Source: Catajapyx aquilonaris (lineage: Eukaryota). Taken from it: a stretch of DNA of 64,000 nucleotides. The notes beneath the pieces were generated by a model. That model made no database searches. It was not told where the DNA came from and was given only the letters and a program-made list of their open reading frames with translations. Each line of letters starts with the position of its first letter. Positions within the stretch are counted from its first letter, which is position 1. This document shows, piece after piece, positions 1 through 64,000 of the stretch. The stretch spans positions 1 through 64,000 of the forward strand of contig JYFJ02001014.1 in NCBI GenBank assembly GCA_000934665.2. The letters are read 5' to 3'. The position numbers and the translations under genes were made by a program.

Positions 1-3000
1 TCATCTTTGCCCAACACGTCACTCTTGCGCTTCCCACCAAGCTTATTTGACTTCTTGCTCTTCCTAAGAGGTTGAGAAAAAAAATGCAGTTACATGCGTA
101 CCACAAAATGCCACTTCATTCCACACTGTCATGTTAATAAGAGCTTTACAGTTTATAGCAAAACAAGTTCAGCAGGGCCTCAATTGGACTACTCAATTAC
201 CCAAACATCCACACAACATCCATCCTTCTAAAACTGCACAAATCATTATTATCTCTGCAAGACAACCCTATTATCAAAAAGTGGAACGGAACTCCAATTG
301 TATACAAAGCACATGGTGGCATCCTAACGGGAAAAGTTGGACCAGATTTGGCTAAACCCATGTCAGTTGATAGAAGTTGACCTTGGTGTCAATTGTTCTG
401 GAGGACAAAGAAAATCAACTATGCCTGGCCTCTAGCTCGCACATGAAGGTCCCCTTCGTCAAGCCTGTATCAACTTCAGTGATCAATAAAGTGAGCCTGG
501 CCCCCCACGCCTTATGAGCCGTGACTCCCTGCCTAGACCCAAGGGCCTGGATAACCGCTTCCTGCTGTGCTGCTGATCTGCACCCGACCTTGTAGCCGTC
601 TTTGACCTTTGTCACGGCTCGAAAGCCTTCGTTAAGCACCATGTCCGGCAACACCTTCCTGTGAGTCTCTTTCACTCCAGCCTGAGTTTTAACCTCTTCA
701 AAGGTCACCCTCACTGGATGTTGTGGGCTCAGGGGCTCCCTCCTCAGAGCTGTGCTCCCACTGGCCACCTGAGCAAAGGAAGGGAGAGCAAAGGGGGGAT
801 CCAAAGGCACCATTCTGTCAGCGACAGTGCTCCTAGACTCTGCACACTCCGCCCCTACAGTTAGCAAAGTCTCCTCTTAGGCTCACAATCGTGGTTTCCG
901 AAGCTGCCAGTCACAGCGCCATGTCCTCCCTCTGTCCCATGACAGCCGCCAGCACATCCTTCAGCTTCAGAATCGCCAGCCACACTGTCTTCTGATCCCC
1001 CTTTGTGACAGACACCTCATTCTCATTTGATGTAGCCTGCATAACTGCATTGAAATACTTGGCTCCCTCAGTCTGAAGCTCATTGGCCAACATCTCCGAG
1101 AAATCAACCATGGTATGTTCCTGGTTGATGTTGGCTGCATCCGTGACTTCTGACACCAAAATTCTGTCAGCATTTTATTGAACATTCTTGTTCGACTTCC
1201 TCCTGGCTGCCTTCGTCTGAAGTTCCTTGGACATCTCCGAGAAATCAACCATGGTAGGTTCCTGGTTCATGTTACCTCCATCCGTGAACTCTGACATCAA
1301 AACTCGGTCAGCATTTTCTGAAACCTTCTTGTTTGCCTTCCTCCTGGCTGCCTTCGCCTGAAGACCCTTGGCTGACATCTCCGAGAAATTTGACACCAAA
1401 TCTCGGTCAGCAGTATCTTGAACCGCCTTCCTGTTCACCTTCATCCTGGCCTCCTCCTTATCCATCTCATGCTCTTGTCGTGTTCGTCCCATAATTAAAT
1501 CACATTTGAAAACAGGGGCAACAATAAAACAGATATGATTGTTGTATACCTTGAGAACGTATTAGAAAAACTCTCCAGGGAAAACAACGGGTATGATTGT
1601 TGACGTGTCTTGGTAATGCAAGACAAGAAGAATTCCACATGTCAAAGCCCAAAATGCAGATCAGAAATCTCACCCCCCTGATCCAGAAAAACATTGTGGT
1701 CCGAAGACTCAACGTCCTACGAATGCCTTGAACCATCCACCACACGACACCAAAGGCAGAACAGACCCAAAGCAGGAAGCTTGGGGTGTTGAAAGGAAAA
1801 ATATCCAGAGCTCAGCGAAAACACAGCCAACTCTAAGAGAGTTTGTTTACCTCAATTACAATGTATTGTACTATCTGGTTCAAATACTTTTGGCCACTTT
1901 ATCCTGGTCTTGAAGCAACCCTTCACACAGATCCCATGTTAAGGAGGCGTGTGTGTGTGTGTGTGTGAAGGGTTGCTTCAAGACCAGGATAAAGTGGCCA
2001 AAAGTATTTGAACCCGATAGTACATGCAATAGTCCCAACATCACAGTGTCTAACAGGATATAAGTCAGATCATTTATACATTATCGAGTTCTTTTAAAGT
2101 AAATGAATACTTACAGAAACATCAGATATGCGACACTAAACCCAACAGCTATGAAGGGTTTAGTGTTGCATATCTGATGCTTCTGTAAGTATTTCCATAA
2201 GGACCCCACCACCTTTCCATTAAATATTCTGCACTCCTCAGCAGAATAATGTCAGGTCCAAACTAGCTATCTATCCATTTCATGAATTTCAAGGCATACA
2301 TACACCTGTGCCTCATGTGCCTTCTTGAGCTCCCTCTGTCTCTGGATGTTGGTTTCATTGTATTTGAGTACACGTGTCTCTGGCACCCATTCATCCCAAC
2401 TGGAAAAAAACAACAAGAGCATGAGTATGTTTTGTCATAAATCAGCAAATTACCTGCATACACACAGTGTCAGAAGTGTGAGCACACCCAGTAAAAAGAC
2501 AACACAAAAGTTAAAACATAACTTACTGATTTTTCTTTCATAAAAAATTGTGCAGCAATGTTCACTAAGGCACAATCAAAACAAAGAAATCATAAGTTGG
2601 ACCTTTTCTTGAGTTGGAGGCTTATACACTTGAACTACAATATAACAGACTTCAAGGGACTGCAGAAAAATGTCTGTTACAGCCAGATCGTCACTTTTGC
2701 AATGAATAGCAGGTTTCTGCTTTCCAAATGGCTATAAAGCACACTACTACATACTGATTAATGAAATCCATCAAAATTGCAATATTAGGTTACCCAAAAA
2801 TTATGCAGGACTTAAAAATCAAATCCTTTTTGGCAATTTTATACCAGAAAAGGCGTATTTCGGTCCACCATCTTGGATATATCATTATTGCTGTAATTGC
2901 CCAAAGTTGTGGACTCTAAGTTTAATTTGTTGAAGGACACCATGGGTGTACAAATCAATGAAAAATGTTTATAGGAAACAACACTTCCAGGTTTGGTGGA

Positions 3001-6000
3001 CTAACATATGAATGCCAAATCGACTATATTGAAAAGGCACATTTTCCAAACAGGGTACCCATATCGCAAATATTGTTTTCAATTGCAATGTCTGCCAATA
3101 ATCTCTATTTAAACAGTACGCTGGAGGAGCACGGCGTTCCCCTCTCAACGAATCGCGTGGATTCGCTAGTCTTTCTTGAATAAGTTTTAGTCTGGGGGCC
3201 TGCCCCAGGGTTTCGCGGTTGCTTTGGCGACTCGCCCCCCGGGGGCCGTCCCCTTTCCGGCCTGGTTACTTGCGTCATTGACCCTTTTGGGGGGACTGCC
3301 TGTTCTGTCCGTCATGTGTCGTTAACTTCTCGTTGAATGTAGACGTCCGTTAACGTTGTTTGTACGCCTAGTGCGTGATAGTACTTTTCTTTTCCGACGT
3401 TTTGTTTTGTGGTCGCCGAAGACCCCTCAGGTTCTCGGCTTGTGGGTTGTGGACCACCAATAGCATCCCGCTTAACGGGCTTCTCTTTTTCAGGGACATA
3501 TTTGAATTCTCCCCTTCAGGGATAGACCGTTGCATTAATAATAGGGTTTTCTTCAGCATTTAGCACAATACGGCAGACTCTTCAAGCATAAGGCATAGTG
3601 TCCTGTAGCGAGGATTAGGGCCTTGGATCGGCCTAGAGGTTGAAAGGCTACGTCGGGCCAACCTCTATAAATATTTTCAACTGATTCCTCCTGTCAAAGA
3701 AGGCTGACGATGGTATTGGTCACACTCTCTACATTTTTATATGCACTGTGCAACAGAACTCACAGCCTGTACACTTGCCCATTTTAATTGTAACATTATT
3801 TTAGTACAGTACCAGAAGCATTCAAAAAAATTTGGCAAGGATCAAAATTACAGAAATCTACCTTGCTTATTGCAGCATGCCGGCCACCCATGGGCTATAG
3901 CGGCATGCTGGTCCACCTCGTTTTATACTGGCATGCCGCTTTATGAGAGGTATGGTGAGCCGGCAGGCAAGCCCTGGCCAGCCGGCATCATCTCACCGGC
4001 AAAATTCCCTTGAATCTCATCGGCAGCCTAATCATTCCTTTCCCTGGCTCCTTTCCCGCCTAAAAAAACTTCAAAGCCAGATTCGAGGCCACTCTCGCTG
4101 GATCTCCACAAGGTCCGCGCCATGCCCATAAAAGCGGCACCCAAGGTGCGGGCAAGGGACTCGATCAGCAGACTTCATCCGGAGAAGACCGACTTCTGAG
4201 CTCCGCAGCACGCTGGACAACCTGGTCCTTTTCAGGACCACGACCAGCCTAACCAAACGGCCCTTTTAAGGGCCAACCACGAGCCTCTGTAAAGGGTCAC
4301 TAAAGAGGTAATACGGTATCCGGATTCAACTGTAATAGAGCTTCTACTGATGTGGCTGCCATGAACTTAGATGAGTGCCACACAGATTGTGGTTTGTGTT
4401 ATATCATTCATGCTGAAACCTAAATAGGGCCCATTTGCTCACTGAAGACATGGAGAGTTACATGCAGAGCAAACACTGCAATCCTAAACTTTCCTTAAGA
4501 TGTGACATTTTTATGAGATCATATAGTTTTTGGAAGAAGGAATTCATGCAACTACCCTAATTGTGCCCAATGGCTACATTTCTAACTCTTGTATCATTTA
4601 CACAAATATAAATGTAAAATTTCAATATTTGGGAGGTGTACTCCAACTTCCGACAGGTAGTGTATTAGGCTGAATCAAGTGAAGCCTGGTCATAGAATCT
4701 GGGGAGGATACTGGTGAACGCAGGGACTTAAAACATCCACCTCAGAATGATAGCATCAATATCGCCTAAATGCATAGGTAAGAGTCTGCATGCACATGTT
4801 GTGCATGCCACCACAGCCAATCCAAGAGGGCTTGAATCCTGACTCGCATGTCCAAGAGAGATCAATGCATTATTATTCAACTTCTGACAGTCGACTAGTC
4901 GAGGGCAATAGGCCCATAGAAATCCATAGGAGAATGCTTATGGTATATGGTGCCAGCTGTGTGGCAAAGACAACTGTCATGGAGTGGTGCCGGTGTTGAA
5001 GAGGTTCCAGTGGCAAACCTATAAGCAGTTCCTTCTGTTATACAGTCAGCACTCAGGAGTTTTGAGTGCCTATTAGCGCTAATCTTGTGATACCCCAGGT
5101 AGGATGGGCAATTTGTGAACACTGTATCATAACTAAAGCTGACCATTGCAGCCAAGTAAGCCAGATGCACCTACAATCCTCTCCTATCAGCTGGTTCATA
5201 CAGGGTGAAGGGAAACTCGCAGACAATCGCCAGGTAAACTTATAATACTCGCAAAACTAATATAGGGATGTTCAATTATTAGTTTTTGGCTCTGTTAATG
5301 CGTATGGCGCCCTTAGAGTGCAGAGGGCCGGATAGTGGAATATGAGGCAAAAGCGGCAAAGTGCGTGGGTGTTGTACCCGGATTCTTTCTCTGACGGGAT
5401 TTGATCGCTTTTTGCACATGGACGATGTGTTAGGGGACACAAGAGACCGAAGGCACTCGAACTGCCCTCTGCTTCTTAGAACCTGGTGAAACTGATGTGA
5501 CGTCACGAAACTTTGACGGCACCTTACGCATTAACTACGCAACGGATCCCAAAACTTTAATTGTACATCCCTATATTAGTTTTACGAGTTCTATCAGTCA
5601 ACCAATAGATTGTCCGCGAGTGTCCCTTCACCCTGTATGCGCAATGATGACAGGCGTGATTGCAGGTTGACCCTGAAAGGTGGTCCACATATTGTCTGCC
5701 ATCTCGGAATCACCTCCACCACTCCATGGCATTGTCTTTGCCATGCAGCCAGCTCCATACACTATAAGCACCCTCCAACTGATTTCCTCCGGTCTGTTGC
5801 CTTCGGCTATCAGATATAACTTGGACACGCTCAAGAAGGTGCACACCATCTTGGATTGGCTGCAGTGGCATGCGCGGTATGCTCTGTGACGGTACTGGTA
5901 CTATATTGCCGCGTGTTCGAGTCCCTGGGTTTTCAGCAGAAGAAGCTTCATTTGATTCATGCGACTCCATCTAGCTGGCATATACTCATCCTTACTTCTT

Positions 6001-6299
6001 GTTCCATCCCGCGTAGTGAATGAGGTACCTGGCCTGCTTCTCCCTCACACTGGTCTTGAGGCACTTGGCCTCGTAGATCAGCGGCCCATGGAAGCACAGC
6101 ACCTTCTCGCCTGTTCAAAGACGCTTACGTTAGATTCATATTGCATTTAATATGAGAGCAACAGCAATGGAACGCATTGTGCCTCACCCTCCTGAAACCT
6201 GGACCTGGGGGGGCCCTGAGCACCGCTGCTGCTCGGTGTGCTGGCCGCCCCCTGCGTCCCCTTCTCCTGCGCCGCCTTGCCCTGCTTCCCTTCCTTCAT
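1..6299 (-). CDS. MRG15: Mortality factor 4-like / MRG15 chromodomain protein, 5' part (gene continues beyond the left edge)
   Basis: Spliced exons 6299-6188 (MKEGKQGK...RSRFQE), 6110-5996 (GEKVLCFHGPLIYEAKCLKTSVREKQARYLIHYAGWNK), 2399-~2306 (WDEWVPETRVLKYNETNIQRQRELKKAHEAQ) and ~63-1 (KSKKSNKLGGKRK..., phase less certain). GT-AG junctions. The translation matches the MRG15/MORF4L1 chromodomain FQEGERVLCFHGPLLYEAKC...YFIHYSGWNKNWDEWVPESRVLKY. Missed by the ORF track because it is spliced. Confidence 0.93.
415..1492 (-). mobile_element. Decayed gag-like ORF1 of a non-LTR retrotransposon, inside an MRG15 intron
   Basis: Three consecutive same-strand ORFs (1175-1492, 911-1159, 415-867) broken by stops or frameshifts. 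Contains SFAQVA and KVKDGYKVGCRS...LLITEVDTGLT segments resembling insect R1/Jockey-type ORF1 proteins. No RT seen. Confidence 0.6.
1090..1440. repeat. Imperfect tandem repeat, ~141-144 bp units, within the gag-like ORF
   Basis: ACATCTCCGAGAAAT recurs at 1090, 1231 and 1375; translation repeats (T)MVDFSEM...LQ.KAARRK. Confidence 0.85.
1867..2024. repeat. Near-perfect 63-bp inverted repeat around a (GT)n-containing loop
   Basis: 1867-1929 TGTACTATCTGGTTCAAATAC...CTTCACACA is the reverse complement of 1962-2024 with one mismatch. Confidence 0.92.
2106..2193. repeat. 38-bp inverted repeat with 12-nt loop (hairpin)
   Basis: AATACTTACAGAAACATCAGATATGCGACACTAAACCC pairs with GGGTTTAGTGTTGCATATCTGATGCTTCTGTAAGTATT, two mismatches. 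Confidence 0.9.
4790..5000 (+). mobile_element. Mariner-type transposase N-terminal HTH remnant
   Basis: EGNRPIEIHRRMLMVYGASCVAKTTVMEWCR resembles the N-terminal helix-turn-helix of mariner transposases. A diverged inverted copy lies at 5710-5890. Confidence 0.7.
5201..5635. mobile_element. Tc1/mariner-type MITE with ~75-bp imperfect TIRs and TA flanks
   Basis: TA|CAGGGTGAAGGGAAACTCGCAGACAATC...AAAACTAATATAGGGATGTTCAATTA mirrors TAATTGTACATCCCTATATTAGTTTT...GATTGTCCGCGAGTGTCCCTTCACCCTG|TA. Confidence 0.85.
5710..5890 (-). mobile_element. Second mariner HTH remnant, inverted relative to 4790-5000
   Basis: EGNRPEEISWRVLIVYGAGCMAKT; shares CATGCCAC..CAGCCAATCCAAGA and GGCAAAGACAA..CATGGAGTGGTG with the first copy. 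Confidence 0.7.
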
Positions 6300-6527
6300 C
6301 CTCTCAAGCCGAACACTGAACCGACCGGGAAAAGAACCCTCTGGAGAATTTTATTCCTCTCTGGAGAAGAAAAACCGACGCGTTCCAAGCCCTGTTGCCG
6401 CTTGGGTTAGCAACTACGCTATTCCTCTGTCGCCCGGAGGCCGGAGAGAAAGAAAAAAGCAGCTATTCCCCCTGCCTGCCACCTGGCGGCCTGGCTCCGA
6501 ACTAGTCGCCAGATGTTAGAAAGAAAA
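6300..6527. promoter_or_regulatory. Probable bidirectional promoter between MRG15 and NDUFS4
   Basis: Start codons are only 228 bp apart on opposite strands. GC-rich; a YY1-like AAAATGGCGGC overlaps the NDUFS4 ATG. Confidence 0.65.
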
Positions 6528-7796
6528 ATGGCGGCCAATCAGTTCCTCCTGGCCAGGAGCACCTTCAGGGCCATCCGACACCTCAACCATCCTCTCTGGT
6601 ACGGCTCTTTCATTGCAGAAAGGACGTACGGAATGTGCAGTCGCATTGCCACCAATGAGCACTGCGGTCAACGTCAAATTAATCTGAATTAGAAGAGTGT
6701 TCTTATGTGTGGTACTACTCCATTGCATGTATTTGGAACAGGAGTAATTATTATCATGGTAAATGAGGCTGTAGGTACTGGATGAAAATTGTCTTTTGCA
6801 GGCGCTCGTTAAGCTGCGGTCGGGTGTGCTTGAAGGAGGCGGAGATTAAGGACATTAAGGACGTGGTGCAGGTTCCAGCAGAGTCGGCACACCAGAAGAA
6901 GCTGCAGGAGTACATCACTGTTGAAGGACCGGTATGATCTGCGTACCTTCAAGCACTTTGTGGAACCGGGGAATACAGTAGAACCCCAATTATCTGTCGC
7001 CCACTGGGCTGGGGCATCGATCGGATTATCCAAGCAGTAAAAAAACTATGCATAAAAACAACGTACAATATTGCGGTTTTCTAAGAAATAGTAAATTGTT
7101 TATCCTGTGCATGCACATTCTACTGTATTGTTTTTACAATATTTAACAAAGGCGAAACAAATGTGTATAACAGTACAGTATTTAATGAGAAAACATTGCG
7201 GGATGGTCAGATAAACCGAGGAGCTGGATAATCGGGGTTCTAATGTATTTCGACAGTTGAATTGAAATTATAGACAACTTTTTCTTGTTTTGATGCAGAC
7301 TGATATAAGTCCCATTACTGGCATCCCGGAGGAACACATAAAGACCAGGCGTGTACGAATCTTCATACCGGCCAAGAATGCCATGCAGTCAGGAACGGAC
7401 AACACGCACTGCTGGAAGATGGAGTTTGAGACCAGAGAGCGGTGGGAGAACCCTCTCATGGGATGGACCTCCAGGTAAGAACTTGTGCGATGATAATAAT
7501 ACTGAAGCCAAACAGAATTTGACGGAACAATCTGGGAAGAGGAATGTTAAGACTTGACCTACGAAGAATATTTACATGAGCCATTTTGTACTCTCATCTA
7601 TGCAATTTATATTTTCAGTGGCGATCCACTGTCCAACATGAGTGTAGAATTTGATTCAAAGGATGATGCCATTGCCTTCTGCGAGAAGAACGGATGGGAA
7701 TGGAGCGTGGACGAGCGCCCCCCAAAACAAATGCGTCCCAAGTCATATGGCATCAACTTTGCTTGGAACAAGCGCACACGCGTCTCTACCAAATAA
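6528..7796 (+). CDS. NDUFS4: NADH dehydrogenase [ubiquinone] iron-sulfur protein 4 (18 kDa subunit of complex I)
   Basis: Exons 6528-6598 (mitochondrial presequence-like [19 protein letters not shown]), 6802-6931, 7299-7474 ([26 protein letters not shown]...WENPLMGW) and 7619-7796 (DPLSNM...[17 protein letters not shown]). The C-terminal RVSTK is characteristic of this subunit. Confidence 0.97.
6976..7245. mobile_element. Tc1/pogo-like MITE in NDUFS4 intron 2
   Basis: TA|CAGTAGAACCCCAATTATC ... GATAATCGGGGTTCTAATG|TA inverted termini. A related right end occurs at ~38620-38642. Confidence 0.75.
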
Positions 7797-8336
7797 GACG
7801 CACTCCAAAAGTGTTGTACAGTGTAGAACAATGTGTTAAAACAAGGTGTAAATTAAATAACATGGAGTTAACCCAAACAGATGGCTTTATTCCTCTAAAT
7901 AGCAGCCCATTAAGAATCAACAAATTGCACAAACTATGATGAAAAATAGTGAAAGGAATTAAATAAACTCTTGAACTCTATGTACAATAACAAGCACCTC
8001 ATGACACCAATTGGAATTGGTATTAGAAGCTATACATCAAATTATCCCCATAAAACCCCATAATAATATGCTATTGTCCTTACGAGCAGCATCCTAAGCA
8101 ACTCTCATTTTTATTGAATAGTGAGCAAATTGGACTCGTTTTCATTGATGATGCACCCATTGCCTCAACTTTGCAATCATTCGCAGCTGTTGCAATCATT
8201 CCATGAAAAAAATGACTTATTCTTAAAACCCATATGTTCTTTGGAATATATTATGCCCTAAAGAGCAGGAACATCTTCCGTCAGATGCTTATAGGCAGAA
8301 GCCAAGCGATTGTAAACATAATGTGAGTTAAAATTA

Positions 8337-11300
8337 CTACCTCTTGAGGATTCCGAGGGCTGCTCGGAATACTCGCAAGCCAGGTGGTACTCCCTTTGAT
8401 GCCATGGCTACAGTCCCAGCTTCAGCCCTAAATCCAGCTGTAATTAACTGCTGCACTACTTCATCCACTGGAACTGGTTGCATTGACAGCAAATGGTCAA
8501 CTATGACAGGATAGAGCGCAGATGAGATTAGTTGTGACGCAAGGCCTCGACGCAACAACAGAGACAGGACGACAGGGCTGGCAGTGCAAACTGCATTAGA
8601 CCGAAGATGGTCCACGGCCCTGTTGTACAGTTGAGGGTACCCGGAAAGGAGTGCTACTTGAAGGTACAGATCTAAGTCCTTTTGCTTGTCAATAGTATCA
8701 AGGATGCCAGATAAGCACTGCGGAAGAGAGAGAAAAAAAGCACGTTAATACACCATGATTCCAGCTAGACAGTAACTGAATGTGCTGGACAAAAACTGCT
8801 CTGTCTTACATACGGGCCATGCAGTGTGATTTTTGCCGAAAGTATATTGAAGGATGGACACATGTTGACGAAATTTGAATAAAGGTCACTCACCTGTTCA
8901 GACATAACTTGCTTCTCTCCCTGCAGCTCCTGAACCAGCTTCACCACCATTTTCTTACTTCCCTCAAGTTTTACTGCTTTCTGCACCAGCCCTGCCCAGG
9001 CCTCTTCTCCTTGGAAATCAGGCCAATCATGGAGTAGTGTTGCCAAGACCTCTGCCTGTTTCACGCTCTCTGTCCTTTCCAAGACCGTCTGAAACAACTC
9101 CAGCCTTCCATCCTCCGCATCTAAATCATCCGTCTTGACATCAACATCAGGCCACACTGGTGCGATCACTGCTTGTGTACGATACAGGCGTAACAGTGGC
9201 TCGTCCTCAAGATCAAGTGGGAAGAAATGTTGTACAGTTTGTAACACTGCTAAACGTGCTGACACTGGTACTGAAGCGTCTGAGTAAAAGGGGCGCAACT
9301 CGTCTGTTATGTCGGTGTCACTCAGCAGTTCACTGTCTGGCAGATATTCTTTCAGGGCCCGTAGCACAGTAGTTAACTGAGAGGCATCTGTGCGTATTAC
9401 CATGCGTAATGCATCCATTAGCACATCTTCCGGAGAATACACTTGTTCCGGAGGAAGTAACGCAATGATAGCCTGTAGAGTTGACAGCGACTGGTTTTCA
9501 AGCACAATACGTACAAGTAGAGCATGCACTTTGGACTCTTCACCACGGCTCAAATCAAATTCACACACATACTCTCGCATTGATCCAGTTCGTAACTTTT
9601 CCACATACTCAGTGTCTAGCTGCTCCAGATGTGACCTCCACTGTTTTAACTCATCACGTATGCTATCAGCGATATCAAAACTCTCGCACCTCCTTAGGAT
9701 CTCAGAGCGACACCGTACAGTTAAACGATCTAGTGATTCTCTACTGAAACACAAACTGTCTGCAAATTTATGCACATCTTGCTCTTTCATGAACTGGATG
9801 TAAGGTTTGCATGATTGGAACCGCTTTAACCATTCAGAATCATTTCTGCAAGCACCATTGAAGAAGTGCTTATGTGCCCATGCTGCATAAACCATTCCAC
9901 TTGACACGTGTCCATCCGGTATGCTCTCCGCTAGGGAAGCAAGGGCAGAAACATTGTCTGATGTGATCACTGGTTTAATGACATCAGCAAATTCAGCTTT
10001 CCCTCCATAAGACAGCTTCTTGTAGTCCACCAACGCAGATATCGCGGAGAGCTTTTCTAACAAAGAGAGGTGCACTGAGGTTGATCCTGGATTCAGGGCG
10101 TCCAGTATGGTGTAGTATAAGGATAAACGAGTGTGGTCAGTGCCACTAATGGATGGATACACCACACGCTCCAACCTGCAGAAAAAATTTGGCCAATCAA
10201 ACTGTTTCTTTAAATGGTAACTCTTTCCTCACCTCTTTCTCACTTCCTCCTCCTTCCCCCTCAGGGTGTTAACCAGCTTCAGCTCTTTCATCCTTTTCTG
10301 AACATCCTCAACAGCCACTCCATCTTCTAGAAGCAAGGCCTCCAGGTGAGCCAATTGCAGCTCCCACAGCTCCAGGCCATATCTGTTTGCTAACTCCACT
10401 GCCATTCCATACACTTCTGCCTCCACTGTCCTGCAAAACACAAATTAAATTGACACCGGTAGTGCAAGACTTAGCACTATGAGGACAATTATCCCAAAAT
10501 TTCACAATGTTATTCTCTTAATAAGCAATAGCTACAAACTCGTCCTTACATGGCAAGCCCCAATATGGTGTCCCTCTTGTACTCGTCATCCGTTGCAAAC
10601 CTCTGCACGTCAACCCCTCGGCCTAATCCTTGGAGCATCTCGGCTTGAGTGTAATCTGCCAACAAGCGCTGATACTGCTCAAAGCAATTTGCCACTTTAC
10701 GCTCAACAGATTCCAACTCTTTGCCTGCCAGCCTATGCTTCGCTTTGTGCACTACCTCCTGAGGTGTTAGTTTTGCAATGTCTGTCTCTGGTGGAAGCAG
10801 ACACAGTGCAAAGAAATAGGTTGCCAGATGCAATGTGACACTAGTTGCTGGGAGGGAATCAAAACACGATGCTGCCAATGAAGGATCTGCAAGAGCAAGC
10901 AAGAGGGCCAATCCCAAGGCTGAGTCCTCTGGAAGGATGTCCTGGGCTGCCTGCAACAACACAGAGGTGTCGACAGTTGTGTGCTCAGTTGCGATCGTTG
11001 CACGCAGAATGGACAGACGAAAAAGCGCTGTTGAAAATTCACACGATGAAGGTGGATCTGGGATGGAGTAACGTTCATATGTCGTTTCCAAGGCACTTGA
11101 ATGCAATGGTTGCAATGATGGGGAGCAAAAAAATGCGTGAAGACCCTGATGCTGCATGTCTGAGTTGAGTCTTGGATGAGAGGCATCGTCAGAATTGGCA
11201 GTCAAGGCACGGAGAGGGCGAAGCCACCTGTGTGGAGAAAAAGGAGCACTAATGAACATAGTCAAATAAATGAGAAATCCAGACCCATGTTTACAGTGGC

Positions 11301-14300
11301 AGTAAATACCAATCAGCACAGTTACAGTGCTCAGTTTGCTATCATGTGATGAGCATGCAAGCTTACCCCATAGTGTTCCTCCAAAAATTCCTGTTGCTCA
11401 CTGTCTGCAAAACAGTCTTAGACGTTGCATGCAGCACGATCCTTGCTTCCTCCAGAAGTGGCACCTGAAAGCTTCCAGAAGGAGTTGCGAATCCTTCAGT
11501 CTTCTCATCCTCTACTGGTGAAGACAATGCGTCTGAGAAACCCTCATCTGAATCAGGGCTCTCAATCTCTCTGCCGGTGGTTACACCACCACTTAACTCC
11601 ATTCTGTCGCTCACTTGAGCACAAAGACACTCCATTTCCAGCACTCTCCTGGCCTTCACCATCTCCTCCAAACGATCCTCATCGCAATGGACCAGCGCAA
11701 AGTCAAGCAATTCCGCTCTTGCTTGTATGTCTGACAACGAGTGCGATTGTCCCAACCTGGCTGCAACCTTCCATCCAGGTGCATAACCAGATTTTGAGAG
11801 TTGGGCACACAATTTTGCACACTCGCGGTGGTCGCCTGCCTCCAATGCAGCCTCTGCTAGGAGTACCAACACTGCGCCTTCCCTGCTTCGTTCATCATCG
11901 CCGCACACATGAAGGAGGGTAGCCAGGCGAAGGAGTTGACGTGACCTGCGATACGCCTGGTTGCCAGATAGGAGAGCCTGGCGGATTAGTTCCAGACGTT
12001 GGGAGCACAGACGAACTGCAAAAATGTGTTTTCAATATTTAGCTGCCACTTCCAGCTAAAGCTCTCTACAGATCTCAGAGCAACAAAGGATGAAAAAAAA
12101 AGTGCAAGATATGTTTTTTAAACACAGCACTTCTCTTACCTTGAAGGGGTAATATGTGAATGCCAAAATCGTTCAGAACAGGAACAGAATTGATTAGGTC
12201 AAGCTCTTCTTGCACTTCAGCATTGGGACTACCGATCAGCTGTAAGCATGTCCTGCAATAAGATTTTAAAAATCAACCAACGTCATTTCTTTTCAATAAT
12301 TGAGTGAAGTATAAGGCAAGTAATGCTCATATTTTCTCTCTCAAGGAGAATTAGGATAAGCTTCATTATTGTACAAACTTATTGAGAAATATTATGATGT
12401 GTACCTGGCCAATTCCATGCACGGATCATGTGCATTAGCTGCTGAGTCAAAATATTCCCTGGCTGCAGCAAGAACAAGCTCCACACTTCTCTGGTAGGGA
12501 ACACGTTGAAGGTACACATTCCCTTGGTCGCCAGCAGCATTTTGCTTCCTTTCCAGCATCTCGCCTGCCAGCTTCACAGTCTCTTTTCGACTAGATGCCA
12601 GTAAGCTCGACACGTACACCTCGTAACATGTCTGTGGCTCTACTGAACTAAACACTTTCTGTTGCATCTCAAGCACATCGTATAAAACTTGCTTCCATTC
12701 CTGCTCGTTTGGTGATGGCTCACGGCGACCCACGGTGCGAGTCACTTGCGTGAAGAGCGCCTCGATTTCTTCTGGGTCATACTCCGCATCTCTGATGTAA
12801 CTCAACGGCTTTGGGACTCCATTGCGTTCCAGGATGGCGGCTGCTCGTAGGTGCTTTTCAAGTGAATCGACACGGTCATGCAACTCTTGTATTTCTGGAG
12901 TTTGAGGGCTTGATTCGCGTTCTGGGAGGCATTCCAATATGGCAGTCGAGTTTTCAAGTTGGTCAGCATAAGGATATTCATACACACAATCTAATGCCAA
13001 AGAGAGAAGATCGATGGGTGACTCCAAAACAGGTTCTGGATCATCCGGACGTGAGTTTCGGAATGCTGTCAATGGAACTGTTAAATCAGAATGTGACAAC
13101 CAGCAGAGGTAGTCCCGCAGAATCCTGGAGCGACTTCCTGGATCATCTCGCTCACACCGAAACAAATACGGTAAAAGGCGGTTCCGCATGTTGCGCACAA
13201 ATGTGTCTGAAACGGTTCCAGACATCAGAAGTTTTGCAGTCTCAAGTGATGACATCTGCTCCAGTTTTGTCAAAGTCAACTCTTCCACTTGACATTCATA
13301 CACCAGTGTTTCCAAGGTTAAAAGTTCATCCCTCAAATGTTCTAAACCAGCAACATTTTTCTCTAGTCCCAGTTTAACTAATTCAAGAGCGTTTCCAACC
13401 ATGCGACTCTGCAATTCAATTTCATAAGCACGCCTGACGTACCAAGCTGACACGACCTCAGGCGTCAGAGGTGGTGGTTTTTCCAACCCATCTTTCAACT
13501 CTTCCCAGTAAGTCCGTGAACCTTGTTCGCACCAATCTGGTTCCCTAGGCTCTTCTGCTTCCCACACAAACACTTCACCATCTATGCCACACTCAGGCAA
13601 CAGCACACGATATTCAAATGGTGACGTTGTCTCTGGGAAATTACCAAGTATGTCCAACACATGTGGGGCGACCTCATATGCATGATACCTCAGCACAATC
13701 CCAACTGCCCGCCAATCATCAGCGTGTGCAAACTCCATGGCTGTATTCAGGAGTGGTTGTGACCTTAAACGTGCGTATGTGCTTGGATCATAGTGGTCTC
13801 TTGCCACGTGACTGCCTCCAAGAATCACCTCATATGTTGATAAAATGTCGAGATAGGCTAGAAATCGGCGGCGGTGATATACCATCTGGGTCTGTTCTGG
13901 ATTCAGTGTGGACAAGTCTGGAACTGGCCTGTCCTCCGCATCATCATCGGTATCAATTCCCAACAGTTCTGGAATGTCTGTCCGCTGCAAGCCATATTCA
14001 AGGAGAGAACGAGCAGCTTCAATATCGACTGGAACACGCTCCATGCACACTGAGAGCACCCAAGAACGTTTCGTTATCTTGCTCTATAAGGGGGAAAAAA
14101 TCATGATGTTAAATTGGTTAGAAGTATGTCACCAAATTAATCGAGATATGCTTAGACAGCAAGAGAACTACGACCTTGCATTTTTCATTCTCAAATGTCT
14201 GAAACTAACCAGATAATCACAGATGGAAGCATAAGACACAGGTGAGTTCCTCCATTGCCTCTGGTACACCAAATCACAGTCGAGACCATATGCCTTGGCC

Positions 14301-17300
14301 AATGCAAGTGCCTCTCCATATTCTTCCGCATCAATCTTTCTCGCATACAGTTCTTCTGGAGTAGTGCTCTTCAAGCCTAGGAGACGGTAGGTTCTTCGCA
14401 CCAACCTGGGTCTTTTGCGTGGAGGTCTGAACATGTCACTGTCTGTCACCCAGTAGAGAGCAGTCTTTGCAACGGACGCACCTTTCGCTGCCAAGGTGCG
14501 AGTGTCCTCTGTCTCGGAGTCACTGTCAGACTCACTGGACTCGGCATCTGGCAAACCAGCCCGCTTCTTCTTTGTCGTCACGTGGGTTTCACACTCAAGA
14601 GCAAGGAAGCCTTTTTCACATGGAGGAGACACCTGCGGAAGACAATATTTTCACTTCCACCCTACGAACACACAAACCCTTTATAGCCAAGAATCGTACC
14701 TGAGGTGCACCACCAAAGAACTCGGGTGATTCTCCCAATAAGTTCAGCAGTGTTCCAGCACTACACACAGTCACATTTCCAGAAGCCCTTGCTATAACTA
14801 GAGCAGAATCAGACCACCATTCCGCATCAACTGGATTCCTTGCCAACTCCGGCTCCTTCCGTAATCCTGGTGCCATTCTATCTGCATCTGGTTGAGTGTC
14901 AAGATCCCAGTACCTTCGCAACCTCAGTGATGGAACCTCCCACACAGATATGGCTCCCGTGACATGAAGTGATATCAATCTTGTTCCATCTGGAGACAAT
15001 GCCATATGAAATATTGGTTCCTTCTTCTTAGGGGTTGAAAACCAGCGCTGGAACCACCCTGGCTGGTTGTCAACAGGTCCACTATGTCCAGATGTGGGAG
15101 CTTCTTTGAAGTAAGGGTAGTCAGACAGCAATCGCCAGGCGCACAGACCCCAGTCCCAGTCAGAGTCACCGGCTGTGTATAATAGGCGGCGGTAAGGGTC
15201 AGCTGCCATGCATGTGACACCAGATGGATGACGGCTTCGAAGAGAGACTGAATGGCTCAAGTGATGCCCATCAGTTGGAGATACTTGGTAGCACTGCAAC
15301 TTGCCATCATATCGAAGAGTCAGCAGTTCCAAGGGCCTGAAATTTTCAAATATTTAGTTTTCCATATGTATACATGCTGGTGCTTAAGAACATGAGAAAA
15401 AGCTTACTTTACATCTTAAAAACAACCACCTTGCCAAAAAAAAAAAAAAGCCTGATCCTGCTACCGCAACAATGTTAAAAGTGGTTCCCAAGAAATTTGC
15501 ATGGGAGCATCTGTCATTCATACAAGGGCCCTACTAAAATAATTTGCAATTTATTTTTTTGCCAAAAATATAGGGCTCTTATAGGTTACCAGATGGCCAC
15601 ACATTATCGAGAGAATCCTCCTGGAGCCGAATGCACAGGAGTCATGGGCGAGGCAACCTCTCCAGGGCCTACAGGAACCACCTTTTGGTGTTGCGGTTCA
15701 CTCATTCCCAGACAACTGTTTGCAGTCAACAATGTCCTCGAAATGACATAAGGGAAGGGGTTTTTCATGGATCCAGACAGATGAAAGTCACTGGGGGCCA
15801 AACCGGGGGGAGTACGGCAGGTCTGGAAGCACCCAAACCAGGATCCATAAAAAAACCCTTCACCGATGCATTTCGAGGACATTGTTTACTGTTGTTTACT
15901 CTGTCTGCGCCATCGCAGCCCATGGTTCCCACTGTTGTATCCTGCTAGCAGTTGTCTAGGAATGAGTGTGTCATCACCTACAAAACATGGTTCATGGAGG
16001 ACCGGGAGAGGTTGCTCCACCCATGACTCTTGTGCAATGGCTCCGATAATGTGTGCCCATCTGCCAACTTGTGAGAGCCCTGTATTTTTGGCAAAAAAAT
16101 CAGTTGGAAATAATTTTAGTACGGCCCTCATACAATGATTTTTTTAAAAATGCAATAGAAATCCTGTGTCTCAGTCTATCCTCACAATTTATGCTCAATC
16201 CCACCTCCATGTAAGAGATTTCATTATAATTAAACATCCTTGATGACAAATTGCCCTCTCCTATAGATGCCACTGTCATTGAAGCAGTCACGTCGTGAGA
16301 TAAATATTACCTGAAGAAGAGAACTGGCATCTCTCCCGTTATATCACAACATAGTGAGTCATTCCCATTTTCTTGTGGTTAAACCAGAAAAGAACATGAC
16401 TCATTCCAGCTTGTGGACTATTTCCATTACTAAATGGTCCTTGGATGCAAAGCCGAGATTTTAAACATCATTTCTTTACATTTAAAAAATGGCTCTGAAT
16501 ATTAGCAAGTATAAATATGTAATGGTGAGTCGAAAATTTTCTGCCACAATTATTATAAAACTGTCCTCATCTATGCATTTTTAAAATTTAAAATGTTTGA
16601 AAATGGAACTAGCATGGGCTATAATGGTGATGCAATTTTATTTCATCCCTTATTGGTCACTAAACACCTGCAATTGACATACGTGTTACAGAAATTGTTG
16701 CCTAATTTTAGCAATATCACCACTCTAGGATCTGCACAAAGCCTTCTCCTTTCATGTACAGAATGATAGTCACCCCCATCAACCATGCACAGAGGGAGGC
16801 TCTGCAACACCTGTTCAGAGCTTGAAGGTCAAGATGGCAGCACTACAAACATCCAAGTGATCAGATCATGCCATGGACAGGAATGGCCACAAAAATAAAA
16901 CCTTGCCCTATTTTGAGTGTCCAATTTGTCAATATAATTTTAACTAGTACTACACTGTACGCCTGATTATACCGGTGCAGATTATGTGTTTCGAATTATC
17001 CGTGGATTGCCAAAAAATAAAATTAACAGTCCAAAAAAATGTCAATATGTCTCGCAAACAAAGAAATGTGACCGACTTTTTCTAGAAGACAAACTAAAAA
17101 TCTATGATAAGTTTTATTATTTTGATTAAACCTTAGCAGCACACACTATGCACAGTAATTGATTTAAAACCCTTGCACAGCTCGTATTTTGGGTATCTAT
17201 AGGGCCATTTTCTGATTATCCGGCGACACCTGTGCCCAGATAATCGGGAGTACAGTGAATTACTAAATGAGTGTTCGTTTACCTGAGGCTACTTCTAGTG

Positions 17301-18039
17301 AAATGTAAGCAAGACCTTGACAAGCCATTTGTCTTCTCCTGCATTCTATCATTTCTATGGCTAGATAATCTCCACACTGATCAACATTAACTTGCTTACA
17401 TTTCGCTAGCAGCAGCCTCCATGTAAACAGGCTGTGGTTCAGGAAGACACCTTACCACCTAGCATTCTTGTTCCTGGCCTCGACGAAAGCCAGCCCAGCC
17501 AGCGCATCCTGCACACCGACATGCTTCTTCCTGTCTGCGGGTCCAGTCCTGACGGTGAGCACATTACTGGCCAGCAGATCGTATATCCCCACCTCCCCGT
17601 TGCTCCCAGCGCATGCCAGCAAGGACCCGTCCTGCGTCCAGGCCATCCTCCTCCACTGCGGGAAGGGATCCCTGGCCAGCGAGGCCTTCCCAACAATGCT
17701 GGAGTACTCATCCCTGGAGGACCTGATCTCCAGCGCCGCGTCCTGCAGCACAGCCACCACCCTCCCTCCGACCCCAGCCGCAAACCTCCAGGTCAGCCTC
17801 TGTGCGGCCAGCTGCGCCAGTTCCTCCGGCACATCCTGGCCTGCCCCAATCAGCCCTGACCATCTGCTGACCGGTGGAAGTGCAACCGGTGCTGGCTTCC
17901 CAAGGACCTCCTGCTCCTGCTTCCACTCCGAGTAGACCAGCAGCTCGTACAGGATGGTCTCCTCGTCCTCTTCCTCCCTGCTGGGCTCTTCCTCCACCGA
18001 ACGAGACGAAGGACGTCCCGCTCTCTTCCGTGGTGCCAT
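8337..18039 (-). CDS. NBAS: Neuroblastoma-amplified sequence (NBAS/Sec39-like subunit of the NRZ tethering complex)
   Basis: About 10 exons (approx. 18039-17456, 15336-14700, 14633-14210, 14083-12405, 12252-12140, 12017-11368, 11227-10549, 10430-10232, 10175-8893, 8718-8337). NBAS-typical segments: ILYELLV...QWRRMAW, LKSTTPEELYARKIDAEEYGEALALAKAYGLDCDLVYQRQW, GVDVQRFATDDEYKRDTILGLA, VYPSISGTDHTRL. Confidence 0.95.
15523..16130 (-). mobile_element. Internally deleted mariner element in NBAS intron 1
   Basis: ~60-bp imperfect TIRs (CAAGGGCCCTACTAAAATAATTTGCAA.../...TTGGAAATAATTTTAGTACGGCCCTCA) flanked by TA. Internal PGLAPSDFHLSGSMK is a degenerate mariner YSPDLAPSDFHLF motif. Confidence 0.85.
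16953..17257. mobile_element. MITE with short TIRs in NBAS intron 1
   Basis: CACTGTACGCCTGATTAT ... ATAATCGGGAGTACAGTG inverted termini; similar in style to 6976-7245. Confidence 0.65.
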
Positions 18040-18293
18040 GTTCCTCTCTAATAATATGATGGAACATACAAAAAAATTTCCTCCAAATCACTGCTGTATC
18101 GATCACACTATTCTACATCACCGTAAGCTATCGACCACACTATTTCAAATCGACTAATGGCTACCAAACAGCATAGCGGCTATTTCAACAACGGACATTT
18201 TTTTTTCCAACATGGCGGACGTTTGTCCTTCTTAAACGTTCTTAAAATTCAGGTTAAAATTAGTTCCAGCCCGTTAGTTCCAGGTCGGAGGTC
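18040..18293. promoter_or_regulatory. Probable bidirectional promoter between NBAS and the THAP gene
   Basis: ATGs are 254 bp apart. DRE-like TATCGA motifs near 18097 and 18129; YY1-like AACATGGCGG near 18209. Confidence 0.6.
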
Positions 18294-19325
18294 ATGGTGT
18301 ACCACTCTACTTCGCACGTGTACTGTGCGGTCAAAGGATGCGAGTCCAGCGGGAGGCTGGTGGCTGAAGAAGGGGTCCAGCTGTCGTTCTTCAGGTTTCC
18401 TACAAAGGACAGGAGTCGGTTGGTATCTATGGGATTCGACTTAAAACCGAACCGGTTCTGGATCCGGCGCATTAGTTTCATTGTTGTGTAATCATTTTTC
18501 AGGTGCATGGATTGGGTGTTGGCATGCGGGCGTGATGCTGAGTTGCAGGATCTGACCGATAAGAAGCTGCGGGAGAGGCGCATTTGCTCCAGCCACTTCG
18601 CTGCAGAGGACTTTATGAACCCGCAACTGAAGCATAGGCTCATGCCGCAAGCTGTACCGAAGACAGTGTACAACACGCCTCACCAGGAGGATGAAGATAT
18701 GAAGAGTGAAACAGGTGCCGCTGTTGTGAACATTGTGATACAAGAGGCTCGGGATGACATTTGTATGGACATTGCTGAGGTGCAACAGATTGTTGAGGTG
18801 GACCCCACGGGTGTGCAGGTCCCAAAGGTGACAAGGGTGGACCGAGGGACTCAAACTATACCCAAGAAGAAAACCGATGCGCAGAAGATACGTGATTTAC
18901 GCCTTCTCCTGAAGCAAAAGAACAGTCGCATTCGTTACCTAGAGGACAAATGCGAGGTGATCAAGATGCGCAAGACCTCGTTTTGTAACCCTGACAACGC
19001 GATGATTGCAATGAGTGACTACATCACCGGGGATCCATTCCAATTGTTTTGTATGCAAATCCGGCACAGGAAGGCAACTCCATACAGCGAAGCAGAGAAG
19101 AAGATGGCCTTGGATTACTTCCGCCAAGACCCTAGAAGCTACCACTTTTGGCGTTCAAAAGGCTTCCACTTTCCATCCAAAACTGTGATCCGCAGGTGGT
19201 TGAAAGAAAGCGACCCCCTAGCATTGGACAGAGAAGACATCAAGTTAAGCCAAAATGAGCTTGAATGTACGTTGACTCTAGGTGCAATGTATACCTTGCA
19301 AGAGTGTCCTCCTGACGAATCATAA
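18294..19325 (+). CDS. THAP zinc-finger protein with coiled coil and P-element/THAP9-like helical domain, no DDE core
   Basis: Exon 1 18294-18418 (YCAVKGC...SFFRFP) and exon 2 18503-19325 (W...RICSSHF...L.PQAVP) give the C2CH THAP signature. Then DRGTQT, a coiled coil, and YSEAEKKMALDYFRQDPRSYHFWRSKGFHFPSKTVIRRWL. AATAAA at ~19337. Confidence 0.88.
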
Positions 19326-20736
19326 TACATCACGCCAATAAAAAGAGTTTGCAACTGACTTTGTCCTGTCCCTTTATTACTAAAATATACAAGCAATTCC
19401 CCTATCGATGGACCAAATATTTGTAAGCACTTCTTAGAATGTGGCTACTTCCAGTTAATATCACTCATTTTCATAATAATGTAGACATTTTAAAAACGCC
19501 TACTTCTCTACTAAATACAGTAAGTAGCCAACATTTAGAAACTCTGTCGAAAATGACATTTAATGTTTTTTTTTTAATGTAAGGGGAACCCTACTCAGGA
19601 GTAGAGAACTGGACGCGCCCTGAACAGTTCTCGTGACGTATTTCGAGCCCGCGTTCAGAAATCTTATCGTGTGTTTTTTTGGCTATAGGCAAAGGCTATA
19701 GGAATGTAACCTTCTGGCAACTCATGCGATCCTATGACTCCGGCTCAACTTGGAGGCGGACTTCGGTTGGAGCAAAATAAGCCATCGTACAACCCACAAA
19801 AACGTACGCAAAATATTCAATCAGTCCGCGCCATTACACCAAAATATGACTATACATAACAATTATTTAACAGTACAACAACAACAAAAAAAGTTAATAG
19901 CAATTTTTGAAGAAAAAAATATATTGCTTGTTTTTTTTTGTTTTTTTGGCGAGCAGACCGTCTTAATTGAGGTGAGTCAATAAAGGAGTGTGCTGGGGAG
20001 TCATCAGCTGCGATAGTTGGAGTCTATACAAAGTCTGCCATATAGATATACAGACAGCTGGTGCAGAGGCTGGGGATGCTGCGACGAAGAGTCAGACTCG
20101 GGTTTTCCAAGTCGAGCGTGAAAAGGAGAGTGTGTGGGAGGAAGGGAAGGGTAGAGAGGGAGGGGGGCTAAATGAGCTGAGGACAAGGGAGTTAATTAGT
20201 CCATTATTTTCCCCCTCAGCTTGCGACTGCTAATGGGACTTGTCGTCTCGAGTGACAGCGCCAGTCCCCAAAGGTGCGGCTCTTCATTAACGTTATCATT
20301 ATGCATCCCACACACACACTTTCGTCTTTCGTAATTAATGCGGGTGGAGGGCTCGGGGATCCAATATCCGGATATAACTGCTGGGGTCCAACAATTCAAA
20401 TGCAGGTTATTGGAAAAGAATATTGGCAGACGAACAAAAGGTTGTTCCGATTATGCTATTCAAATTTGGGTACTGACGCTCGTATGTATATACGTATAAT
20501 GCCAACAATTGCTTTTAACAAATTTCAGCTATGTATATAACAAGTATCTCGTTCTTTTACGACCTTTGTATTGTTCCTGTACAAGTGGCTCAGTTTTTAT
20601 TAAGTTTGCTTATTTCACCCTTTTGAGATTATTCATGGGCAGTTATAGCCCCTATATCTTGGGCCAGAAGCCAAGTGACTGCCTTGGAGTTCGTTTCTTC
20701 CTTTTGCTGAAGAAGAAGCCTTCGACGCTGACCAGA

Positions 20737-21600
20737 ATGGCTGCCGTGAACACCATGGTGGGTGCAGAAGAGCCACATCCAGATACACTCTGGGTTAACG
20801 TTTCTGTAGGAGGAACCGCAGGAATATTTTTGCTCGACAGTGGTGCTAACAACTGCTTCATAGACGCGGCCTTCATTATTCGAGCTAATATTCAGGACCA
20901 AGTTGAGGAGGTTGGGACCATTATTATGGTGACCATGGGCATAGGACATCACGAGGACCGTGTGTTGGGGAAACTGCGACCAGTAGCAATGGTTTCTGGT
21001 GCCGCACGGTTTTATGTTGACGGTGCTGTCATGAACCTGGATGGGCTCGATGGCATCCTAGGAATGCCTTGGCTGGAGCAGTATAATCCAAATATCATAT
21101 GGGCCTCTGGGAAGATTATTCTGCGTGCCACCGATCCAGAAGTGGAGCTGGACAGTTTCAAGGCAGCCTGGGACACTGTCTGCAGAAGTTCAGCGCAAGT
21201 GTTGGAGCCCACTGCTGCAGTGAATGATCAACTAGAAGTGAGTTGGCCAACGGAGGAAGGATCTGGTACCAGTGGAGTTCCTCAAGCCTCTACTGCTGCT
21301 CCTTATCCCGCAGTGCTTTTCGACACATGGGATAGATCCCAATCAGCTCTGAGGAATGCCCAAAAAAGTCGGGCCAAGCATGGAGTGGTCACCTTAGCGA
21401 AAGGCCAATTTGTTCTAGTGCACGTTTCGGCCTTTCGAGGTGGTTGTCTCGTGGCGAGATCCAAACTATCCAACCGTTTCAAAGGACCATTTCCTATCTT
21501 AGAACAACTTTCGGAGGAGACATACAAGGTCGGATTCCCACGTAATTGGTGGGTAAATCCAGTCGTCCACATATCACGTATGCGACCCGCCTATCCCTAA
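20737..21600 (+). CDS. Ty3/gypsy-derived aspartic protease fused to an integrase C-terminal (Tf2-like SH3) domain; 287-aa intact ORF
   Basis: FLLDSGANNCFI and DGILGMPWLEQYNPNIIW (retropepsin), then GQFVLV...KLSNRFKGPFPILE...YKVGFP...VNPVVHISRMRP (gypsy integrase C-terminus). No RT, RNase H or integrase-core motifs between them. Confidence 0.8.
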   Translation: MAAVNTMVGAEEPHPDTLWVNVSVGGTAGIFLLDSGANNCFIDAAFIIRANIQDQVEEVGTIIMVTMGIGHHEDRVLGKLRPVAMVSGAARFYVDGAVMNLDGLDGILGMPWLEQYNPNIIWASGKIILRATDPEVELDSFKAAWDTVCRSSAQVLEPTAAVNDQLEVSWPTEEGSGTSGVPQASTAAPYPAVLFDTWDRSQSALRNAQKSRAKHGVVTLAKGQFVLVHVSAFRGGCLVARSKLSNRFKGPFPILEQLSEETYKVGFPRNWWVNPVVHISRMRPAYP

Positions 21601-24600
21601 CGTGGCCGTTGGAACATAAAGTTCCTATATTGTAATCAATGAAACGGCAGTGTATGCGTATATGTACTGGTGCTTTGAACAATGCATTAATTGGGTTTAA
21701 AAATTTGTAACTTACCCTTTGATTACTTTGTTTCGCCTCCTATCCCAAATATGGAATCCTGCTGATTCAGTGTTACACTGCAATAATTAAACAAATTGAA
21801 CTACTGATGCCAGTTTTCAAGCTGCACTCTAACTAATTAGTTTGTGTTGATAATGTTGTCATTATTGCATAACCAGAGTTTGATTACTAACACTGTAACT
21901 CATTGGCTGATTCATATCGTCTGAGCGGTAAGCAGGCCTTCATCAACTATATGCAAAAGGTGATACACCTAGGGTGAAACCTTCGTATTTGCAGAGTGTT
22001 ACAGGTCACTCGTTTAAAAGTTGGGCAGGTCGTGTCCGGAATGCCCGGATATTCATCAGGCTGGGTTTGCTATTCTTCTCACGTAGGTCTGGGTCTGCAC
22101 TAATCACCGCACTAAGTGGATTTTGGCCAACCAGGAAAGCCAGCTCTCTGTGTCTCCAGGGCCATTTTTTATTTCCCCCCCCCCCCCCCCCCCCCCCCCN
22201 NNCCCCCCCCCCCCCCCCCACTGTTCCTATCTCTCTCCTTTTTTTTGGAAGTGGGGGTGGGGCTGTCCCGTCCATCTGTGGCCCCAGGGCACGACCCCAG
22301 GAGGAACATAGATGCCAATGAAAGACCACACATTTCACGCTGGGTGAGCACCAGTATACTGTGTACACACCAATATGTTACAACATCGTGCATTCTGGCG
22401 GTTAGTTCGCGATAAACGGACTGAATAACGTCATAGAATATTGTAGCAGAACAAAATGGTCGTTGCCACTTTACACGCAAAGGCATATAGTGTGGAGATA
22501 ATATATTTTAGGATGGAAATTGAAAAATGCGGCGAGTCGCATGGAGCAGTAAAGTGCTGTTTTGGTATAAGCACTCAGTAAAATTAGCTCAGTCAATAAT
22601 GTGGGTAATTGATATTGAAATGTATAAATATTAGAGCCACGTGACTTGATTTGATTCAACTGGCTGATGTTTTAAATCAAAATAATAGTAATACTTGATA
22701 TGTGGAAACTTTAAAATGTTCACTTCGAATGCATTTTACAAAATATGGAAAAACGCGCAGCTCTGAAATAAAACACAGGAATCGACTCCTTCGTTTGTTA
22801 CCAATATTTTTATAAAACATCTTTAAACTGAAATGAGTCAAATCGAGTAATTTTGAGTTTTGAGGACAGATTGAATACTGTATTATCCCTTATGTGATCC
22901 TACTTTTACCAACAGTTATTTAGGAGCCCTAAATTCATACTAGTATCCGAAAAAATTACCTGTCCATGAGAAACAATGTCAACGTGTAATTACATTTAAA
23001 TCTAAATGTGACTTTACTCTTTCTGCAAGCCATTCAGCATGTTTTGTACAGTTTGCCTATTATCCAGCAGGAGCACTCCAACATCAATTTCAAAAACTGG
23101 TCCAAATTCCCCTCAAAAAACGAAACTGCAGTTATAAATCGCGGCCAACCTTTTTGCACCGCAAACGAGCCCTCTCTCGCTTTAAAAGGGACCCAATAAT
23201 ATTTTAATCAGCTCAACGTCTGCTCAACAATTTGGAACATTAACGCCCCTTCAATGTCCAATCCCTCCCCCCTCTCCCAATCCCCCCCTCCACATCCCTC
23301 AACATGATCCCCTTTTCCACCCCCTTNCCTCCCCTGGCACCCCCCACCATCCCATAGCCTTATAGCTTCAAATAAGGGCTCGAAAGCCAGCAGACACGCT
23401 TTTGGTCCCGGCCCAGCAGCACCATGGCGGTAAGTCTCTTCTCTTTGTAATTCAATTTGATTTCGAGCCCCACATAGGCCAAAATTGCTTTACGTTTTGC
23501 GGTTGGATGAGGACACATTAAGAAGTGAAAATATAACAACTGGTCCAGATAATTTAGCAGCCGCACTGCACCAGTGCTGTGACGTCATGCAGGTGAATTA
23601 CCTTACGCATGGAATGCACATTCCGGCTCTCTCACGTGGCCCGGAAACTCCGGATCCTTCTCTTCTTTTTTTTTTGCCTGCCGTCAACCGACACGCAGCA
23701 TCAATACGGGGCGTCGAAAACTGCTGGAGTTTACAGTGTCAACGGACTGCTGTATACCAAAGGTTTGGAGAATGTCAAAGCGTATTTACGAAAGGTTTAG
23801 TATGCCACTCACGGGGGACAACATCATTTATGAATCATGCACTGTTGAACAAGTCGAAATTGTGGAAATATTTACTAAAGTGTAACAGATGATTCGGAGT
23901 CGGTACTGTCACCAAAAAGCACCAAAAGTAACAATAATTAGTGACGTCAGCACGAAAGCTTTAGATGCTTTCTGTTGATGACAGTCAACTTGCCAGTTAA
24001 TGACTAAAAAAATTAACTTCCACCGGCCGTCAGTTGTGCAAATACTCACCTGCCATGCATGCAATATTCTAATTTAATATTGAAGATGTCTGCCTGCCTG
24101 CCTGTAACAAGCACATAGGCCTACAGCTATAACAAAAGCGAAATTAATAATGAGCAAATGTAAGGCGAGCACAGTATTTCCGTCAACCCATGAAACAAGC
24201 TCGTATCCCCGAAAATAACGTGAAGCAAATAATACTGCATTGATTTCTGAATCATAATAAAGTAGAACTAAATTAATGATCTCTTTCATAGTGATCATAA
24301 ATATATTTTTTTATTGTTAGTGAAAGTGTGTTTTGTAACATTTCAGCAACAAATGCCCCCGACAACAGCCTGCAGTTACATTATATCAAAGGCAGATTTC
24401 CATTTAATTTCTTAAAAGTTGAAATTGACAGGCTGTAATGCGGCTTCTATTTTTATCACAACATTACTGTACAGTACAGCTCTAATAGGTCGCCTGCAGC
24501 ACGACACGCCCAACTCCAAAATAAAAAAATCGCATTTAACAAACAGAAAGCAAAACTTTCGGAGGGGGGTAGGCCATGGCAGAACTATAATATGCGGTAC

Positions 24601-26388
24601 ACAAAAATGCAGAAATGCAAATAGAACAATCTCGCCCAGTGCTGGGAGAGCACTGCATGAAACTCTAAGAGAAAAGTGGCATAACAGTCGCGCAAACTCG
24701 CACAAGACGGCAGAATACATTCGGGAATAAGGAAAAGGGGGGCCCTTTGAGCAGCCTTTGGAGACGACAAGAACAGAAGGTGTACAGTGTAGTTGGAAGG
24801 AGGCTTTTGTGTTGGAGCAAGAGAAGAAAAGACGAAGGAATTTCGATCCTTCTCGACATCCATCCCTGGGATTTATCGGATATTGGCGTCCCTTTCCCCT
24901 CATTCCGGATGAAAGGGAAGGATTTTCGGTGAGAGAGGAAAGGATATATATGCAGTATTCAAAGGAGGATTTGCCCCCCCTTTCTGAGTCTGCTTATCAA
25001 ATGCCGACACCAGCGGATTTAGGCCCGCGTTTTGTGTGCTAAACACTACCTCCAACCTCTCTCAATAGAATATTGCAGGACAACGGCTGGGGAAATGCAA
25101 CACACAATAATTATTGCCTGGAGGAATTAAGCAGGAACACCGATCGCATTGTGTGCCAGAATTCACGCTTTCAGAGTTCCTCAAAATCGATTCCCTCCGT
25201 GGGGCTCATCAGAAAACGCAAACTTTGTTAACACTGATCAAGTTAATGAGATGCAACAATATGTGGCGCTTTCCATCACTAAAAGGGCATAGCACTATGG
25301 CCTACATTTTCAAGCACCCAATGTCAGTTCAATAACTAACCGCGGGTTTTGGCATAATGTTAAAGTTCACACCCCCCCCCCTCTCCCCTCCCAGTAGAAA
25401 ACCACATGAAGGATAGTGTGTGGGCGGGTGAGGAAGAAACTAAAAGGGGAACTAAAAGCTTTCCTAATTCGGTCCAGAGGAAGCAATTTAGCATCTGATT
25501 TATTGCCAATATCTAGCATGGCTGGGGAATCGACCCGCCTTGCTAAAAAAAAGAGAGGGTGGCCACCATCGCAATTTTTAAAACTCCCCCTCGACTCATT
25601 AGAAGAGAAGCTAGAGGATGACGCGAGCCATTCCTCACAATAGTTAGGCTCCTAATGAGGTTCATCACGGCCAGCCATTACCGGGAATTAAGATGTTGCG
25701 GAAAGATTTCCCGTCGGGATAAAGTTTCACTTTCGTTAACTTTTTTTTTCTTTCTTCATTGCAGGTGGTAGCACTCGCTCTCCCGATCGCATGCTGATAA
25801 TAATGGCCGACCCAAAATAGATTTGGCCGTGGCGGCGAGCGATATTGCCGATCGTTATTGCGGCTGTCCCTAGTCCGAATTGCTTTTGTCGCGATTTATT
25901 AACTCCCAGAAATTTTATGTGCAAAGGAGACGTACCCAGAATCACGTCATTGTCGAAGGACATGCACCTCACATGGCTACTGACGTAAGGGTATTCTAGT
26001 CTGTTGGCGTCACACACTGTTACAACATCATGGCACACACGCGAGGCAACATCAGAGCTGTATAGATCAGCAACAAATTAATTTTAACCACATAATTTAG
26101 GGCTTGTGAGGCAACATCCGCAACGTAAGGTCGTTTACAACAATATTGAAAAAGGAACCGCAGACCAATATTGAAGGCCAAGTGTTATCCTGGCCGATCT
26201 GCAACCAAAGAGTCTTGTCTGTTATGCGGAATGTCGTACTCGCAGGGGCAAAATTTCTCCCGTTTGTTTACGGGGTCATTGCGGCAATTATTATTATTAT
26301 TATGGTAATTTTGCACGGAGATAAAAGAGAGCTGCATTGTTTGAAATGGACTGTACAGTACTTTGTTGTCATCCCTTTCGAGCAGCGA

Positions 26389-26752
26389 ATGGCATTGGCA
26401 CCAACTCTCCTGTGCATGACCCTTCTGAGCTTGGTACCTTCCGAATCGTCCACATCCCTGATGAAAACCAAGCGCGGTTACTACGACCAAAGTGTCCGCG
26501 CATACCTAACCGAGGTCAGTTGACCCCGCCACCATCTCGAGGAGTCAGGTCGTGACCTTTTTTCCCCCGTACATTTTTCAGCGAACCTGCTGGTGGAACG
26601 AGATATGCAAGGAAGAGTTCCAGACCCAGTTCAGATGCAAGTGTCCTCTGTGGTCGTACTGCAGGAGTCCAGGGAGGTACTACAACGCTTTTTGCACCAT
26701 GACCAGCACCGGGTACATCTGGATCCAGCCTGACCGGGGATGGAGCCAATAG
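26389..26752 (+). CDS. Small secreted cysteine-rich peptide precursor (98 aa)
   Basis: Exons 26389-26514 and 26582-26752 (67-bp GT-AG intron, phase 0). Signal-like MALAPTLLCMTLLSLVPSES, a KR site, then GYYDQSVRAYLTERTCWWNEICKEEFQTQFRCKCPLWSYCRSPGRYYNAFCTMTSTGYIWIQPDRGWSQ with six Cys. Confidence 0.8.
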
Positions 26753-29192
26753 CATGCTGCCCCCGTCCCCCTGACCTCGACCTCCACCACGACCCCTGTG
26801 CCTCGTCATCCGAGCAGGTCATCGGACGGCCGACACTACACCAGGCATGGGAGGACGTACCGGGGTCGTCGTCGCGGGGACGGTGCTGCCAACAAGGGCA
26901 CCATTTACCTCTCTTAGCCAGCACTGGCACCTCTCTCATCACCATAGGACCGGTTGCACCAACCTTACTAACTCTCAGTTAAGCCGACTCCCGGTTTAAA
27001 ACAATATTGGCCAATTGAACGAGCGTGATTCGAGTAGACTTTTTCGCATTTGGCAGCTCGGGAAATAACGCTGAGAACAATCTATTTTCCGTTGCCAATG
27101 ACTTGACCTTGACGGATATAGTGAACCCTGAAAACCGGAAGTGATCGGTCACCGGAAGTTGGCCATGAAATCGAATTATGGTCCGCTGAATTCGAATCTG
27201 AAAACCGTTTGTCCTTATCTCATATGGTATAGGCTCTGATACCTGTCCACAGACTGCCATAGCCGTTCTAGAAGACCTGTTTCCGATGAAAAAATGTCAA
27301 AGAAATCTTAATTGACAGTTAACAAGGTTGGATTCAGCCGGGCAATAGTAAAAATATGCAGCATACATTACCACTCGCAATCATTTGTACATAACTCAAA
27401 CACGATGTAAAATGAATAGCGTGACATAGGAATCCCATCTGCAAGTTCAGTATGCAGCGCAGCGCAAGGCTTGTTTTGAATGCATTAATTCAGTACGAAA
27501 TGCACATGCGGGCGTTATCAAAACCCCAGTTCATGCGGTCTAATTAGCGATAGCAAACGAGACATTTTCGCTGAAAATTAGTTTGGACCTGTGAAAAGGT
27601 CCCCCATGTTGCACCACTCAAAGTAGATGATCTAACCAGGATTTGAAGTACGCTACTGCATGTTTATAAATAAATTATTGTTTTCGACAATCACTAACAT
27701 CTATTAAATCCTTGTTAATAAGGCCCAGTAATTCGTCTTAAATTGCTGCTAATTTTTTGCGATAATCGGAAGTAATTATTAAAATTTAATTGGTGCAATA
27801 AACTGGTTAGAAGCTCTCACGACCATACACCTCTCTTGGGATAAGTTTGGTGGATTCCGCCAATTAATATTTATTACTTAATAGTCGCGCAACCTGTGCT
27901 GATTGGTGGATCCCAACAACAGGCAACAGCGACCCAACGACAACGACGCCCGTGTGAACCATGCGATTCCAATAATAGTTTCACTGCTCTTTAGTAGTTT
28001 CCCCCTATAGTAAGACCAGCAGACATCCATGTCAGAAAGAGCATCAGCCTAGTATTGTATTCATGTTATCAAAAGTGGCAGCGACTCCGCACCTTACTTT
28101 TCAGATAATGCGTTTCCACTCCCAGAAGATAACGTTTTATTGACAGGACCACGAGGGAGTGAGTGGTTTCGGACGAAAAAGAACGTGAGACTCTGTCTCT
28201 CTTGCGACCTAACCTACTTTACGTAGATGTATAGAAGGAGGCACTGTCCTTACACACATTTTATTTTGTTGTTGCTGCTGTTGCTGTGTACCAGTACCTG
28301 AAAATGTGCCCGGTACTGCAAAGTTATTGTACATAATATCGATTAATAAAACCATCCTGTTAAGACCCAACCACACGGGAATTCACCTCGTAAAATGCGG
28401 CCATTTATTACAGTTCACAATAGTTGTGTGTGACACAAGAAGCTTTGGATTGTGTACTCCAGCAACCAGCTTGCAGCAATCATGAGAAGTGGACATACAA
28501 TTCAATTATTTTCTGGTTTCTTGCTTATAATTTGAAGAACTTCATTCATGTGTTGACACAATAAATCAAGTTTGCTCGTAAATAAATTTTTTTGTCGATT
28601 TGATTAATATTTAAAAAATCCAAATGAACAAAATTATTTTTCTAATGTTCTCTTTACATGCATAAACACGAGTGGTGCTTTTCTTTTTCCTCGCGCATAC
28701 ACGCTGTAGTGAGTTACCAAAAAAAATGCATTTACTGGCACAGGTTGCTGGTGCGAACAATCCATAACTTCCCCTATCCTTGCCTTGAACTGTGAACTTT
28801 TATGGCTCAAATTGACTCGAGACCGGATTTGACACGTGCAGAAGATTGAAAATTGGCGCACAATGCTTCTGGGTGTCGTTGTAATGGCGCGCAGGCAATG
28901 TACAAAGAGAGGGTGTCCGTGCACATGTGTAGTCGAGTCACGTCGAGGCTGCACCTCGATCGATCCTGTGTCGACGTCATCGTTTCCGAGGCGACCAGAA
29001 AAGTCCGACGTAGTCGTCCTCGCCAGGCAAAAGCGCCGACCACCCCCTTTCATTATATCCGCCTGTTACCTTTCTGCGAACGGGTGCCAAAATTCTGATC
29101 CGTGACCTGACCTGCTAAAAAGGGGTCATCAAGCATGGAAGAGGATTTTTGAGTTACAGAAGGTGTTATCAGCCCACACACAGAGAGAGACA

Positions 29193-30929
29193 ATGGCCAC
29201 ATTTTTGCTGCTGTTCCTTTTCGCGGCGTCCACCTATGGAAGGTCAATCCATTACAATGTGGTTGACCTAAATGACGACTTCTACAGCGAGCTGAGGAAC
29301 TTGCTGAAGGACCATCTTGACCGGAAGGTCAGTTTCAGGAGAAAGGGTTGAGCAGGTGCATTGAACAGGTGCACACACATACACAAGCCCTAGTAACAGG
29401 AGGTAACTTATTCCTGGTTTGTAAAAAATATTGCTAACATTTTAAAGATATGTTCCATGGCTAAGTTACCTCTGGTGACCAAAATAATTCATAGACCAGG
29501 TTCACACGCATTTTTGCAAATTAGAAGTCATCCACATCCACATTTACATATTATCGGATATCTACATAAATCTTTCATAAATATTCCAAAAATCACACAT
29601 CCCAGTGTGCTTTTTTCTCCTGGAGTGAAGGCTCGGATTTCATGTATTTTCTAGGGCGCAGAGAGGACGATCCATCCCCAGGAGGTGCGTAACTGGCCCC
29701 GAGGCCGTCTGCCCCAGGGGCAGGTGTCGGGGGTGTCGATTGACCCCGAGGGTCGCCCTGTAATATTCCACCGAGGGTCTTCCACATGGGATGACTCATC
29801 GTTCAACTCTAGTGAGCATTACCAGAGAGGACCCATTGACCAGGACACAGTTCTGACCCTTGACCCACGAGAAGGCTCGGTTGTGAGCAGCTGGGGCAAA
29901 GGTCAGTTCTACCTGCCCCATGGCATCACCATAGATCAGGATGGCAACACATGGATCACGGATGTTGGTCTCCATCAAGTCTTGAAGGTACGTAGTGTAT
30001 TGCGAAAGGTTCACACGTTATTACACAGAGCCATTAATTACTTTCAGTTTCCGCCTGGCTCGACGTCACCTAGTTTGACCCTAGGTCAAGCCCTTCAACC
30101 TGGACAGGATGACAGACACTTTTGCAAACCGACGTCTGTGGCCGTGGCCTCATCTGGAGTGTTTTATGTGGCAGATGGCTACTGCAATAGTCGGATCATG
30201 CAATATTCACCGTATGGGACGCTTTTGGCCAAGTTTGGAGAAGAAGGTAAAGTTGTGAAATTACAGGACCACACTATTTTAACTTAACCATTTAATGTCA
30301 TCACTGTCGGTGATCTTTAATATTTAATGATAAGTGTCAATTCAATATGCGACACTGGGCTGTAGCAAATGTTATTTAAAAATGAAATAAATCTGCAAAA
30401 TATTGTTGTAATGAGATTATAAGTCAACATACAATTTTGTCATCCCAGGTCTATTCAACATCCCGCACAGCCTTGCTCTGATGGAGTCACAAGACCTTCT
30501 GTGTGTAGCCGATCGGGAGAATGAGCGAGTGGCCTGCTTCAAAGCTGGGATTCTGGAACCGTCACTAATTGGGAGTCCGGCAGGAGTCATCCGGGATGAG
30601 TCCCTGGGGCGAGTATTTGCAATAGCCCCACACGGATCCACCCTGTTTGCAATCAACGGCCCTTCCTTCTATCATGAGCATCCAGTCCAAGGATTCACAA
30701 TTGATGCCACTAAAGGAAACGTTATTGACACATGGGGACCTTCACAGGTACAATGCTCAAATGTGAAATGTAAGTTCGCCACTAATTTTTGATGTTTCAG
30801 GGATTTGACTCGCCGCATGACATTGCTGTAACACCTGACGGGTCAGCCATGTATGTTACTGAACTCAGCCCCAATCAAGTGTGGAAGTTCCAGCTGGAAA
30901 ATGAGGAAATCCCTATCATGGAAAAATAA
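29193..30929 (+). CDS. PAL: Monofunctional secreted peptidyl-alpha-hydroxyglycine alpha-amidating lyase (PAL; NHL-repeat beta-propeller)
   Basis: Exons 29193-29327 (signal peptide), 29655-29987, 30048-30246, 30449-30747, 30801-30929. Motifs GQVSGVS, FHRG, PHGITID, HFCKPTSVAV, ADGYCNSRI, CVADRENERV, FDSPHDIAV. No PHM domain and no TM segment. Confidence 0.93.
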
Positions 30930-32201
30930 TTTCAATGGGACTTTGTGCACATGATTGTCGTAATCCATCTCATTTCCTTGCCATTCACAAAATATCAACA
31001 AAGGGTACCATAATTGAATGAGGTGTCATTATTGCCACATCAGCTTTTATTGTAGCCATATTTTGTCCCTTCCCAATATTCCATACCAATGCAACTTATT
31101 TTTTCTAAACCCAAACTTCCTTCAAACTCATTTCCAATCTGTCCAATAATTGTGATGTTAATGACAAAAATAAAAAAATGACTCGGACTGCAACCAGCGT
31201 CTTATCAAGATATGAAATTCCACAACTCAGTGAGCTTGAAGAATAGCTCTTAATACTGAATATACTGGAGCCATTTGCAATTAAAATGGCTACATCAACA
31301 TGACACAGTCCACTTTGAAACATGCACAAAGAACCCTTGTCAATTCAAACTCGGGTAACTTAAATTGGTCAATTGGCAAAAAATTAGCTGCTTCCTAGTA
31401 CTCAAGGTAGTGACTGATTCACTGCACTACCCAGCCAAATGCGGTATGTCAGTGAAAGATCAGGTTGAGCAGAGGGCCAAATGGAAAACTAGTGTAGTTG
31501 AAGTGCAAGGGAAAGCACTGTCTGAGGTAATTCAAGTGACAATATATTGTTCAGATCAACAGAGATTTGAGTTAACAAGACTTCATTGTACATGCAATTG
31601 TAGTTTCTTTCACAATTTTAAGATATCAAAACCGTTATTTCAGACAGCTGCAATAAGCACAACTTTTGATGACACACATAAGTCAACAGCTCACATGGTA
31701 TACTGATTGTTCACATCTCCTGTACCCTTTTTTTGCCCAACTTTTGTTGAAATAGATGATTTATTTAAATTTAATCTATCAATCCCAAAAGGGCAACACA
31801 CATGACATAAAATGTAAATCATATAATTTTGTCATGTACATACACGTTTTTTATAAAAATAACTTTGCTAACTGGTATTTTTTGTCACATGAGAAAAAGG
31901 CAGGCATATGTTGGAAAACTATCAGTCACACAAGTTCTCTCGCACAGAACTCACTCTCTCATTTTAGTAACACACAGACGTAACAAAAATAGTCATAAAT
32001 AAAACCTCAGCCACAAATAAACAAAAATAGCACCTGATAGAAAAGCTAGATAAAAATAAGATGTGATTCAGATCATGGTAAAGCGAAGGGATCCCCATCC
32101 CTTCATAGAAGTGGTTAGTTTATTTTTAAAATATACACCTGATCATTGCATGGGGATATTTCTTTTCACATTTTTGACTTGACCTAGATTCTTTCCATGC
32201 C

Positions 32202-35200
32202 TCAAGCTCGAGGGACCTGAGCTTTGAACTCCTCAACATCAGACCCACTGTCTTCATTGTCCTCTCTCTCGCTCTCCTCTTCAGTGTTTAACTTCTCGAA
32301 GCCTTGCCTGTGCTTCATGAAGTCACCTAGCCCAAATTTGTCAGGCTGCTGAGCTCCATATCCTCCAAACCACCTCTTAAAATGGCCTGAAAAATCATAA
32401 GTATGAAATAAGGCCAACGACATAATGATTTTGACATCCAACTATAAGATGACAATTAAAACCCATGCATCACCTCCTCTCTTCATCCTCAGCACTACAA
32501 CCACAAGGATGACCAGTAGCATTGGTATGGATACAACAGATAGGACCAGGATTGTCATGCTGAGAGGATCCACTGTTGATCCCACCTCTTCCTTCCCTAT
32601 TGATGGTTCCTTGGTTATGGCAGAAGCAGCATTCACAACCTCTGAGTTCTTGTGATCCACTGGAACCTCCTCAACTTTTGCAGTTTTGTTCTCTGCGAAA
32701 ATATCCATACAATGAAAAAATACTATGGTCGGGATGAGTTATGCAGTGTGGTTTGTAATGAGGCATGATTGTGGGCCACGTACATTTAAAATGTAGAGTG
32801 ACAGTATCTGGCCTAGATCAACACACAATGAAAAAGTGTTGGAAAAGAGTGAAATTCTTTCATTTCAACAATTCACTACATACAAACCACATTTACACAA
32901 GCTATAACAATCATATGGTATGCTGCGATCTTACAGAATTTATGAAACACCACGTGTATTACGCAATATTTCCAATGGAACGAACGTTAATTATTGTTAT
33001 CACAGCTGAAACGACCTTGCATTTTTGTAAACCTAGGAGGAAGTGAAAATATTGTTACCGGGCAAAGCTGTCACCATCTTCCAGACTTTATATGGCTCCA
33101 ATTCCACCACATACACCTCAGTTCCATCTTTGTTGACTGCGATGTCATGTGGGTTCTCAAATCCACGTCCATTCGGGCTGAAGGTAGACTGAAGCTTGCG
33201 TCCCTCCAAGTCTATCACAAAGCCCTGGACTTTTGTCTTCACTGGGGTGAATTCAGGGCCATTCACAGCAAAAATTCGTCCACCTGAAATAGGTGAAAAT
33301 TTATGCATGTGCTTCAAAAACTTATCAGTGGTAGATTTTCAACTTATGGGTTGCTGAATATTAAAATGAAATAACAAAACATGAATAAATTCTGCCTTTT
33401 AGTAATGACTTCTTCTATGTAATGGTAAATCCACTCTCCCTAAATTGTACAAACATGGTACTTTCTTCACATTTAGAGAAAAATGATTCCAATCTTACCT
33501 CCAGAAGGGGTGTATGCAACACTGAAGAGTCGGCTTCCATATGCACCCAGAGCGATTTGGCAGTGGAAAGTCCCATTGTACGTAGTAAAGCACTGAGTCC
33601 TCCCATCCTCTCGATCAGCTACACAAACCAGTCCCTTATCCTCTGCCAGTGTCAGTGCATGCGGAACAGCAAATGCATATGGAGGGGGATTAATCTGCAC
33701 ATTGTTTGCTGCACGTCCCCACTCCAGCAGTTTCTCTCCACGAGAGTTGTACTTCACAATCCTTGCATTGCAATAGCCATCAGACACAAAAAAGTCTCCC
33801 TGGGTCATGACAGCTGTTGCACTAGGCTTGCAAAAATGGGTGTCATCATTACCAGGTACAAAAGCAGTTCCTAAAGTCAGCAAGGGCTTGAATTCTGGGG
33901 CGTCAAGTGAAAATTTAAAAACTTGGTGCATTGCCACATCAGTGAGCCACAGGTTTCTCTTTGAATCTACTGTCAGTCCATGAGGCATGTAAAAACAGTT
34001 GCCTCCCATCTCCTTCAACACCTCGCCAGTTTTAGAACTGTAAACTACAATGGTAGCTTCTGCAATTGGACCAGAATCTTGCTGCTTGTAGACATTGTCC
34101 AATCTAAATGACTCAGCATTCCAAACATGGTCACCCCGATGAAACACAACAACATTGCCGTCTGGGTCCAAAGAAACAGCAGACACTTGGCCCAGCTTCT
34201 TGGTAGATGATGGCCACTTTGGATCAGCAAACAGGCCAGCATCAACGAGATTCTCCTGCTTCTCCTGGGAAGCAAATTGCCTAAAATGAGATTGGGTGGC
34301 GACTGGAGCCTGTTGCTGTTTGTATTGATAAGGGTATCCCAAAGATGAGGAGGTCCACTTGCGTCCATACTCATAGTTAGGGTAGTCACTGAAGTTGACC
34401 GATGGCTTCTTCCGAGAATGGCCCTTCTTATCCATAACCATTTTGGTTTCCGGAAATAATTGATTGTAGGTTACAGGACCCTACCAAAAGACAACATAAA
34501 AGACTGAAAATCATTAACATTGCACATCCCTTATGCAAAACAACTATGATCTGAATTTCAGAATGAATGGAACTAGCATCAAGACTGAATGGAGATGACC
34601 ATCAGTAGGAAAGTGTGGCCAGTCAAATGTTTCCCTTATCATAAATGGTACATTACATGTTCCCCTTTTCAAATAACATCAAAACATGACTGACCTCTGC
34701 AGATTCCTCATGGTGATGGACCCTGGCATGCTCCTCAAGTGATTCATTGGGTGGAAGCGGCTGATCTGAGTCCGCAGGCATGTATTCAATAAGATCAGGC
34801 CTCTCTTCATTGACACACTCATGGTAGACATCACTCGTAGTGGAATCGGTGTAGTACATTATGTAGAGATTACACATCTCATCTGCAGCGGTGGACCCAA
34901 TAGTGGTATATCTGTCTCTCTTGGTGGAGTTGAAGGTGCAGCGAGCCACCAAGTAGTCAGTTGGCTTCACAGACTGGACGTGCTCCATGGGGTAAAATGC
35001 CTGGGGCCACTGGGGATTGCCTTTGCCGAGAAGCGTGAACTGCTCTGTCTGGATTTTATAAAAAGAGAACAATATACCAAATCAACAAGCACACCCATCG
35101 ATAAAACATTGAAAATGCAAATTCCAACAATACTTAATATGCAACTGGTCAATTAATTAATTACTGATTAGCCTGTTGCATCTAAGGGAATCCTCCTTCA

Positions 35201-36283
35201 ATTGGTCTGACTTTATCATGACTGAGCTTCATTGTGAAAATAAATGAGAGAACTCATCATAACTCATGAAAAAGTAATTTGTCCAAGGAGAGGATCAAAC
35301 ATTAGAGATAGAAACTAACTACCACACCACATTGCTCTATCCTGCGTAAATTCTATCTGAAACTTACATCAGGATCAAACTTGTACCCAGTGATGACAGA
35401 ACCAAGTGCATGGGCATGAACCCTGAATGCAAAGGGATGTATGGTGTTGACGGTGTTGGCCTGGCAGTTGATATCGCCATGTGTTACTGCAGTCCTTGGC
35501 GGGATTATCAGATTACCTCGCAGCATCAGGTATATCCCAGCCAAATACTTTTGTCTGCAAGTAGCCATAAAAATGTTAAATTAATATGCCAACAGCGATT
35601 CACACTGGCATATAAATTTGTATGAGTCATTCAGTAAGTTTCCACATACTTCTCTACAGTGGTAGCAAGCTCAAACCCACTGTGGTCGAGCTCTCCTGGT
35701 GGAAGGGGATGAACGTAGTGAACTTGCAGCAGCAAGTAGTTTGTCGTGGTCCTGTTGCCAATGAGGAATCCAACTGATGGAGGAAGTACTGTCGGTGGGG
35801 CATTTTTGGCCCATGCAAATAGGATCTTCATCCCAGTGCACAGTCTTTCATGGCCACAGTCCCAGAGCTCCCCTTCATTCCGGTCCACATCCTCACATCC
35901 ATAAAGGAGCATGTGATGTGCCTTCCCTGCATCTCCGTGAGGGTTGAAGCGTGTTATGTACAATTCCTCTTCATCTACTCGTACATATGTGCAAAAGTAC
36001 TGGTCATTCTGAAAGTGTTAAACAAAATATTGTTAGTATAAGGTTTTACAAAATTTCTTCTGCCTTTCGCGGAGTTTTGCATAGTTAAACCATATACAGT
36101 TCAGTGACAAGTAACACTCATTCCTAAATAAGTGTGCAACAGACTGACCTTTGTGGGTTGCGAGCCAGGCATCAAGAGCTTGATGGTGTTGGGGGTGTCA
36201 ACTCTGGGTGCATATGTGTGGCGGTATGCACACACATTGACGGCGAGATGCAGCAACAACACAATGAGGGCATCAAGAATCAT
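32202..36283 (-). CDS. PAM: Bifunctional peptidylglycine alpha-amidating monooxygenase (PHM + PAL + TM + acidic cytosolic tail)
   Basis: Coding exons 36283-36149, 36008-35650, 35554-35368, 35048-34695, 34480-33499, 33283-33059, 32692-32474, 32386-32202, all in phase. Copper-ligand motifs AHHMLL, QVHY, RVHAH, DEMCN. PAL motifs DGYCNARI and ADREDGR. TM ILVLSVVSIPMLLVILVVVVL; tail GFEKLNTEEESE...SGSDVEEF. Probable non-coding exon 1 near 38982-39150. Confidence 0.95.
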
Positions 36284-37311
36284 TCTGCACACAGTTCCCA
36301 GCAACTGGTATCAGCATATCTGCAAAAAGGACCAACATCTGGGTTAATAATTACAGTCTTCAAGATGATATTATGAGTTAGTGAATCAAGTTCTATACTT
36401 TGCAAACAGTAGTTAAATAGCAAGAGAGGAAATCAAAGTATTTGTTCACCATGAAACTAATACGCATATAAGTTTGCACTATTCACACTTGCAGGTGGTT
36501 CCAGCACATCTGCTCATGATTCAACACTAAGCAGTATCTGTAACATTACGCATTTGCTACACAATGTACCAGCCACTCCTGAACACTTGTTCATTACCAG
36601 GTGCAGGACACACTGGCGTTGACCTCACTGTGCACCTCTCAATTTTTCCTACCCAAGGTATAGCAGGTGGAGGTTCTAATTTCGTACAAGTAAATATAGT
36701 GTGCTTGGGAAAAACCCTCTGAAATAAAAGGCACAACATACGCAGATTAATATTAACAAAGCATATGCAGCAGACGTGTTTGCAGGTCTGAAGGCCTTCA
36801 CATGTCATAGTATCAATAGTGTCAATAGAATTTGGTGGCCTAGGAAAATATGTGATATCACAAGTCTCACGATGGCAATGAGTTGGTTGATAAAGTTGGA
36901 AATGAGGAAGCAGTCCTAAAACAAAGCGTCCCAAATTATTCCTAATTACAGGCATTGTTAATCCACACACTGAGCAACAATTGCTACTTTCCTGTCTTTC
37001 TCTCCTGTCATGTTGGCAAAATAATACATTTTTATTATTTTTGAGAATTTGTGCAACATACTTTAACATTGAACACTCACATTGAAGTATTTTATGAGTA
37101 AGGCCACAAATATTGCGTTACTTGGTTCCACCAAAGATTATTTGACATTATCTCTAGCTCCTGAGACAATGGTGATTCAAATTTCTGAACAGAACATTTT
37201 AATCAACAATGGAAATACAATTGCAATGAATATGCCACATGTCCTAAATGTAAGATTTATAAAAATGACCATGAGTGGTTGTGAATAATGCAAAGCACTT
37301 ATATCCATTTT

Positions 37312-37760
37312 TTAAACACTGCCCCCTGTGTTTGACTCTAAATAACTTCCAGGAAAATGGTCAAAAAAAATAAAGTTACACATCGTTAGAAAGCTTGTTT
37401 AAATGTATGCAACATGTATGCGAGTTGTTTACCTATCTTCACTGTGTAATTTTTTATTGCACGAAGTACACGGAAAGGTGTCATTTTTTGACTTGTGGCC
37501 GAAGTTACGCAGCAAAATTAATTTTTTAATAGACACTTCTCAGAGGCCAAAAAATAGTGGGTGAGAAGTTGAGTCAGTGTGTTATGTAATTTTCGGGAGG
37601 GCGATAAAAAGTATGCAAATACAACAATGAGAAATTATTTGATGGCCCTAAATTACTTTACATGCATTAAAGATCCCAAGTAATTGCAGAAACAATCACC
37701 TACATTAATAAACATGACTGCTTTTTAGGAACTGCTTAATTTTTCAGCAATATTGCATGA
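37312..37760. repeat. PAM intron-1 segment duplicated at 43721-44787 (partly a TIR-element end)
   Basis: 37312-37553 matches 43721-43960, and 37549-37760 matches 44572-44787. Confidence 0.85.
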
Positions 37761-39387
37761 ATTTCTTCACACTTAATTATTTTGTCCGCTAAAGTATTAT
37801 GAGTAACTGAACAATCATAATTTTAATTCCCTAATTCCCTAGTTCAAGGCTACAACTACCTGCGGTAACAGTATTTTTCCCATCAGAACCCAAAACGAGG
37901 AAACCACACAGGAAAGCACAGCCATTCCAGGGAGCTTGACATGCACTAACCACAAAAGGGAAATGCCGAGCAACAAAACAAAAGAGGGGATGACAGATTT
38001 ATCCATACGGAAACCACGTTCACATCTCCCTGCACTTGTCATGGCCATAAGCACACTACTTACATCCTAGGTCAGCAGCAACCGTGAAAGATCATCCTAG
38101 CTAATCCCACACTTGAACTTGAACCGCAAAACCCATAGGAGCAAGCCTAATTGCATCCAAACACAGAGGGGATGCCGCAGGTGAAAGGAAATTCCACCCC
38201 ACCCTCATTCAAGGCAAACATCAAGGCCTTCATAACACCTCAATGTGCCTCAGGATACAGCTTATGACCTGCACGTCACTTTACATGTTATCCTAATCTG
38301 ACAGCACCCAAGTAGGTTATTCCTCAAAACATGTGGCAATCTGACTTAAATGAACACAACTGATTATCCCATATTTTAAAGCAATACAGTCGATCGGTTT
38401 AACTAATGGTCCTGCTCCACTTTAAAAAATCTATTTTTCTCATCAAATATTGTAATCTACTGCCCATTTGTATTGCTTTAGCTTCATTATTGTAAAAATT
38501 GTACAGAATTTCACGTTTTAATGTGTTTTGTTGTGTTTCATTTATCTTTGCTCCTTGGATTTTATCCCACCTTTTTTTTTTTTTTTTGTTATCCGACCAT
38601 GCCCCGGTCTCGTCGGTGACGAATAATAGGGGTTCTACTGTATTCAGTACAAGCTAGTTTGCATTCTAATCATGTTACGCACTGCTCCAAAAATGTCCTT
38701 GGTTCCAGCTACCTCAATTTATTTTTAATATTAATTTAACACATCCTGCTTACGCCAATCCAACATATCCACGTGCACATTTGCTATCGGTGAGCGTCTG
38801 GCCATTCACAAACAATAGTAACTGCTACGTACCCATTTATCACAACTGTTTATTGCTATACAGGTAGGAATTTATGCATTCATACCACAATGAAAATGTA
38901 CACTGGTCCTCATGTTTGGCCTAATTAGTCACTAATTGTTAACCTCAACCACAGGTGTCAACCTCAAATGAGAGACAATTACCCGTAATTGCATGTGCTC
39001 AGCCTTTCTCTTTCCCGTAGCTCCCGTCTCCTGTTCGAGAGCCCCGTATCTGTCCCGGAGGACCCGGATTCCCCCCTCAAGAAGGTCAACAGATGGAAAC
39101 GTTCCTCGCCCACACACAACTCAACCCACTGAACCACACCGCCATCTTGGACAACCACCAAGCAAAGGCTGCCAACCCCACAAAGTAATTCCCGAATGAC
39201 TTATTTTAACCACACATTTTTTTTAAAAAAGGAGCCACAACTTAAAAACCGTGATTAAATCCGGTACTGACAGTACAGTATTTAAAAACATGAACAATCA
39301 TATTTTTTTGGATGAAGCTGGCGATAGGAACGGGCACCCTTTTTTGGGCATTGACGACACTTGTTGCGGGAAAGTGTCGTTGACGGT

Positions 39388-40426
39388 ATGACGCAGGTTG
39401 GGAGCTTCCTTTCGATGGGATGGCACGCCACTCCAGAAGGGAGGACGCACTTCCAGGGGCTGTACGAGAATGAGACCAAGAGGAGGAAGCAGTTTGGTAC
39501 ATATAAAACCACGATAAAACATAATTTAATGATGGTCAGCAGATGTCCTAAGAAGAAACGCCCTATTTATTGGTTTTAGGACGTTTCTTCTTGGGACAGC
39601 CCCCCAGGAAACATTTGGCAGCTTTATTTGATGATAGGACCATACAGACTGAGCAGCAACGCATTATGAGTGTGTTAATAATAAAATGTGATTCCAGGTG
39701 TGTTGGAGAAGCCTAGCTTGCCGTCGGAGGCTGAGGAATGCACCTACAAAGTGTTTGTGTCCGGAAAGGCAGGGGTTGGAAAGACGGCGTCGGTTTGCCA
39801 TTTGGCTGGGGTTGTGCCGCCCAAGAGCTACCACAGTACGTTGGGAATTCGGACGACTAATGTTTTCTGGCCGGCCAAAGTCTGCCAGCAGGTTATACTC
39901 TTCAAGGTTCAGCTTTGGGATGCGGGAGATGCGACGTTGAAGAAGTTTGCGCATGTCCTCACCGTAAGCTTGCTCTCTGGGAATTGCAAGAGTGGTGCTA
40001 ACAATTGCGTATATTGCAGGCTTGTAAAGAGAAGGTGGATGGTGTCCTGCTGACCTTCTCATTTACTGACCGAAGCACTTTCAGAGATCTGGTAGATGAG
40101 GTTAAGAGCATTTCCCAGTGGGCAGAAAAACCTGCAATCTTTGCCATTGGCACTAGGTTAGTATTTCAGACATAACAGGTAACTGAGAAAATGGCATGTT
40201 AATTCTGTTTCACACTCTGAAAAGGTTTGGGATGGCACCAGATGCTGAAGTATGCCAAGGGGATGTTGATAGTTTTGAGAAACAGTGGTCTATACCCATT
40301 CTGAAGACCAACAATCGGATGGTGACAGGTAAAGCTGACTTAGAGGAAGTTGCGCCTCTACTCAACACCATTTGCGAGCGGCTGTGGTTGAGGGAACAAG
40401 AACTGATGATTTCCAGGCAGAGATGA
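39388..40426 (+). CDS. CPLANE2: Ciliogenesis and planar polarity effector 2 (REM2- and Rab-like small GTPase 1)
   Basis: Exons 39388-39496, 39698-39963, 40020-40156, 40225-40426. W HATPEGR...FGVLEKP...YKVFVSGKAGVGKT...VFWPAK...QLWDAGDATLKKFAH...FSFTDRSTF...LNTICERLW closely follows the RSG1/CPLANE2 pattern. Confidence 0.9.
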
Positions 40427-40555
40427 AGACCACAAGTGCTTTTATCTACTTGTTTATTGTAAAGTTGGCAGTTAATTGAAATACATATTTTACATTTTCC
40501 CAATACACTTGTCATCACCACAACTAGTCTCACGTCAGTGATGATGGACAGCTTT

Positions 40556-42560
40556 TTAAAAGGCTTGGACGGCACTGTAGATTGCCACAAAAAGAAGGAA
40601 CCCTCCGATATAAATGTAACGCAAGAAGCGATCTGCAGACTGGGCATAGTACTTAGCGTACGCAGCAATGCCTGATGGCTTATTTTCATCCAGCTGGAAA
40701 TAAAGAGGAATATGTTATTGCCATTGAATATGGTGAAGTAAGTGAAAGGTTTGTTTCTGATCTGGATGGATAACTTACAGGTAGCTCATCCAAAACACCA
40801 AGGCGATGAACAATCACAGTTGCCAAGAGTGGTATCCAGTTGAATGTCAGGCACACAGCAGTCCATGTGTCAATTGCCTGAAATTAATACCGTTGAAAAT
40901 GTAGAGAGTGTTACAGGCTACATTTGCATAGGCTTGAATATTGCGCTTAAAGTACTTACAGTTGAGTAACGAGTGTGTGGCAAATGGCTCTTTGCAACCA
41001 GGAAAACAATGAAGTTGCAAACCATCATCAGTGACGCCAAGCGGAGTCGGACTCCAATTTCTGATAATTAAATGCACAGTATAGTATGAAACACTGAATA
41101 TCACCAAATAGCACTTATTATGGTAGCTGATATTTCAAAACCTACCTTTTGTGTCAATGAAGAAGATAATGTAGGCAATCAGGGTGAACACAGCAGTGGG
41201 AATGAACAGTGTTGTAAGGTAGTAGCCACAGTTTCTCTTATACTTGAACGTGAATTTTAGACGTCCATACTCTTTGCCTGCAAAAAAATTGTGTCATTGT
41301 TACTCTACAGTCTACAAACAATAGATTTGAGAGCTATATACTCTCTTGTATACTCTCTTGTATAGTAATTATCCTACCTGCCACATGTTCATATTCAGTT
41401 TCATATTCAGTGTCCAGAAGTGTCAGCTCTGCTGAAGAGCCCTCCACCAGATCTCCAGAGTATGAAGGCTTATTCTCCCAGTTAATCACACAATCCTTCA
41501 GAGTCATAGAATCTATAAATCACAACAAAAGAAGCATTTAGCCATCATGAACTGACTTTCAGAACATCCACCAACTTACATGATTCCATCATGATGGGAC
41601 ACTCTGGTTTGTCAAAAGGAAAGTTCTTGTATTCGGTTAAGCACGCAAAACGAATCTGCAACTTCTGACTGTAGAGGACTGTCCCGTCCTTGTCTATCCT
41701 GAGGAAAGAGCTTGGTCCTCCTGCTTGGGTGACCTGAATGGCGTTGACAAAGAACATGTCCGCAACCCATATGCGCTTGGGGCCATCCGGAAGTGCGACA
41801 CTGTCAGTAAGTTTTGTGACTTTCGAGGTCAAACGGTAGTCCTTCCAGTGCTGCCTCATGTACAAGTCGGCGGTCACTTGCTATAGAAAAAAGGGGTAGC
41901 AGGGCGTGGACGAAGGCTGCATGAATTAATCAATTCGGGACTAATAAATAATTGATCTGCCTGCAACGAGACCGATTTAAATGCGACCTACCATAGTTAG
42001 TGGGTCGAAGTCGTGCATCGAGAGTACGTACATCGAGACGTTTACAGACACTGGTTTACCTCCTGCGGGACAAATTGGTAATTAGAGGGGGGAAACATGA
42101 CCTGGAATTAGCAGCTGTGTACCTACCTTGATTAGGGAAAATCAGCGGGTTGTAATCCTTTGGAATGATGTCATCGAACCATGATTCAATTGCAAGGGAA
42201 TTTCTGCAACACAAAATATATGTATACTTATAGTCGCTATACATGGAGGTCGAATATTTATCATTTAAATATTATTGGCATTAAGATATTTTCAAGCAGG
42301 CCTATATTATCGGGTGGAAGAATAAATTTTATTAATAATATCTCGTTACGTAAGCATGTACTTTCCTGCCTAAGACTTCGATAGACCGGTCTCAGACTCT
42401 CACTCTGTGATTTTAAAATAGGAATAAAGGCATGCTGCGATGTACTCGTATTATTCCTCTCTCGAATAACCATAGTGTGAAACCCACCAATGCAATGAAA
42501 AAATGTGACTTACCCGACTGTGAAGACCAGAAGGACGAGGAGATATGAGTGAGCTGCCAT
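40556..42560 (-). CDS. Divergent Cys-loop ligand-gated ion channel subunit 1 (GABA-A/glycine-receptor-like scaffold)
   Basis: 9 exons. Signal peptide MAAHSYLLVLLVFTVG; WFDDIIPKDYNPLIFP; ADLYMRQHWKDYRL; IWVADMFFVN; GTVLYSQK; Cys-loop CLTEYKNFPFDKPEC (C-x13-C); M1-M4 with AIDTW and ADRFLRYIY. Confidence 0.9.
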
Positions 42561-43163
42561 GGTGACTCTCCTGAGGTGTTGTCACGAACGGTGTCGGTCG
42601 AGTTGTGATATAATTCGTCTCACAGTAGCCTCAATAAATAGTCCCTGCAAAGCCACTTGCCAAGAGCTAATATTAGCTCTTGCACTTGCGCTTTTTTCCT
42701 TCTCTTTCTCAGTAGTGTTTGTGAAGCGTAACTCTTTCAATTGAATAGACTCGCCCTATGTAGTAATTCTGGCTTATATTGCTATTCATATATAGAGTCT
42801 GCAAGAACCCTTGATCTGGAGGTCACTTCTCGGAATCTTTAGTTTATCACTCGGAATCCGATAGGTTTATTGGGAATGACGTCGTGAACACATGCTCTCC
42901 TTTGAAAAAAATAATCAGGCCATAATATGATAGGCAAATATGTGCTCTGGATTACCTGGAATTCCTTATCATTGGAAGGTTCTACTGAAAATTAAACGTT
43001 AAGCATAAATGGCACCAATTTATTGGCTTCGTGGTCACTTGCATAAATTATTAGTTTGTTATTGATGGTGATTGAATTCGAAATCCTGGACCATTTGGAA
43101 ATTGGCAGAAATATATTTACATTTTGTCGAGTGTTACATCAGCAATTTACTGCAATTTCAAAA

Positions 43164-43720
43164 TCATCCCAAATAAGTAGCGAAGAACACGATAACGAAC
43201 AAAATGAACGCAACGGGATAGAGTAGATACGACACCATGTCAGCCTTTTCGGAGATTTTTCCCAAAATTGAGCGGATGCTGCTGCTCTTGTCCCATGGGC
43301 GTAGCCAGGCATGGGCAGGGGGTGGGGCTGCCCCCCCCCCCAATCTTAGGGAAATGCAGAAAATTTCTGGAGATTTCAGAAAAACTGAAGGTTTTGAAGA
43401 TTTTTCTGAGCCTTCGGGGTCAAAATAAAGTAATCTAAAACAATTGTTGCTGAGACAGTTCCTTCCGAATCTTGCTAGGCAGTCAGACGGAGGATGAGGA
43501 CAGGTGGGGCCCTCCTGCCCCCTAACTAAAATCCTGGCTACGCCCATGTCTTGTCCTGAAATTGAATGACACATTTGAATGAGAAACGTGCCCATTTTGA
43601 TCAGCCAGATCTGTCTCACCTCTTCAGCTCCACTGCTTTTCATGCAGACAACAAAGAGACTCTCGCAAACCGCTCCGAAAATAAAGCAGAAACAAAATCC
43701 CGACCAAATGTCCAGAGCCT
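43164..43720 (-). pseudogene. Truncated duplicate of the last two exons (M3-M4) of LGIC subunit 3, disrupted by a MITE
   Basis: Matches 47559-47852 (ALDIWSGFCF...; KADMVSYLLYPVAF...). Upstream exons are absent and the last exon carries an insertion. Confidence 0.88.
43294..43548. mobile_element. hAT-type MITE with 16-bp TIRs and 8-bp target-site duplication
   Basis: TCTTGTCC|CATGGGCGTAGCCAGG ... CCTGGCTACGCCCATG|TCTTGTCC. The empty site is visible in the paralog at ~47680. Confidence 0.92.
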
Positions 43721-44310
43721 TTAAATACTGCCCCCTGCGTTTGACTCTAAATAACTTCCAGGAAAATGGTAAAAAAAAGTTACACATCGTTAGAAAGCTT
43801 GTTTAAATGTATGCAACATATATGCGAGTTGTTTACCCATCTTCACTGTGTAATTTTTTATCGCACGAAGTACACGGAAAGGTGTCATTTTTTGACTAGT
43901 GGCCGATGTTACGCAGCAAAATTAATTTTTTAATAGACACTTCTCAGAAGCCAAAAAATTCCCACTCTGACCCTTGGATAGTGCAAGTCTTTGTCTATCT
44001 AATGATACATTTCAAACTTAGAAATCGCAATTTGTGTACCGTAATCATAATTAAGTTAATTGTACTACCCAGTGTTCGCAGGGGGAATTCTTTGGCCTCC
44101 GAGAAGTGTCATAAAAAAATTCATTTTGCAGCGTAATGCCGGCAACTAGCAAAAAAATTACGCCTTTCCGTGTTCTTCTTGCGATAAAAAATTACACAGT
44201 GAAGATAGGTAAACAACTCGCATCATATATGTTGTGAAAACAAGCTTTCTAACTATGTATAATTCCTGGGAGCTATTGAGAGTCAAACACAGGGGCCAAT
44301 ATTTAAAAAA
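43721..44310. mobile_element. Element with long (~170-bp) imperfect inverted repeats
   Basis: CCCCTGCGTTTGACTCT...GTTAGAAAGCTTGTTT...TGCGAGTTGTTTACC.ATCTTCACTGTGTAATTTT...CACGGAAAGG (43730-43890) recurs inverted at ~44150-44310. Confidence 0.7.
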
Positions 44311-44787
44311 TGGATAGTAGCCTACAGAGTGAAGGTCAGGATGGGTCACATTTCGTGAAAGAAGGTGGCAGAAATTACAAGAAGGGGTTGGGCAGGCAAT
44401 ACATAATGTCTCTCAAATTGAATATACACAAACATTTGTTTGATGCACAAAATCTAGGTATTATCACTTTTATTCTCAGAATGCTTTGCTTTTCACCATC
44501 TCCATCCTATCCTTAATTCCACAACTAGGTTATCTCACATGGTAAGAAGGCTGCAACAATTATACACCCATAAAAAATAGTGGGTGAGAAGTTGAGTCAG
44601 TGTGTTATGTAATAATTTTTGGGAGGGTGATAAAAAGTCTGCAAATACAACACTGAGAAAATTATTTGATGGCCCTAAATTACTTTAACTGCATCAAAGA
44701 TCCCAAGTAATTGCAGAAACATTGACCTCCATTAATAAACATGACTGCTTTTTAGGAACTGCTTAATTTTCCAGCGATATTGCATGA

Positions 44788-44878
44788 TGACGTAGAGGAA
44801 GTTGCGCCTCTACTCAACACCATTTGCGAGCTGCTGTGGTTGAGGGAACAAGAACTGATGATTTCCAGGCAGAGATGA
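44788..44878 (+). pseudogene. Duplicated 3' fragment of the CPLANE2 last exon
   Basis: Copy of 40336-40426 (EEVAPLLNTICE.LWLREQELMISRQR*) with no upstream exons. Confidence 0.85.
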
Positions 44879-45007
44879 AGACCACAAGTGCTTTTATCTA
44901 CTTGTTTATTGTAAAGTTGGCAGTTAATTGAAATACATATTTTACATTTTCCCAATACACTTGTCATCGCCACAACTAGTCTCACGGCAGTGATGATGGA
45001 CAGCTTT

Positions 45008-46971
45008 TTAAAAGGCTTGGACGGCACTGTAGATTGCCACAAAAAGAAGGAACCCTCCGATATAAACGTAACGCAGGAAGCGATCTGCAGACTGGGCATA
45101 GTACTTAGCGTACGCAGCAATTCCTGATGGCTTCTTTTCATCCAGCTGGAAATAAAGAGGAACATGTTATTGCCATTGAATATGGTGAAGTAAGTGAAAG
45201 GTTTGTTTCTGATCTGGATGGATAACTTACAGGTAGCTCATCCAAAACACCAAGGCGATGAACAATCACAGTTGCCAAGAGTGGTATCCAGTTGAATGTC
45301 AGGCACACAGCAGTCCATGTGTCAATTGCCTGAAATTAATGCCGTTGATAATGTATAGAGAGTGTTACATACAGGCTACATTTGCATAGCCTGGAAGATT
45401 GCGTTTAAAGTACTTACAGTTGAGTAACGAGTGTGTGGCAAATGGCTCTTTGCAACCAAGAAAACAATGAAGTTGCAAACCATCATCAGTGACGCCAAGC
45501 GGAGTCGGACTCCAATTTCTGATAATTAAATGCACAGTATAGTATGAAACACTGAATATCACCAAATAGCACTTATTAGAGTAGGTGATATTTCAAAACC
45601 CACCTTTCGTGTCAATGAAGAAGGTGATGTAGGCAATCAGGGTGAACACAGCAGTGGGAATGAACAGAGTTGTAAGGTAGTAGCCACAGTTTCTCTTATA
45701 CATGAACGTGAATATTAGACGTCCATACTCTTTGTCTGGAAAAAAATGTGTCATTGTTACTCTATACAGTCTACAAGCAATAGATTTGAGAGCTCTATAC
45801 TCTCTTGTATAGTAATTATCCTACCTGCCACAGGGATCTTGGTTGTTTCATATTCAGTGTCCAGAAGTGTCAGCTCTGCTGAAGAGCCCTCCACCAGATC
45901 TCCAGAGTATGAAGGCTTATTCTCCCAGTTAATCACACAATCCTTCAGAGTCATAGAATCTATAAATCACAACAAAAGAAGCATTTAGCGATCATGAACT
46001 GACTTTAAAAGCATCCACCAACTTACATGATTCCATCTCGATCGGACATTCTGGTTTGTCAAAAGGAAAGTTCTTGTATTCGGTTAAGCACGCAAAACGA
46101 ATCTGCAACTTCTGACTGTAGAGGACTGTCCCGTCCTTGTTTATCCTGAGGAAAGAGCTGGGTCCTCCTGCTTGGGTGACCTGAATGGCGTTGACAAAGA
46201 ACATGTCCGGAACCCATATGCGCTTGTGGCCATCCGGAAGTGCGACACTGTCAGTAAGTTTTGTGACTTCCGAGGTCAAACGGTAGTCCTTCCAGTGCTG
46301 CCTCATGTACAAGTCGGCAGTCACTTGCTATAGAAAAAAGGGGCAGCAGGGCGTGGACGAAGGCCGGATTAATTAATCAATTCGGGACAAATTGATCTGC
46401 CTGCAACGAGACCGATTTAAATGCGACCTACCATAGTTAGTGGGTCGAAGTCGTGCATCGAGAGTACGTACATCGAGACGTTTACAGACACTGGTTTACC
46501 TCCTGCGGGACAAATTGGCAATTAGAGGGGGAAAACATGACCTGGAATTAGCAGCTGTGTACCTACCTTGATTAGGGAAAATCAGCGGGTTGTAATCCTT
46601 TGGAATGATGTCATCGAACCATGATTCAATTGCAAGGGAATTTCTGCAACACAAAATATGTACTTATAGTCGCTACATGGAGGTCGAATATCATTAAAAT
46701 TGGCATTTAGATATTTTCAAGCAGGCCTTCTATACCGCGTGTAAGAATAAATTTTATTAATAATATCTCGTTACGTAAGCATGTACTTTCCTGCCTAGAC
46801 TTCGATAGACATGCCTCAGTCTTTGATTTTAAAATAGGAATAAAAGCATGCTGTGCTGCATTCCTCCCATGAATATAGCCACATAGTGTGAAACCCACCA
46901 ATGCAATGAAAAAATGTGACTTACCCGACTGTGCAGACCAGAAGGACGAAGAGATATGAGTGTGCTGCCAT
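45008..46971 (-). CDS. Divergent Cys-loop LGIC subunit 2 (recent paralog of subunit 1)
   Basis: Same 9-exon structure as 40556-42560; IWVPDMFFVN; CLTEYKNFPFDKPEC. Reading frame and splice sites appear intact. Confidence 0.9.
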
Positions 46972-47558
46972 GGTGACTCTCCTGAGGTGTTGTCACGAAC
47001 GGTGTCAGTCGAGTTGTGATATAATTCGTCTCACAGTAGCCTCAATAAATAGTCCCTGCAAAGGCACTTGCGCTTTTTTTTTTCCTTCTCTTTCTCAGTA
47101 GTGTTTGTGAAGCGTAACTCTTTCAATTGAATAGACTCGCCCTATATAGTAATTCTGGCTTTTATTGCTATTCATATAGATTATAGACTCTGCAAGAACC
47201 CTTGACCTGGAGGTCACTTCTCGGAATCTTTAGTTTATCACTCGGAATCCGATAGGTTTATTGGGAACGGCGTCGTAAACACATGCTCTCCTTTGAAAAA
47301 AATAATCAGGCCATAATATGATAGGCAAATAATTATGTGCTCTTGATTACCTGGAATTCCTTATCATTGGAAGGTTCTACTGAAAATTAAACGTTAAGCA
47401 TAAATGATACCAATTTATTGGCTTCGTGGTCACTTGCATAAATTATTAGTTTGTTATTGATGGTGATTCAATTCGGAATCCTGGACCATTTGGAAATTGG
47501 CAGAAATATATTTACATTTTGTTGAGTGTTACATCAGCAGTTTACTGCGATTTCAAAA

Positions 47559-50311
47559 TCATCCCAAATAAGTAGCGAAGAACACGATAACGAACAAAAT
47601 GAACGCAACGGGATAGAGTAGATACGACACCATGTCAGCCTTTTCGGAGATTTTCCCCAAAATTGAACGGATTCTGCTGCTCTTGTCCTGAAATTGAATG
47701 AAACATTTGAATGAGAAACGTGGCCATTTTGATCAGCCAGATCTGTCTTACCTCTTCAGCTCCGCTGCTTTTCATGCAGACAACAAAGAGACTCTCACAA
47801 ACCGCTCCGAAAATAAAGCAGAAACAAAATCCCGACCAAATGTCCAGAGCCTGTGATTAAATGGCGAATAAATCAAGCGAAAAGTGCGCAAAATAAGCGA
47901 CATGAACTGTACCGTCGGATGTGACGTGTGTGGCAAGTGATTCTTCATTTCCGACGAAAGCACAGCCGCACACAGCAAAAGCACGGAGCTCATCAAAATC
48001 CGAGGTATTGGAACTGAATCATAATAAAGCTCATTAAAAAATTCATTTCGATTACTCTTCAGTCTCATTATTTGGGACACTGACCTGACGAACTCATGAA
48101 GAATGTGAAGTACTCTAGCATGACTATGGTGGTCAAAGGCATTATGATAGCTCGGATGTAATAGCTGCTCAATCGGTTCCACAGCATTGTCAGTCCCAAA
48201 CGGCCATATTCACCTTTGTTAAATTTAAAAATGACATATCCCATAAGTTAATTTGAAATAATTGCAACAGATAAATTGACACGCACCTGTGTGGAGACTC
48301 AAAATGGTGCTGCTTTGTCGATGTCCCACAAATAAGAGTGACTTAACATACATGCCAGTTTCGGTAAATCCGACTGCATTTTCACCTCTCCATGCAATGA
48401 GTATTCGCGACGTGTTCATTCCAACTGTAAACAGCACAATTTGTTAAACGACATGTCAGAATAACAGAATTTGGTCGCTACTTACAAGATTCGAAATCCA
48501 AGTAACACTCCAAGGAATCAAACGGGAACGAGTGGTCTAACGGTTTGCACTGGAACTTCACTGTTATTCTAAAATGATATTGTGCATGAATATTAGCATA
48601 TATTATTAGCACTAATTTGTTGCATAATATAAGATACGAAATAAATACTTTTGACTGTATAATATTGTTCCCTCAGGATCTATTGAGAGAAATGATTCTC
48701 CTTCTATTTTGCTTGTAGAATATGAATTTGGTATAAACAGATCCGGGATCCAAATGTGGTCTTCCATTTTCTTAACACGTAAATTGGATTCCAGCTTTGT
48801 ATTTTGACGGGTCAACCTGGGGTCAACCCATGCCTGACGAAAGTACATGTCTGCAGTCATTTCCTATACGAAAAAAATCAAATGAGACTTTAAAATCACT
48901 TCTAGGAGTATTGTAAATGTTTCACAATAGCAGTGCAATTGCATGAAAACGTGAATTAAAGCCAAGCAGTGAAAAATATGCGGAGCGAGTTAGCACACCC
49001 ACAGCTTGCACCTACATGTTTTATGTACTATTTAAAATGTAATTTCAGAAAGCTATTGATTTGCATTGCTTTCCCTTCAAAGTTGAGTAAGAAAATAATG
49101 TACGTCTGCCATTACTTTTATCATCAGACAGCACTTTTAGAATGCTGTATAACAGAAGAAAAAGCAGGACATTTTTCAAGCAGAAATTATGGTATATTTC
49201 ACATTCCTTTGCTAAAATTACCCTCGTGCGACATTCATTCACTGAATAAATAACTAAGTCAAAATTGCACTGCTTCCTCACTTCTAACGATGGAGCAGTG
49301 AGTCTAATGAACTCAGATCTCATGTTTTATAATGTGAAAGGGCATTATAATGATAGCGTTTTAAACAAATCCCTTTGAAGTTAACTGAAAGCAATTGATT
49401 GTTCCACTGGACTTGGTAAATTTAGGCGAAAGGTATACCTGCCACGTGGTTCACATGATTATCATGAACAAAGAACAGTCACTAACAATAATTAAGTTTG
49501 GTGACGTTAGACTATATTAATTTACAGTCAGGTAAAAAAAAGATGTACAATTATACTTGCGACAAGCCGACCGGGGTTTTTAAAACGCCCTTCAATTGAA
49601 CCCAAAATTAGGTGAATGACTTCCTCTTGACCCACTAATGGGATCTGTGAACCCAGTTCGTTGGATATAGTTCTAGACATTTGGAGCACGGAAGTGGTTC
49701 ATTTTACACCCTGCTATTTGAAGCGTGCATACCATTAGCAAGCGTTGAAGAGTATGGTACCTAAAGTCTTATGAGAGACAGGTTATAGCTTGGGTTATAG
49801 CATCGGTGTAGATCAGTGCAAGCACATTGATTCTTCGGCTTTAAAGCTTGACAAATGGCCTCGCAATAGAAGCGGACTTAAGTGGTTTATGAATGAGCTT
49901 CTCTTGGAATACAGGCTGCACCTTTCAAAGAAGCAATTACCGGTCTACTCCATGCCACTGACACGAAATTATCATAACTCACATTGCTGAACGTGCAATA
50001 TCCGTAGAAGGAAATCACGTACAAGGAGACGTCAACATGGACCGGACCTGCAGAGAGGTTGGGGCTGTATAACTATATGGCTATAAATCCAAACCACTCA
50101 TTGTCATACCTCCGTACTGATCCGGAGCCAATAGCGGATTGTAGTCTTTGGGTATAATAGTTTCAAACCAATCTCTCTCAGCAGCGACTCTGTCAGATTA
50201 AAAATTAAGTAAGTGGAGAAAAAAAACCTCTGCATGGAACCGGAAAGTATAAGGAAAGGTTGGTCTCTACCTGGCGACTAGAATGCAGAGGAGCAATTTG
50301 GTGGCAGCCAT
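47559..50311 (-). CDS. Divergent Cys-loop LGIC subunit 3
   Basis: Exons from 50311 (MAATKLLLCILVAR), ~50190-50110 (DWFETIIPKDYNPLLAP), ~50047-49984, ~48863-48648 (ADMYFRQAWVDPRL...IWIPDLF...GTILYSQK), ~48568-48486 (CKPLDHSFPFDSLEC), then loop C, M1, M2 (PIPRILMSSVLLLCAAVLSSEMKNHLP), ALDIW and M4 to the stop at 47559. Confidence 0.88.
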
Positions 50312-52155
50312 GTTGCAGAAGAACTAAACTGGCCCCACTCTCGGCGAGTATGTGAGAGACTGGCCTTCATCCAACTTAACTGGTCACCCACCACAATGGG
50401 TCCCCTTGAAAATGTCCCACTTGGGATTTGGCTACGTCCTTGATGACAGCTTGTTTTCATATCACACATTATATCCTATACATGGTGTGGATAAAGTTTG
50501 TGACAACCAGCTGATGGCGTGCGACGGTGACGTAACCTAGTTCTGGCCGTGTTTGAGTTTTGCATTGGGCTTGGGTGTCCACGAGTTTTGGCACCGCCTG
50601 GCACTGCGGAGATGCAAATTGCAGCTCCAATAGCAGAACCATGCAGGAGTAGAAAGCCCGTTTTCATAAAATGAGGAGGGCCTAATCAACCTATACCTCA
50701 CGTGAAAATGAGAGAAAATTGCTTCGTAAAATTATCATTCTGTGGTTAATTTTGCATCTGATTTTACTAATATTTGCTCTTTAGCGAATACCTATAGCTC
50801 TGAAAACCGCTTGAATATGACCAAATGCAACAATAAGAATCGCATTAGCCTTGGTCTTAATTGCTGGAAACGACAATCAAACCAGGAACGAGCTATTGAG
50901 TGACGCACTCTACCGTTATTTAACGCATGATTTACATAAGCTTGGTTCTGTCTGTGGCTTAGTTGCGATATATTGCAGATAGATTTGCATGCAGCACAAG
51001 TCTTCAAATGAAAATATGCCGAGCAGATTAATATAATACTTTTGGAAAATAAAAGGCATGAAACATACCCTGCAGTGTGGTCTGTCAAAAATTCAGCGAA
51101 ACGCCTTTGCAATCAACTGGATTAGACAGTATTTTCGGTTCCATTATTGCATAGGATTTTAAGTAACTTGAATTTTGCTGCATGAAATGAATTGATTTAT
51201 TCCGGAAAGTGGTCAATGACTACGCTGTAAAAAGGGACCATTGCAGTAATATTGATAAACCATCTTAAAAAAAAGTGTCCCTTATTCCTTCCAGGCAAAA
51301 AGGAGAGGCCTATTCTCTTATATGTTACATTATGGGACATACTGTTTCCAGCAAGTGCTAAGAGAGTTTATTAATATTCAAACGTCGATGCCAAGAATGC
51401 TCTAATTTTATCGGACACCCTGTACACCCTTTTAATGAATAGGGGCGTTGTGTTTGAATGCGAGATATAGGCGGCAGTCTCCAAATTACTGGCGCGAGGA
51501 CCGCCGATTATGTAAAGCTGCGCGAGGGGGAGTGTTAAAATGTGTTGATTGACCACGTCTTTCATCAGGAAGGGTTGAATATGTTTAGAAGACGCTTCAT
51601 TGGGCGAATTAAGGGACACGCAATGGACAAGATTAAAAACGACCTCGTCTTGAAAAGGAAGTCGAGAGATGCCACTGCGAAGGAACCACAGTCGCATATT
51701 ATTGCGACACCATCAGGCTTCCGATATACTCATTCTCAACAATGTGACCTTCACGGATGACTACAATATTATTGACGGTCAAGCCTTGTTACCAACCCGA
51801 TCTTATCAAATGGCGTCCTCGTCGTATTTCTAGAACTATATACATTATGCGGCATGCAAACAAGCTGCTGGGCTCCGTTTCGGGTCAGGTGAATCCCGAA
51901 GTCCCAACATTTGCGTATAAAGGGGCTGCTTAATTTGGGTCGAAAGGTCAAAACGTCACGTCCAGGAGGCTATTCGTCCTGGGGGTAAATCACCACTTTA
52001 TGATAAACCCCTTCGTTATCTGGTAGGAAAAGGCCGAAAGGGCTCTCCCGTTTCGACGTCCCGTCGGCATCAATCTCATGATCAAAGTCTCTCAGTTCCT
52101 TCTCATCTCGTTACCTACGGAGAACTAAGAAGCCTTAGCTGCTCATTTCCGCAAA

Positions 52156-54813
52156 ATGAAGACCTTTGTCCGACTTTTTCTCGCCACGTTGCTGCTTGGA
52201 TGCTGCTGGTAAATGACTCTTGTTTTGAACTCTTGTGACGCGACAAATTAATTTTATGAAGGGGATCAAAGAAGCAACCTTTACTTTGTGAAGGAAGAGA
52301 ATATTTTGCGCTTTCACCAGGTTGATTTTTAATCTCTTAAAATATTACGAGCAGTTTTTTTTGTCACACATGTATATTCCGTCTTTCTGGCAAAAAGGTT
52401 GCCAATTATGTCGCAATATTTCCAATCATCTGTCTTGGCCGAGTCCCCAAATGGCATGAAAAGATACATCCATTAAATTTTAACAAGTACAAAGCACAAA
52501 AATGTTGTCAGAATTGTACAAAATTATTACAGTATAATTATTGGACAAAATTGTAGTACACCTACAAACACATGAAATCACTTCTGCAACAGATAAATAA
52601 CATGACATTCAGTGGCCACATTCCATAGTGTTTCTTCTTCATACTCGATATATTTTTATTTTAAAAGGGCCAGAAATAATGACCTTCCCCAAGGACTCAT
52701 TCCGGATGATTACAACAAGAACGCTATGCCTGTTGACAAATCAGGTAAGCACAATAAAATAAAATAAACATTACAACCAAAACATTGCAAGATGATGGTG
52801 CCCATAATATTATCTCGTAATTAATGTAGCACATATAAGGAGTTAATTAACTCTAAGTGTTCATTTCACTGATTCGTTGTATACGCAGGGATGGTCCAGG
52901 TGAAAGTGTCTGCCACGATTCTGGCAGTCAGAGATTTCGATCCTGCTTCCTTGGTGAGTGAACCCGATGCATTTGCAGGAGCTCTTTTCGACAGGCAATT
53001 GAATTAAAAGGTCCGGACTGTCTTCTCTCTCCTCTTCTTCTTTTTTTGTGGCACCTATAGGAAGTAACTGCCGACTTGCAGATGAGCGAGAGCTGGTTGG
53101 ATTCTCGTCTGAATGCAAGCAATGTCACAATTACCAGCGGGCAACATGCGGTCTGGACCCCTGACTTGCGCTTCCCTAATGCAATTAAGCTTTATTACCC
53201 TGGAGATCATTACGACCAAATCATGATCGGAATTAATGGATCTATCACCTTTGATCAAAAGTAAGGAGAGGGCTATATATTTTGCAGCTTACGCTTTGAA
53301 ATATTTTGAGTGTTTTCCGGTATAATTTAAGTGGTTTGTAACTCAATATTCTCACTGTGGTTGCACTTTTCCCTATCGATTTTTTGTTTCATATTTGCAT
53401 CGAATTTGCCTCAACTTCTGACGACTCGATTAGGTTTTTTCAAAAAAAAAATATATGCGTAGTACAGTGTGAACTTTATTTTTTGTCACTTTTTGAGATA
53501 AGATCTGCACTGAAAATATTTTAGAGTGTATACTTTTTGATGTACTAATTCCATTTGTTTGCTGTGTCAGGGTCTTGGTACGAGTCCCTTGCAAAACTTA
53601 CCTGACGCGCTTTCCTTACGATGAACCTCACTGTAACATTACAGTGGAGCCGTGTAAGTAAATGGCCACATTTGTCAACAGCAATGAAAAAATTATTATT
53701 ATTATTATTCGCCTAAACAATTGTGCGTATTTTCTATTTTGTTTTATAGCTGTGTACAGGAGTGACAGGGTGAATTTGACTTGGGAGAAGCCAGTGACAA
53801 TGGCAGAAGACATTCGCTCACAAGCAGCCCCAGACATGATCTTGAAATCTGTTAATGGATCCGGTGTCAACGGCAGTAAGTTCAGCGTCAGTTACTGTAC
53901 ACGCATTCCCTCGTAACATACGCAATTGCTTCATCCAACAGATGTGACAAAGAGCAGATTGGTGATTACGATGGACTTTTCTCGTGCTTATGGATTCTAC
54001 GTACAAACTGTATTTCTACCAGTGGCCATCTTCACTCTCATTGCGTGTTTGTCATTCTTGCTCGATTCGCAAGGTAAATACCATATGTCATAGTCTGTCT
54101 GCCGTTTTATAGGCTGTTGAACTTTCACTCCTGATAAAGAGATAAACTCTTCTGATCATGTGAGTTACGACCTTGACTTGTCCGTCGGTTCATGCTGCTA
54201 ATTTGATTCGAGCTAATCATCAGCTACACTTAAGATTATCTCTTTTTCATCCGCAGAACCGATGCCTCGAATTCTTCTGATCACCATGATGATGATGTGT
54301 TTGATCAATATTTCTCAGAAGGTTCGGGTCGACCTCCCCAAAGCCTCATACTGCACGGTAATATAGCTTCTGATTGCAACACCCACCCATAAAAACCTAG
54401 ACATCTATTGACCTTTAACTCACTGTGACAGTGAGGTTGCTTCCAATGACAGTCGGCCGTAAGAATGAAACACAATCATGTCATTCCTTCCAGGGATTAG
54501 ACGTATGGACTGGCGCATGCTTCACCTTCATGACCATTGCTATGATTGAGACCGTTCTGGTCAAGAAATTTGGCGGAAGTTCAGGTCAAAGCTCTGGCGA
54601 AGAAGGTGGTGGCGAGGAGGTAACTTCGCTTGTAATAATAATTATTCATTTTTATTATAATAATAACAATTTTGTTTCCTTTCTTAGAGTAAGTCTGGCG
54701 CACAGGGAGCCATGCAAAAAATGGCCAAATGGGGTGATCGGATTCTGATCATTGCCTATCCCATCGGCTTTGTCGTTTTCTCCGCCATTTACTGCGCTGT
54801 TTACTTGAGCTAA
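52156..54813 (+). CDS. Divergent Cys-loop LGIC subunit 4
   Basis: Exons from 52156 (MKTFVRLFLATLLLGCC), ~52669-52745 (LIPDDYNKNAMP), ~52889-52953, 53061-53260 (WLDSRL...VWTPDL...GSITFDQK), ~53571-53653 (CKTYLTRFPYDEPHC), ~53750-53875, ~53942-54072, ~54257-54357 (M2), ~54494-54619 (GLDVW), 54688-54813 (GDRILIIAYP). Confidence 0.88.
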
Positions 54814-55204
54814 ACGTCTCGTGCAACGGCCTGGAATGCGATTAAATGAAGAATACGTTCCTAGAATCCATTCACTGTTTTTTTCCAGTACGCTGCAGAT
54901 TACAGTCACAAAAAAATTTGGCAGCAATGTTGGTTACATAAAGCGAAACTGTCAGCTCCTATGATTTATTGGTGTTTAATAAAGAGTTCTGATAAATGTA
55001 TTGGTGTGAAAATAAATTGCGCAACTTTTTCGTGAAACTACTTTTTAAAAATTGCCTTCTCCTTGTATAGTCTCTGGATTATGCAGAAGTGGCGCTTCAT
55101 AGCCACCAATAACAAACTGCAATCGCATTCAATGATGTGGGTCACAGTGATTTATCTGTGTCGCCGTGTGCAGGCAGCAGCAGCAGCAGAGTAGCAACCG
55201 GAGC

Positions 55205-57872
55205 ATGGCTCAAGTTTTTCTACTTGTGTTAGGATGTTTTCTGCTTGCTGCCAAGTAAGCAACGTTTTACACTATATACTGTCCCTAAATGGTTCATTTA
55301 AACAGCACCTATATGTAACGGAACCTGTTCCGGAACCAGCTCACTATTTGGTTGCTAAGCACTCTGTTGCCCAGATGTTCTGTGCCAACAAAATTGAATG
55401 ATGTTGACTCGTTATTTTACTTGGTGTCAACATAATGGGACTATTGTTGACATGAAATGAGATGAGTTGGAATAATTACTCTGCCGATAGCAACCAAATA
55501 TATAGTGAGCTAGTTCCGGAACGGGTTCGGTTTGTGTAAATGGCACCTGCACATAGGTCATACTGGTATATATTTTTTGCAGCTTAATTTTTATGTCGGT
55601 GTGGTTACTTACAACTGCGTCTAAATGGGACGAAGGAAGTCGCAACTGTGCTGACGATCTTGAACGAGTCATTGACATACGACAGATTACAATATCATGC
55701 TTTGTTACGGATTGCTTTGAGGCGGAACCGAAGTAAGAGTTAATTATGGCATTAAAATTACCTGCAGCACTACATTCCACAATAATTGCAGCGCAACCGT
55801 TGGAGCACCTCTTGTAAGCTGGTTTGATGGGTTTATTCCTAATGAATATAACAAGTATTTATCACCTGCAGCAAATAACAGTAAGTACTATTACCAGATG
55901 CTTCATAGTAGACAATACAGTATTAATTTCATTTTAAATGTGATTTTCTCACTTGCGTTGTGTTGGTTGCAGCACCAGTGGATGCCAAAGTGTCTGCGTA
56001 CGTCCTGAGTCTGAGCGAATTCGATGAAATTAATTCCGTAATAATTATGCAACATTAAAAAACAATGCACACGAACTGCATATTATTGTGGGCACCAAGC
56101 GCAATAATGTATGGCTGATATCAGCACAACACTAACAGTTTCTTTTCTCCATTCTTTTGCAAGGCAGTTGATGTCGTGATGTACATGAGGCAGCATTGGA
56201 CGGACCATCGCTTGAACTCGAAGTTCACGAAAGCGAATGGCAGCGTGTCTTCTCGAATAGGTCACGAAATGGTGTGGATACCTGACCTGTTCGTTCAGAA
56301 TGCTGTTCTGGTCAGAAAGCCGGATGGACCCAACGCGTTCTTAAAGGTGGAACCCGATGGATCTATCACTTACAGCCAAAAGTACGTACTCATCAGTAGG
56401 CCTACTGATGAGAAAACCTGGAATTGTCCAATTGTCAAATTGCAAAAAGTATTAAACGGAACTAATAAATTCTTGTAAATGACAAGGGGGAAGAAATTTG
56501 ACTTTCCTAAACTTCTTTGGCATTGGCCACTTCATATGCAAATGAAATTTCTTTTTATCTAATTTTTGTTTTAATTTTTGGTAGTTTAATTGATGCCATG
56601 CTCTTGTATGTATACATAATACCGCATAATGTGTCTCTCTTTTCCAGAGTAAATGTGCGAGTTCCTTGCGTAACGGAATACCATCACTTTCCATTTGATA
56701 CACTACGTTGCGGAGTAGTATTTGAGTCATGTATGCGCATTTGGATCCTTTATAATCGCCTGATATACTCTGTTCATTGCTATAACTACTCTTTCAGTTG
56801 CATTAACGACTGGTGAGTTCTCGCTGTCGTGGTTGTCAAAGCCGGGTTATTCAGACCATATCGAGGAGAAAACGTTACTGCCATTGAGGCTACTTAATTT
56901 TATTCATGAGAACAGAAGCTTCATCTCTGAGGGAGGTAATTTGGTATTTCACATGTCTTTAAAAACTGAGCTGGCAGTAACCTTCCTTAATTTATTTAAC
57001 GCAGGAAGGTACGATCAGGTGTCAATGGAATTCATATTCGCCAGGGCAATTGGCAGCTACTTCAAAAGCGGTATTCTACCTGCTATTGGCTTCGTAGCAG
57101 TAGGATACGTCACTTTCTTCTTGAGTCTCAAAGGTAAGGCGACATAATTACGCATTTTTATAAAAAAACGGGCATATTAACCACAAATATTATCCAATTA
57201 AGATGTGACCTCTCGTATTGAACTTTGCTCCATGGTGATCCTGGCGAGTGCCTTAGTGTCTATCAACTTGAGATCTCAACTGCCACGGACGTCCTTCGCG
57301 GTAATCTGCATAATGTCAAGGGAGACACATTTTCCTTGTTCATAATTTAATTGCACCACATCACATTCCAACACTCAACTTTGCAGGCTATCGACATATG
57401 GTCATTAGTGACGTCAGGATTCATTTCACTCTCCATCTGGGAGAGCGCATTGGTGCATAATCTGCACGCCAACAAATCGGTAAGATATTGCTTATTCCTG
57501 TTTATTATCTCCATCAGTAAGGGTGGTCATACCTCACACGTGTACCCAGTTCATTAGCTGTACTGAACTTATATAGATTATTTCAGAAAGAAAAAAATTA
57601 ATCACACCTTGACTGATTTTTCTCAAGCTGGCAAATCATTTCAATAATTACACTTGAAATTTTCACTCTAAAGATTTAGGTTAATGGAGATTTGGGCAGT
57701 GAACCACCCTGTACATTCTGGGGAAACAAGTGCGTGCGATCTTAAATGTCATTCCCTTTCTTTATTGCCCATTTTCCAGGAAAGGCGACATGTTCCGGAT
57801 CGAATTTGTCGCGTCCTCTACCCTGTTTGTCTGGTCATCGTAGGCGCTGTCTTGTACGGAGTGTATACGTAG
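55205..57872 (+). CDS. Divergent Cys-loop LGIC subunit 5
   Basis: MAQVFLLVLGCFLLAA; SWFDGFIPNEYNKYLSP; MYMRQHWTDHRL; VWIPDLFVQN; GSITYSQK; CVTEYHHFPFDTLRC; M2 TSRIELCSMVILASALVSINLRSQLP; AIDIW; PDRICRVLYP; stop at 57872. Confidence 0.88.
55317..55532. repeat. Imperfect ~45-bp inverted repeat (MITE-like) in LGIC5 intron 1
   Basis: AACGGAACCTGTTCCGGAACCAGCTCACTATTTGGTTGCTA vs TAGCAACCAAATATATAGTGAGCTAGTTCCGGAACGGGTTCGGTT. Confidence 0.7.
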
Positions 57873-58913
57873 GACACAGCCTCAATTATTAGCGGCGGAC
57901 GAACACATGGCCTGCTTCCTAGGCAGGAGTCTCTCCCATCGATACATTTCATCATGCCGAATCAACATAGGTTCCTTTTGTAATTGGCCCATTAGGCGAT
58001 TCATTCAGCTCATCAAGTTATTACCATATTCATGGGGGAGGCTCCATCAGGAGTGGGCATACTTTCATAAACTTTTTGTGCGCGTGTATTGGGAAGCCAC
58101 CGCCATATGTTATTCAGCAATTTGAAGCAGGCATGTTAACTGTACGAATTATGGCAATAAAGGTACACCCTGAAATAACAGGAGAGAAAAATATTTTTTT
58201 TAGTGAGGTCTTCTGGACTGCATGTAACTGCACACATGTTTTCAGAAGATAGTGTTGCTCTAGTTGAAGGCTCTTACTTATTGATATAACATTGGAATTC
58301 CTGCTGGTCATACAATCCAAATACAGCTACTGTATATCGACGTTTCCCTACACTTGCTGCTAAGTACCGTATTTATTTTATCAATATAACATGCATGGAT
58401 GCCAATAATGTTACCACTCAGCAGAATTTCCAAACATTTAATTTGAGCCAAGTATAAGACTGCTGTATTTTTTTACATACTGTACCAAAACATAAAATGA
58501 ACTGCAGATTTTCAATCTAGAACTTTGCATAAATGTATTTCAAGGATGTGACATCATAATATCACAGTAATCTAATTATTTTCTTGCACCTTGAACCAAC
58601 TTATATGAAGCCTGTCAAGCAAGAGGACCTCCCACTTTATCAGATGTTCATTGTGGACAGCACTGAACACTCCCACCGCAACCCTCCTCTTCCTCCAGTG
58701 ACAGGGTCGTCAACTCCCTAATCGAAGAGGCACAGCCCAGCTTCCCAAATATCGTTGGTGATTGCAGTGATGAGCATGAAGGCCATGGGCGGGCCAAATG
58801 AACATAAAGAAATTGGCGTGTTGTCTTTGTCTCATACACAGTTGGGCTGCAGCCAAACTTTGGGACGTTAGCAACCACACTCCACGCTCTGGAGGAAAAG
58901 GGTGTGGTCCACC

Positions 58914-60581
58914 ATGGAAATGGCCAAGTGCTTCCTGGCTGGGATACTCCTGCTGTCATCCGGGTGAGATGGTGGATACAGCAATAATGGTGCCACGTTG
59001 CATACTTTTGTGTATAATTTCTCAGGGTGCATACTGCGGAGAATTTTTGGTACGATGCTTTCATTCCTGCCACGTACAATCCACTGAGAAGTCCTGCTTT
59101 TGGAGGTAAGTTGTGCATCACTAGTATAATGATGAGATGAAGTGAGCAAGTTCTCGCTATTATTTGCAGGGTCAGTCCAAGTGGGCATAGTTGTGTGGAT
59201 CCTCTCATTTCATGACTTTGACATTGACAGTGCGGTAAGGCATAGTTTGCTACATGTGATCCGAGTCATTCTAAAATCTAATTTCACTGCAGCAATTAAG
59301 TGCAGACCTGTACTTGGGTCAGTACTGGAATGAACCTAGACTGACTTCAGATAAGACAAGGGTTGCAGGGCAGTTGATACTACCCCATGGTGAGAAGTAC
59401 CTGTGGATACCCGACACATTCATCCCAGAAGCTGTTCAATCCAAGAAATCTGATGGACCCAATTCCCTCGTGAGGATTGACCCTGATGGGACTGTGTTTT
59501 ACAGTCAGAAGTGAGTCAATACATGAAACATTGCGTCAGTCTGTTGTCATTATAATTTGTATTACATTGCAGGCTCCAGGTTCGAATTTTGTGTGACATT
59601 TCATATGTCAAGTTTCCATTCGATGAAGTCTGCTGCACAATGCCATTTGAATCCTGTAAGTGTAACGTATCAGCAGTGGTCTTGTCTTACTCAAATAACT
59701 TAAACATTTCAGTCTCAATGAATACCTCTCGGTTACACTACTATTGGAGGGAAGTTGGAGGTAATCTCACCAAAGCTGAAGATGTACGGCCAGACATGCG
59801 GCTGATAAGGACAGAACAAGCAGCCCACAATGTCTACATGGCTGCAGGTAAGTGTACTTTTCAATGTCAAATGCTGCAATTACAGCCTGCTCGATTTTCA
59901 GATGAGTACAGTAGGTTGGAGCTGATATTATTCCTGAGACGATCACCAACATACTACGTTCACTCACTGATGCTTCCGCTTGGTGCATTTGTAGCACTAA
60001 CCTATTGCACTTTCTTCATGAGCATCAAGTCCCCCACACCAAGACTCCTCTTGAATTCCGCAATGCTTCTGTCAGCTCTTTACGTCACAATGGAGATGAA
60101 AAATCACCTGCCGCACACTCCTTCTTGGACGGTACGAGTTATGAAAAAATAATGTGGATAATCCATCTCAAATTTGCAATGATATTTTTAGGGCATGGAC
60201 ACATGGACTGCCGCATCCTTTATCTTCATGATGACAGCAATGGCTGAAACCATTCTGGTCATATGTGGAAATGAACCTGACATGTCCGAGGTAGTAATGT
60301 GCACTAAAACACTAGAAACCCATGCACCATTTGCTCGCATACATTGCACACATTTTGAGTATCCTGGAGCGAATGAGGCTTAGAAGTTCAGCAATTTTTT
60401 TACAATTTTCAATTCAGTTCAGCAATTTACTTATAATAATGCTTTATTACAGGAGAAGCCTGGAAAAGTCAAGTCCTTCATACAGAAGAATGCCGGAAGG
60501 GCAGACAGAGTATTTCGTATCGGGTACCCAATCTCCTATGCCCTGTTCATCATCATATACTGCGGAGCTTACCTTGGTTAA
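58914..60581 (+). CDS. Divergent Cys-loop LGIC subunit 6
   Basis: MEMAKCFLAGILLLSSG; FWYDAFIPATYNPLRSP; ADLYLGQYWNEPRL; LWIPDTFIPE; GTVFYSQK; CDISYVKFPFDEVCC; M2 TPRLLLNSAMLLSALYVTMEMKNHLP; GMDTW; ADRVFRIGYP; stop at 60581. Confidence 0.88.
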
Positions 60582-60942
60582 ATTCATCTCAATGTGCACA
60601 AATAAAATACCAGAGATCTGATAAATTCCCAGGAAATATATTTCATAAAATGGTTACAAATGTGATAACTTTCTCCCGTATAATGAAACACCCAATACAA
60701 ACATGTCAACCAAGTCACCCGTTTAAAAGATGCAAAATATCTTTACCATACTGAATATTATAATATTGTAAATATAGTCTTACTTCCATAGCTCAAAATC
60801 ACAGAAGGCTTATCAGGTTTGTTGAGGAAGTTCAGGTCATTTTGGCAATTCAATCGAGCAGTCCTTTTCAGCTCCTTCATAAGTTTGAGTTATGGTAGCT
60901 CAACCATGTAAATACTTGGATTATTATCATTTTGCTGCTGTT

Positions 60943-62686
60943 TTAAGAAGGTGTGAGTTTTAACTTGGGGTTAATCAGCTCCATCAAACTGACCAGTGAT
61001 GAAATGACTCCCAGAACCCCAATGGTACCTGCACTCAGCTTGGTATGTCCAAGCATGGTCAGAGGTACAGATATGTCGCACAAGTTCCTAACCGTGTCAA
61101 GCACCACTGCACGATGATTGCGCAAACATTGAGTTGCCACATATGTCACATCCTTGCATTTGACTGCCCCTTTGCCCTGCCTTTCCTCCTTGAAGATGCA
61201 GATGAACTCGTACATATCACGGACCAAGCTGAGCACCAGAGAGTAGAGCCAGTAGCGGCAAGAGGTCTGGGTCCATTTGGCTTCATCAATTTTGATGAAC
61301 TTTGCTTTGCCCAGCCACAACAGGTGGTCACCTAACAGGAACAGAGATGAAGAAATGCGGGATAGGGTCAGGGTCAGGCGAAGAATTGTGTCAGGATTGT
61401 GAATCGTCTGGAGGGAGCTGTAGAGGGCATCCACACAGCGGCCAAAGCGCATCACTGAAAGAAAGATAAGGAGTTGGTAATTAGTCTTCACACTTCCTTA
61501 CAGCTAAAATACTTTAACTACGAACTCTTGATTTGCATAAAAAATTAGTTCAATAGATACACAGTACATTATGATAGTGCAGGAGGGTATTTTTTCCAGC
61601 ATGCCAAGAACCAATTTAATGTCGCAAGTCCTGCTTGCACAAAAGTCCATGCAGCAAACAGATGAGATATAAGTCAAGCACATTTCACTCTATTGCTTGT
61701 TGTTGAAGTGTAAGTAGCACAAGGGAGATGGCCTTGATATCGATAAACACCTTCTGAGGAAAGTGCTCAGCACTCGATTCTATCTTATGGAATAGTACAT
61801 GAAAATACACTGCAACCTGTCATTCTTGAGAAATGAATGTCATCATGAAGAAACTGGCATCAAATATTTTGAATATAACTCTAACACGGCTCCTACTTTC
61901 AAGGAAAAGCATCGAATAGCAGTTTTAAAATTACATTAATACATCGTAACCTTCAGATATTTCTCCGGTTAATTTAAAGCCACATTTTAAATTAATTTGT
62001 GTCTCTTCAAGTATATGTAACATGTTATAGTACAACAATATTGATTTTTCTGCTGCGATAGCTCAGTAAGGACTCGTTTGTACTGTTTTTTTGTTTGCTT
62101 GAAAAGTGACAAAATCTTTAAATTTCTGTCAATATAATAAACAGCAATTTTCCTGTCACTTTTCAGCCAGAAGAGTTTTCTGGCTTCAGTGCTCCTGGCT
62201 CTAGGTAAAAAAGACAGGTATGATCCAAAATGGGGCTAGATGTATCAAACACATTCCTTGCATACTTTTCAGAGTATCAGAAGGTAAGTGAGTCAAGCTC
62301 CCTAAGGTCAACAGGTGCATTTCCTCCCTTTCACCGTTATCCTTGGTTCAACAACACACTATCAATCAGATGACATTTTTTTAAAAAAAAATCCCAACGC
62401 AACGAGGCCATTCACCCAAAAAATGGTTGCACTCACATCTCCTAAACATGCTGAGGATCCCGTCCAGACTCTTGAGCTTCTCCATGGTGTCCAGTCCCTT
62501 CTTCCTCTCCTCCAGCAGGTACCACACGGCCCGGCTCCCATACTGCACCAGTCTTCAACAAAAACCAAAGGAAAATTATGACAAAAATTGCATCATCCAA
62601 CAAATAGTCTTGTCCAGTTGTCCACCTTACCTTGCCACCTTGTCCCGTCCGGACGCGGAGCTGTTCAGCTTCACCCAGACCTCCAT
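60943..62686 (-). CDS. PEX11: Peroxisomal membrane protein 11
   Basis: Exons 62686-62631 (MEVWVKLNSSASGRDKVAR), 62552-62437 (LVQYGSR...LSMFRR) and 61454-60943 (LMRFGRCVDAL...GDHLLWL...WLYSLVLSLVRDMYE...NLCDISVPL...GVLGVISS). Typical PEX11 motifs. Confidence 0.93.
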
Positions 62687-63746
62687 TGTGAACGAACTGT
62701 CTCCAAGTGAAAGTACCTGATAAGGAAAGAGCCGTGCAAACAGGTTTTTATCTCGATCAAGGTGACGGCCACTCATTACATTTATCCACTGGACGGCGCC
62801 ATCTTGGAATCAGTGGAGCCAACACATTGCAGCTTCGAACGTGCCACTAATTCTGTACAGTTAACCAGTTATGAACACTAAATCATATTTACATATTGAT
62901 ATTATGGCTTTATAGTTGTTAATCTGTGTGTTATTAATAGTGTGTGGGACGTGTGGGGGTTGCGTTGGCAGTCCTGAATTGTCAGCTGAGAGACGCCATC
63001 TTGAATATTCGGGATTGCCAACCTGCACTGTCAATCACACGAGGTGCTTAAAACTTTTTAATTTTAAAGCCCGAGATGCCCCCGTCTGGGGCGAATAAGT
63101 CGGGCTGAATTGTTCCATGTAAGGCACGGGTTTTGTGGGAGCATGTCGGAGGGCTGAAGGAGAGACGGGGAAGGAAGGAAAAGGGGTTGGAGTCACCAGC
63201 TGTGTGTCCTCCTTCACATGTTAGGTGAGTTAATTGCCCTTTTTGTTTTGTTTATTAATTACCTGGCTAATTGAGGTGTGTCGAAGCACGTGTGCTGGGT
63301 GGTGATTAGTGCAGGGAGGCCTGCAGGGTTGAGGGGCTGGGTGTGTACACAGCTGTCACCAGCACGGCAAGGTGTGCACACTTTCACTGTGCATGCTGGT
63401 ATGAATAAGTTATGAAGCAGTTGCAGGAATTTGTTGTGAACAAGTGTTCAGTACAGTACAGCTGCATAAGCTGCAAGAATCAGTAACGTTCGATAAAACA
63501 TTTGCTGAAGAATCGTTGGTTAATATTTATGTTACGCATTAACATACAATGACTGAAGAATATATGACAATGATTAGAATAAGCAGACAATAAAAGTTGA
63601 CATAAAGGGATAGCGGAATGGGGATTAAATAATTATTCATGTTGACAAATACAAAATCTTGGCACCATGTCCGGGTGGGAAAAGGTTTAAATTGCATTAT
63701 GGAGCCAATAAGCATCTTGTCAATTGTACTTATTAATTATTATCAA

Positions 63747-63971
63747 CTAGCTGCAGCACCCGGCGTTGCCCGGGAAGAAATTAATGAAGGCAAAACACCT
63801 ACCTGTAGCCCCGTCAAAATTTTCCCGCACAGAGAGCCACTTTAAAAAGGCCAGGTCGGAAGGACGGAAGAGGTTGGAGGTGTAGGAAGCGGACCACAGA
63901 TGGTAGGCAAATGACATTTGGCGTTACAGGTGGACAGACAGACAGATCACAAACGGCTTTATTTATACAGA
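63747..63971 (-). mobile_element. Short non-autonomous Helitron-like element
   Basis: On the minus strand it begins A|TC, contains a (CTGT)n microsatellite, and ends with a GC hairpin (CCCGG-N6-CCGGG, 63759-63774) followed by CTAG|T. This is the canonical Helitron end arrangement. Confidence 0.7.
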
Positions 63972-64000
63972 TTAAATAAGCATCTTGTAAGATATGCTGC

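Follow-up and report, generated by a model that had tools for sequence, protein, structure and literature searches.

Two neighbouring genes in a 64,000-nucleotide stretch of Catajapyx aquilonaris DNA (contig JYFJ02001014.1; this whole stretch is the window) appear to be young duplicates of a ligand-gated channel subunit that differ mainly in the ligand-binding half, with a rewritten loop C, and they raise the question of whether selection on ligand specificity drove them apart or whether their divergence was merely tolerated. We propose, as a reading with slightly better than an even chance of being right, a local release of constraint in which gene A is a working variant with tolerated divergence, adaptation not being demonstrated.

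The duplicated genes and their expression

By their PF02931 match, Cys-loop and membrane helices, A and B (copies 1 and 2 of the original prediction; Table 1) are predicted Cys-loop pLGIC subunits, with proteins 95% identical. Each has a 1101-nt coding sequence, with no internal stops and no length difference, GT-AG boundaries occur at all 16 introns, and exon 4 matches PF02931 with 71.8 bits (E 7e-20) in A and 80.7 bits (E 1e-22) in B, the cut-off being 26. Both carry the Cys-x13-Cys loop with FPxD at C145-C159 and keep the loop B ES, loop C Tyr, pre-M1 Arg, M1 Pro and M2-M3 Pro; loop A's WxPD motif is complete in B and has Ala for Pro in A. A signal peptide and four membrane helices are indicated in both by translation and by alignment to P0006, a relative discussed below, the pore has Arg at 2' of M2 and hydrophobic residues at 6' and 13', and the M3-M4 loop is very short. 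Length-changing indels number zero across the 1101 coding nucleotides, against 11.5 expected from introns 2-8 (P = 1e-5).

Table 1. Positions of genes, duplicated segments and sites of difference in the window
Feature	Position	Strand	Description
Gene A	40556..42560	-	9 exons; predicted Cys-loop subunit, 366 aa
Gene A exons	42560-42514, 42203-42127, 42062-41992, 41880-41580, 41512-41378, 41277-41146, 41060-40960, 40877-40779, 40693-40556	-	
Gene B	45008..46971	-	9 exons; predicted Cys-loop subunit, 366 aa
Gene B exons	46971-46925, 46643-46567, 46502-46432, 46327-46027, 45959-45825, 45735-45604, 45518-45418, 45329-45231, 45145-45008	-	
Gene C	47559..50311	-	intact divergent paralog, 359 aa; spliced pieces in X5
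Gene D	52668..54813	+	divergent paralog, frame open to stop; model without first exon
Gene E	55792..57872	+	divergent paralog; model without first exon
Gene F	58914..60581	+	intact divergent paralog
Duplicated unit 1	40341..43719		end of last exon of a convergent small-GTPase-like gene, gene A, dead 3' fragment of gene C
Duplicated unit 2	44793..47852		small-GTPase-like last-exon fragment, gene B, true 3' end of gene C
Junction	43720..44792		high-copy inverted-repeat element and unique DNA, paralogous to 37311-37760
MITE, 255 bp	43294..43548		16-bp terminal inverted repeats, 8-bp target duplication
Differing part of beta9-loop C-beta10 hairpin	41243..41399	-	A codons 204-222, split by intron 5; holds 7 of 12 ECD differences
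Tandem microduplication, 12 nt	41388..41411	-	A exon 5; replaces 12 nt, changing residues 205-207 in one event
Second tandem duplication, 12 nt	41341..41364	-	A intron 5; separated by some 25 nt from the event in exon 5
Codon 105, A	41761..41763	-	Ala instead of the loop A WxPD Pro
Codon 105, B	46208-46210	-	Pro kept
Codon 162 (beta7), A	41590..41592	-	Met, where B has Glu; aligned counterpart of GABA-A beta E153

The original prediction took the two genes for recent paralogs, and the tandem duplication is real, its copies being 93% identical. In all three DNA runs, which represent one sample and probably the source of the assembly, contigs of the unique flank end 30 bases inside both breakpoints (40370 and 47823), and contig depth inside the duplicated unit is 1.5-1.6 times that of the flank; this branching and depth indicate that the duplication is no artefact of assembly or alleles. 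The assembly holds only two such copies. The paralogy of the junction to 37311-37760 shows that the unit began at 37311 and that copy 2 later lost about 2.6 kb. Depth over 43571-44292 runs into the thousands, marking the high-copy element, from the end of which a tandem duplication copied one cluster member with its whole upstream region. The MITE, putatively hAT-type by its 8-bp target site, is inserted in the final exon of gene C's fragment, 8 nt in.

Silence of copy 1, which would have pointed to relaxed selection, was also considered in the original prediction. In run X5 of a second study, taken as RNA on its spliced joints alone, introns 5-8 of A are spliced and A-type exon 4 and loop C occur among the spliced contigs, so A is not silent; with no coding indels and these spliced contigs, A is not a pseudogene. 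By bin-depth arithmetic we infer that the B-type loop C is also present in X5 (contig depth 108 for A-type and about 74 for B-type loop C, from which no expression ranking is drawn). Exon 1 of neither gene is covered by an X5 contig. The A-type Ala codon at 105 recurs in a contig of the second study, so the Pro loss in A is not a private defect. X5 contigs placed on A carry B-type letters at codons 85, 345 and 348, and DNA contigs carry A-type letters at two 3' positions of B; such sharing may reflect ordinary polymorphism or collapsed contigs. Extra copies of B, considered in view of a collapsed exon 4 contig that is B-type throughout in the three DNA runs, were rejected, neighbouring bubbles not being independent.

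Position and direction of the differences

A recount gives exactly the 12 extracellular differences originally claimed, among 206 residues of the extracellular domain (ECD): positions 85, 99, 105, 128, 162, 205-208, 211, 218 and 222. The claimed excess over the transmembrane and cytoplasmic half stands as well, with a corrected count, since about two differences had been reported there and three are found among 140 residues (M1 residue 248, residue 325 of the short M3-M4 loop and M4 residue 348); two in the signal peptide, at 8 and 13, had gone unmentioned. The local duplication described for loop C of copy 1 is likewise present, preserving both frame and length, and this single event accounts for three of the seven hairpin differences (residues 205-207, the patch, whose placement on strand beta9 rests on a model of P0006). 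The visible tandem repeat and the nearby second duplication count for an origin by slippage, in which one replication slip would have rewritten three residues together.

As the original prediction held, it is the principal face where the changes concentrate. GABA-A beta E153, K196, T202 and S209 are the aligned counterparts of positions 162, 205, 211 and 218, and roles for E153, K196, R207 and S209 are given in PMC12785432. Mapped on the P0006 model, which is 40% identical to A and B in the ECD, residues 162, 205, 207, 218 and 222 share one face of the outer sheet. The cross-strand pairs 205-216, 203-218 and 199-222 carry opposite charges in three of three cases in A and in none in B, a pairing that looks coherent, not random, and that counts against our preferred explanation. 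The exchange predicted between the copies sets Glu162-Arg216 against Glu205-Arg216. The differences sit at columns that vary across the family (rank-sum P = 0.01), with the exception of the loop A Pro lost in A, which is kept in 65/65 other subunits of a 67-row alignment restricted to hits of 300-620 aa and leaving out ten long or repetitive ones. Among B-F and P0006, divergence is 0.79 at residues 200-222 vs 0.67 over the rest of the ECD.

Site likelihoods lean towards B as the ancestral copy, by +4.5 at 105, +4.0 at 248, +2.1 at 162 and +1.3 to +1.8 at 205-207. B is favoured as ancestral at 9 of 17 sites, the asymmetry towards A not being significant (2dLL 2.75); a quick-search tree gave branch lengths of 0.052 for A and 0 for B, a split that was not significant when re-tested. 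On the best reading A would be the more derived copy, being the one in which the majority of the states that are clearly derived (105, 162, 205-207 and 248) occur. In other receptors, GlyR P96A works with a raised EC50, and the same Pro-to-Ala change is stated to abolish expression of 5-HT3 receptors (both PMC9607081); a natural WKSD receptor is functional and becomes more sensitive when Pro is restored (10.1101/2025.10.31.685654), and beta2 E153A changes binding and gating (PMC12785432). By analogy with these tested receptors, the sensitivity of A would be shifted.

Rates of change and the readings they allow

The contrast between ECD and membrane half gives Fisher P = 0.11 two-sided and 0.08 one-sided, or 0.16-0.22 with the patch counted as one event. 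Of 10 events, 5 lie in residues 200-222; P is 0.003 with that window fixed and 0.065 when every window of 23 codons is allowed. Assigning 208 to the patch makes this 4 of 9 (P = 0.012 fixed, 0.26 scanned), and overall the hairpin enrichment spans P = 0.003-0.012 fixed vs 0.04-0.26 scan-corrected. It persists after weighting for family variability (P = 0.005-0.03), which counts against the explanation we prefer. Broadly drawn, loops A-C take 6-7 of 9-10 ECD events (P = 0.001-0.003) and narrowly drawn 3-4 (P = 0.016-0.06), values that depend on loop limits picked after the data were seen.

The original inference of diversifying selection is not supported for the ECD as a whole: pN there is 0.0355 (0.0213 without the patch), below the intron divergence of 0.044-0.051, omega is 0.65-1.03 across all settings, not raised above 1, and without the patch 10 replacements are found vs 19-24 expected under neutrality (P = 0.001-0.02). 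In the membrane half, where neutrality predicts 12.5-15.7 replacements, there are 3 (omega about 0.2), and the ECD is the faster of the two solely because the membrane half is more constrained. The dN/dS comparison by domain proposed earlier fails for the ECD taken whole. The hairpin alone exceeds the neutral level (P = 0.10-0.18): it has 4 single-base replacements where 1.8-2.2 are expected, roughly double the neutral rate. Hairpin omega is 1.8-2.3 with the patch, and outside the patch the four replacements are accompanied by no synonymous change, another point against our preferred explanation; the sequence pair alone cannot separate this excess from neutral change. Synonymous divergence is 0.055 in the membrane half and 0.029-0.043 in the ECD. 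Intron 5, with 3 substitutions and 3 indels over 87 nt, was considered as a local hot spot of mutation and dropped, as it does not clearly exceed other introns.

Both copies have stayed intact and transcribed (B by the depth arithmetic), and purifying selection still acts on their membrane half and on the greater part of the ECD. We propose that constraint eased mainly at the beta9-loop C-beta10 hairpin and at the neighbouring beta7, a pattern that is observed and whose cause would be the release itself. This surface is the most variable one in the clade anyway, and its replacements accrued at roughly the neutral rate or somewhat above. Loss of the loop A Pro and of the loop C-locking beta7 Glu would then shift agonist potency and gating and not kill the channel. 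Most likely, judging from the tested receptors, A would be a working variant of shifted, likely lower, sensitivity, able to assemble together with B or other paralogs.

Positive selection may instead have retuned the ligand site, as in the chemotactile receptors of octopus, with the microduplication and replacements at 162, 208, 211, 218 and 222 fixed for a new preference in A or in both copies. This possibility, which we consider real though doubtful, draws on the fixed-window clustering, the hairpin omega and absence of synonymous changes, the shared face on which three residues correspond to GABA-A beta E153, K196 and S209 (PMC12785432), the complementary charge pairs in A, the expression of A, and loop C sequences that differ strongly in all six paralogs (13-30% identity to B in C-F). 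It has to contend with an ECD replacement rate below neutral, with the P values of the hairpin excess and of the scan-corrected clustering, and with the origin of three of seven hairpin differences in one mutation; such clusters need no selection according to PMC5453318, which models inverted template switches, whereas the event in A is a direct repeat.

That A is decaying towards a pseudogene, transcribed but misfolded or non-responsive, seems improbable to us: the Pro kept by 65/65 relatives is lost, the most strongly derived states lie in A, and the equivalent change stops 5-HT3 receptor expression (PMC9607081), but A has no frameshifts or stops, all its splice sites are intact, its membrane half is strongly constrained, its exon slip preserved length exactly, and its Ala codon recurs in the second study. 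Gene conversion evening out the remainder of A and B and sparing loop C, so that the contrast reflects conversion tracts, is very improbable, since the longest tract of identity measures 177 nt (P = 0.37, or 0.28 for the three longest), events show an even distribution over the unit and the membrane half has no less synonymous divergence than the ECD; the letters shared between copies, which would fit conversion, can be polymorphism or collapse. Least credible is that A and B are alleles of one gene assembled in tandem. Their 93% identity lies within the range of a very polymorphic species and none of the contigs listed spans the whole stretch, but against this stand the graph branches and depth described above, the truncated neighbour genes, the paralogous 37.3-kb segment of the junction and the mere two copies in the assembly.

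The cluster and its relatives

A-F make up six genes in 20 kb; F is without the intron before M2 that the other five have, and the last-exon model of E ends at 57843, before the stop codon that reading by eye gave. The best sequence matches of exon 4 and P0006 all belong to the GABA/glycine branch, and the P0006 model (helices 229-252, 258-281, 291-322 and 327-364) matches RDL and GlyR with TM-scores of 0.81-0.83. These matches, the fold, and the Cys-loop, loop B and C residues and M1 and M2-M3 Pro common to A and B liken the cluster to that branch, from which it differs in the Arg at 2' of A and B, a very short M3-M4 loop, a P0006 identity of only 18-24%, and the lack in A-F and P0006 of the PAR motif (-2' to 0' of M2), found in 21 of 65 other aligned rows. 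Judged by sequence, A-F are very divergent, putatively orphan GABA/glycine-branch subunits without PAR. P0006 is their only close relative in 1.84 billion representatives: a word-index search with exon 4 kept 0 of 54 candidates, one with P0006 returned only itself (1/730), and a clade alignment search gave 1/2410, so A and B have no close outgroup. P0001-P0005, P0007 and P0008 were rejected as close relatives, their high scores coming from repeated domains. Of 220 pattern matches in a metagenome scan, two proved to be distant loci, at 38-39% identity.

Insect Group I ligand-gated chloride channels (CLGC; Drosophila CG7589, CG6927 and CG11340) resemble the cluster, as far as PMC4938653 describes them, in that their subunits belong to the anion branch, have diverged very far, differ in copy number from lineage to lineage and form tandem arrays, Tribolium having three genes within 10 kb; no named member of this group occurs among the 20 of 150 hits checked by name. 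A literature search outside which most subscription papers lay found nothing on this clade or on loop C selection in arthropod Cys-loop duplicates. Cephalopod chemotactile receptors share the lineage-specific expansion and the concentration of differences at the ligand pocket, but are of nicotinic origin, whereas the present cluster lies on the GABA/glycine side, and, according to PMC11526382, they have site-model positive selection, known ligands and sensory expression, whereas the cluster is known from sequence. The comparison with chemoreceptor families in the original prediction thus remains an analogy. It is conceivable, though we judge it unlikely, that A-F and P0006 form an undescribed arthropod chemo- or environment-sensing Cys-loop family from the GABA/glycine branch, parallel to the chemotactile receptors, in which a 12-nt slip and a few same-face changes rebuilt the loop C charge lock and switched the ligand. 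The greater value lies in the cluster itself, six orphan subunits without the canonical anion filter and with one close relative; if it senses outside chemicals, it would be a second origin of Cys-loop chemoreceptors.

On present evidence A and B themselves are an ordinary young duplicate whose variable ligand-side surface changed faster than the pore. They also form a natural experiment, as expressed subunits differing at the loop A Pro, beta7 Glu and loop C tip, in which a few swaps between A and B would reveal the role of each control point. Daphnia Dm-DopC1 is, like A, an arthropod Cys-loop channel without the WxPD Pro, and one that works; unlike A it is a nicotinic-like dopamine-gated cation channel, has Ser and not Ala, and is not a young duplicate, and restoring its Pro raised sensitivity 2-3.5-fold with the same ligand profile (10.1101/2025.10.31.685654).

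Constraint and loop C divergence between A and B

Genes A (copy 1) and B (copy 2), tandemly duplicated Cys-loop subunit genes, differ at 17 residues. The extracellular domain (ECD; 206 residues) holds 12 of these, the membrane half (140 residues) 3 and the signal peptide 2. The original prediction that the copies differ mainly in the ligand-binding domain stands, as does its count of 12 ECD replacements; the scarcity it saw in the transmembrane/cytoplasmic half holds at three rather than about two. Alone, this contrast is weak (P = 0.08 to 0.11; 0.16 to 0.22 with the patch at residues 205-207 as one event), and the table of replacement and silent changes by domain gives P = 0.035 on all bases and 0.10 to 0.19 once the patch is one event. 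The patch was altered, as had been foreseen for the loop C region of A, by a single frame- and length-preserving event, with 12 bases tandemly repeated and 12 bases gone. A second 12-nt tandem duplication in intron 5 of A, ~25 nt from the exon event, indicates that slippage was active in this region, and mutation clusters of such kind are described as requiring no selection under a model that covers inverted switches (PMC5453318). Gene conversion is an unlikely cause of the A/B contrast, and a test for it between the copies gave no signal. Intron 1 (42230-42480) differs between the copies by 11 indel events and several patches where multiple bases are replaced, well above what the other introns show.

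With neutral yardsticks of 0.051 for introns (43/849 aligned sites), 0.044 for introns 2-8 (25/574), 0.049 for silent sites and 0.040 pooled, ECD pN (0.0355 with the patch, 0.0213 without) does not exceed the introns, contradicting the proposal that selection on ligand specificity diversified this domain as a whole; membrane pN is 0.0097. The ECD without the patch shows 10 replacements versus 19-24 under neutrality (P = 0.001 to 0.02), the membrane half 3 versus 12.5-15.7, and coding indels number 0 versus 11.5 expected, so both halves are constrained.

We regard as most likely, though far from assured, that this is a young duplicate which purifying selection would have maintained, with a loosening of constraint over the loop C face, where one slip would account for much of the rewriting, leaving A as a putative working variant with shifted sensitivity. 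Site-specific positive selection on the pair is possible but doubtful. The remaining departure is local: codons 200-222 hold 5 of the 10 ECD events (P = 0.003 for a fixed window, 0.065 scanned), or 4 of 9 if 208 belongs to the patch (0.012 and 0.26), the clustering has P = 0.005 to 0.03 after weighting by family variability, and the rate there is about twice neutral (4 versus 1.8-2.2 expected, P = 0.10 to 0.18). Across 65 relatives the sites that differ between A and B are variable ones (P = 0.01), with the exception of Pro105, kept in 65/65. Decay of copy A is unlikely. Site likelihoods make A derived at 105, 162, 205-207 and 248, but the overall asymmetry in derived states is not significant (2dLL 2.75). 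The suggestion that A might be unexpressed is countered by sequencing run X5, from a second study and taken as RNA-type solely from spliced joints, whose six contigs are all at least 99% alike with joints at predicted introns: one has A-type exon 4, Ala codon included, and another spans intron 5 of A with A-type loop C. Individual listings cover four of these contigs and a joint table shows a fifth; the depth that remains in two bins over B matches a like-shaped sixth contig over its loop C (side ratio 1.27 versus 1.28), which suggests that B is also expressed. At codons 85, 345 and 348 the A-like X5 contigs carry B letters, and polymorphism may therefore account for two of the 17 amino-acid differences.

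The predicted structure of P0006, an unnamed close relative (pLDDT 89.8), maps beta9 to B 195-209, the tip to 210-211 and beta10 to 212-225, and the cross-strand register of this hairpin is fixed by 16 of 65 relatives that have Cys at 205 as well as at 216. Residues were matched by alignment to GABA-A beta3 and RDL (HMMER places a two-residue gap in beta9 versus beta3, none versus RDL), and we take 162, 205, 211, 216 and 218 to be GABA-A beta E153, K196, T202, R207 and S209, with the beta numbering counted from landmark residues. E153 is described as locking loop C via K196 and R207, flanked by S209, its mutation altering binding and gating (PMC12785432). B retains Glu162 beside Arg216; A has lost Glu162 but gained Glu205 opposite Arg216, and places Lys218 and Lys222 opposite Glu203 and Asp199, a rearrangement of charge that, as placed by homology, appears coherent, though 218 and 222 are unpolarised. 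The principal loops do not include positions 85, 99 and 128. The loop A Pro points towards the interior of the subunit; its change to Ala is reported to raise EC50 in glycine receptors, have no effect in GLIC and block expression in 5-HT3 receptors (PMC9607081), and a natural Daphnia channel is described as functional without it (10.1101/2025.10.31.685654).

The tandem duplication and its breakpoints

The A/B tandem duplication is real, and an assembly or allele artefact is an unlikely source of the pair. Self-comparison finds one large direct repeat in the window (40336-43293 plus 43549-43720 versus 44788-47852, 93% identical), and a genome search finds two matching copies only. In all three DNA runs, from one sample that is probably the source of the assembly, contigs of the unique flanks stop at 40370 on one side and start at 47823 on the other. 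Each thus reaches exactly 30 bases into the unit from its exact breakpoint (40341 and 47852), the pattern to be expected where an assembly graph branches; contigs within the unit have 1.5-1.6 times flank depth. The junction is a repeat of 37311-37760, which puts the original start of the unit at 37311, where a high-copy inverted-repeat element ends; copy 2 afterwards lost ~2.6 kb. In the 37.3-kb copy 612 bp are missing, and the joint shows a 7-base microhomology.

Two neighbouring genes are cut by the unit: the convergent small-GTPase-like gene and gene C, in whose copied 3' fragment the last exon bears a MITE. A and B both retain the full upstream region. One X5 contig extends from the small-GTPase-like gene into the 3' end of A, so their transcripts may overlap tail to tail. 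Upstream of A (42661-42691), a ~25-nt insertion with a perfect 22-nt palindrome beside a short direct repeat has the look of a footprint left by transposon excision or hairpin repair.

The six-gene cluster and other genes of the window

Features of the window, with ranges as grouped
Feature	Position	Strand	Remarks
Gene A	42560-40556	minus	nine exons, 366 aa, GT-AG introns, no stop
Gene B	46971-45008	minus	nine exons, 366 aa, GT-AG introns, no stop
Genes C-F	47559-60581 (within 14 kb after A/B)	C minus; D, E, F plus	much older paralogs
Breakpoint-associated segments	37311-37760 and 43720-44792		duplication breakpoint coincides with end of high-copy inverted-repeat element
Small-GTPase-like gene	39600-40560		convergent, ending at 40427; Roc match weak; presumably resembles CPLANE2/RSG1
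NBAS/Sec39 gene	8765-18100		long exons
THAP/P-element-like ORF	18492-19325
LTR retroelement fragment	20500-21600		protease and SH3 domains
PEX11 gene	60943-62750

The orphan cluster of six genes is a more unusual feature than the A/B pair. Exon 4 of A and of B far exceeds the PF02931 cut-off, and C-F share 29-39% ECD identity with B. A quick tree of 67 proteins joins A-F and P0006 in one clade (SH-aLRT 100); all its branches are long, so the clade's place among other subunits is not fixed by the tree. Of 1,576 matches at E 0.001 or better, 150 were listed, and among these P0006 is the only close outside relative; the PAR motif is absent from every member of the cluster. The literature searched on the clade and on loop C selection in arthropod Cys-loop receptors yielded no account of this cluster. 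The genome has an arthropod look: its other loci presumably resemble RDL, LCCH3 and GRD, and arthropod clusters make up most of the Atlas neighbours. Insect Group I channels are described as likewise tandem and divergent (PMC4938653; PMC12309072), and cephalopod chemotactile receptors, with selection focused on the pocket, offer a parallel to the A/B pattern (PMC11526382).

C-F look intact and are very divergent, with common intron positions and short M3-M4 loops. M2 of A and B (40960-41060; 45418-45518) reads Arg 2', Leu 6', Val 9' and Ile 13' versus a Ser/Thr/Leu pattern in other aligned subunits, and on this sequence their pore properties may be unusual. Contigs C6011, C2887, C7542 and C2600 of G000 carry more tandem PF02931-exon arrays, several genes per 5-27 kb and not close to the A-F clade; nicotinic-type subunits may have expanded there. 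At 28600-37100, copper monooxygenase domains and two NHL-repeat exon sets of opposite orientation (plus at 29655-30284, minus at 33476-34480) mark a gene for a peptide amidating enzyme and possibly another lyase gene.

Follow-up and report, generated by a model that had tools for sequence, protein, structure and literature searches.

Insect RDL and the vertebrate GABA-A receptor subunits (beta, pi and alpha) are among the closest described counterparts of the genes reported here and give the best sequence and structure matches (honeybee RDL 9she; beta3 4cof/7a5v) of P0014, the nearest public relative of these genes. The M3-M4 loop of RDL and GABA-A subunits is long; the solved constructs are mostly truncated. 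These receptors share with the cluster family the fold, a C-x13-C Cys-loop with FPxD, WxPD, a loop B with E-S-aromatic, Arg at 0', LP after M2 and the lack of a loop C disulfide. However, the identity of P0014 to these structures is just 20-24%, and the cluster family differs from them by the missing canonical PAR, the absence of Thr at 6', the change of SW..FW to Y..FF in M1, the deletion of the loop A His, the loss of the Cys-loop Gln and the reduced M3-M4 link. Outside the anionic branch, the cephalopod chemotactile receptors are an expanded, divergent Cys-loop family that arose from the cationic nicotinic branch and was co-opted for contact chemosensation; the earlier sequence-only reading had offered them as an analogy. 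The cluster genes, in contrast to these nicotinic descendants, belong to the anionic branch.

Insect Group 1 (secCl/CG7589, CG6927 and pHCl-2/CG11340; CLGC1-3 in Tribolium) resembles the cluster, when compared by description, in consisting of very divergent arthropod subunits of the anionic branch. This group has been described as arthropod-restricted and variable in copy number, with non-neuronal roles in the Malpighian tubule, gut and ovary (PMC4938653, PMC2064938, PMC6522505). It was reported that secCl is a protein of 510 aa whose M3-M4 loop is sizeable (PMC6522505), in contrast to 351-366 aa in the cluster. In ticks and other arachnids, the "divergent histamine 1-3" and divergent GluCl clades have been described as long-branch, tandem, lineage-restricted expansions of anionic Cys-loop receptors; these clades, which are likewise compared with the cluster by description, adjoin and group with HisCl genes and are reported as mostly synganglion-enriched (PMC9219234). 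The prokaryotic pLGICs (GLIC, ELIC) and engineered loop-deleted GlyR/GABA-A receptors have a short M3-M4 turn as in the cluster, and the pLGIC core is given as about 320 residues, near the size of the cluster proteins (PMC4795631). Unlike GLIC and ELIC, the cluster is of the metazoan type, with signal peptides, a Cys-loop disulfide and intron-rich genes. Arthropods, nematodes and molluscs all offer well-documented cases of divergent tandem expansion in this superfamily, so the cluster does not represent a novel type of system.

Organization and duplication of the gene cluster

The window, the whole 64,000-nucleotide stretch of Catajapyx aquilonaris DNA that was analysed, contains six complete gene models between 40556 and 60581, three on each strand. 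Every selected intron is GT-AG, and no internal stop occurs in the translation of any model, which bears out the sequence-only reading of six intact genes over this span. The models and associated features are as follows.

42560-40556, minus strand: g1, 9 exons, 366 aa, intact ORF, from splice enumeration and DNA reading; exons 42560-42514, 42203-42127, 42062-41992, 41880-41580, 41512-41378, 41277-41146, 41060-40960, 40877-40779, 40693-40556 (including the stop); exon 2 acceptor ambiguous (42203 or 42236)
43167-43721, minus strand: g3 relic between g1 and g2, only the last two coding exons of g3 (M3, M4), found by tblastn
46971-45008, minus strand: g2, 9 exons, 366 aa, recent duplicate of g1; exons 46971-46925, 46643-46567, 46502-46432, 46327-46027, 45959-45825, 45735-45604, 45518-45418, 45329-45231, 45145-45008
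50311-47559, minus strand: g3, 10 exons, 359 aa, intron 3 of 1119 nt; exons 50311-50271, 50189-50110, 50047-49983, 48863-48649, 48568-48486, 48424-48287, 48213-48085, 48013-47913, 47850-47752, 47687-47559
50312-52155: intergenic spacer of 1.8 kb between the divergent genes g3 and g4, placed from the gene models; possibly a shared promoter region
52156-54813, plus strand: g4, 10 exons, 362 aa, most derived copy; exons 52156-52208, 52668-52744, 52889-52953, 53061-53260, 53571-53653, 53750-53875, 53942-54073, 54257-54357, 54494-54619, 54688-54813; exon 2 acceptor ambiguous (52668 or 52629)
55205-57872, plus strand: g5, 10 exons, 351 aa, shortest M3-M4 link; exons 55205-55254 (located by a scan for ATG plus a hydrophobic stretch), 55792-55880, 55973-56037, 56164-56381, 56648-56730, 56798-56935, 57005-57133, 57203-57300, 57387-57479, 57780-57872; exon 2 acceptor ambiguous (55792 or 55768)
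58914-60581, plus strand: g6, 9 exons, 362 aa, M1 and M2 in a single exon; exons 58914-58963, 59026-59105, 59170-59234, 59293-59510, 59573-59655, 59713-59847, 59902-60131, 60192-60290, 60453-60581; last-exon acceptor ambiguous (60453, 60423 or 60486)

The common exon layout noticed earlier was recovered in all six models: intron phases 2,1,0,(2),1,1,(1),0,0 are kept throughout, with the fourth intron absent from g1/g2 and the seventh from g6. This layout is probably ancestral to the whole anionic branch rather than a hallmark of the cluster. Introns range from 54 to 1119 nt, and two stop-free, in-frame introns are concealed in long ORFs (g5, 56936-57004; g6, 59656-59712). Searching the whole window with the six proteins by tblastn returned no additional copy beyond the six genes and the g3 relic. 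The cluster is flanked by a Rab/Roc-like GTPase exon and a PEX11 gene.

Pairwise identity among the paralogs is 26.0-37.3%, except for g1/g2 at 95.4%, in agreement with the strong divergence outside this pair that had been proposed from the sequence. A direct repeat of about 4.4 kb (40336 to about 43727 versus 44788 to about 47859) gave rise to the g1/g2 pair and to the copy of the two 3' exons of g3; this relic is 97-98% identical to g3 residues 284-317 and 318-359 (tblastn), and the intron between its two exons holds about 260 nt extra. The g1/g2 introns have diverged by 5.6%, near the dS of 0.054 (5.4%), and with a dN of 0.026 the resulting dN/dS of 0.49 shows merely mild constraint on this young pair. 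Five of the 17 residue changes between g1 and g2 fall within residues 205-211, in the loop C region.

Superfamily membership and subfamily placement

Each of the six proteins has a hydrophobic N-terminus (signal peptide), a single Cys-loop (C-x13-C with (F/Y)PxD inside) and four TM segments, exactly the architecture first read from the sequence. The ligand-binding beta-sandwich domain PF02931 matched all seven receptor exon pieces tested, six of them above the cut-off of 26 bits; on single exons, E values were 6.9e-20 for g1 exon 4 and 3.6e-11 for g3, and g4 exon 4 reached merely 17.9 bits. PF02932 gave no match on the g6 M1-M2 exon. The superfamily-invariant residues are retained (W, RL, WxPD, G, both Cys of the Cys-loop, FPxD, ES, the M1 Pro, 0' Arg and LP after M2), with g4 deviating at several conserved columns of the ligand-binding domain, and the alignment to P0014 delimits all four TM helices, among them M1 with its Pro, M2 and a C-terminal M4. 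The loop B motif E-S-(Y/F) and most residues of the binding-site scaffold are kept in five of the six copies; loop C is highly variable among them. A second disulfide in loop C is a feature of the GlyR/GluCl/HisCl subgroup, and GABA-type subunits are without this Cys pair. No such disulfide was found in the six models or P0014, in which 0 or 1 Cys lies between the Cys-loop and M1.

A PDB search with a g1 exon returned GABA-A or GlyR chains in all 60 rows listed. The profile search covered 1.84 billion proteins and gave 3688 hits, the best 150 of which were analysed; among these, P0014 (365 aa) was the only full-length relative. Its alignments with g1/g2 span 360 aa at 36-37% identity (E 1e-86 to 1e-89), compared with 24-31% for the next best hits. 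P0014 scores 91.5 bits for PF02931 and 22.9 bits for PF02932, the latter under the cut-off of 28.1. Its AF2 model (pLDDT 90.1) contains helices at 229-252, 258-282, 291-322 and 327-364 with an M3-M4 turn of 4 residues, and Foldseek placed honeybee RDL as the best match (E 1e-29, TM about 0.8). By closeness to P0014, the solved structures rank as RDL, then GABA-A, then GluCl (113.6 bits for RDL versus 95.6 for GluCl). The assignment to the GABA-A/Gly/GluCl branch, first made from motifs, was thus upheld by the exon-wise Pfam and PDB searches and by the fold model of P0014. P0014 comes from contigs of about 1.2 kb that contain its entire ORF without introns and are probably transcript-like.

In trees built without named Insect Group 1, pHCl, HisCl, CG12344 or CG8916 sequences, the window genes and P0014 formed one clade with a support of 91 in FastTree (64 rows) and an SH-aLRT of 100 on a stem of 1.07 in IQ-TREE (PMSF model, 49 rows, g2 left out). 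The longest terminal branch in the IQ-TREE run was that of g4 (1.81), and the backbone was poorly supported in both runs. P0014 was nested within the window-gene clade in the free tree, and a tree holding the window genes together was not rejected (AU p 0.27); a lineage-specific expansion, as proposed in the sequence-only reading, is one candidate interpretation. Lys at YSxK combined with a residue other than Gln at D-x-Q-x-C was found in 9 of 158 proteins examined (146 with a canonical loop), namely the six window genes, P0014, P0151 and P0131. No 1:1 ortholog with ordinary branch length appeared among the best 150 of the 3688 hits. The distinct subfamily suggested earlier is supported by this long-stemmed clade with its own substitutions, the named arthropod clades being compared by description only. 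The sequence comparisons support the view that the six genes and P0014 make up a separate, very divergent and apparently undescribed subfamily, putatively independent of the named arthropod clades.

Pore lining and the M3-M4 link

The P-A-R motif before M2 has been described as a mark of anion channels (PMC2064938). The exact motif is present in none of the six copies, which have P-x-P-R (g3, g4 and g6), G-V-R (g1/g2) or T-S-R (g5). Arg is found at 0' in all six and Glu at -1' in none, because of which the pore is more likely to be anion-permeable than cation-selective. Position 6' is L/V/M/M/A, with Thr in no copy. The g1/g2 pair carries Arg at 2' and Val at 9', g5 has Glu at 2', and g4 has Met at 9'. 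This pore lining is odd for a functional anion channel and counts against the explanation that we favour. M2 is also unusually hydrophobic in the cluster proteins. The lack of Thr at 6' and the unusual 2' residues would predict a different pharmacology, in a class of arthropod ligand-gated chloride channels that is a major insecticide/acaricide target and to which the cluster adds a distinct branch.

In a visual count on the alignment that starts where the M3 core ends and runs to the D(R/M) preceding M4, the M3-M4 link has 14 (g5) to 35 (g4) residues. The compactness claimed in the sequence-only reading therefore stands. Mapped on the fold model of P0014, the link consists of two extended helices and a turn of 0-4 residues, and the turn motif E-x-K-(P/S) is common to five of the six window genes and P0014. 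Two features of the classical synaptic subunits (RDL, GluCl, HisCl, GABA-A and GlyR) are absent: the long M3-M4 domain, replaced here by the 14-35 residues, and the high cross-species conservation, the best identity to a public protein being 37%. If functional, the proteins would be natural animal Cys-loop channels cut to the core of about 320 residues, useful for structural work, in which the loop is usually removed, and for asking what the intracellular domain does.

Functional reading and alternatives

We consider it probable, at about 0.6, that the cluster consists of six genuine paralogs, maintained by selection, that encode minimal Cys-loop channel subunits of the anionic branch, in a separate subfamily with P0014. 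The paralogs would have arisen by tandem, partly inverted duplication. Each subunit has a signal peptide, followed by a beta-sandwich for ligand binding, with a 13-residue Cys-loop, and four TM helices; where an intracellular domain would usually lie, a short cytoplasmic hairpin joins M3 to M4. Gene structure, fold class, branch, clade and compactness are shown by the results above. We infer that five subunits, homo- or heteromeric among cluster members, assemble around a central pore that a small ligand or an ion opens from the extracellular side. Since subunits without the M3-M4 domain cannot carry the binding sites for synaptic-clustering scaffolds and kinases, action outside synapses or in non-neuronal tissue would be favoured. 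Divergence alone is no argument for a non-neuronal role, because the divergent tick clades are reported as mostly CNS-enriched (PMC9219234). The differences among the copies, with the young g1/g2 changes concentrated in loop C, suggest different ligand tuning, and six diverged paralogs with one 5%-diverged pair would allow changes in ligand binding to be probed by loop swaps.

Among the alternatives, a fast-evolving local expansion of a described arthropod clade (Insect Group 1 with secCl/CG7589, CG6927 and pHCl-2/CG11340, or pHCl, CG12344/Alka or RDL/GRD/CG8916) rather than a separate family is unlikely, although it carries appreciable weight. The absent loop C Cys pair, as in GABA-type subunits, the rank of insect RDL as nearest solved structure and the weak tree backbone are all compatible with such an offshoot. 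The subunits of Insect Group 1 have been counted among the most divergent ones and vary in copy number, with three Tribolium genes inside 10 kb (PMC4938653, PMC2064938), and the "divergent histamine" clades of ticks also occur in tandem (PMC9219234). However, none of the 30 top hits checked by name is a named member of these clades, the Cimex and Menopon proteins near the top of the hits fall outside the clade (that of Cimex being conventional, with 224 bits against GlyR), and none of the remaining 137 proteins examined that have the loop shows the characteristic substitutions. The M3-M4 loop of secCl is reported to be big enough for raising antibodies (PMC6522505), in contrast to the compact proteins here.

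A more specific reading extends the preferred one to an unnamed arthropod subfamily naturally without an intracellular domain, whose diversified binding loops would serve external or luminal chemosensors (taste, gut or gland) and not synapses, as a second independent chemosensory co-option, this time from the anionic branch; we regard it as quite doubtful.

It is highly unlikely that the copies, or a part of them, are silent or in decay, with open frames persisting through young duplications or chance. The truncated g3 relic shows that the locus generates dead copies, g4 is very derived and the g1/g2 dN/dS is just 0.49. Against decay, five lineages at 26-37% identity retain 9-10 exons, GT-AG sites, intron phases and superfamily-invariant residues, as expected under long purifying selection, and the whole ORF of P0014 lies on contigs that appear transcript-like.

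The least probable reading, that the proteins are constitutively open leak channels or non-conducting, auxiliary subunits modifying other Cys-loop receptors, draws on secCl, described as open without ligand and acting in epithelium (PMC6522505), on the hydrophobic M2 without 6' Thr, the charged 2' residue of g1/g2 and g5 and the variable loop C, but the loop B motif and binding-site scaffold kept in five of six copies are expected if ligand binding persists.

The receptor gene cluster and its recent duplicate

Judged from their sequences, the six Cys-loop receptor genes of the window (g1 to g6) are supported as a distinct, very divergent and compact subfamily of anionic Cys-loop receptors that appears to be functional, with the named arthropod clades compared by description only. 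The six genes noticed in the sequence-only reading were confirmed as complete, stop-free models, three on each strand. The cluster and its immediate surroundings are as follows.

Features of the receptor cluster and its flanks
39685-40426, + strand: Roc/Rab-like small GTPase gene (exon matched), flanking the cluster
40556-60581: six multi-exon receptor genes, g1, g2 and g3 on the - strand and g4, g5 and g6 on the + strand
43167-43721, - strand: g3 relic (M3 and M4 exons), 97-98% identical to g3 residues 284-359
50312-52155: 1.8 kb spacer from which the two gene trios diverge
60943-61497, - strand: PEX11 gene, flanking the cluster

The whole array lies inside the window, since it is flanked by the GTPase and PEX11 genes, and tblastn of the six proteins against the whole window revealed no further copies beyond g1-g6 and the g3 relic. 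The models were built from a stop-to-stop ORF listing, reading of the DNA at doubtful sites, and frame-compatible GT/AG pairs ranked by a simple consensus score, so the splice junctions are predictions from sequence. The joined models encode proteins of 366, 366, 359, 362, 351 and 362 aa (g1 to g6), none with an internal stop, in 9 or 10 exons separated by introns of 54-1119 nt. Intron phases are 2,1,0,(2),1,1,(1),0,0 in all six genes, the fourth intron being absent in g1/g2 and the seventh in g6. Two introns are in frame, free of stops and concealed within long ORFs (56936-57004 in g5 and 59656-59712 in g6). The first exons (41-53 nt) all encode a hydrophobic N-terminus and end in phase 2; the protein starts with 'MA' in four of the six, with 'MK' in g4 and with 'ME' in g6. 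Acceptors are ambiguous at four places (exon 2 of g1, g4 and g5, and the last exon of g6), affecting a few residues. Two short ORFs, 'MINIRPP...' in g1 and 'MQRFFF...' in g3, were rejected as signal-peptide exons, since each overlaps exon 2 in a different frame and lies downstream of the true first exon.

Successive exon sizes of 65-71, 200-218, 83, 126-138 and 129-132 nt resemble the conserved series 68/221/83/138-144/153 of vertebrate GABA-A genes. If that series is right, the shared exon layout is ancestral to the whole anionic branch.

The window copies are 26.0-37.3% identical to one another, except for g1 and g2 (95.4%). These two lie in a direct repeat whose copies are spaced about 4.4 kb apart (40336-~43727 versus 44788-~47859), which also includes the last two coding exons of g3 and thereby accounts for the two-exon relic between g1 and g2. 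The relic, whose intron has about 260 extra bases, was brought along by the tandem duplication that made g1 from g2. Between g1 and g2, dS is 0.054, dN 0.026 and dN/dS 0.49, and intron divergence (5.6%) matches dS. The two proteins differ at 17 residues, five of them within the stretch 205-211 that aligns with loop C. This pattern speaks for mild purifying selection, with the changes clustered in the ligand-contact region, although one pair does not distinguish it from relaxed constraint.

Receptor architecture and pore

The Pfam ligand-binding domain (LBD) model PF02931 gave a match to seven of seven receptor pieces, one of which, the g4 exon, scored under the curated cut-off. With a g1 exon, 223 PDB sequences were matched at E<=0.001, and the best 60 of the 223 were all GABA-A or glycine receptor chains. 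Each of the six proteins has a single Cys-loop, in which 13 residues, including (F/Y)PxD, separate the two cysteines, and four hydrophobic segments that align to M1-M4; with 0 or 1 additional cysteine ahead of M1, there is no loop C disulfide. Compared with 38 other anionic-branch proteins, which served as the conservation reference, the window copies keep the near-invariant LBD residues, namely the loop D W and R-L, WxPD, the beta-hairpin Gly and both cysteines. FPxD, E-S, the loop B aromatic, the M1 Pro, the 0' Arg of M2, L-P after M2, the Asp that starts M3 and the D before M4 are kept as well.

The link between M3 and M4, measured on the alignment between the point where the M3 core ends and the D(R/M) that precedes M4, comprises 30, 30, 26, 35, 14 and 27 residues in g1 to g6, in agreement with the loop of about 20-35 residues estimated earlier from the DNA. 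An AlphaFold2 model was made for P0014, a 365-aa public protein that is the closest full-length relative among the profile matches compared (mean pLDDT 90.1, from a 40-row alignment). It consists of a beta-sandwich followed by M1 (229-252), M2 (258-282), M3 (291-322) and M4 (327-364), and the modeled helix ends at 322 and 327 would leave a four-residue turn to join M3 and M4. The best Foldseek matches of this model in the PDB were honeybee RDL (E 1e-29) and GABA-A, GlyR and GluCl chains, with TM of about 0.8. Mapped from the model, the turn reads E-x-K-(P/S) in five of the six window proteins; it is absent in g5, where the link is shorter still.

The pore register was anchored on the 0' Arg and checked by L-P at 22'-23'. 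P-A-R is described as the mark of anion channels in the Tribolium paper (PMC2064938). None of the six copies has the canonical P-A-R: P-x-P-R is found in g3, g4 and g6, G-V-R in g1/g2 and T-S-R in g5. The -1' Glu of cation channels is likewise absent from all six. Position 6' is occupied by L, V, M, M and A across the window lineages and by I in P0014, replacing the usual Thr, and 9' by V, L, M, L and L; at 2', g1/g2 carry Arg and g5 carries Glu. Given these pore motifs (0' Arg, no -1' Glu, no exact P-A-R), the channels are predicted to be anion-permeable, as the somewhat likelier outcome, and some subunits may conduct poorly alone.

Relatives in public databases and phylogenetic placement

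Searches outside the window used unspliced exon translations as queries. A word-index protein search with a g1 exon at 'longer' lengths returned none of 28 candidates, and the same kind of search with P0014 found no match except itself among 730 candidates. A metagenome scan with P0014 alone gave 23 pattern matches, none of which was confirmed, and scanning with an alignment (A4) led to a single locus, 20% identical, that was left unused. The productive query was a profile (A2) built from the LBD exons of g1 to g6; run against 1.84 billion representative proteins, it yielded 3688 matches at E<=0.001, of which 222 reached 1e-10 and 1 reached 1e-30.

The top scores of this profile belonged to proteins with several LBDs, three from an oribatid mite and others that were fused predictions from a nematode, hemichordate, bivalve, brachiopod and scorpion, all with partial matches. 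The mite proteins (Medioppia P0001, P0003 and P0004) and several other long proteins were rejected as relatives, because their high scores arise only from 2-5 LBD copies; these multi-LBD proteins match over at most 160 aa at 34-36% and were excluded from the trees. The three mite proteins consist of two or three consecutive receptor LBD halves, predicted without a TM region, and have a shortened C-x10-C loop without FPFD. They may represent tandem genes joined in error, or secreted forms that resemble binding proteins.

When the spliced proteins were compared with the fetched profile matches by local BLASTP, the best partner of every window gene was P0014, along with two nearly identical members of its cluster, P0151 and P0152. 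Its full-length identity is 36-37% to g1/g2, 33.5% to g5 and 26-29% to g3, g4 and g6, and the fetched matches that come after it have much weaker scores (21-34% identity). P0014 is built like the window genes, with a signal peptide, a Cys-loop and a short M3-M4 link. It was found in JGI/IMG and Logan assemblies only, on contigs of about 1.2 kb, and is probably a transcript, since the whole ORF is uninterrupted on a contig of mRNA size. The nearest ESM Atlas clusters (354 and 368 aa, mostly Arthropoda) are candidate leads only.

Names were looked up for 30 of the best 150 matches. They included a bug protein of 403 aa and a louse protein of 381 aa (neither with a named function), proteins of nematodes, an annelid, a brachiopod and hemichordates, a fish GABA-A beta2-like protein and many unnamed assembly proteins; no named member of the described arthropod orphan clades was among these 30. 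The bug protein is conventional, scoring 224 bits against glycine receptors, whereas P0014 reaches 113.6 bits against its best solved match, which shows how far the family has drifted.

Four marks are shared by all window lineages and P0014 when compared with the 38 reference proteins: Lys replaces Arg in the YSx(R) strand motif; the Gln of the Cys-loop D-x-Q-x-C, Q in 95% of the others, is lost; the loop A His, also present in 95%, is deleted; and M1 ends in Y..FF versus SW..FW. Among 158 proteins, 146 of them with a canonical loop, the pair of Lys and non-Gln is confined to g1 to g6, P0014, P0151 and P0131, so that the signature is found in only two other clusters within the best 150 of the 1.84 billion proteins. 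P0131 (333 aa, from an ENA assembly) has a long branch and adjoins the clade in the IQ-TREE tree.

A FastTree analysis (64 rows) placed g1 to g6 and P0014 in one group with support 91. An IQ-TREE quick search under a PMSF mixture model was run on 49 rows, omitting g2 as a near-duplicate, the mite and scorpion proteins, and proteins outside 320-560 aa. It recovered the group with SH-aLRT 100 on a stem of 1.07 changes per site; inside it, g3 paired with g6 (88) and g5 with P0014 (91), and the backbone around the group stayed unresolved. A tree constrained to unite the five window lineages without P0014 was 7.5 log-likelihood units worse and was not rejected (AU p 0.27), which leaves duplications before and after the split from P0014's organism both admissible. 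It had been proposed from the DNA that the cluster may be an independent, lineage-specific expansion co-opted for a non-synaptic role such as chemosensation. The distinct, very divergent and compact subfamily of the anionic branch stands, as the clade with P0014; independence from the named arthropod clades, restriction to one lineage and a non-synaptic role are kept as candidate readings.

Known systems and neighboring genes

Both the receptor kind and this mode of gene-family growth are well known, and tandem, divergent, lineage-restricted expansions of anionic Cys-loop receptors in arthropods have already been published. Three Insect Group 1 genes lie within 10 kb in Tribolium (PMC2064938, PMC4938653), Drosophila members of this group have non-neuronal roles (PMC4938653, PMC6522505), and the tick 'divergent histamine' arrays are tandem, divergent and lineage-restricted, with most of them enriched in the synganglion (PMC9219234). 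CG12344/Alka shows that a response to ions or pH is possible in channels of this kind (PMC13103399), and a pH-gated channel is also on record for a mite. The best-studied Insect Group 1 member, secCl, is described as a 510-aa protein with a loop big enough to serve as antigen (PMC6522505); in contrast, the window proteins have 351-366 aa and a short link. Alpo4 was rejected as a precedent for a missing M3-M4 domain, as its intracellular domain has about 100 residues (PMC10338036). No animal Cys-loop subfamily pared down to the core, with the M3-M4 domain missing, was found described in the literature searched, which is weak evidence of absence; the Daphnia, copepod and Collembola literature offered nothing relevant, and a search for hodor was without result.

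The rest of the window contains the following features.

Other features of the window
~8340-18087, - strand: large NBAS/Sec39 gene, its consecutive long ORFs encoding Nbas_N, Sec39 and the NBAS C-terminal domain
18492-19322, + strand: THAP-domain ORF
20500-21597, + strand: retrotransposon protease/SH3 fragment
29655-30789, + strand: second PAL-like gene, on the strand opposite to the PHM/PAL row
33036-36017, - strand: PHM exons (Cu2_monooxygen N and C domains) followed by PAL (NHL-repeat) exons on the same strand, PHM upstream

The row of PHM and PAL exons is consistent with a single bifunctional gene of the PAM type; in insects, PHM and PAL are generally described as separate genes. The best named matches of the PAL exon were from a termite (61%), then a cockroach, orthopterans, stick insects and mosquitoes, and all named matches among the 120 listed were insects. 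Four N bases are present, at 22200-22202 and 23327, the first three within a coding-like, low-complexity poly-Pro/poly-Gly run.

What the first reader, a model, noticed from the sequence alone, without database searches (positions are those of the whole stretch)
40970..60131. Non-canonical M2 pore helices with complementary charges at the 2' position
Seen: aligning M2 from the 0' Arg to the conserved LP at 22'-23' needs no gaps. LGIC1/2 GV-R-LRLASLMMVCNFIVFLVAKSHLP; LGIC3 IP-R-ILMSSVLLLCAAVLSSEMKNHLP; LGIC4 MP-R-ILLITMMMMCLINISQKVRVDLP; LGIC5 TS-R-IELCSMVILASALVSINLRSQLP; LGIC6 TP-R-LLLNSAMLLSALYVTMEMKNHLP. None has the anion-selective PAR motif or the cation-selective -1' Glu. The 2' residue is R, R, L, L, E, L; 6' is L, L, V, M, M, A; 9' Leu is lost in LGIC1/2 and LGIC4. 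Established: in GlyR/GABA-A (PARVGLGITTVLTMTT) 2' is small, 6' and 13' are Thr, and 9' Leu is the gate. Inference: homopentamers would likely be occluded or have unusual selectivity. The 2' Arg / 2' Glu pairing suggests obligate heteropentamers encoded by this one locus, or non-conducting receptor/accessory subunits.
Basis: partly seen in the sequence, partly recalled or inferred. Interest (0 to 1): 0.8.

Follow-up and report, generated by a model that had tools for sequence, protein, structure and literature searches.

The report
Six compact receptor-channel genes, odd pores
The window holds six neighbouring, intact and transcribed genes for unusually small receptor-channel subunits of the GABA/glycine receptor superfamily, whose pore helices are almost entirely greasy, so their ion conduction cannot be predicted from known rules.

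Summary
Six tandem Cys-loop receptor genes (359-381 aa, all splice sites GT/AG) lie at 40556-60581.

- **Transcription:** spliced contigs of one public run reproduce all 15 displayed junctions of my LGIC3, LGIC4 and LGIC6 models, including the M2 exons.
- **Pore:** none has the PAR motif or a -1' Glu. 2' is R,R,L,L,E,L and 6' is L,L,V,M,M,A.
- **Machinery kept:** the Cys-loop, pre-M1 Arg, M1 Pro, 0' Arg, 19' Lys/Arg, 22'-23' Leu-Pro and the M3 Asp-x-Trp are all present. The M3-M4 loops are very short.
- **Relatives:** the six form one clade. A metagenome protein and two firefly hypothetical proteins are its nearest relatives, and it is distinct from Insect Group I (pHCl-2). No close orthologue was found.
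- **Derived charges:** the outgroups carry Met or Leu at 2', so the Arg and the Glu look like separate derived changes.
- **Constraint:** LGIC1 and LGIC2 are a young duplicate pair (Ka/Ks 0.49) with nearly identical membrane domains and a divergent loop C.

The idea of complementary-charge heteropentamers remains untested speculation. LGIC4 lacks three binding-site motifs, so heteromers in general are plausible. The scan's earlier notes hold nothing similar on other DNA.

Verdict: a new variant of a known kind, of moderate interest.

The parts
40556..42560 (-). LGIC1, 9 exons, 366 aa: 42514-42560, 42127-42203, 41992-42062, 41580-41880, 41378-41512, 41146-41277 (M1), 40960-41060 (M2), 40779-40877 (M3), 40556-40693 (M4 and stop)
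   Evidence: Model with all splice sites GT/AG. PF02931 on the ECD exon at E 6.9e-20. Closest solved chains are GABA-A alpha1/rho1 and GlyR.
40978..41049 (-). LGIC1 M2, 0' Arg to 23' Pro; 2' Arg (codon CGC), 6' Leu, 9' Val
43167..43802 (-). Orphan copy of the M3 and M4 exons of LGIC3, carried along by the tandem duplication that made LGIC1. It has no upstream exons and a roughly 255-base insertion (43294-43548) in its intron.
   Evidence: HMM hits to model positions 265-324 and 323-363. blastn: 40336-43293 = 44788-47688 at 93.5%, and 43549-43720 = 47681-47852 at 97.1%.
45008..46971 (-). LGIC2, 9 exons, 366 aa, 95% identical to LGIC1: 46925-46971, 46567-46643, 46432-46502, 46027-46327, 45825-45959, 45604-45735, 45418-45518 (M2), 45231-45329, 45008-45145
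45436..45507 (-). LGIC2 M2, protein-identical to LGIC1 M2 (one synonymous base difference in the exon)
47559..50311 (-). LGIC3, 10 exons, 359 aa: 50271-50311, 50110-50189, 49983-50047, 48649-48863, 48486-48568, 48287-48424, 48085-48213 (M1), 47913-48013 (M2), 47752-47850 (M3), 47559-47687 (M4)
   Evidence: Four of its 9 introns are seen as joints in spliced contigs.
47931..48002 (-). LGIC3 M2; 2' Leu, 6' Val, 9' Leu
   Evidence: Both flanking introns are seen in contigs.
52156..54813 (+). LGIC4, 10 exons, 362 aa: 52156-52208, 52668-52744, 52889-52953, 53061-53260, 53571-53653, 53750-53875, 53942-54073 (M1), 54257-54357 (M2), 54494-54619 (M3), 54688-54813 (M4)
   Evidence: Nine of 9 introns are seen in one 1349-base spliced contig at depth 50.8.
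54268..54339 (+). LGIC4 M2; 2' Leu, 6' Met, 9' Met, 13' Asn
55593..57872 (+). LGIC5, 10 exons, 381 aa: 55593-55732 (first exon uncertain, no clear signal peptide), 55792-55880, 55973-56037, 56164-56381, 56648-56730, 56798-56935, 57005-57133 (M1), 57203-57300 (M2), 57387-57479 (M3), 57780-57872 (M4)
   Evidence: No joint of this gene is among the 15 shown.
57214..57285 (+). LGIC5 M2; 2' Glu (codon GAA), 6' Met, 9' Leu
58914..60581 (+). LGIC6, 9 exons, 362 aa: 58914-58963, 59026-59105, 59170-59234, 59293-59510, 59573-59655, 59713-59847, 59902-60131 (M1 and M2 in one exon), 60192-60290 (M3), 60453-60581 (M4)
   Evidence: Two of its 8 introns are seen in contigs. The TMD best matches ELIC among solved chains at E 8e-6.
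60042..60113 (+). LGIC6 M2; 2' Leu, 6' Ala, 9' Leu, 13' Tyr

Best explanation
The locus is a lineage-specific tandem family of six compact Cys-loop receptor subunit genes. They descend from the GABA-A/GlyR/GluCl (anion-channel) branch of the pentameric ligand-gated channel superfamily, probably in an arthropod.

Shown:
- All six genes are intact.
- At least LGIC3, LGIC4 and LGIC6 are transcribed and spliced as modelled.
- The young pair LGIC1/LGIC2 has a nearly unchanged membrane domain, while loop C changes.
- All six keep the parts that couple ligand binding to gating: the Cys-loop, pre-M1 Arg, M1 Pro, 0' Arg, 19' Lys/Arg, 22'-23' Leu-Pro and the M3 Asp-x-Trp.
- Five of six keep binding-site motifs (loop B Glu-Ser-aromatic in 5; loop D Arg and loop C aromatic in 4 each), which I recall as typical of amino-acid-gated receptors.

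Inferred:
- They assemble into ligand-gated pentamers.
- Their pores have a hydrophobic lining that extends down to 2' and 6', instead of the usual polar lower half.
- With the anion-type M1-M2 linker length, a 0' Arg and no -1' Glu, the default expectation is a weakly anion-preferring or poorly conducting pore gated by hydrophobic dewetting.
- The 2' Arg of LGIC1/2 and the 2' Glu of LGIC5 are separate derived substitutions at the cytoplasmic mouth. They tune charge preference or conductance of the receptors that contain them.
- LGIC4 has lost three binding-site motifs and probably works only as a partner subunit.
For: Superfamily membership:
- PF02931 matched 6 of the 14 LGIC ORF pieces submitted, covering LGIC1, 3, 4, 5 and 6. 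The LGIC4 piece scored 17.9 bits, below the 26-bit cut-off.
- Best solved relatives of the ECD are GABA-A alpha1/rho1 and GlyR, at E about 4e-12.

Intact and transcribed:
- Complete CDS of 359-381 aa, with GT/AG at every one of the 51 introns modelled and shared intron phases.
- All 15 displayed joints of run X1 coincide with modelled introns: LGIC3 4, LGIC4 9, LGIC6 2.

Constraint on the LGIC1/LGIC2 pair:
- Ks 0.054, Ka 0.026, Ka/Ks 0.49, introns 7.1% different.
- 17 residue differences, 5 of them at residues 205-211 (loop C).
- The M2 exon has 1 synonymous change and the M3 exon has 0.

Structure-function residues:
- The linker has 8 residues between the M1 aromatic pair and 0', as in PAR-type proteins P0018 and P0021.
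- Binding-site motifs: loop D Arg in LGIC1, 2, 3, 5; loop B Glu-Ser-Tyr/Phe in LGIC1, 2, 3, 5, 6; loop C Glu-Tyr in LGIC1, 2, 3, 6; none of them in LGIC4.

Phylogeny: the six are monophyletic (99/98), sister to P0010 (96/92), then to firefly P0009/P0033 (80/86). The outgroup 2' residues are Met, Leu and Leu.
Against: - No function was measured and no pentamer was modelled.
- The assumption that homologous positions 2', 6', 9', 13' and 16' face the lumen is carried over from solved relatives. A conserved 5' Ser/Thr (6 of 6) and a small 10' residue (Cys, Ala or Ser) could mean a slightly rotated helix with a more polar lining.
- An acidic -4' residue in 4 of 6 genes resembles, from recall, the cytoplasmic ring of cation channels. 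It argues against a simple anion preference.
- PF02932 matched 0 of the 8 membrane-domain ORF pieces at E <= 0.01. The pieces are short.
- Ka/Ks of 0.49 is only moderate constraint.
- Transcription of LGIC1, LGIC2 and LGIC5 was not shown.
- The run laid is not on record as RNA. That it is cDNA-like is my inference from its spliced contigs.
Confidence: 0.5

Rival explanations
1. One reading: the locus encodes obligate heteropentamers in which 2' Arg subunits (LGIC1/2) pair with the 2' Glu subunit (LGIC5), so that complementary charges make a usable pore.
For: - Opposite charges sit at the same homologous position within one gene cluster.
- Clustered paralogues that co-assemble are known for GABA-A and nicotinic receptor genes (recalled).
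- LGIC4 lacks binding-site motifs, so at least one subunit probably needs partners.
Against: - The outgroup state at 2' is hydrophobic, and Arg and Glu arose in different branches. That looks like independent change, not co-evolution.
- A salt-bridged Arg/Glu ring at the narrow end would be expected to close a pore rather than open it (inference).
- No cell-level co-expression data exist.
- No orthologues were found with which to test correlated conservation.
Confidence: 0.1
2. Relocated selectivity filters. LGIC1/2 form anion-selective channels through a ring of 2' Arg, and LGIC5 forms cation-selective channels through a ring of 2' Glu. The locus would then hold paralogues of opposite polarity.
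For: - Charged rings near the cytoplasmic mouth set charge selectivity in this superfamily (as cited in passages of PMC4569296 and PMC10338036).
- 2' lies one helical turn above -1' (geometry).
- The substitutions are derived and lineage-specific.
Against: - I know of no natural channel shown to use 2' Arg or 2' Glu in this way. My two relevant literature searches returned none, but they were not aimed at this point.
- LGIC1/2 also carry a -4' Glu, and LGIC5 keeps the 0' Arg.
- Untested.
Confidence: 0.15
3. Non-conducting or modulatory subunits. The pore is permanently dewetted, and the proteins act as ligand sensors, as accessory subunits of channels encoded elsewhere, or outside neurotransmission.
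For: - The lining is hydrophobic from 2' to 16' in most paralogues.
- C. elegans 'diverse group' orphans gave no currents, and lgc-43 and lgc-45 lack PAR and are expressed in hypodermis (PMC9962794, passages).
- Alpo4 has a closed 16' Met ring and remains an orphan (PMC10338036, passages).
- Insect Group I subunits act in non-neuronal tissues (PMC4938653, passages).
Against: - The gating-coupling residues and the membrane domain are conserved. This is expected if gating still matters.
- The upper halves of nicotinic-type pores are also hydrophobic and still conduct (PMC10338036, passage on 9', 13', 16').
Confidence: 0.2
4. Decaying gene copies without function.
For: - There is one orphan M3+M4 fragment in the cluster.
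- The LGIC5 first exon lacks a clear signal peptide.
Against: - Six complete reading frames with canonical splice sites persist despite 26-37% identity between paralogues.
- Spliced transcripts exist.
- Ka/Ks is 0.49 with a nearly invariant membrane domain.
Confidence: 0.03

Closest known systems
Uncharacterised firefly proteins KAF5285472.1 (Lamprigera yunnana, P0009) and KAK4877967.1 (Aquatica leii, same 90% cluster as P0033), and metagenome protein P0010
   Same: - Nearest relatives on the tree.
- Compact (331-392 aa) with short M3-M4 loops.
- No PAR: the linkers end in Ile-Gly-Arg, Val-Ala-Arg and Met-Pro-Arg.
- Hydrophobic 2' (Leu, Leu, Met).
- Loop B and loop C motifs shared.
   Different: - Only 17-36% identical to the window's exon pieces in alignment A1.
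- P0009 and P0033 have Gly at 6' and shorter M2-M3 ends.
- None has a charged 2' residue.
- All are unstudied.
Insect Group I ligand-gated chloride channels (pHCl-2/Hodor CG11340, secCl CG7589, CG6927; Tribolium CLGC1-3)
   Same: - Very divergent members of the anion-channel branch.
- Copy number varies between lineages.
- Tandem clusters occur: three Tribolium genes lie within 10 kb (PMC2064938, PMC4938653, passages read).
   Different: - A separate, well-supported clade (100/99) on my tree. P0017 and P0020 are named pH-sensitive chloride channel 2.
- They are 500-540 aa with long M3-M4 loops.
- Their linkers end in Pro-Pro-Arg or Pro-Gly-Arg, and 2' and 6' are polar.
GABA-A / glycine receptor subunits, including non-PAR subunits such as GRD, LCCH3 and GlyR beta
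   Same: - Best solved matches for the ECD.
- Shared loop D Phe/Tyr-x-Arg-Gln-x-Trp, 0' Arg, 15' Ser, 19' Arg/Lys and 22'-23' Leu-Pro.
- Subunits lacking PAR are held to be heteromer partners (PMC4569296, PMC2064938, passages).
- GlyR beta carries a hydrophobic 6' residue (recalled).
   Different: - No PAR.
- Hydrophobic 2' and 6', and no 13' Thr.
- An M3-M4 loop of about 10-35 residues instead of 70 to over 100.
ELIC (Erwinia pentameric channel) and other bacterial homologues
   Same: - Best solved match for the LGIC6 M1-M2 region at E 8e-6.
- Similar overall size and a minimal M3-M4 loop.
- After P0009's own relatives, the profile search listed only distant 224-626 aa proteins, two of them named as bacterial.
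   Different: - The window genes have a true Cys-loop, introns, signal peptides and a GABA-A-like ECD.
- Their M1-M2 linker is two residues longer than ELIC's.
- The bacterial proteins lie in another clade.
Orphan invertebrate receptors with odd pores: Alpo4 (Alvinella) and the C. elegans 'diverse group' LGC-42 to LGC-45
   Same: - Orphans with non-standard pore or selectivity motifs.
- No ligand has been found despite screening (PMC10338036, PMC9962794, passages).
   Different: - Alpo4 is nicotinic-like, with a -1' Glu, 2' Thr and a long ICD.
- The nematode proteins were not compared by sequence here.

Membership tests
[quoted passage not shown] | Extracellular Neur_chan_LBD domain (PF02931) | tested here: met
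   Hits on ECD pieces of LGIC1, 3, 5 and 6 at E 7e-20 to 1e-8. LGIC4 is weak (17.9 bits against a 26-bit cut-off). LGIC2 was not submitted but is 95% identical to LGIC1.
[quoted passage not shown] | Two Cys 13 residues apart enclosing Phe-Pro-x-Asp | tested here: met
   Present in 6 of 6 models. LGIC4 has Phe-Pro-Tyr-Asp.
[quoted passage not shown] | Four membrane helices with pre-M1 Arg, M1 Pro, M2-M3 Pro and M3 Asp-x-Trp | tested here: met
   Gapless alignment with relatives from M1 to M3. PF02932 itself matched 0 of 8 short exon pieces at E <= 0.01. The relatives P0009 and P0033 carry PF02932.
Anion-selective GABA-A/GlyR/GluCl-type channels | PAR motif (-2' Pro, -1' Ala, 0' Arg) | tested here: not met
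   0 of 6 have it. 0' Arg is present in 6 of 6. -1' is V,V,P,P,S,P and -2' is G,G,I,M,T,T.
Anion-selective GABA-A/GlyR/GluCl-type channels | Anion-type M1-M2 linker length | tested here: met
   8 residues between the M1 aromatic pair and 0', as in PAR-type P0018, P0021 and P0034.
Anion-selective GABA-A/GlyR/GluCl-type channels | Small or polar 2', Thr/Ser at 6', Thr at 13' | tested here: not met
   2' is R,R,L,L,E,L; 6' is L,L,V,M,M,A; 13' is I,I,V,N,L,Y.
Cation-selective nicotinic/5-HT3-type channels | -1' Glu (intermediate ring) and 20' acidic ring | tested here: not met
   -1' Glu in 0 of 6. 20' is S,S,N,V,S,N. A -4' acidic residue is present in 4 of 6.
Insect Group I (pHCl-2, secCl, CLGC) | Groups with named Group I proteins on a tree | tested here: not met
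   P0017 and P0020 (named pH-sensitive chloride channel 2), together with P0007 and P0011, form their own clade (100/99) away from the window clade.
Bacterial ELIC/GLIC-type channels | No Cys-loop disulfide, no introns, prokaryotic context | tested here: not met
   Cys-loop present, 8-9 introns per gene, eukaryotic neighbours (PEX11), and a separate clade.
Functional ion channel of any selectivity | Ligand-gated current | not testable with these tools
   Needs electrophysiology.

The most novel reading that the evidence does not exclude
One locus holds natural paralogues of a pentameric channel with an all-hydrophobic pore, in which the only charge near the constriction is a ring at 2'. That ring is Arg in LGIC1/2 and Glu in LGIC5. 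The selectivity filter would then have moved one helical turn up from the classical -1'/-2' site, and the paralogues would have opposite ion polarity, or would combine into a charge-paired heteromer.
Probability: 0.12. Interest if true: 0.7.

Novelty: new variant of a known kind. Interest (0 to 1): 0.42.

Why it matters
Rules for predicting whether a pentameric receptor passes anions or cations rest on the PAR motif and the -1' Glu. Rules for gating rest on a polar lower pore and a 9' Leu. This clade breaks all of them while keeping the gating machinery and binding-site motifs, and it is compact, with almost no intracellular domain.

If the channels conduct, they are a natural test of where selectivity and hydrophobic gating can reside, and their small size makes them attractive for structural work. 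If they do not conduct, they add to the growing set of orphan receptors with non-channel or accessory roles.

The clade is absent from the insect receptor catalogues I read (PMC2064938 and PMC12309072, passages only).

Tried and rejected
- **Whole-genome search:** no genome is held for this window.
- **Sequence searches for orthologues:**
  - The exhaustive HMMER search with the LGIC6 ORF (198 aa, which includes two in-frame intron translations) gave 23 proteins at E <= 0.001 and 0 at <= 1e-10. The best had 30% identity.
  - The word-index search with the LGIC1 ECD exon gave 0 hits from 28 candidates.
  - The profile A1 gave 15 proteins at E <= 1e-10 among 7567 candidates. These were P0009 itself, P0033, P0034 and 12 distant proteins, two of them named as bacterial.
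  - The profile A2 of the six ECD exons gave 1 protein, P0065, which is compact but has a different M2.
  - Conservation of the 2' Arg and Glu in orthologues therefore could not be tested.
- **ESM Atlas** with the LGIC6 M1-M2 exon returned only small unnamed clusters of short fragments.
- **PDB search** with the LGIC3 loop C/M1 exon (42 aa) gave only weak hits, E >= 0.14.
- **Sequencing runs:** no RNA holder was listed. One run of unknown kind was listed. It turned out to hold spliced contigs. Its depths were not used to rank genes. Parts without cover (for example 49176-49619 and 50508-51839) are not evidence.
- **Earlier notes of this scan:** nothing near this place, nothing by sequence, and only two bacterial channel notes by words.
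- **Structure prediction and complex prediction** were not run.
- **Considered and rejected:**
  - A one-residue register shift of M2 that would make the lining polar. The 0' Arg, 15' Ser/Thr, 19' Lys/Arg and 22'-23' Leu-Pro all align with canonical receptors without a gap.
  - Horizontal origin from bacteria. The genes have a Cys-loop, introns and a GABA-A-like ECD.

Full report
**What is there.** The window is eukaryotic; no genome is held for it. Between 40556 and 60581 lie six genes of the Cys-loop receptor superfamily. Three are on the minus strand (LGIC1, LGIC2, LGIC3) and three on the plus strand (LGIC4, LGIC5, LGIC6).

A profile built from my six models found no further copy anywhere in the 64 kb. 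The one exception is an orphan fragment at 43167-43802 that matches only the M3 and M4 exons. Pfam's ligand-binding-domain model matched ECD pieces of LGIC1, 3, 5 and 6 at E 7e-20 to 1e-8, and LGIC4 weakly. None of 8 short membrane-domain pieces reached E 0.01 for PF02932.

**Gene models.** I derived exon borders from the sequence and from an enumeration of frame-compatible GT/AG pairs.
- All six give complete reading frames of 366, 366, 359, 362, 381 and 362 residues.
- Every one of the 51 introns has GT/AG, and intron phases are shared.
- LGIC1/2 have lost the intron in front of the Cys-loop exon, and LGIC6 has lost the intron between M1 and M2.
- Five genes begin with a short hydrophobic signal-peptide exon. 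The first exon I assigned to LGIC5 has no clear signal peptide and is uncertain.

**Transcript support.** One public run holds 30% of the sampled words of 52500-60700. Its kind is not on record, but its contigs are spliced.

All 15 displayed joints, after the tool's stated cut offsets, fall exactly on my introns. They have GT..AG ends on the plus strand and CT..AC on the minus strand: four in LGIC3, nine of nine in LGIC4 (one 1349-base contig), and two in LGIC6.

The joints include both introns flanking the M2 exons of LGIC3 and LGIC4, and the intron upstream of the M1+M2 exon of LGIC6. Fifteen more joints were not shown.

**The observation.** The M2 strings are as quoted. In a MAFFT alignment with PAR-type relatives and bacterial homologues, the six genes need no gap from the M1 Pro through the 0' Arg to the 23' Pro. 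HMMER aligns LGIC6 M2 to ELIC without an internal gap.

| Position | LGIC1, 2, 3, 4, 5, 6 |
|---|---|
| -4' | E,E,V,E,D,S |
| -2' | G,G,I,M,T,T |
| -1' | V,V,P,P,S,P |
| 0' | R in all |
| 2' | R,R,L,L,E,L |
| 5' | S,S,S,T,S,S |
| 6' | L,L,V,M,M,A |
| 9' | V,V,L,M,L,L |
| 13' | I,I,V,N,L,Y |
| 15' | F,F,S,S,S,T |
| 16' | L,L,S,Q,I,M |
| 19' | K,K,K,R,R,K |
| 20' | S,S,N,V,S,N |
| 22'-23' | LP in all |

No gene has PAR or a -1' Glu. The anchors at 0', 15', 19' and 22'-23' match canonical anion-channel subunits. For that reason I reject a one-residue register shift that would otherwise give a more polar lining. The M1-M2 linker has the length of PAR-type proteins and is two residues longer than ELIC's.

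**Are they working genes?** The paralogues are 26-37% identical, except LGIC1/LGIC2 at 95%.

That pair arose by a tandem duplication: 40336-43293 matches 44788-47688 at 93.5% identity. The duplication also copied the last two exons of LGIC3, which is the origin of the orphan fragment.

Between LGIC1 and LGIC2, Ks is 0.054, Ka is 0.026 and Ka/Ks is 0.49, and introns differ by 7.1%. Of the 17 residue differences, five fall at residues 205-211 in loop C. The M2 exon has one synonymous change and the M3 exon has none. The pattern is a constrained channel domain with a changing binding loop.

All six keep the Cys-loop, pre-M1 Arg, M1 Pro and M3 Asp-x-Trp.

Binding-site motifs:
- The loop D Arg is present in LGIC1, 2, 3 and 5. 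It aligns with the corresponding Arg of GABA-A alpha1.
- The loop B Glu-Ser-Tyr/Phe is present in LGIC1, 2, 3, 5 and 6.
- The loop C Glu-Tyr is present in LGIC1, 2, 3 and 6.
- LGIC4 has none of the three.

That these motifs mark amino-acid-type agonist sites in GABA-A beta and glycine receptors is recalled, not tested here.

**Where they belong.** Solved structures closest to the ECD are GABA-A alpha1/rho1 and glycine receptors, at E about 4e-12. The M1-M2 part of LGIC6 scores best against ELIC at E 8e-6.

The four database searches (figures under Tried and rejected) found no close orthologue. The best hit to the LGIC6 ORF was 30% identical.

I built a tree of the six models and 15 hand-picked hits. 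I left out short fragments, the concatenated nematode models P0001, P0004, P0005 and P0008, the nicotinic-like P0019 and P0023, and other rows.
- The six are monophyletic (99/98).
- They are sister to the metagenome protein P0010 (96/92).
- Next come two firefly hypothetical proteins, P0009 and P0033 (80/86).
- Proteins named pH-sensitive chloride channel 2, which is Insect Group I, form a separate clade (100/99), as do the bacterial homologues.

The tree is unrooted.

The sister proteins share the compact size, the short M3-M4 loop, the lack of PAR and a hydrophobic 2' (Met, Leu, Leu). The 2' Arg of LGIC1/2 (codon CGC) and the 2' Glu of LGIC5 (GAA) are therefore most simply two independent derived changes.

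Earlier notes of this scan call the genome arthropod-like or springtail-like. I did not test that, though the nearest named relatives are insect proteins.

**How it most likely works.** I read these as ligand-gated pentamer subunits descended from the anion-channel branch. They keep gating and, mostly, binding machinery, but their hydrophobic lining extends to the cytoplasmic end of the pore.

The steps in order of support:
- Shown: real, intact, expressed, and constrained in the membrane domain.
- Inferred: lumen-facing positions are taken by homology. The default selectivity is weakly anionic, from the anion-type linker length, the 0' Arg and the absence of a -1' Glu. Gating is dominated by hydrophobic dewetting.
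- Inferred: the 2' charges tune selectivity or conductance, and LGIC4 acts as a partner subunit.

The -4' acidic residues and the conserved 5' Ser/Thr are loose ends for this reading.

Complementary 2' charges as the basis of obligate heteromers is not excluded, but nothing supports it beyond the co-occurrence of the charges in one cluster. The outgroup states argue for independent origin.

Heteromers in general are plausible. Passages I read support the wider context:
- Subunits lacking PAR are commonly taken to be heteromer partners (PMC4569296, PMC2064938).
- Orphans without PAR exist and may be silent or non-neuronal (PMC9962794).
- Orphan pores can be oddly constricted (PMC10338036).
- Divergent tandem clusters with non-neuronal roles exist in insects (PMC4938653).

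For all these papers I read search listings and found passages only, not whole texts or supplements.

**Novelty and verdict.** The superfamily and the existence of orphans with atypical pores are known. This compact clade combines four unusual features:
- no PAR and no -1' Glu
- hydrophobic 2' and 6'
- paralogue-specific 2' Arg or Glu
- almost no intracellular domain

It is not in the insect catalogues I consulted (PMC2064938 and PMC12309072, passages), and it has no close relative in the libraries searched. I rate it a new variant of a known kind, of moderate interest. The decisive work is electrophysiology and pentamer modelling, which these tools could not provide.

Noticed in passing
window 43167-43802 (-), with 43294-43548: An orphan copy of the M3 and M4 exons of LGIC3 lies between LGIC2 and LGIC1. 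It is left over from the 3.4-kb tandem duplication. Its intron carries a roughly 255-base insertion absent from LGIC3.
   Followed up: yes
LGIC1 41378-41512 vs LGIC2 45825-45959: The exon encoding loop C has 10 differences in 135 bases, about the intron rate. Exons 2, 3 and M3 have 0 differences in 247 bases. Five of the 17 residue differences sit within 7 residues of loop C. This could reflect diversifying selection on the binding site, gene conversion elsewhere, or both.
   Followed up: partly
LGIC1/2 exon 41580-41880 / 46027-46327; LGIC6 exon 59902-60131: Two independent intron losses occurred within the cluster. The intron before the Cys-loop exon is lost in LGIC1/2, and the M1/M2 intron is lost in LGIC6. 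Two LGIC6 introns (59656-59712, 59848-59901) are in frame and stop-free, which creates a misleading 198-aa ORF.
   Followed up: yes
window 48864-49982: Intron 3 of LGIC3 is 1119 bases, whereas the other introns in the cluster are 54-459 bases. Its content was not examined.
   Followed up: no
window 57698-58182: One contig of run X1 (485 bases, depth 8.4) runs unspliced from inside the last LGIC5 intron through the last exon into the 3' flank. It could be a retained intron, pre-mRNA or another transcript start.
   Followed up: no
window 54877 and 56868: Contigs of run X1 differ from the window by a TT insertion after 54877 (LGIC4 3' flank) and by G>C at 56868 (LGIC5 exon 6). These are probably polymorphisms.
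   Followed up: no
window 60943-61497 (-) and 39685-40053 (+): The cluster is flanked by a PEX11 exon (PF05648, E 4e-35) and by a small-GTPase-like exon (weak Roc match, E 0.002, below the cut-off).
   Followed up: partly
window 29655-30789 (+) and 33476-36017 (-): Long ORFs here look, by eye, like the lyase and monooxygenase parts of peptide-amidating enzyme genes, in opposite orientation. This was not tested with any tool.
   Followed up: no
window 22200-22202, 23327: Four N bases lie next to a proline-codon-rich simple repeat.
   Followed up: no
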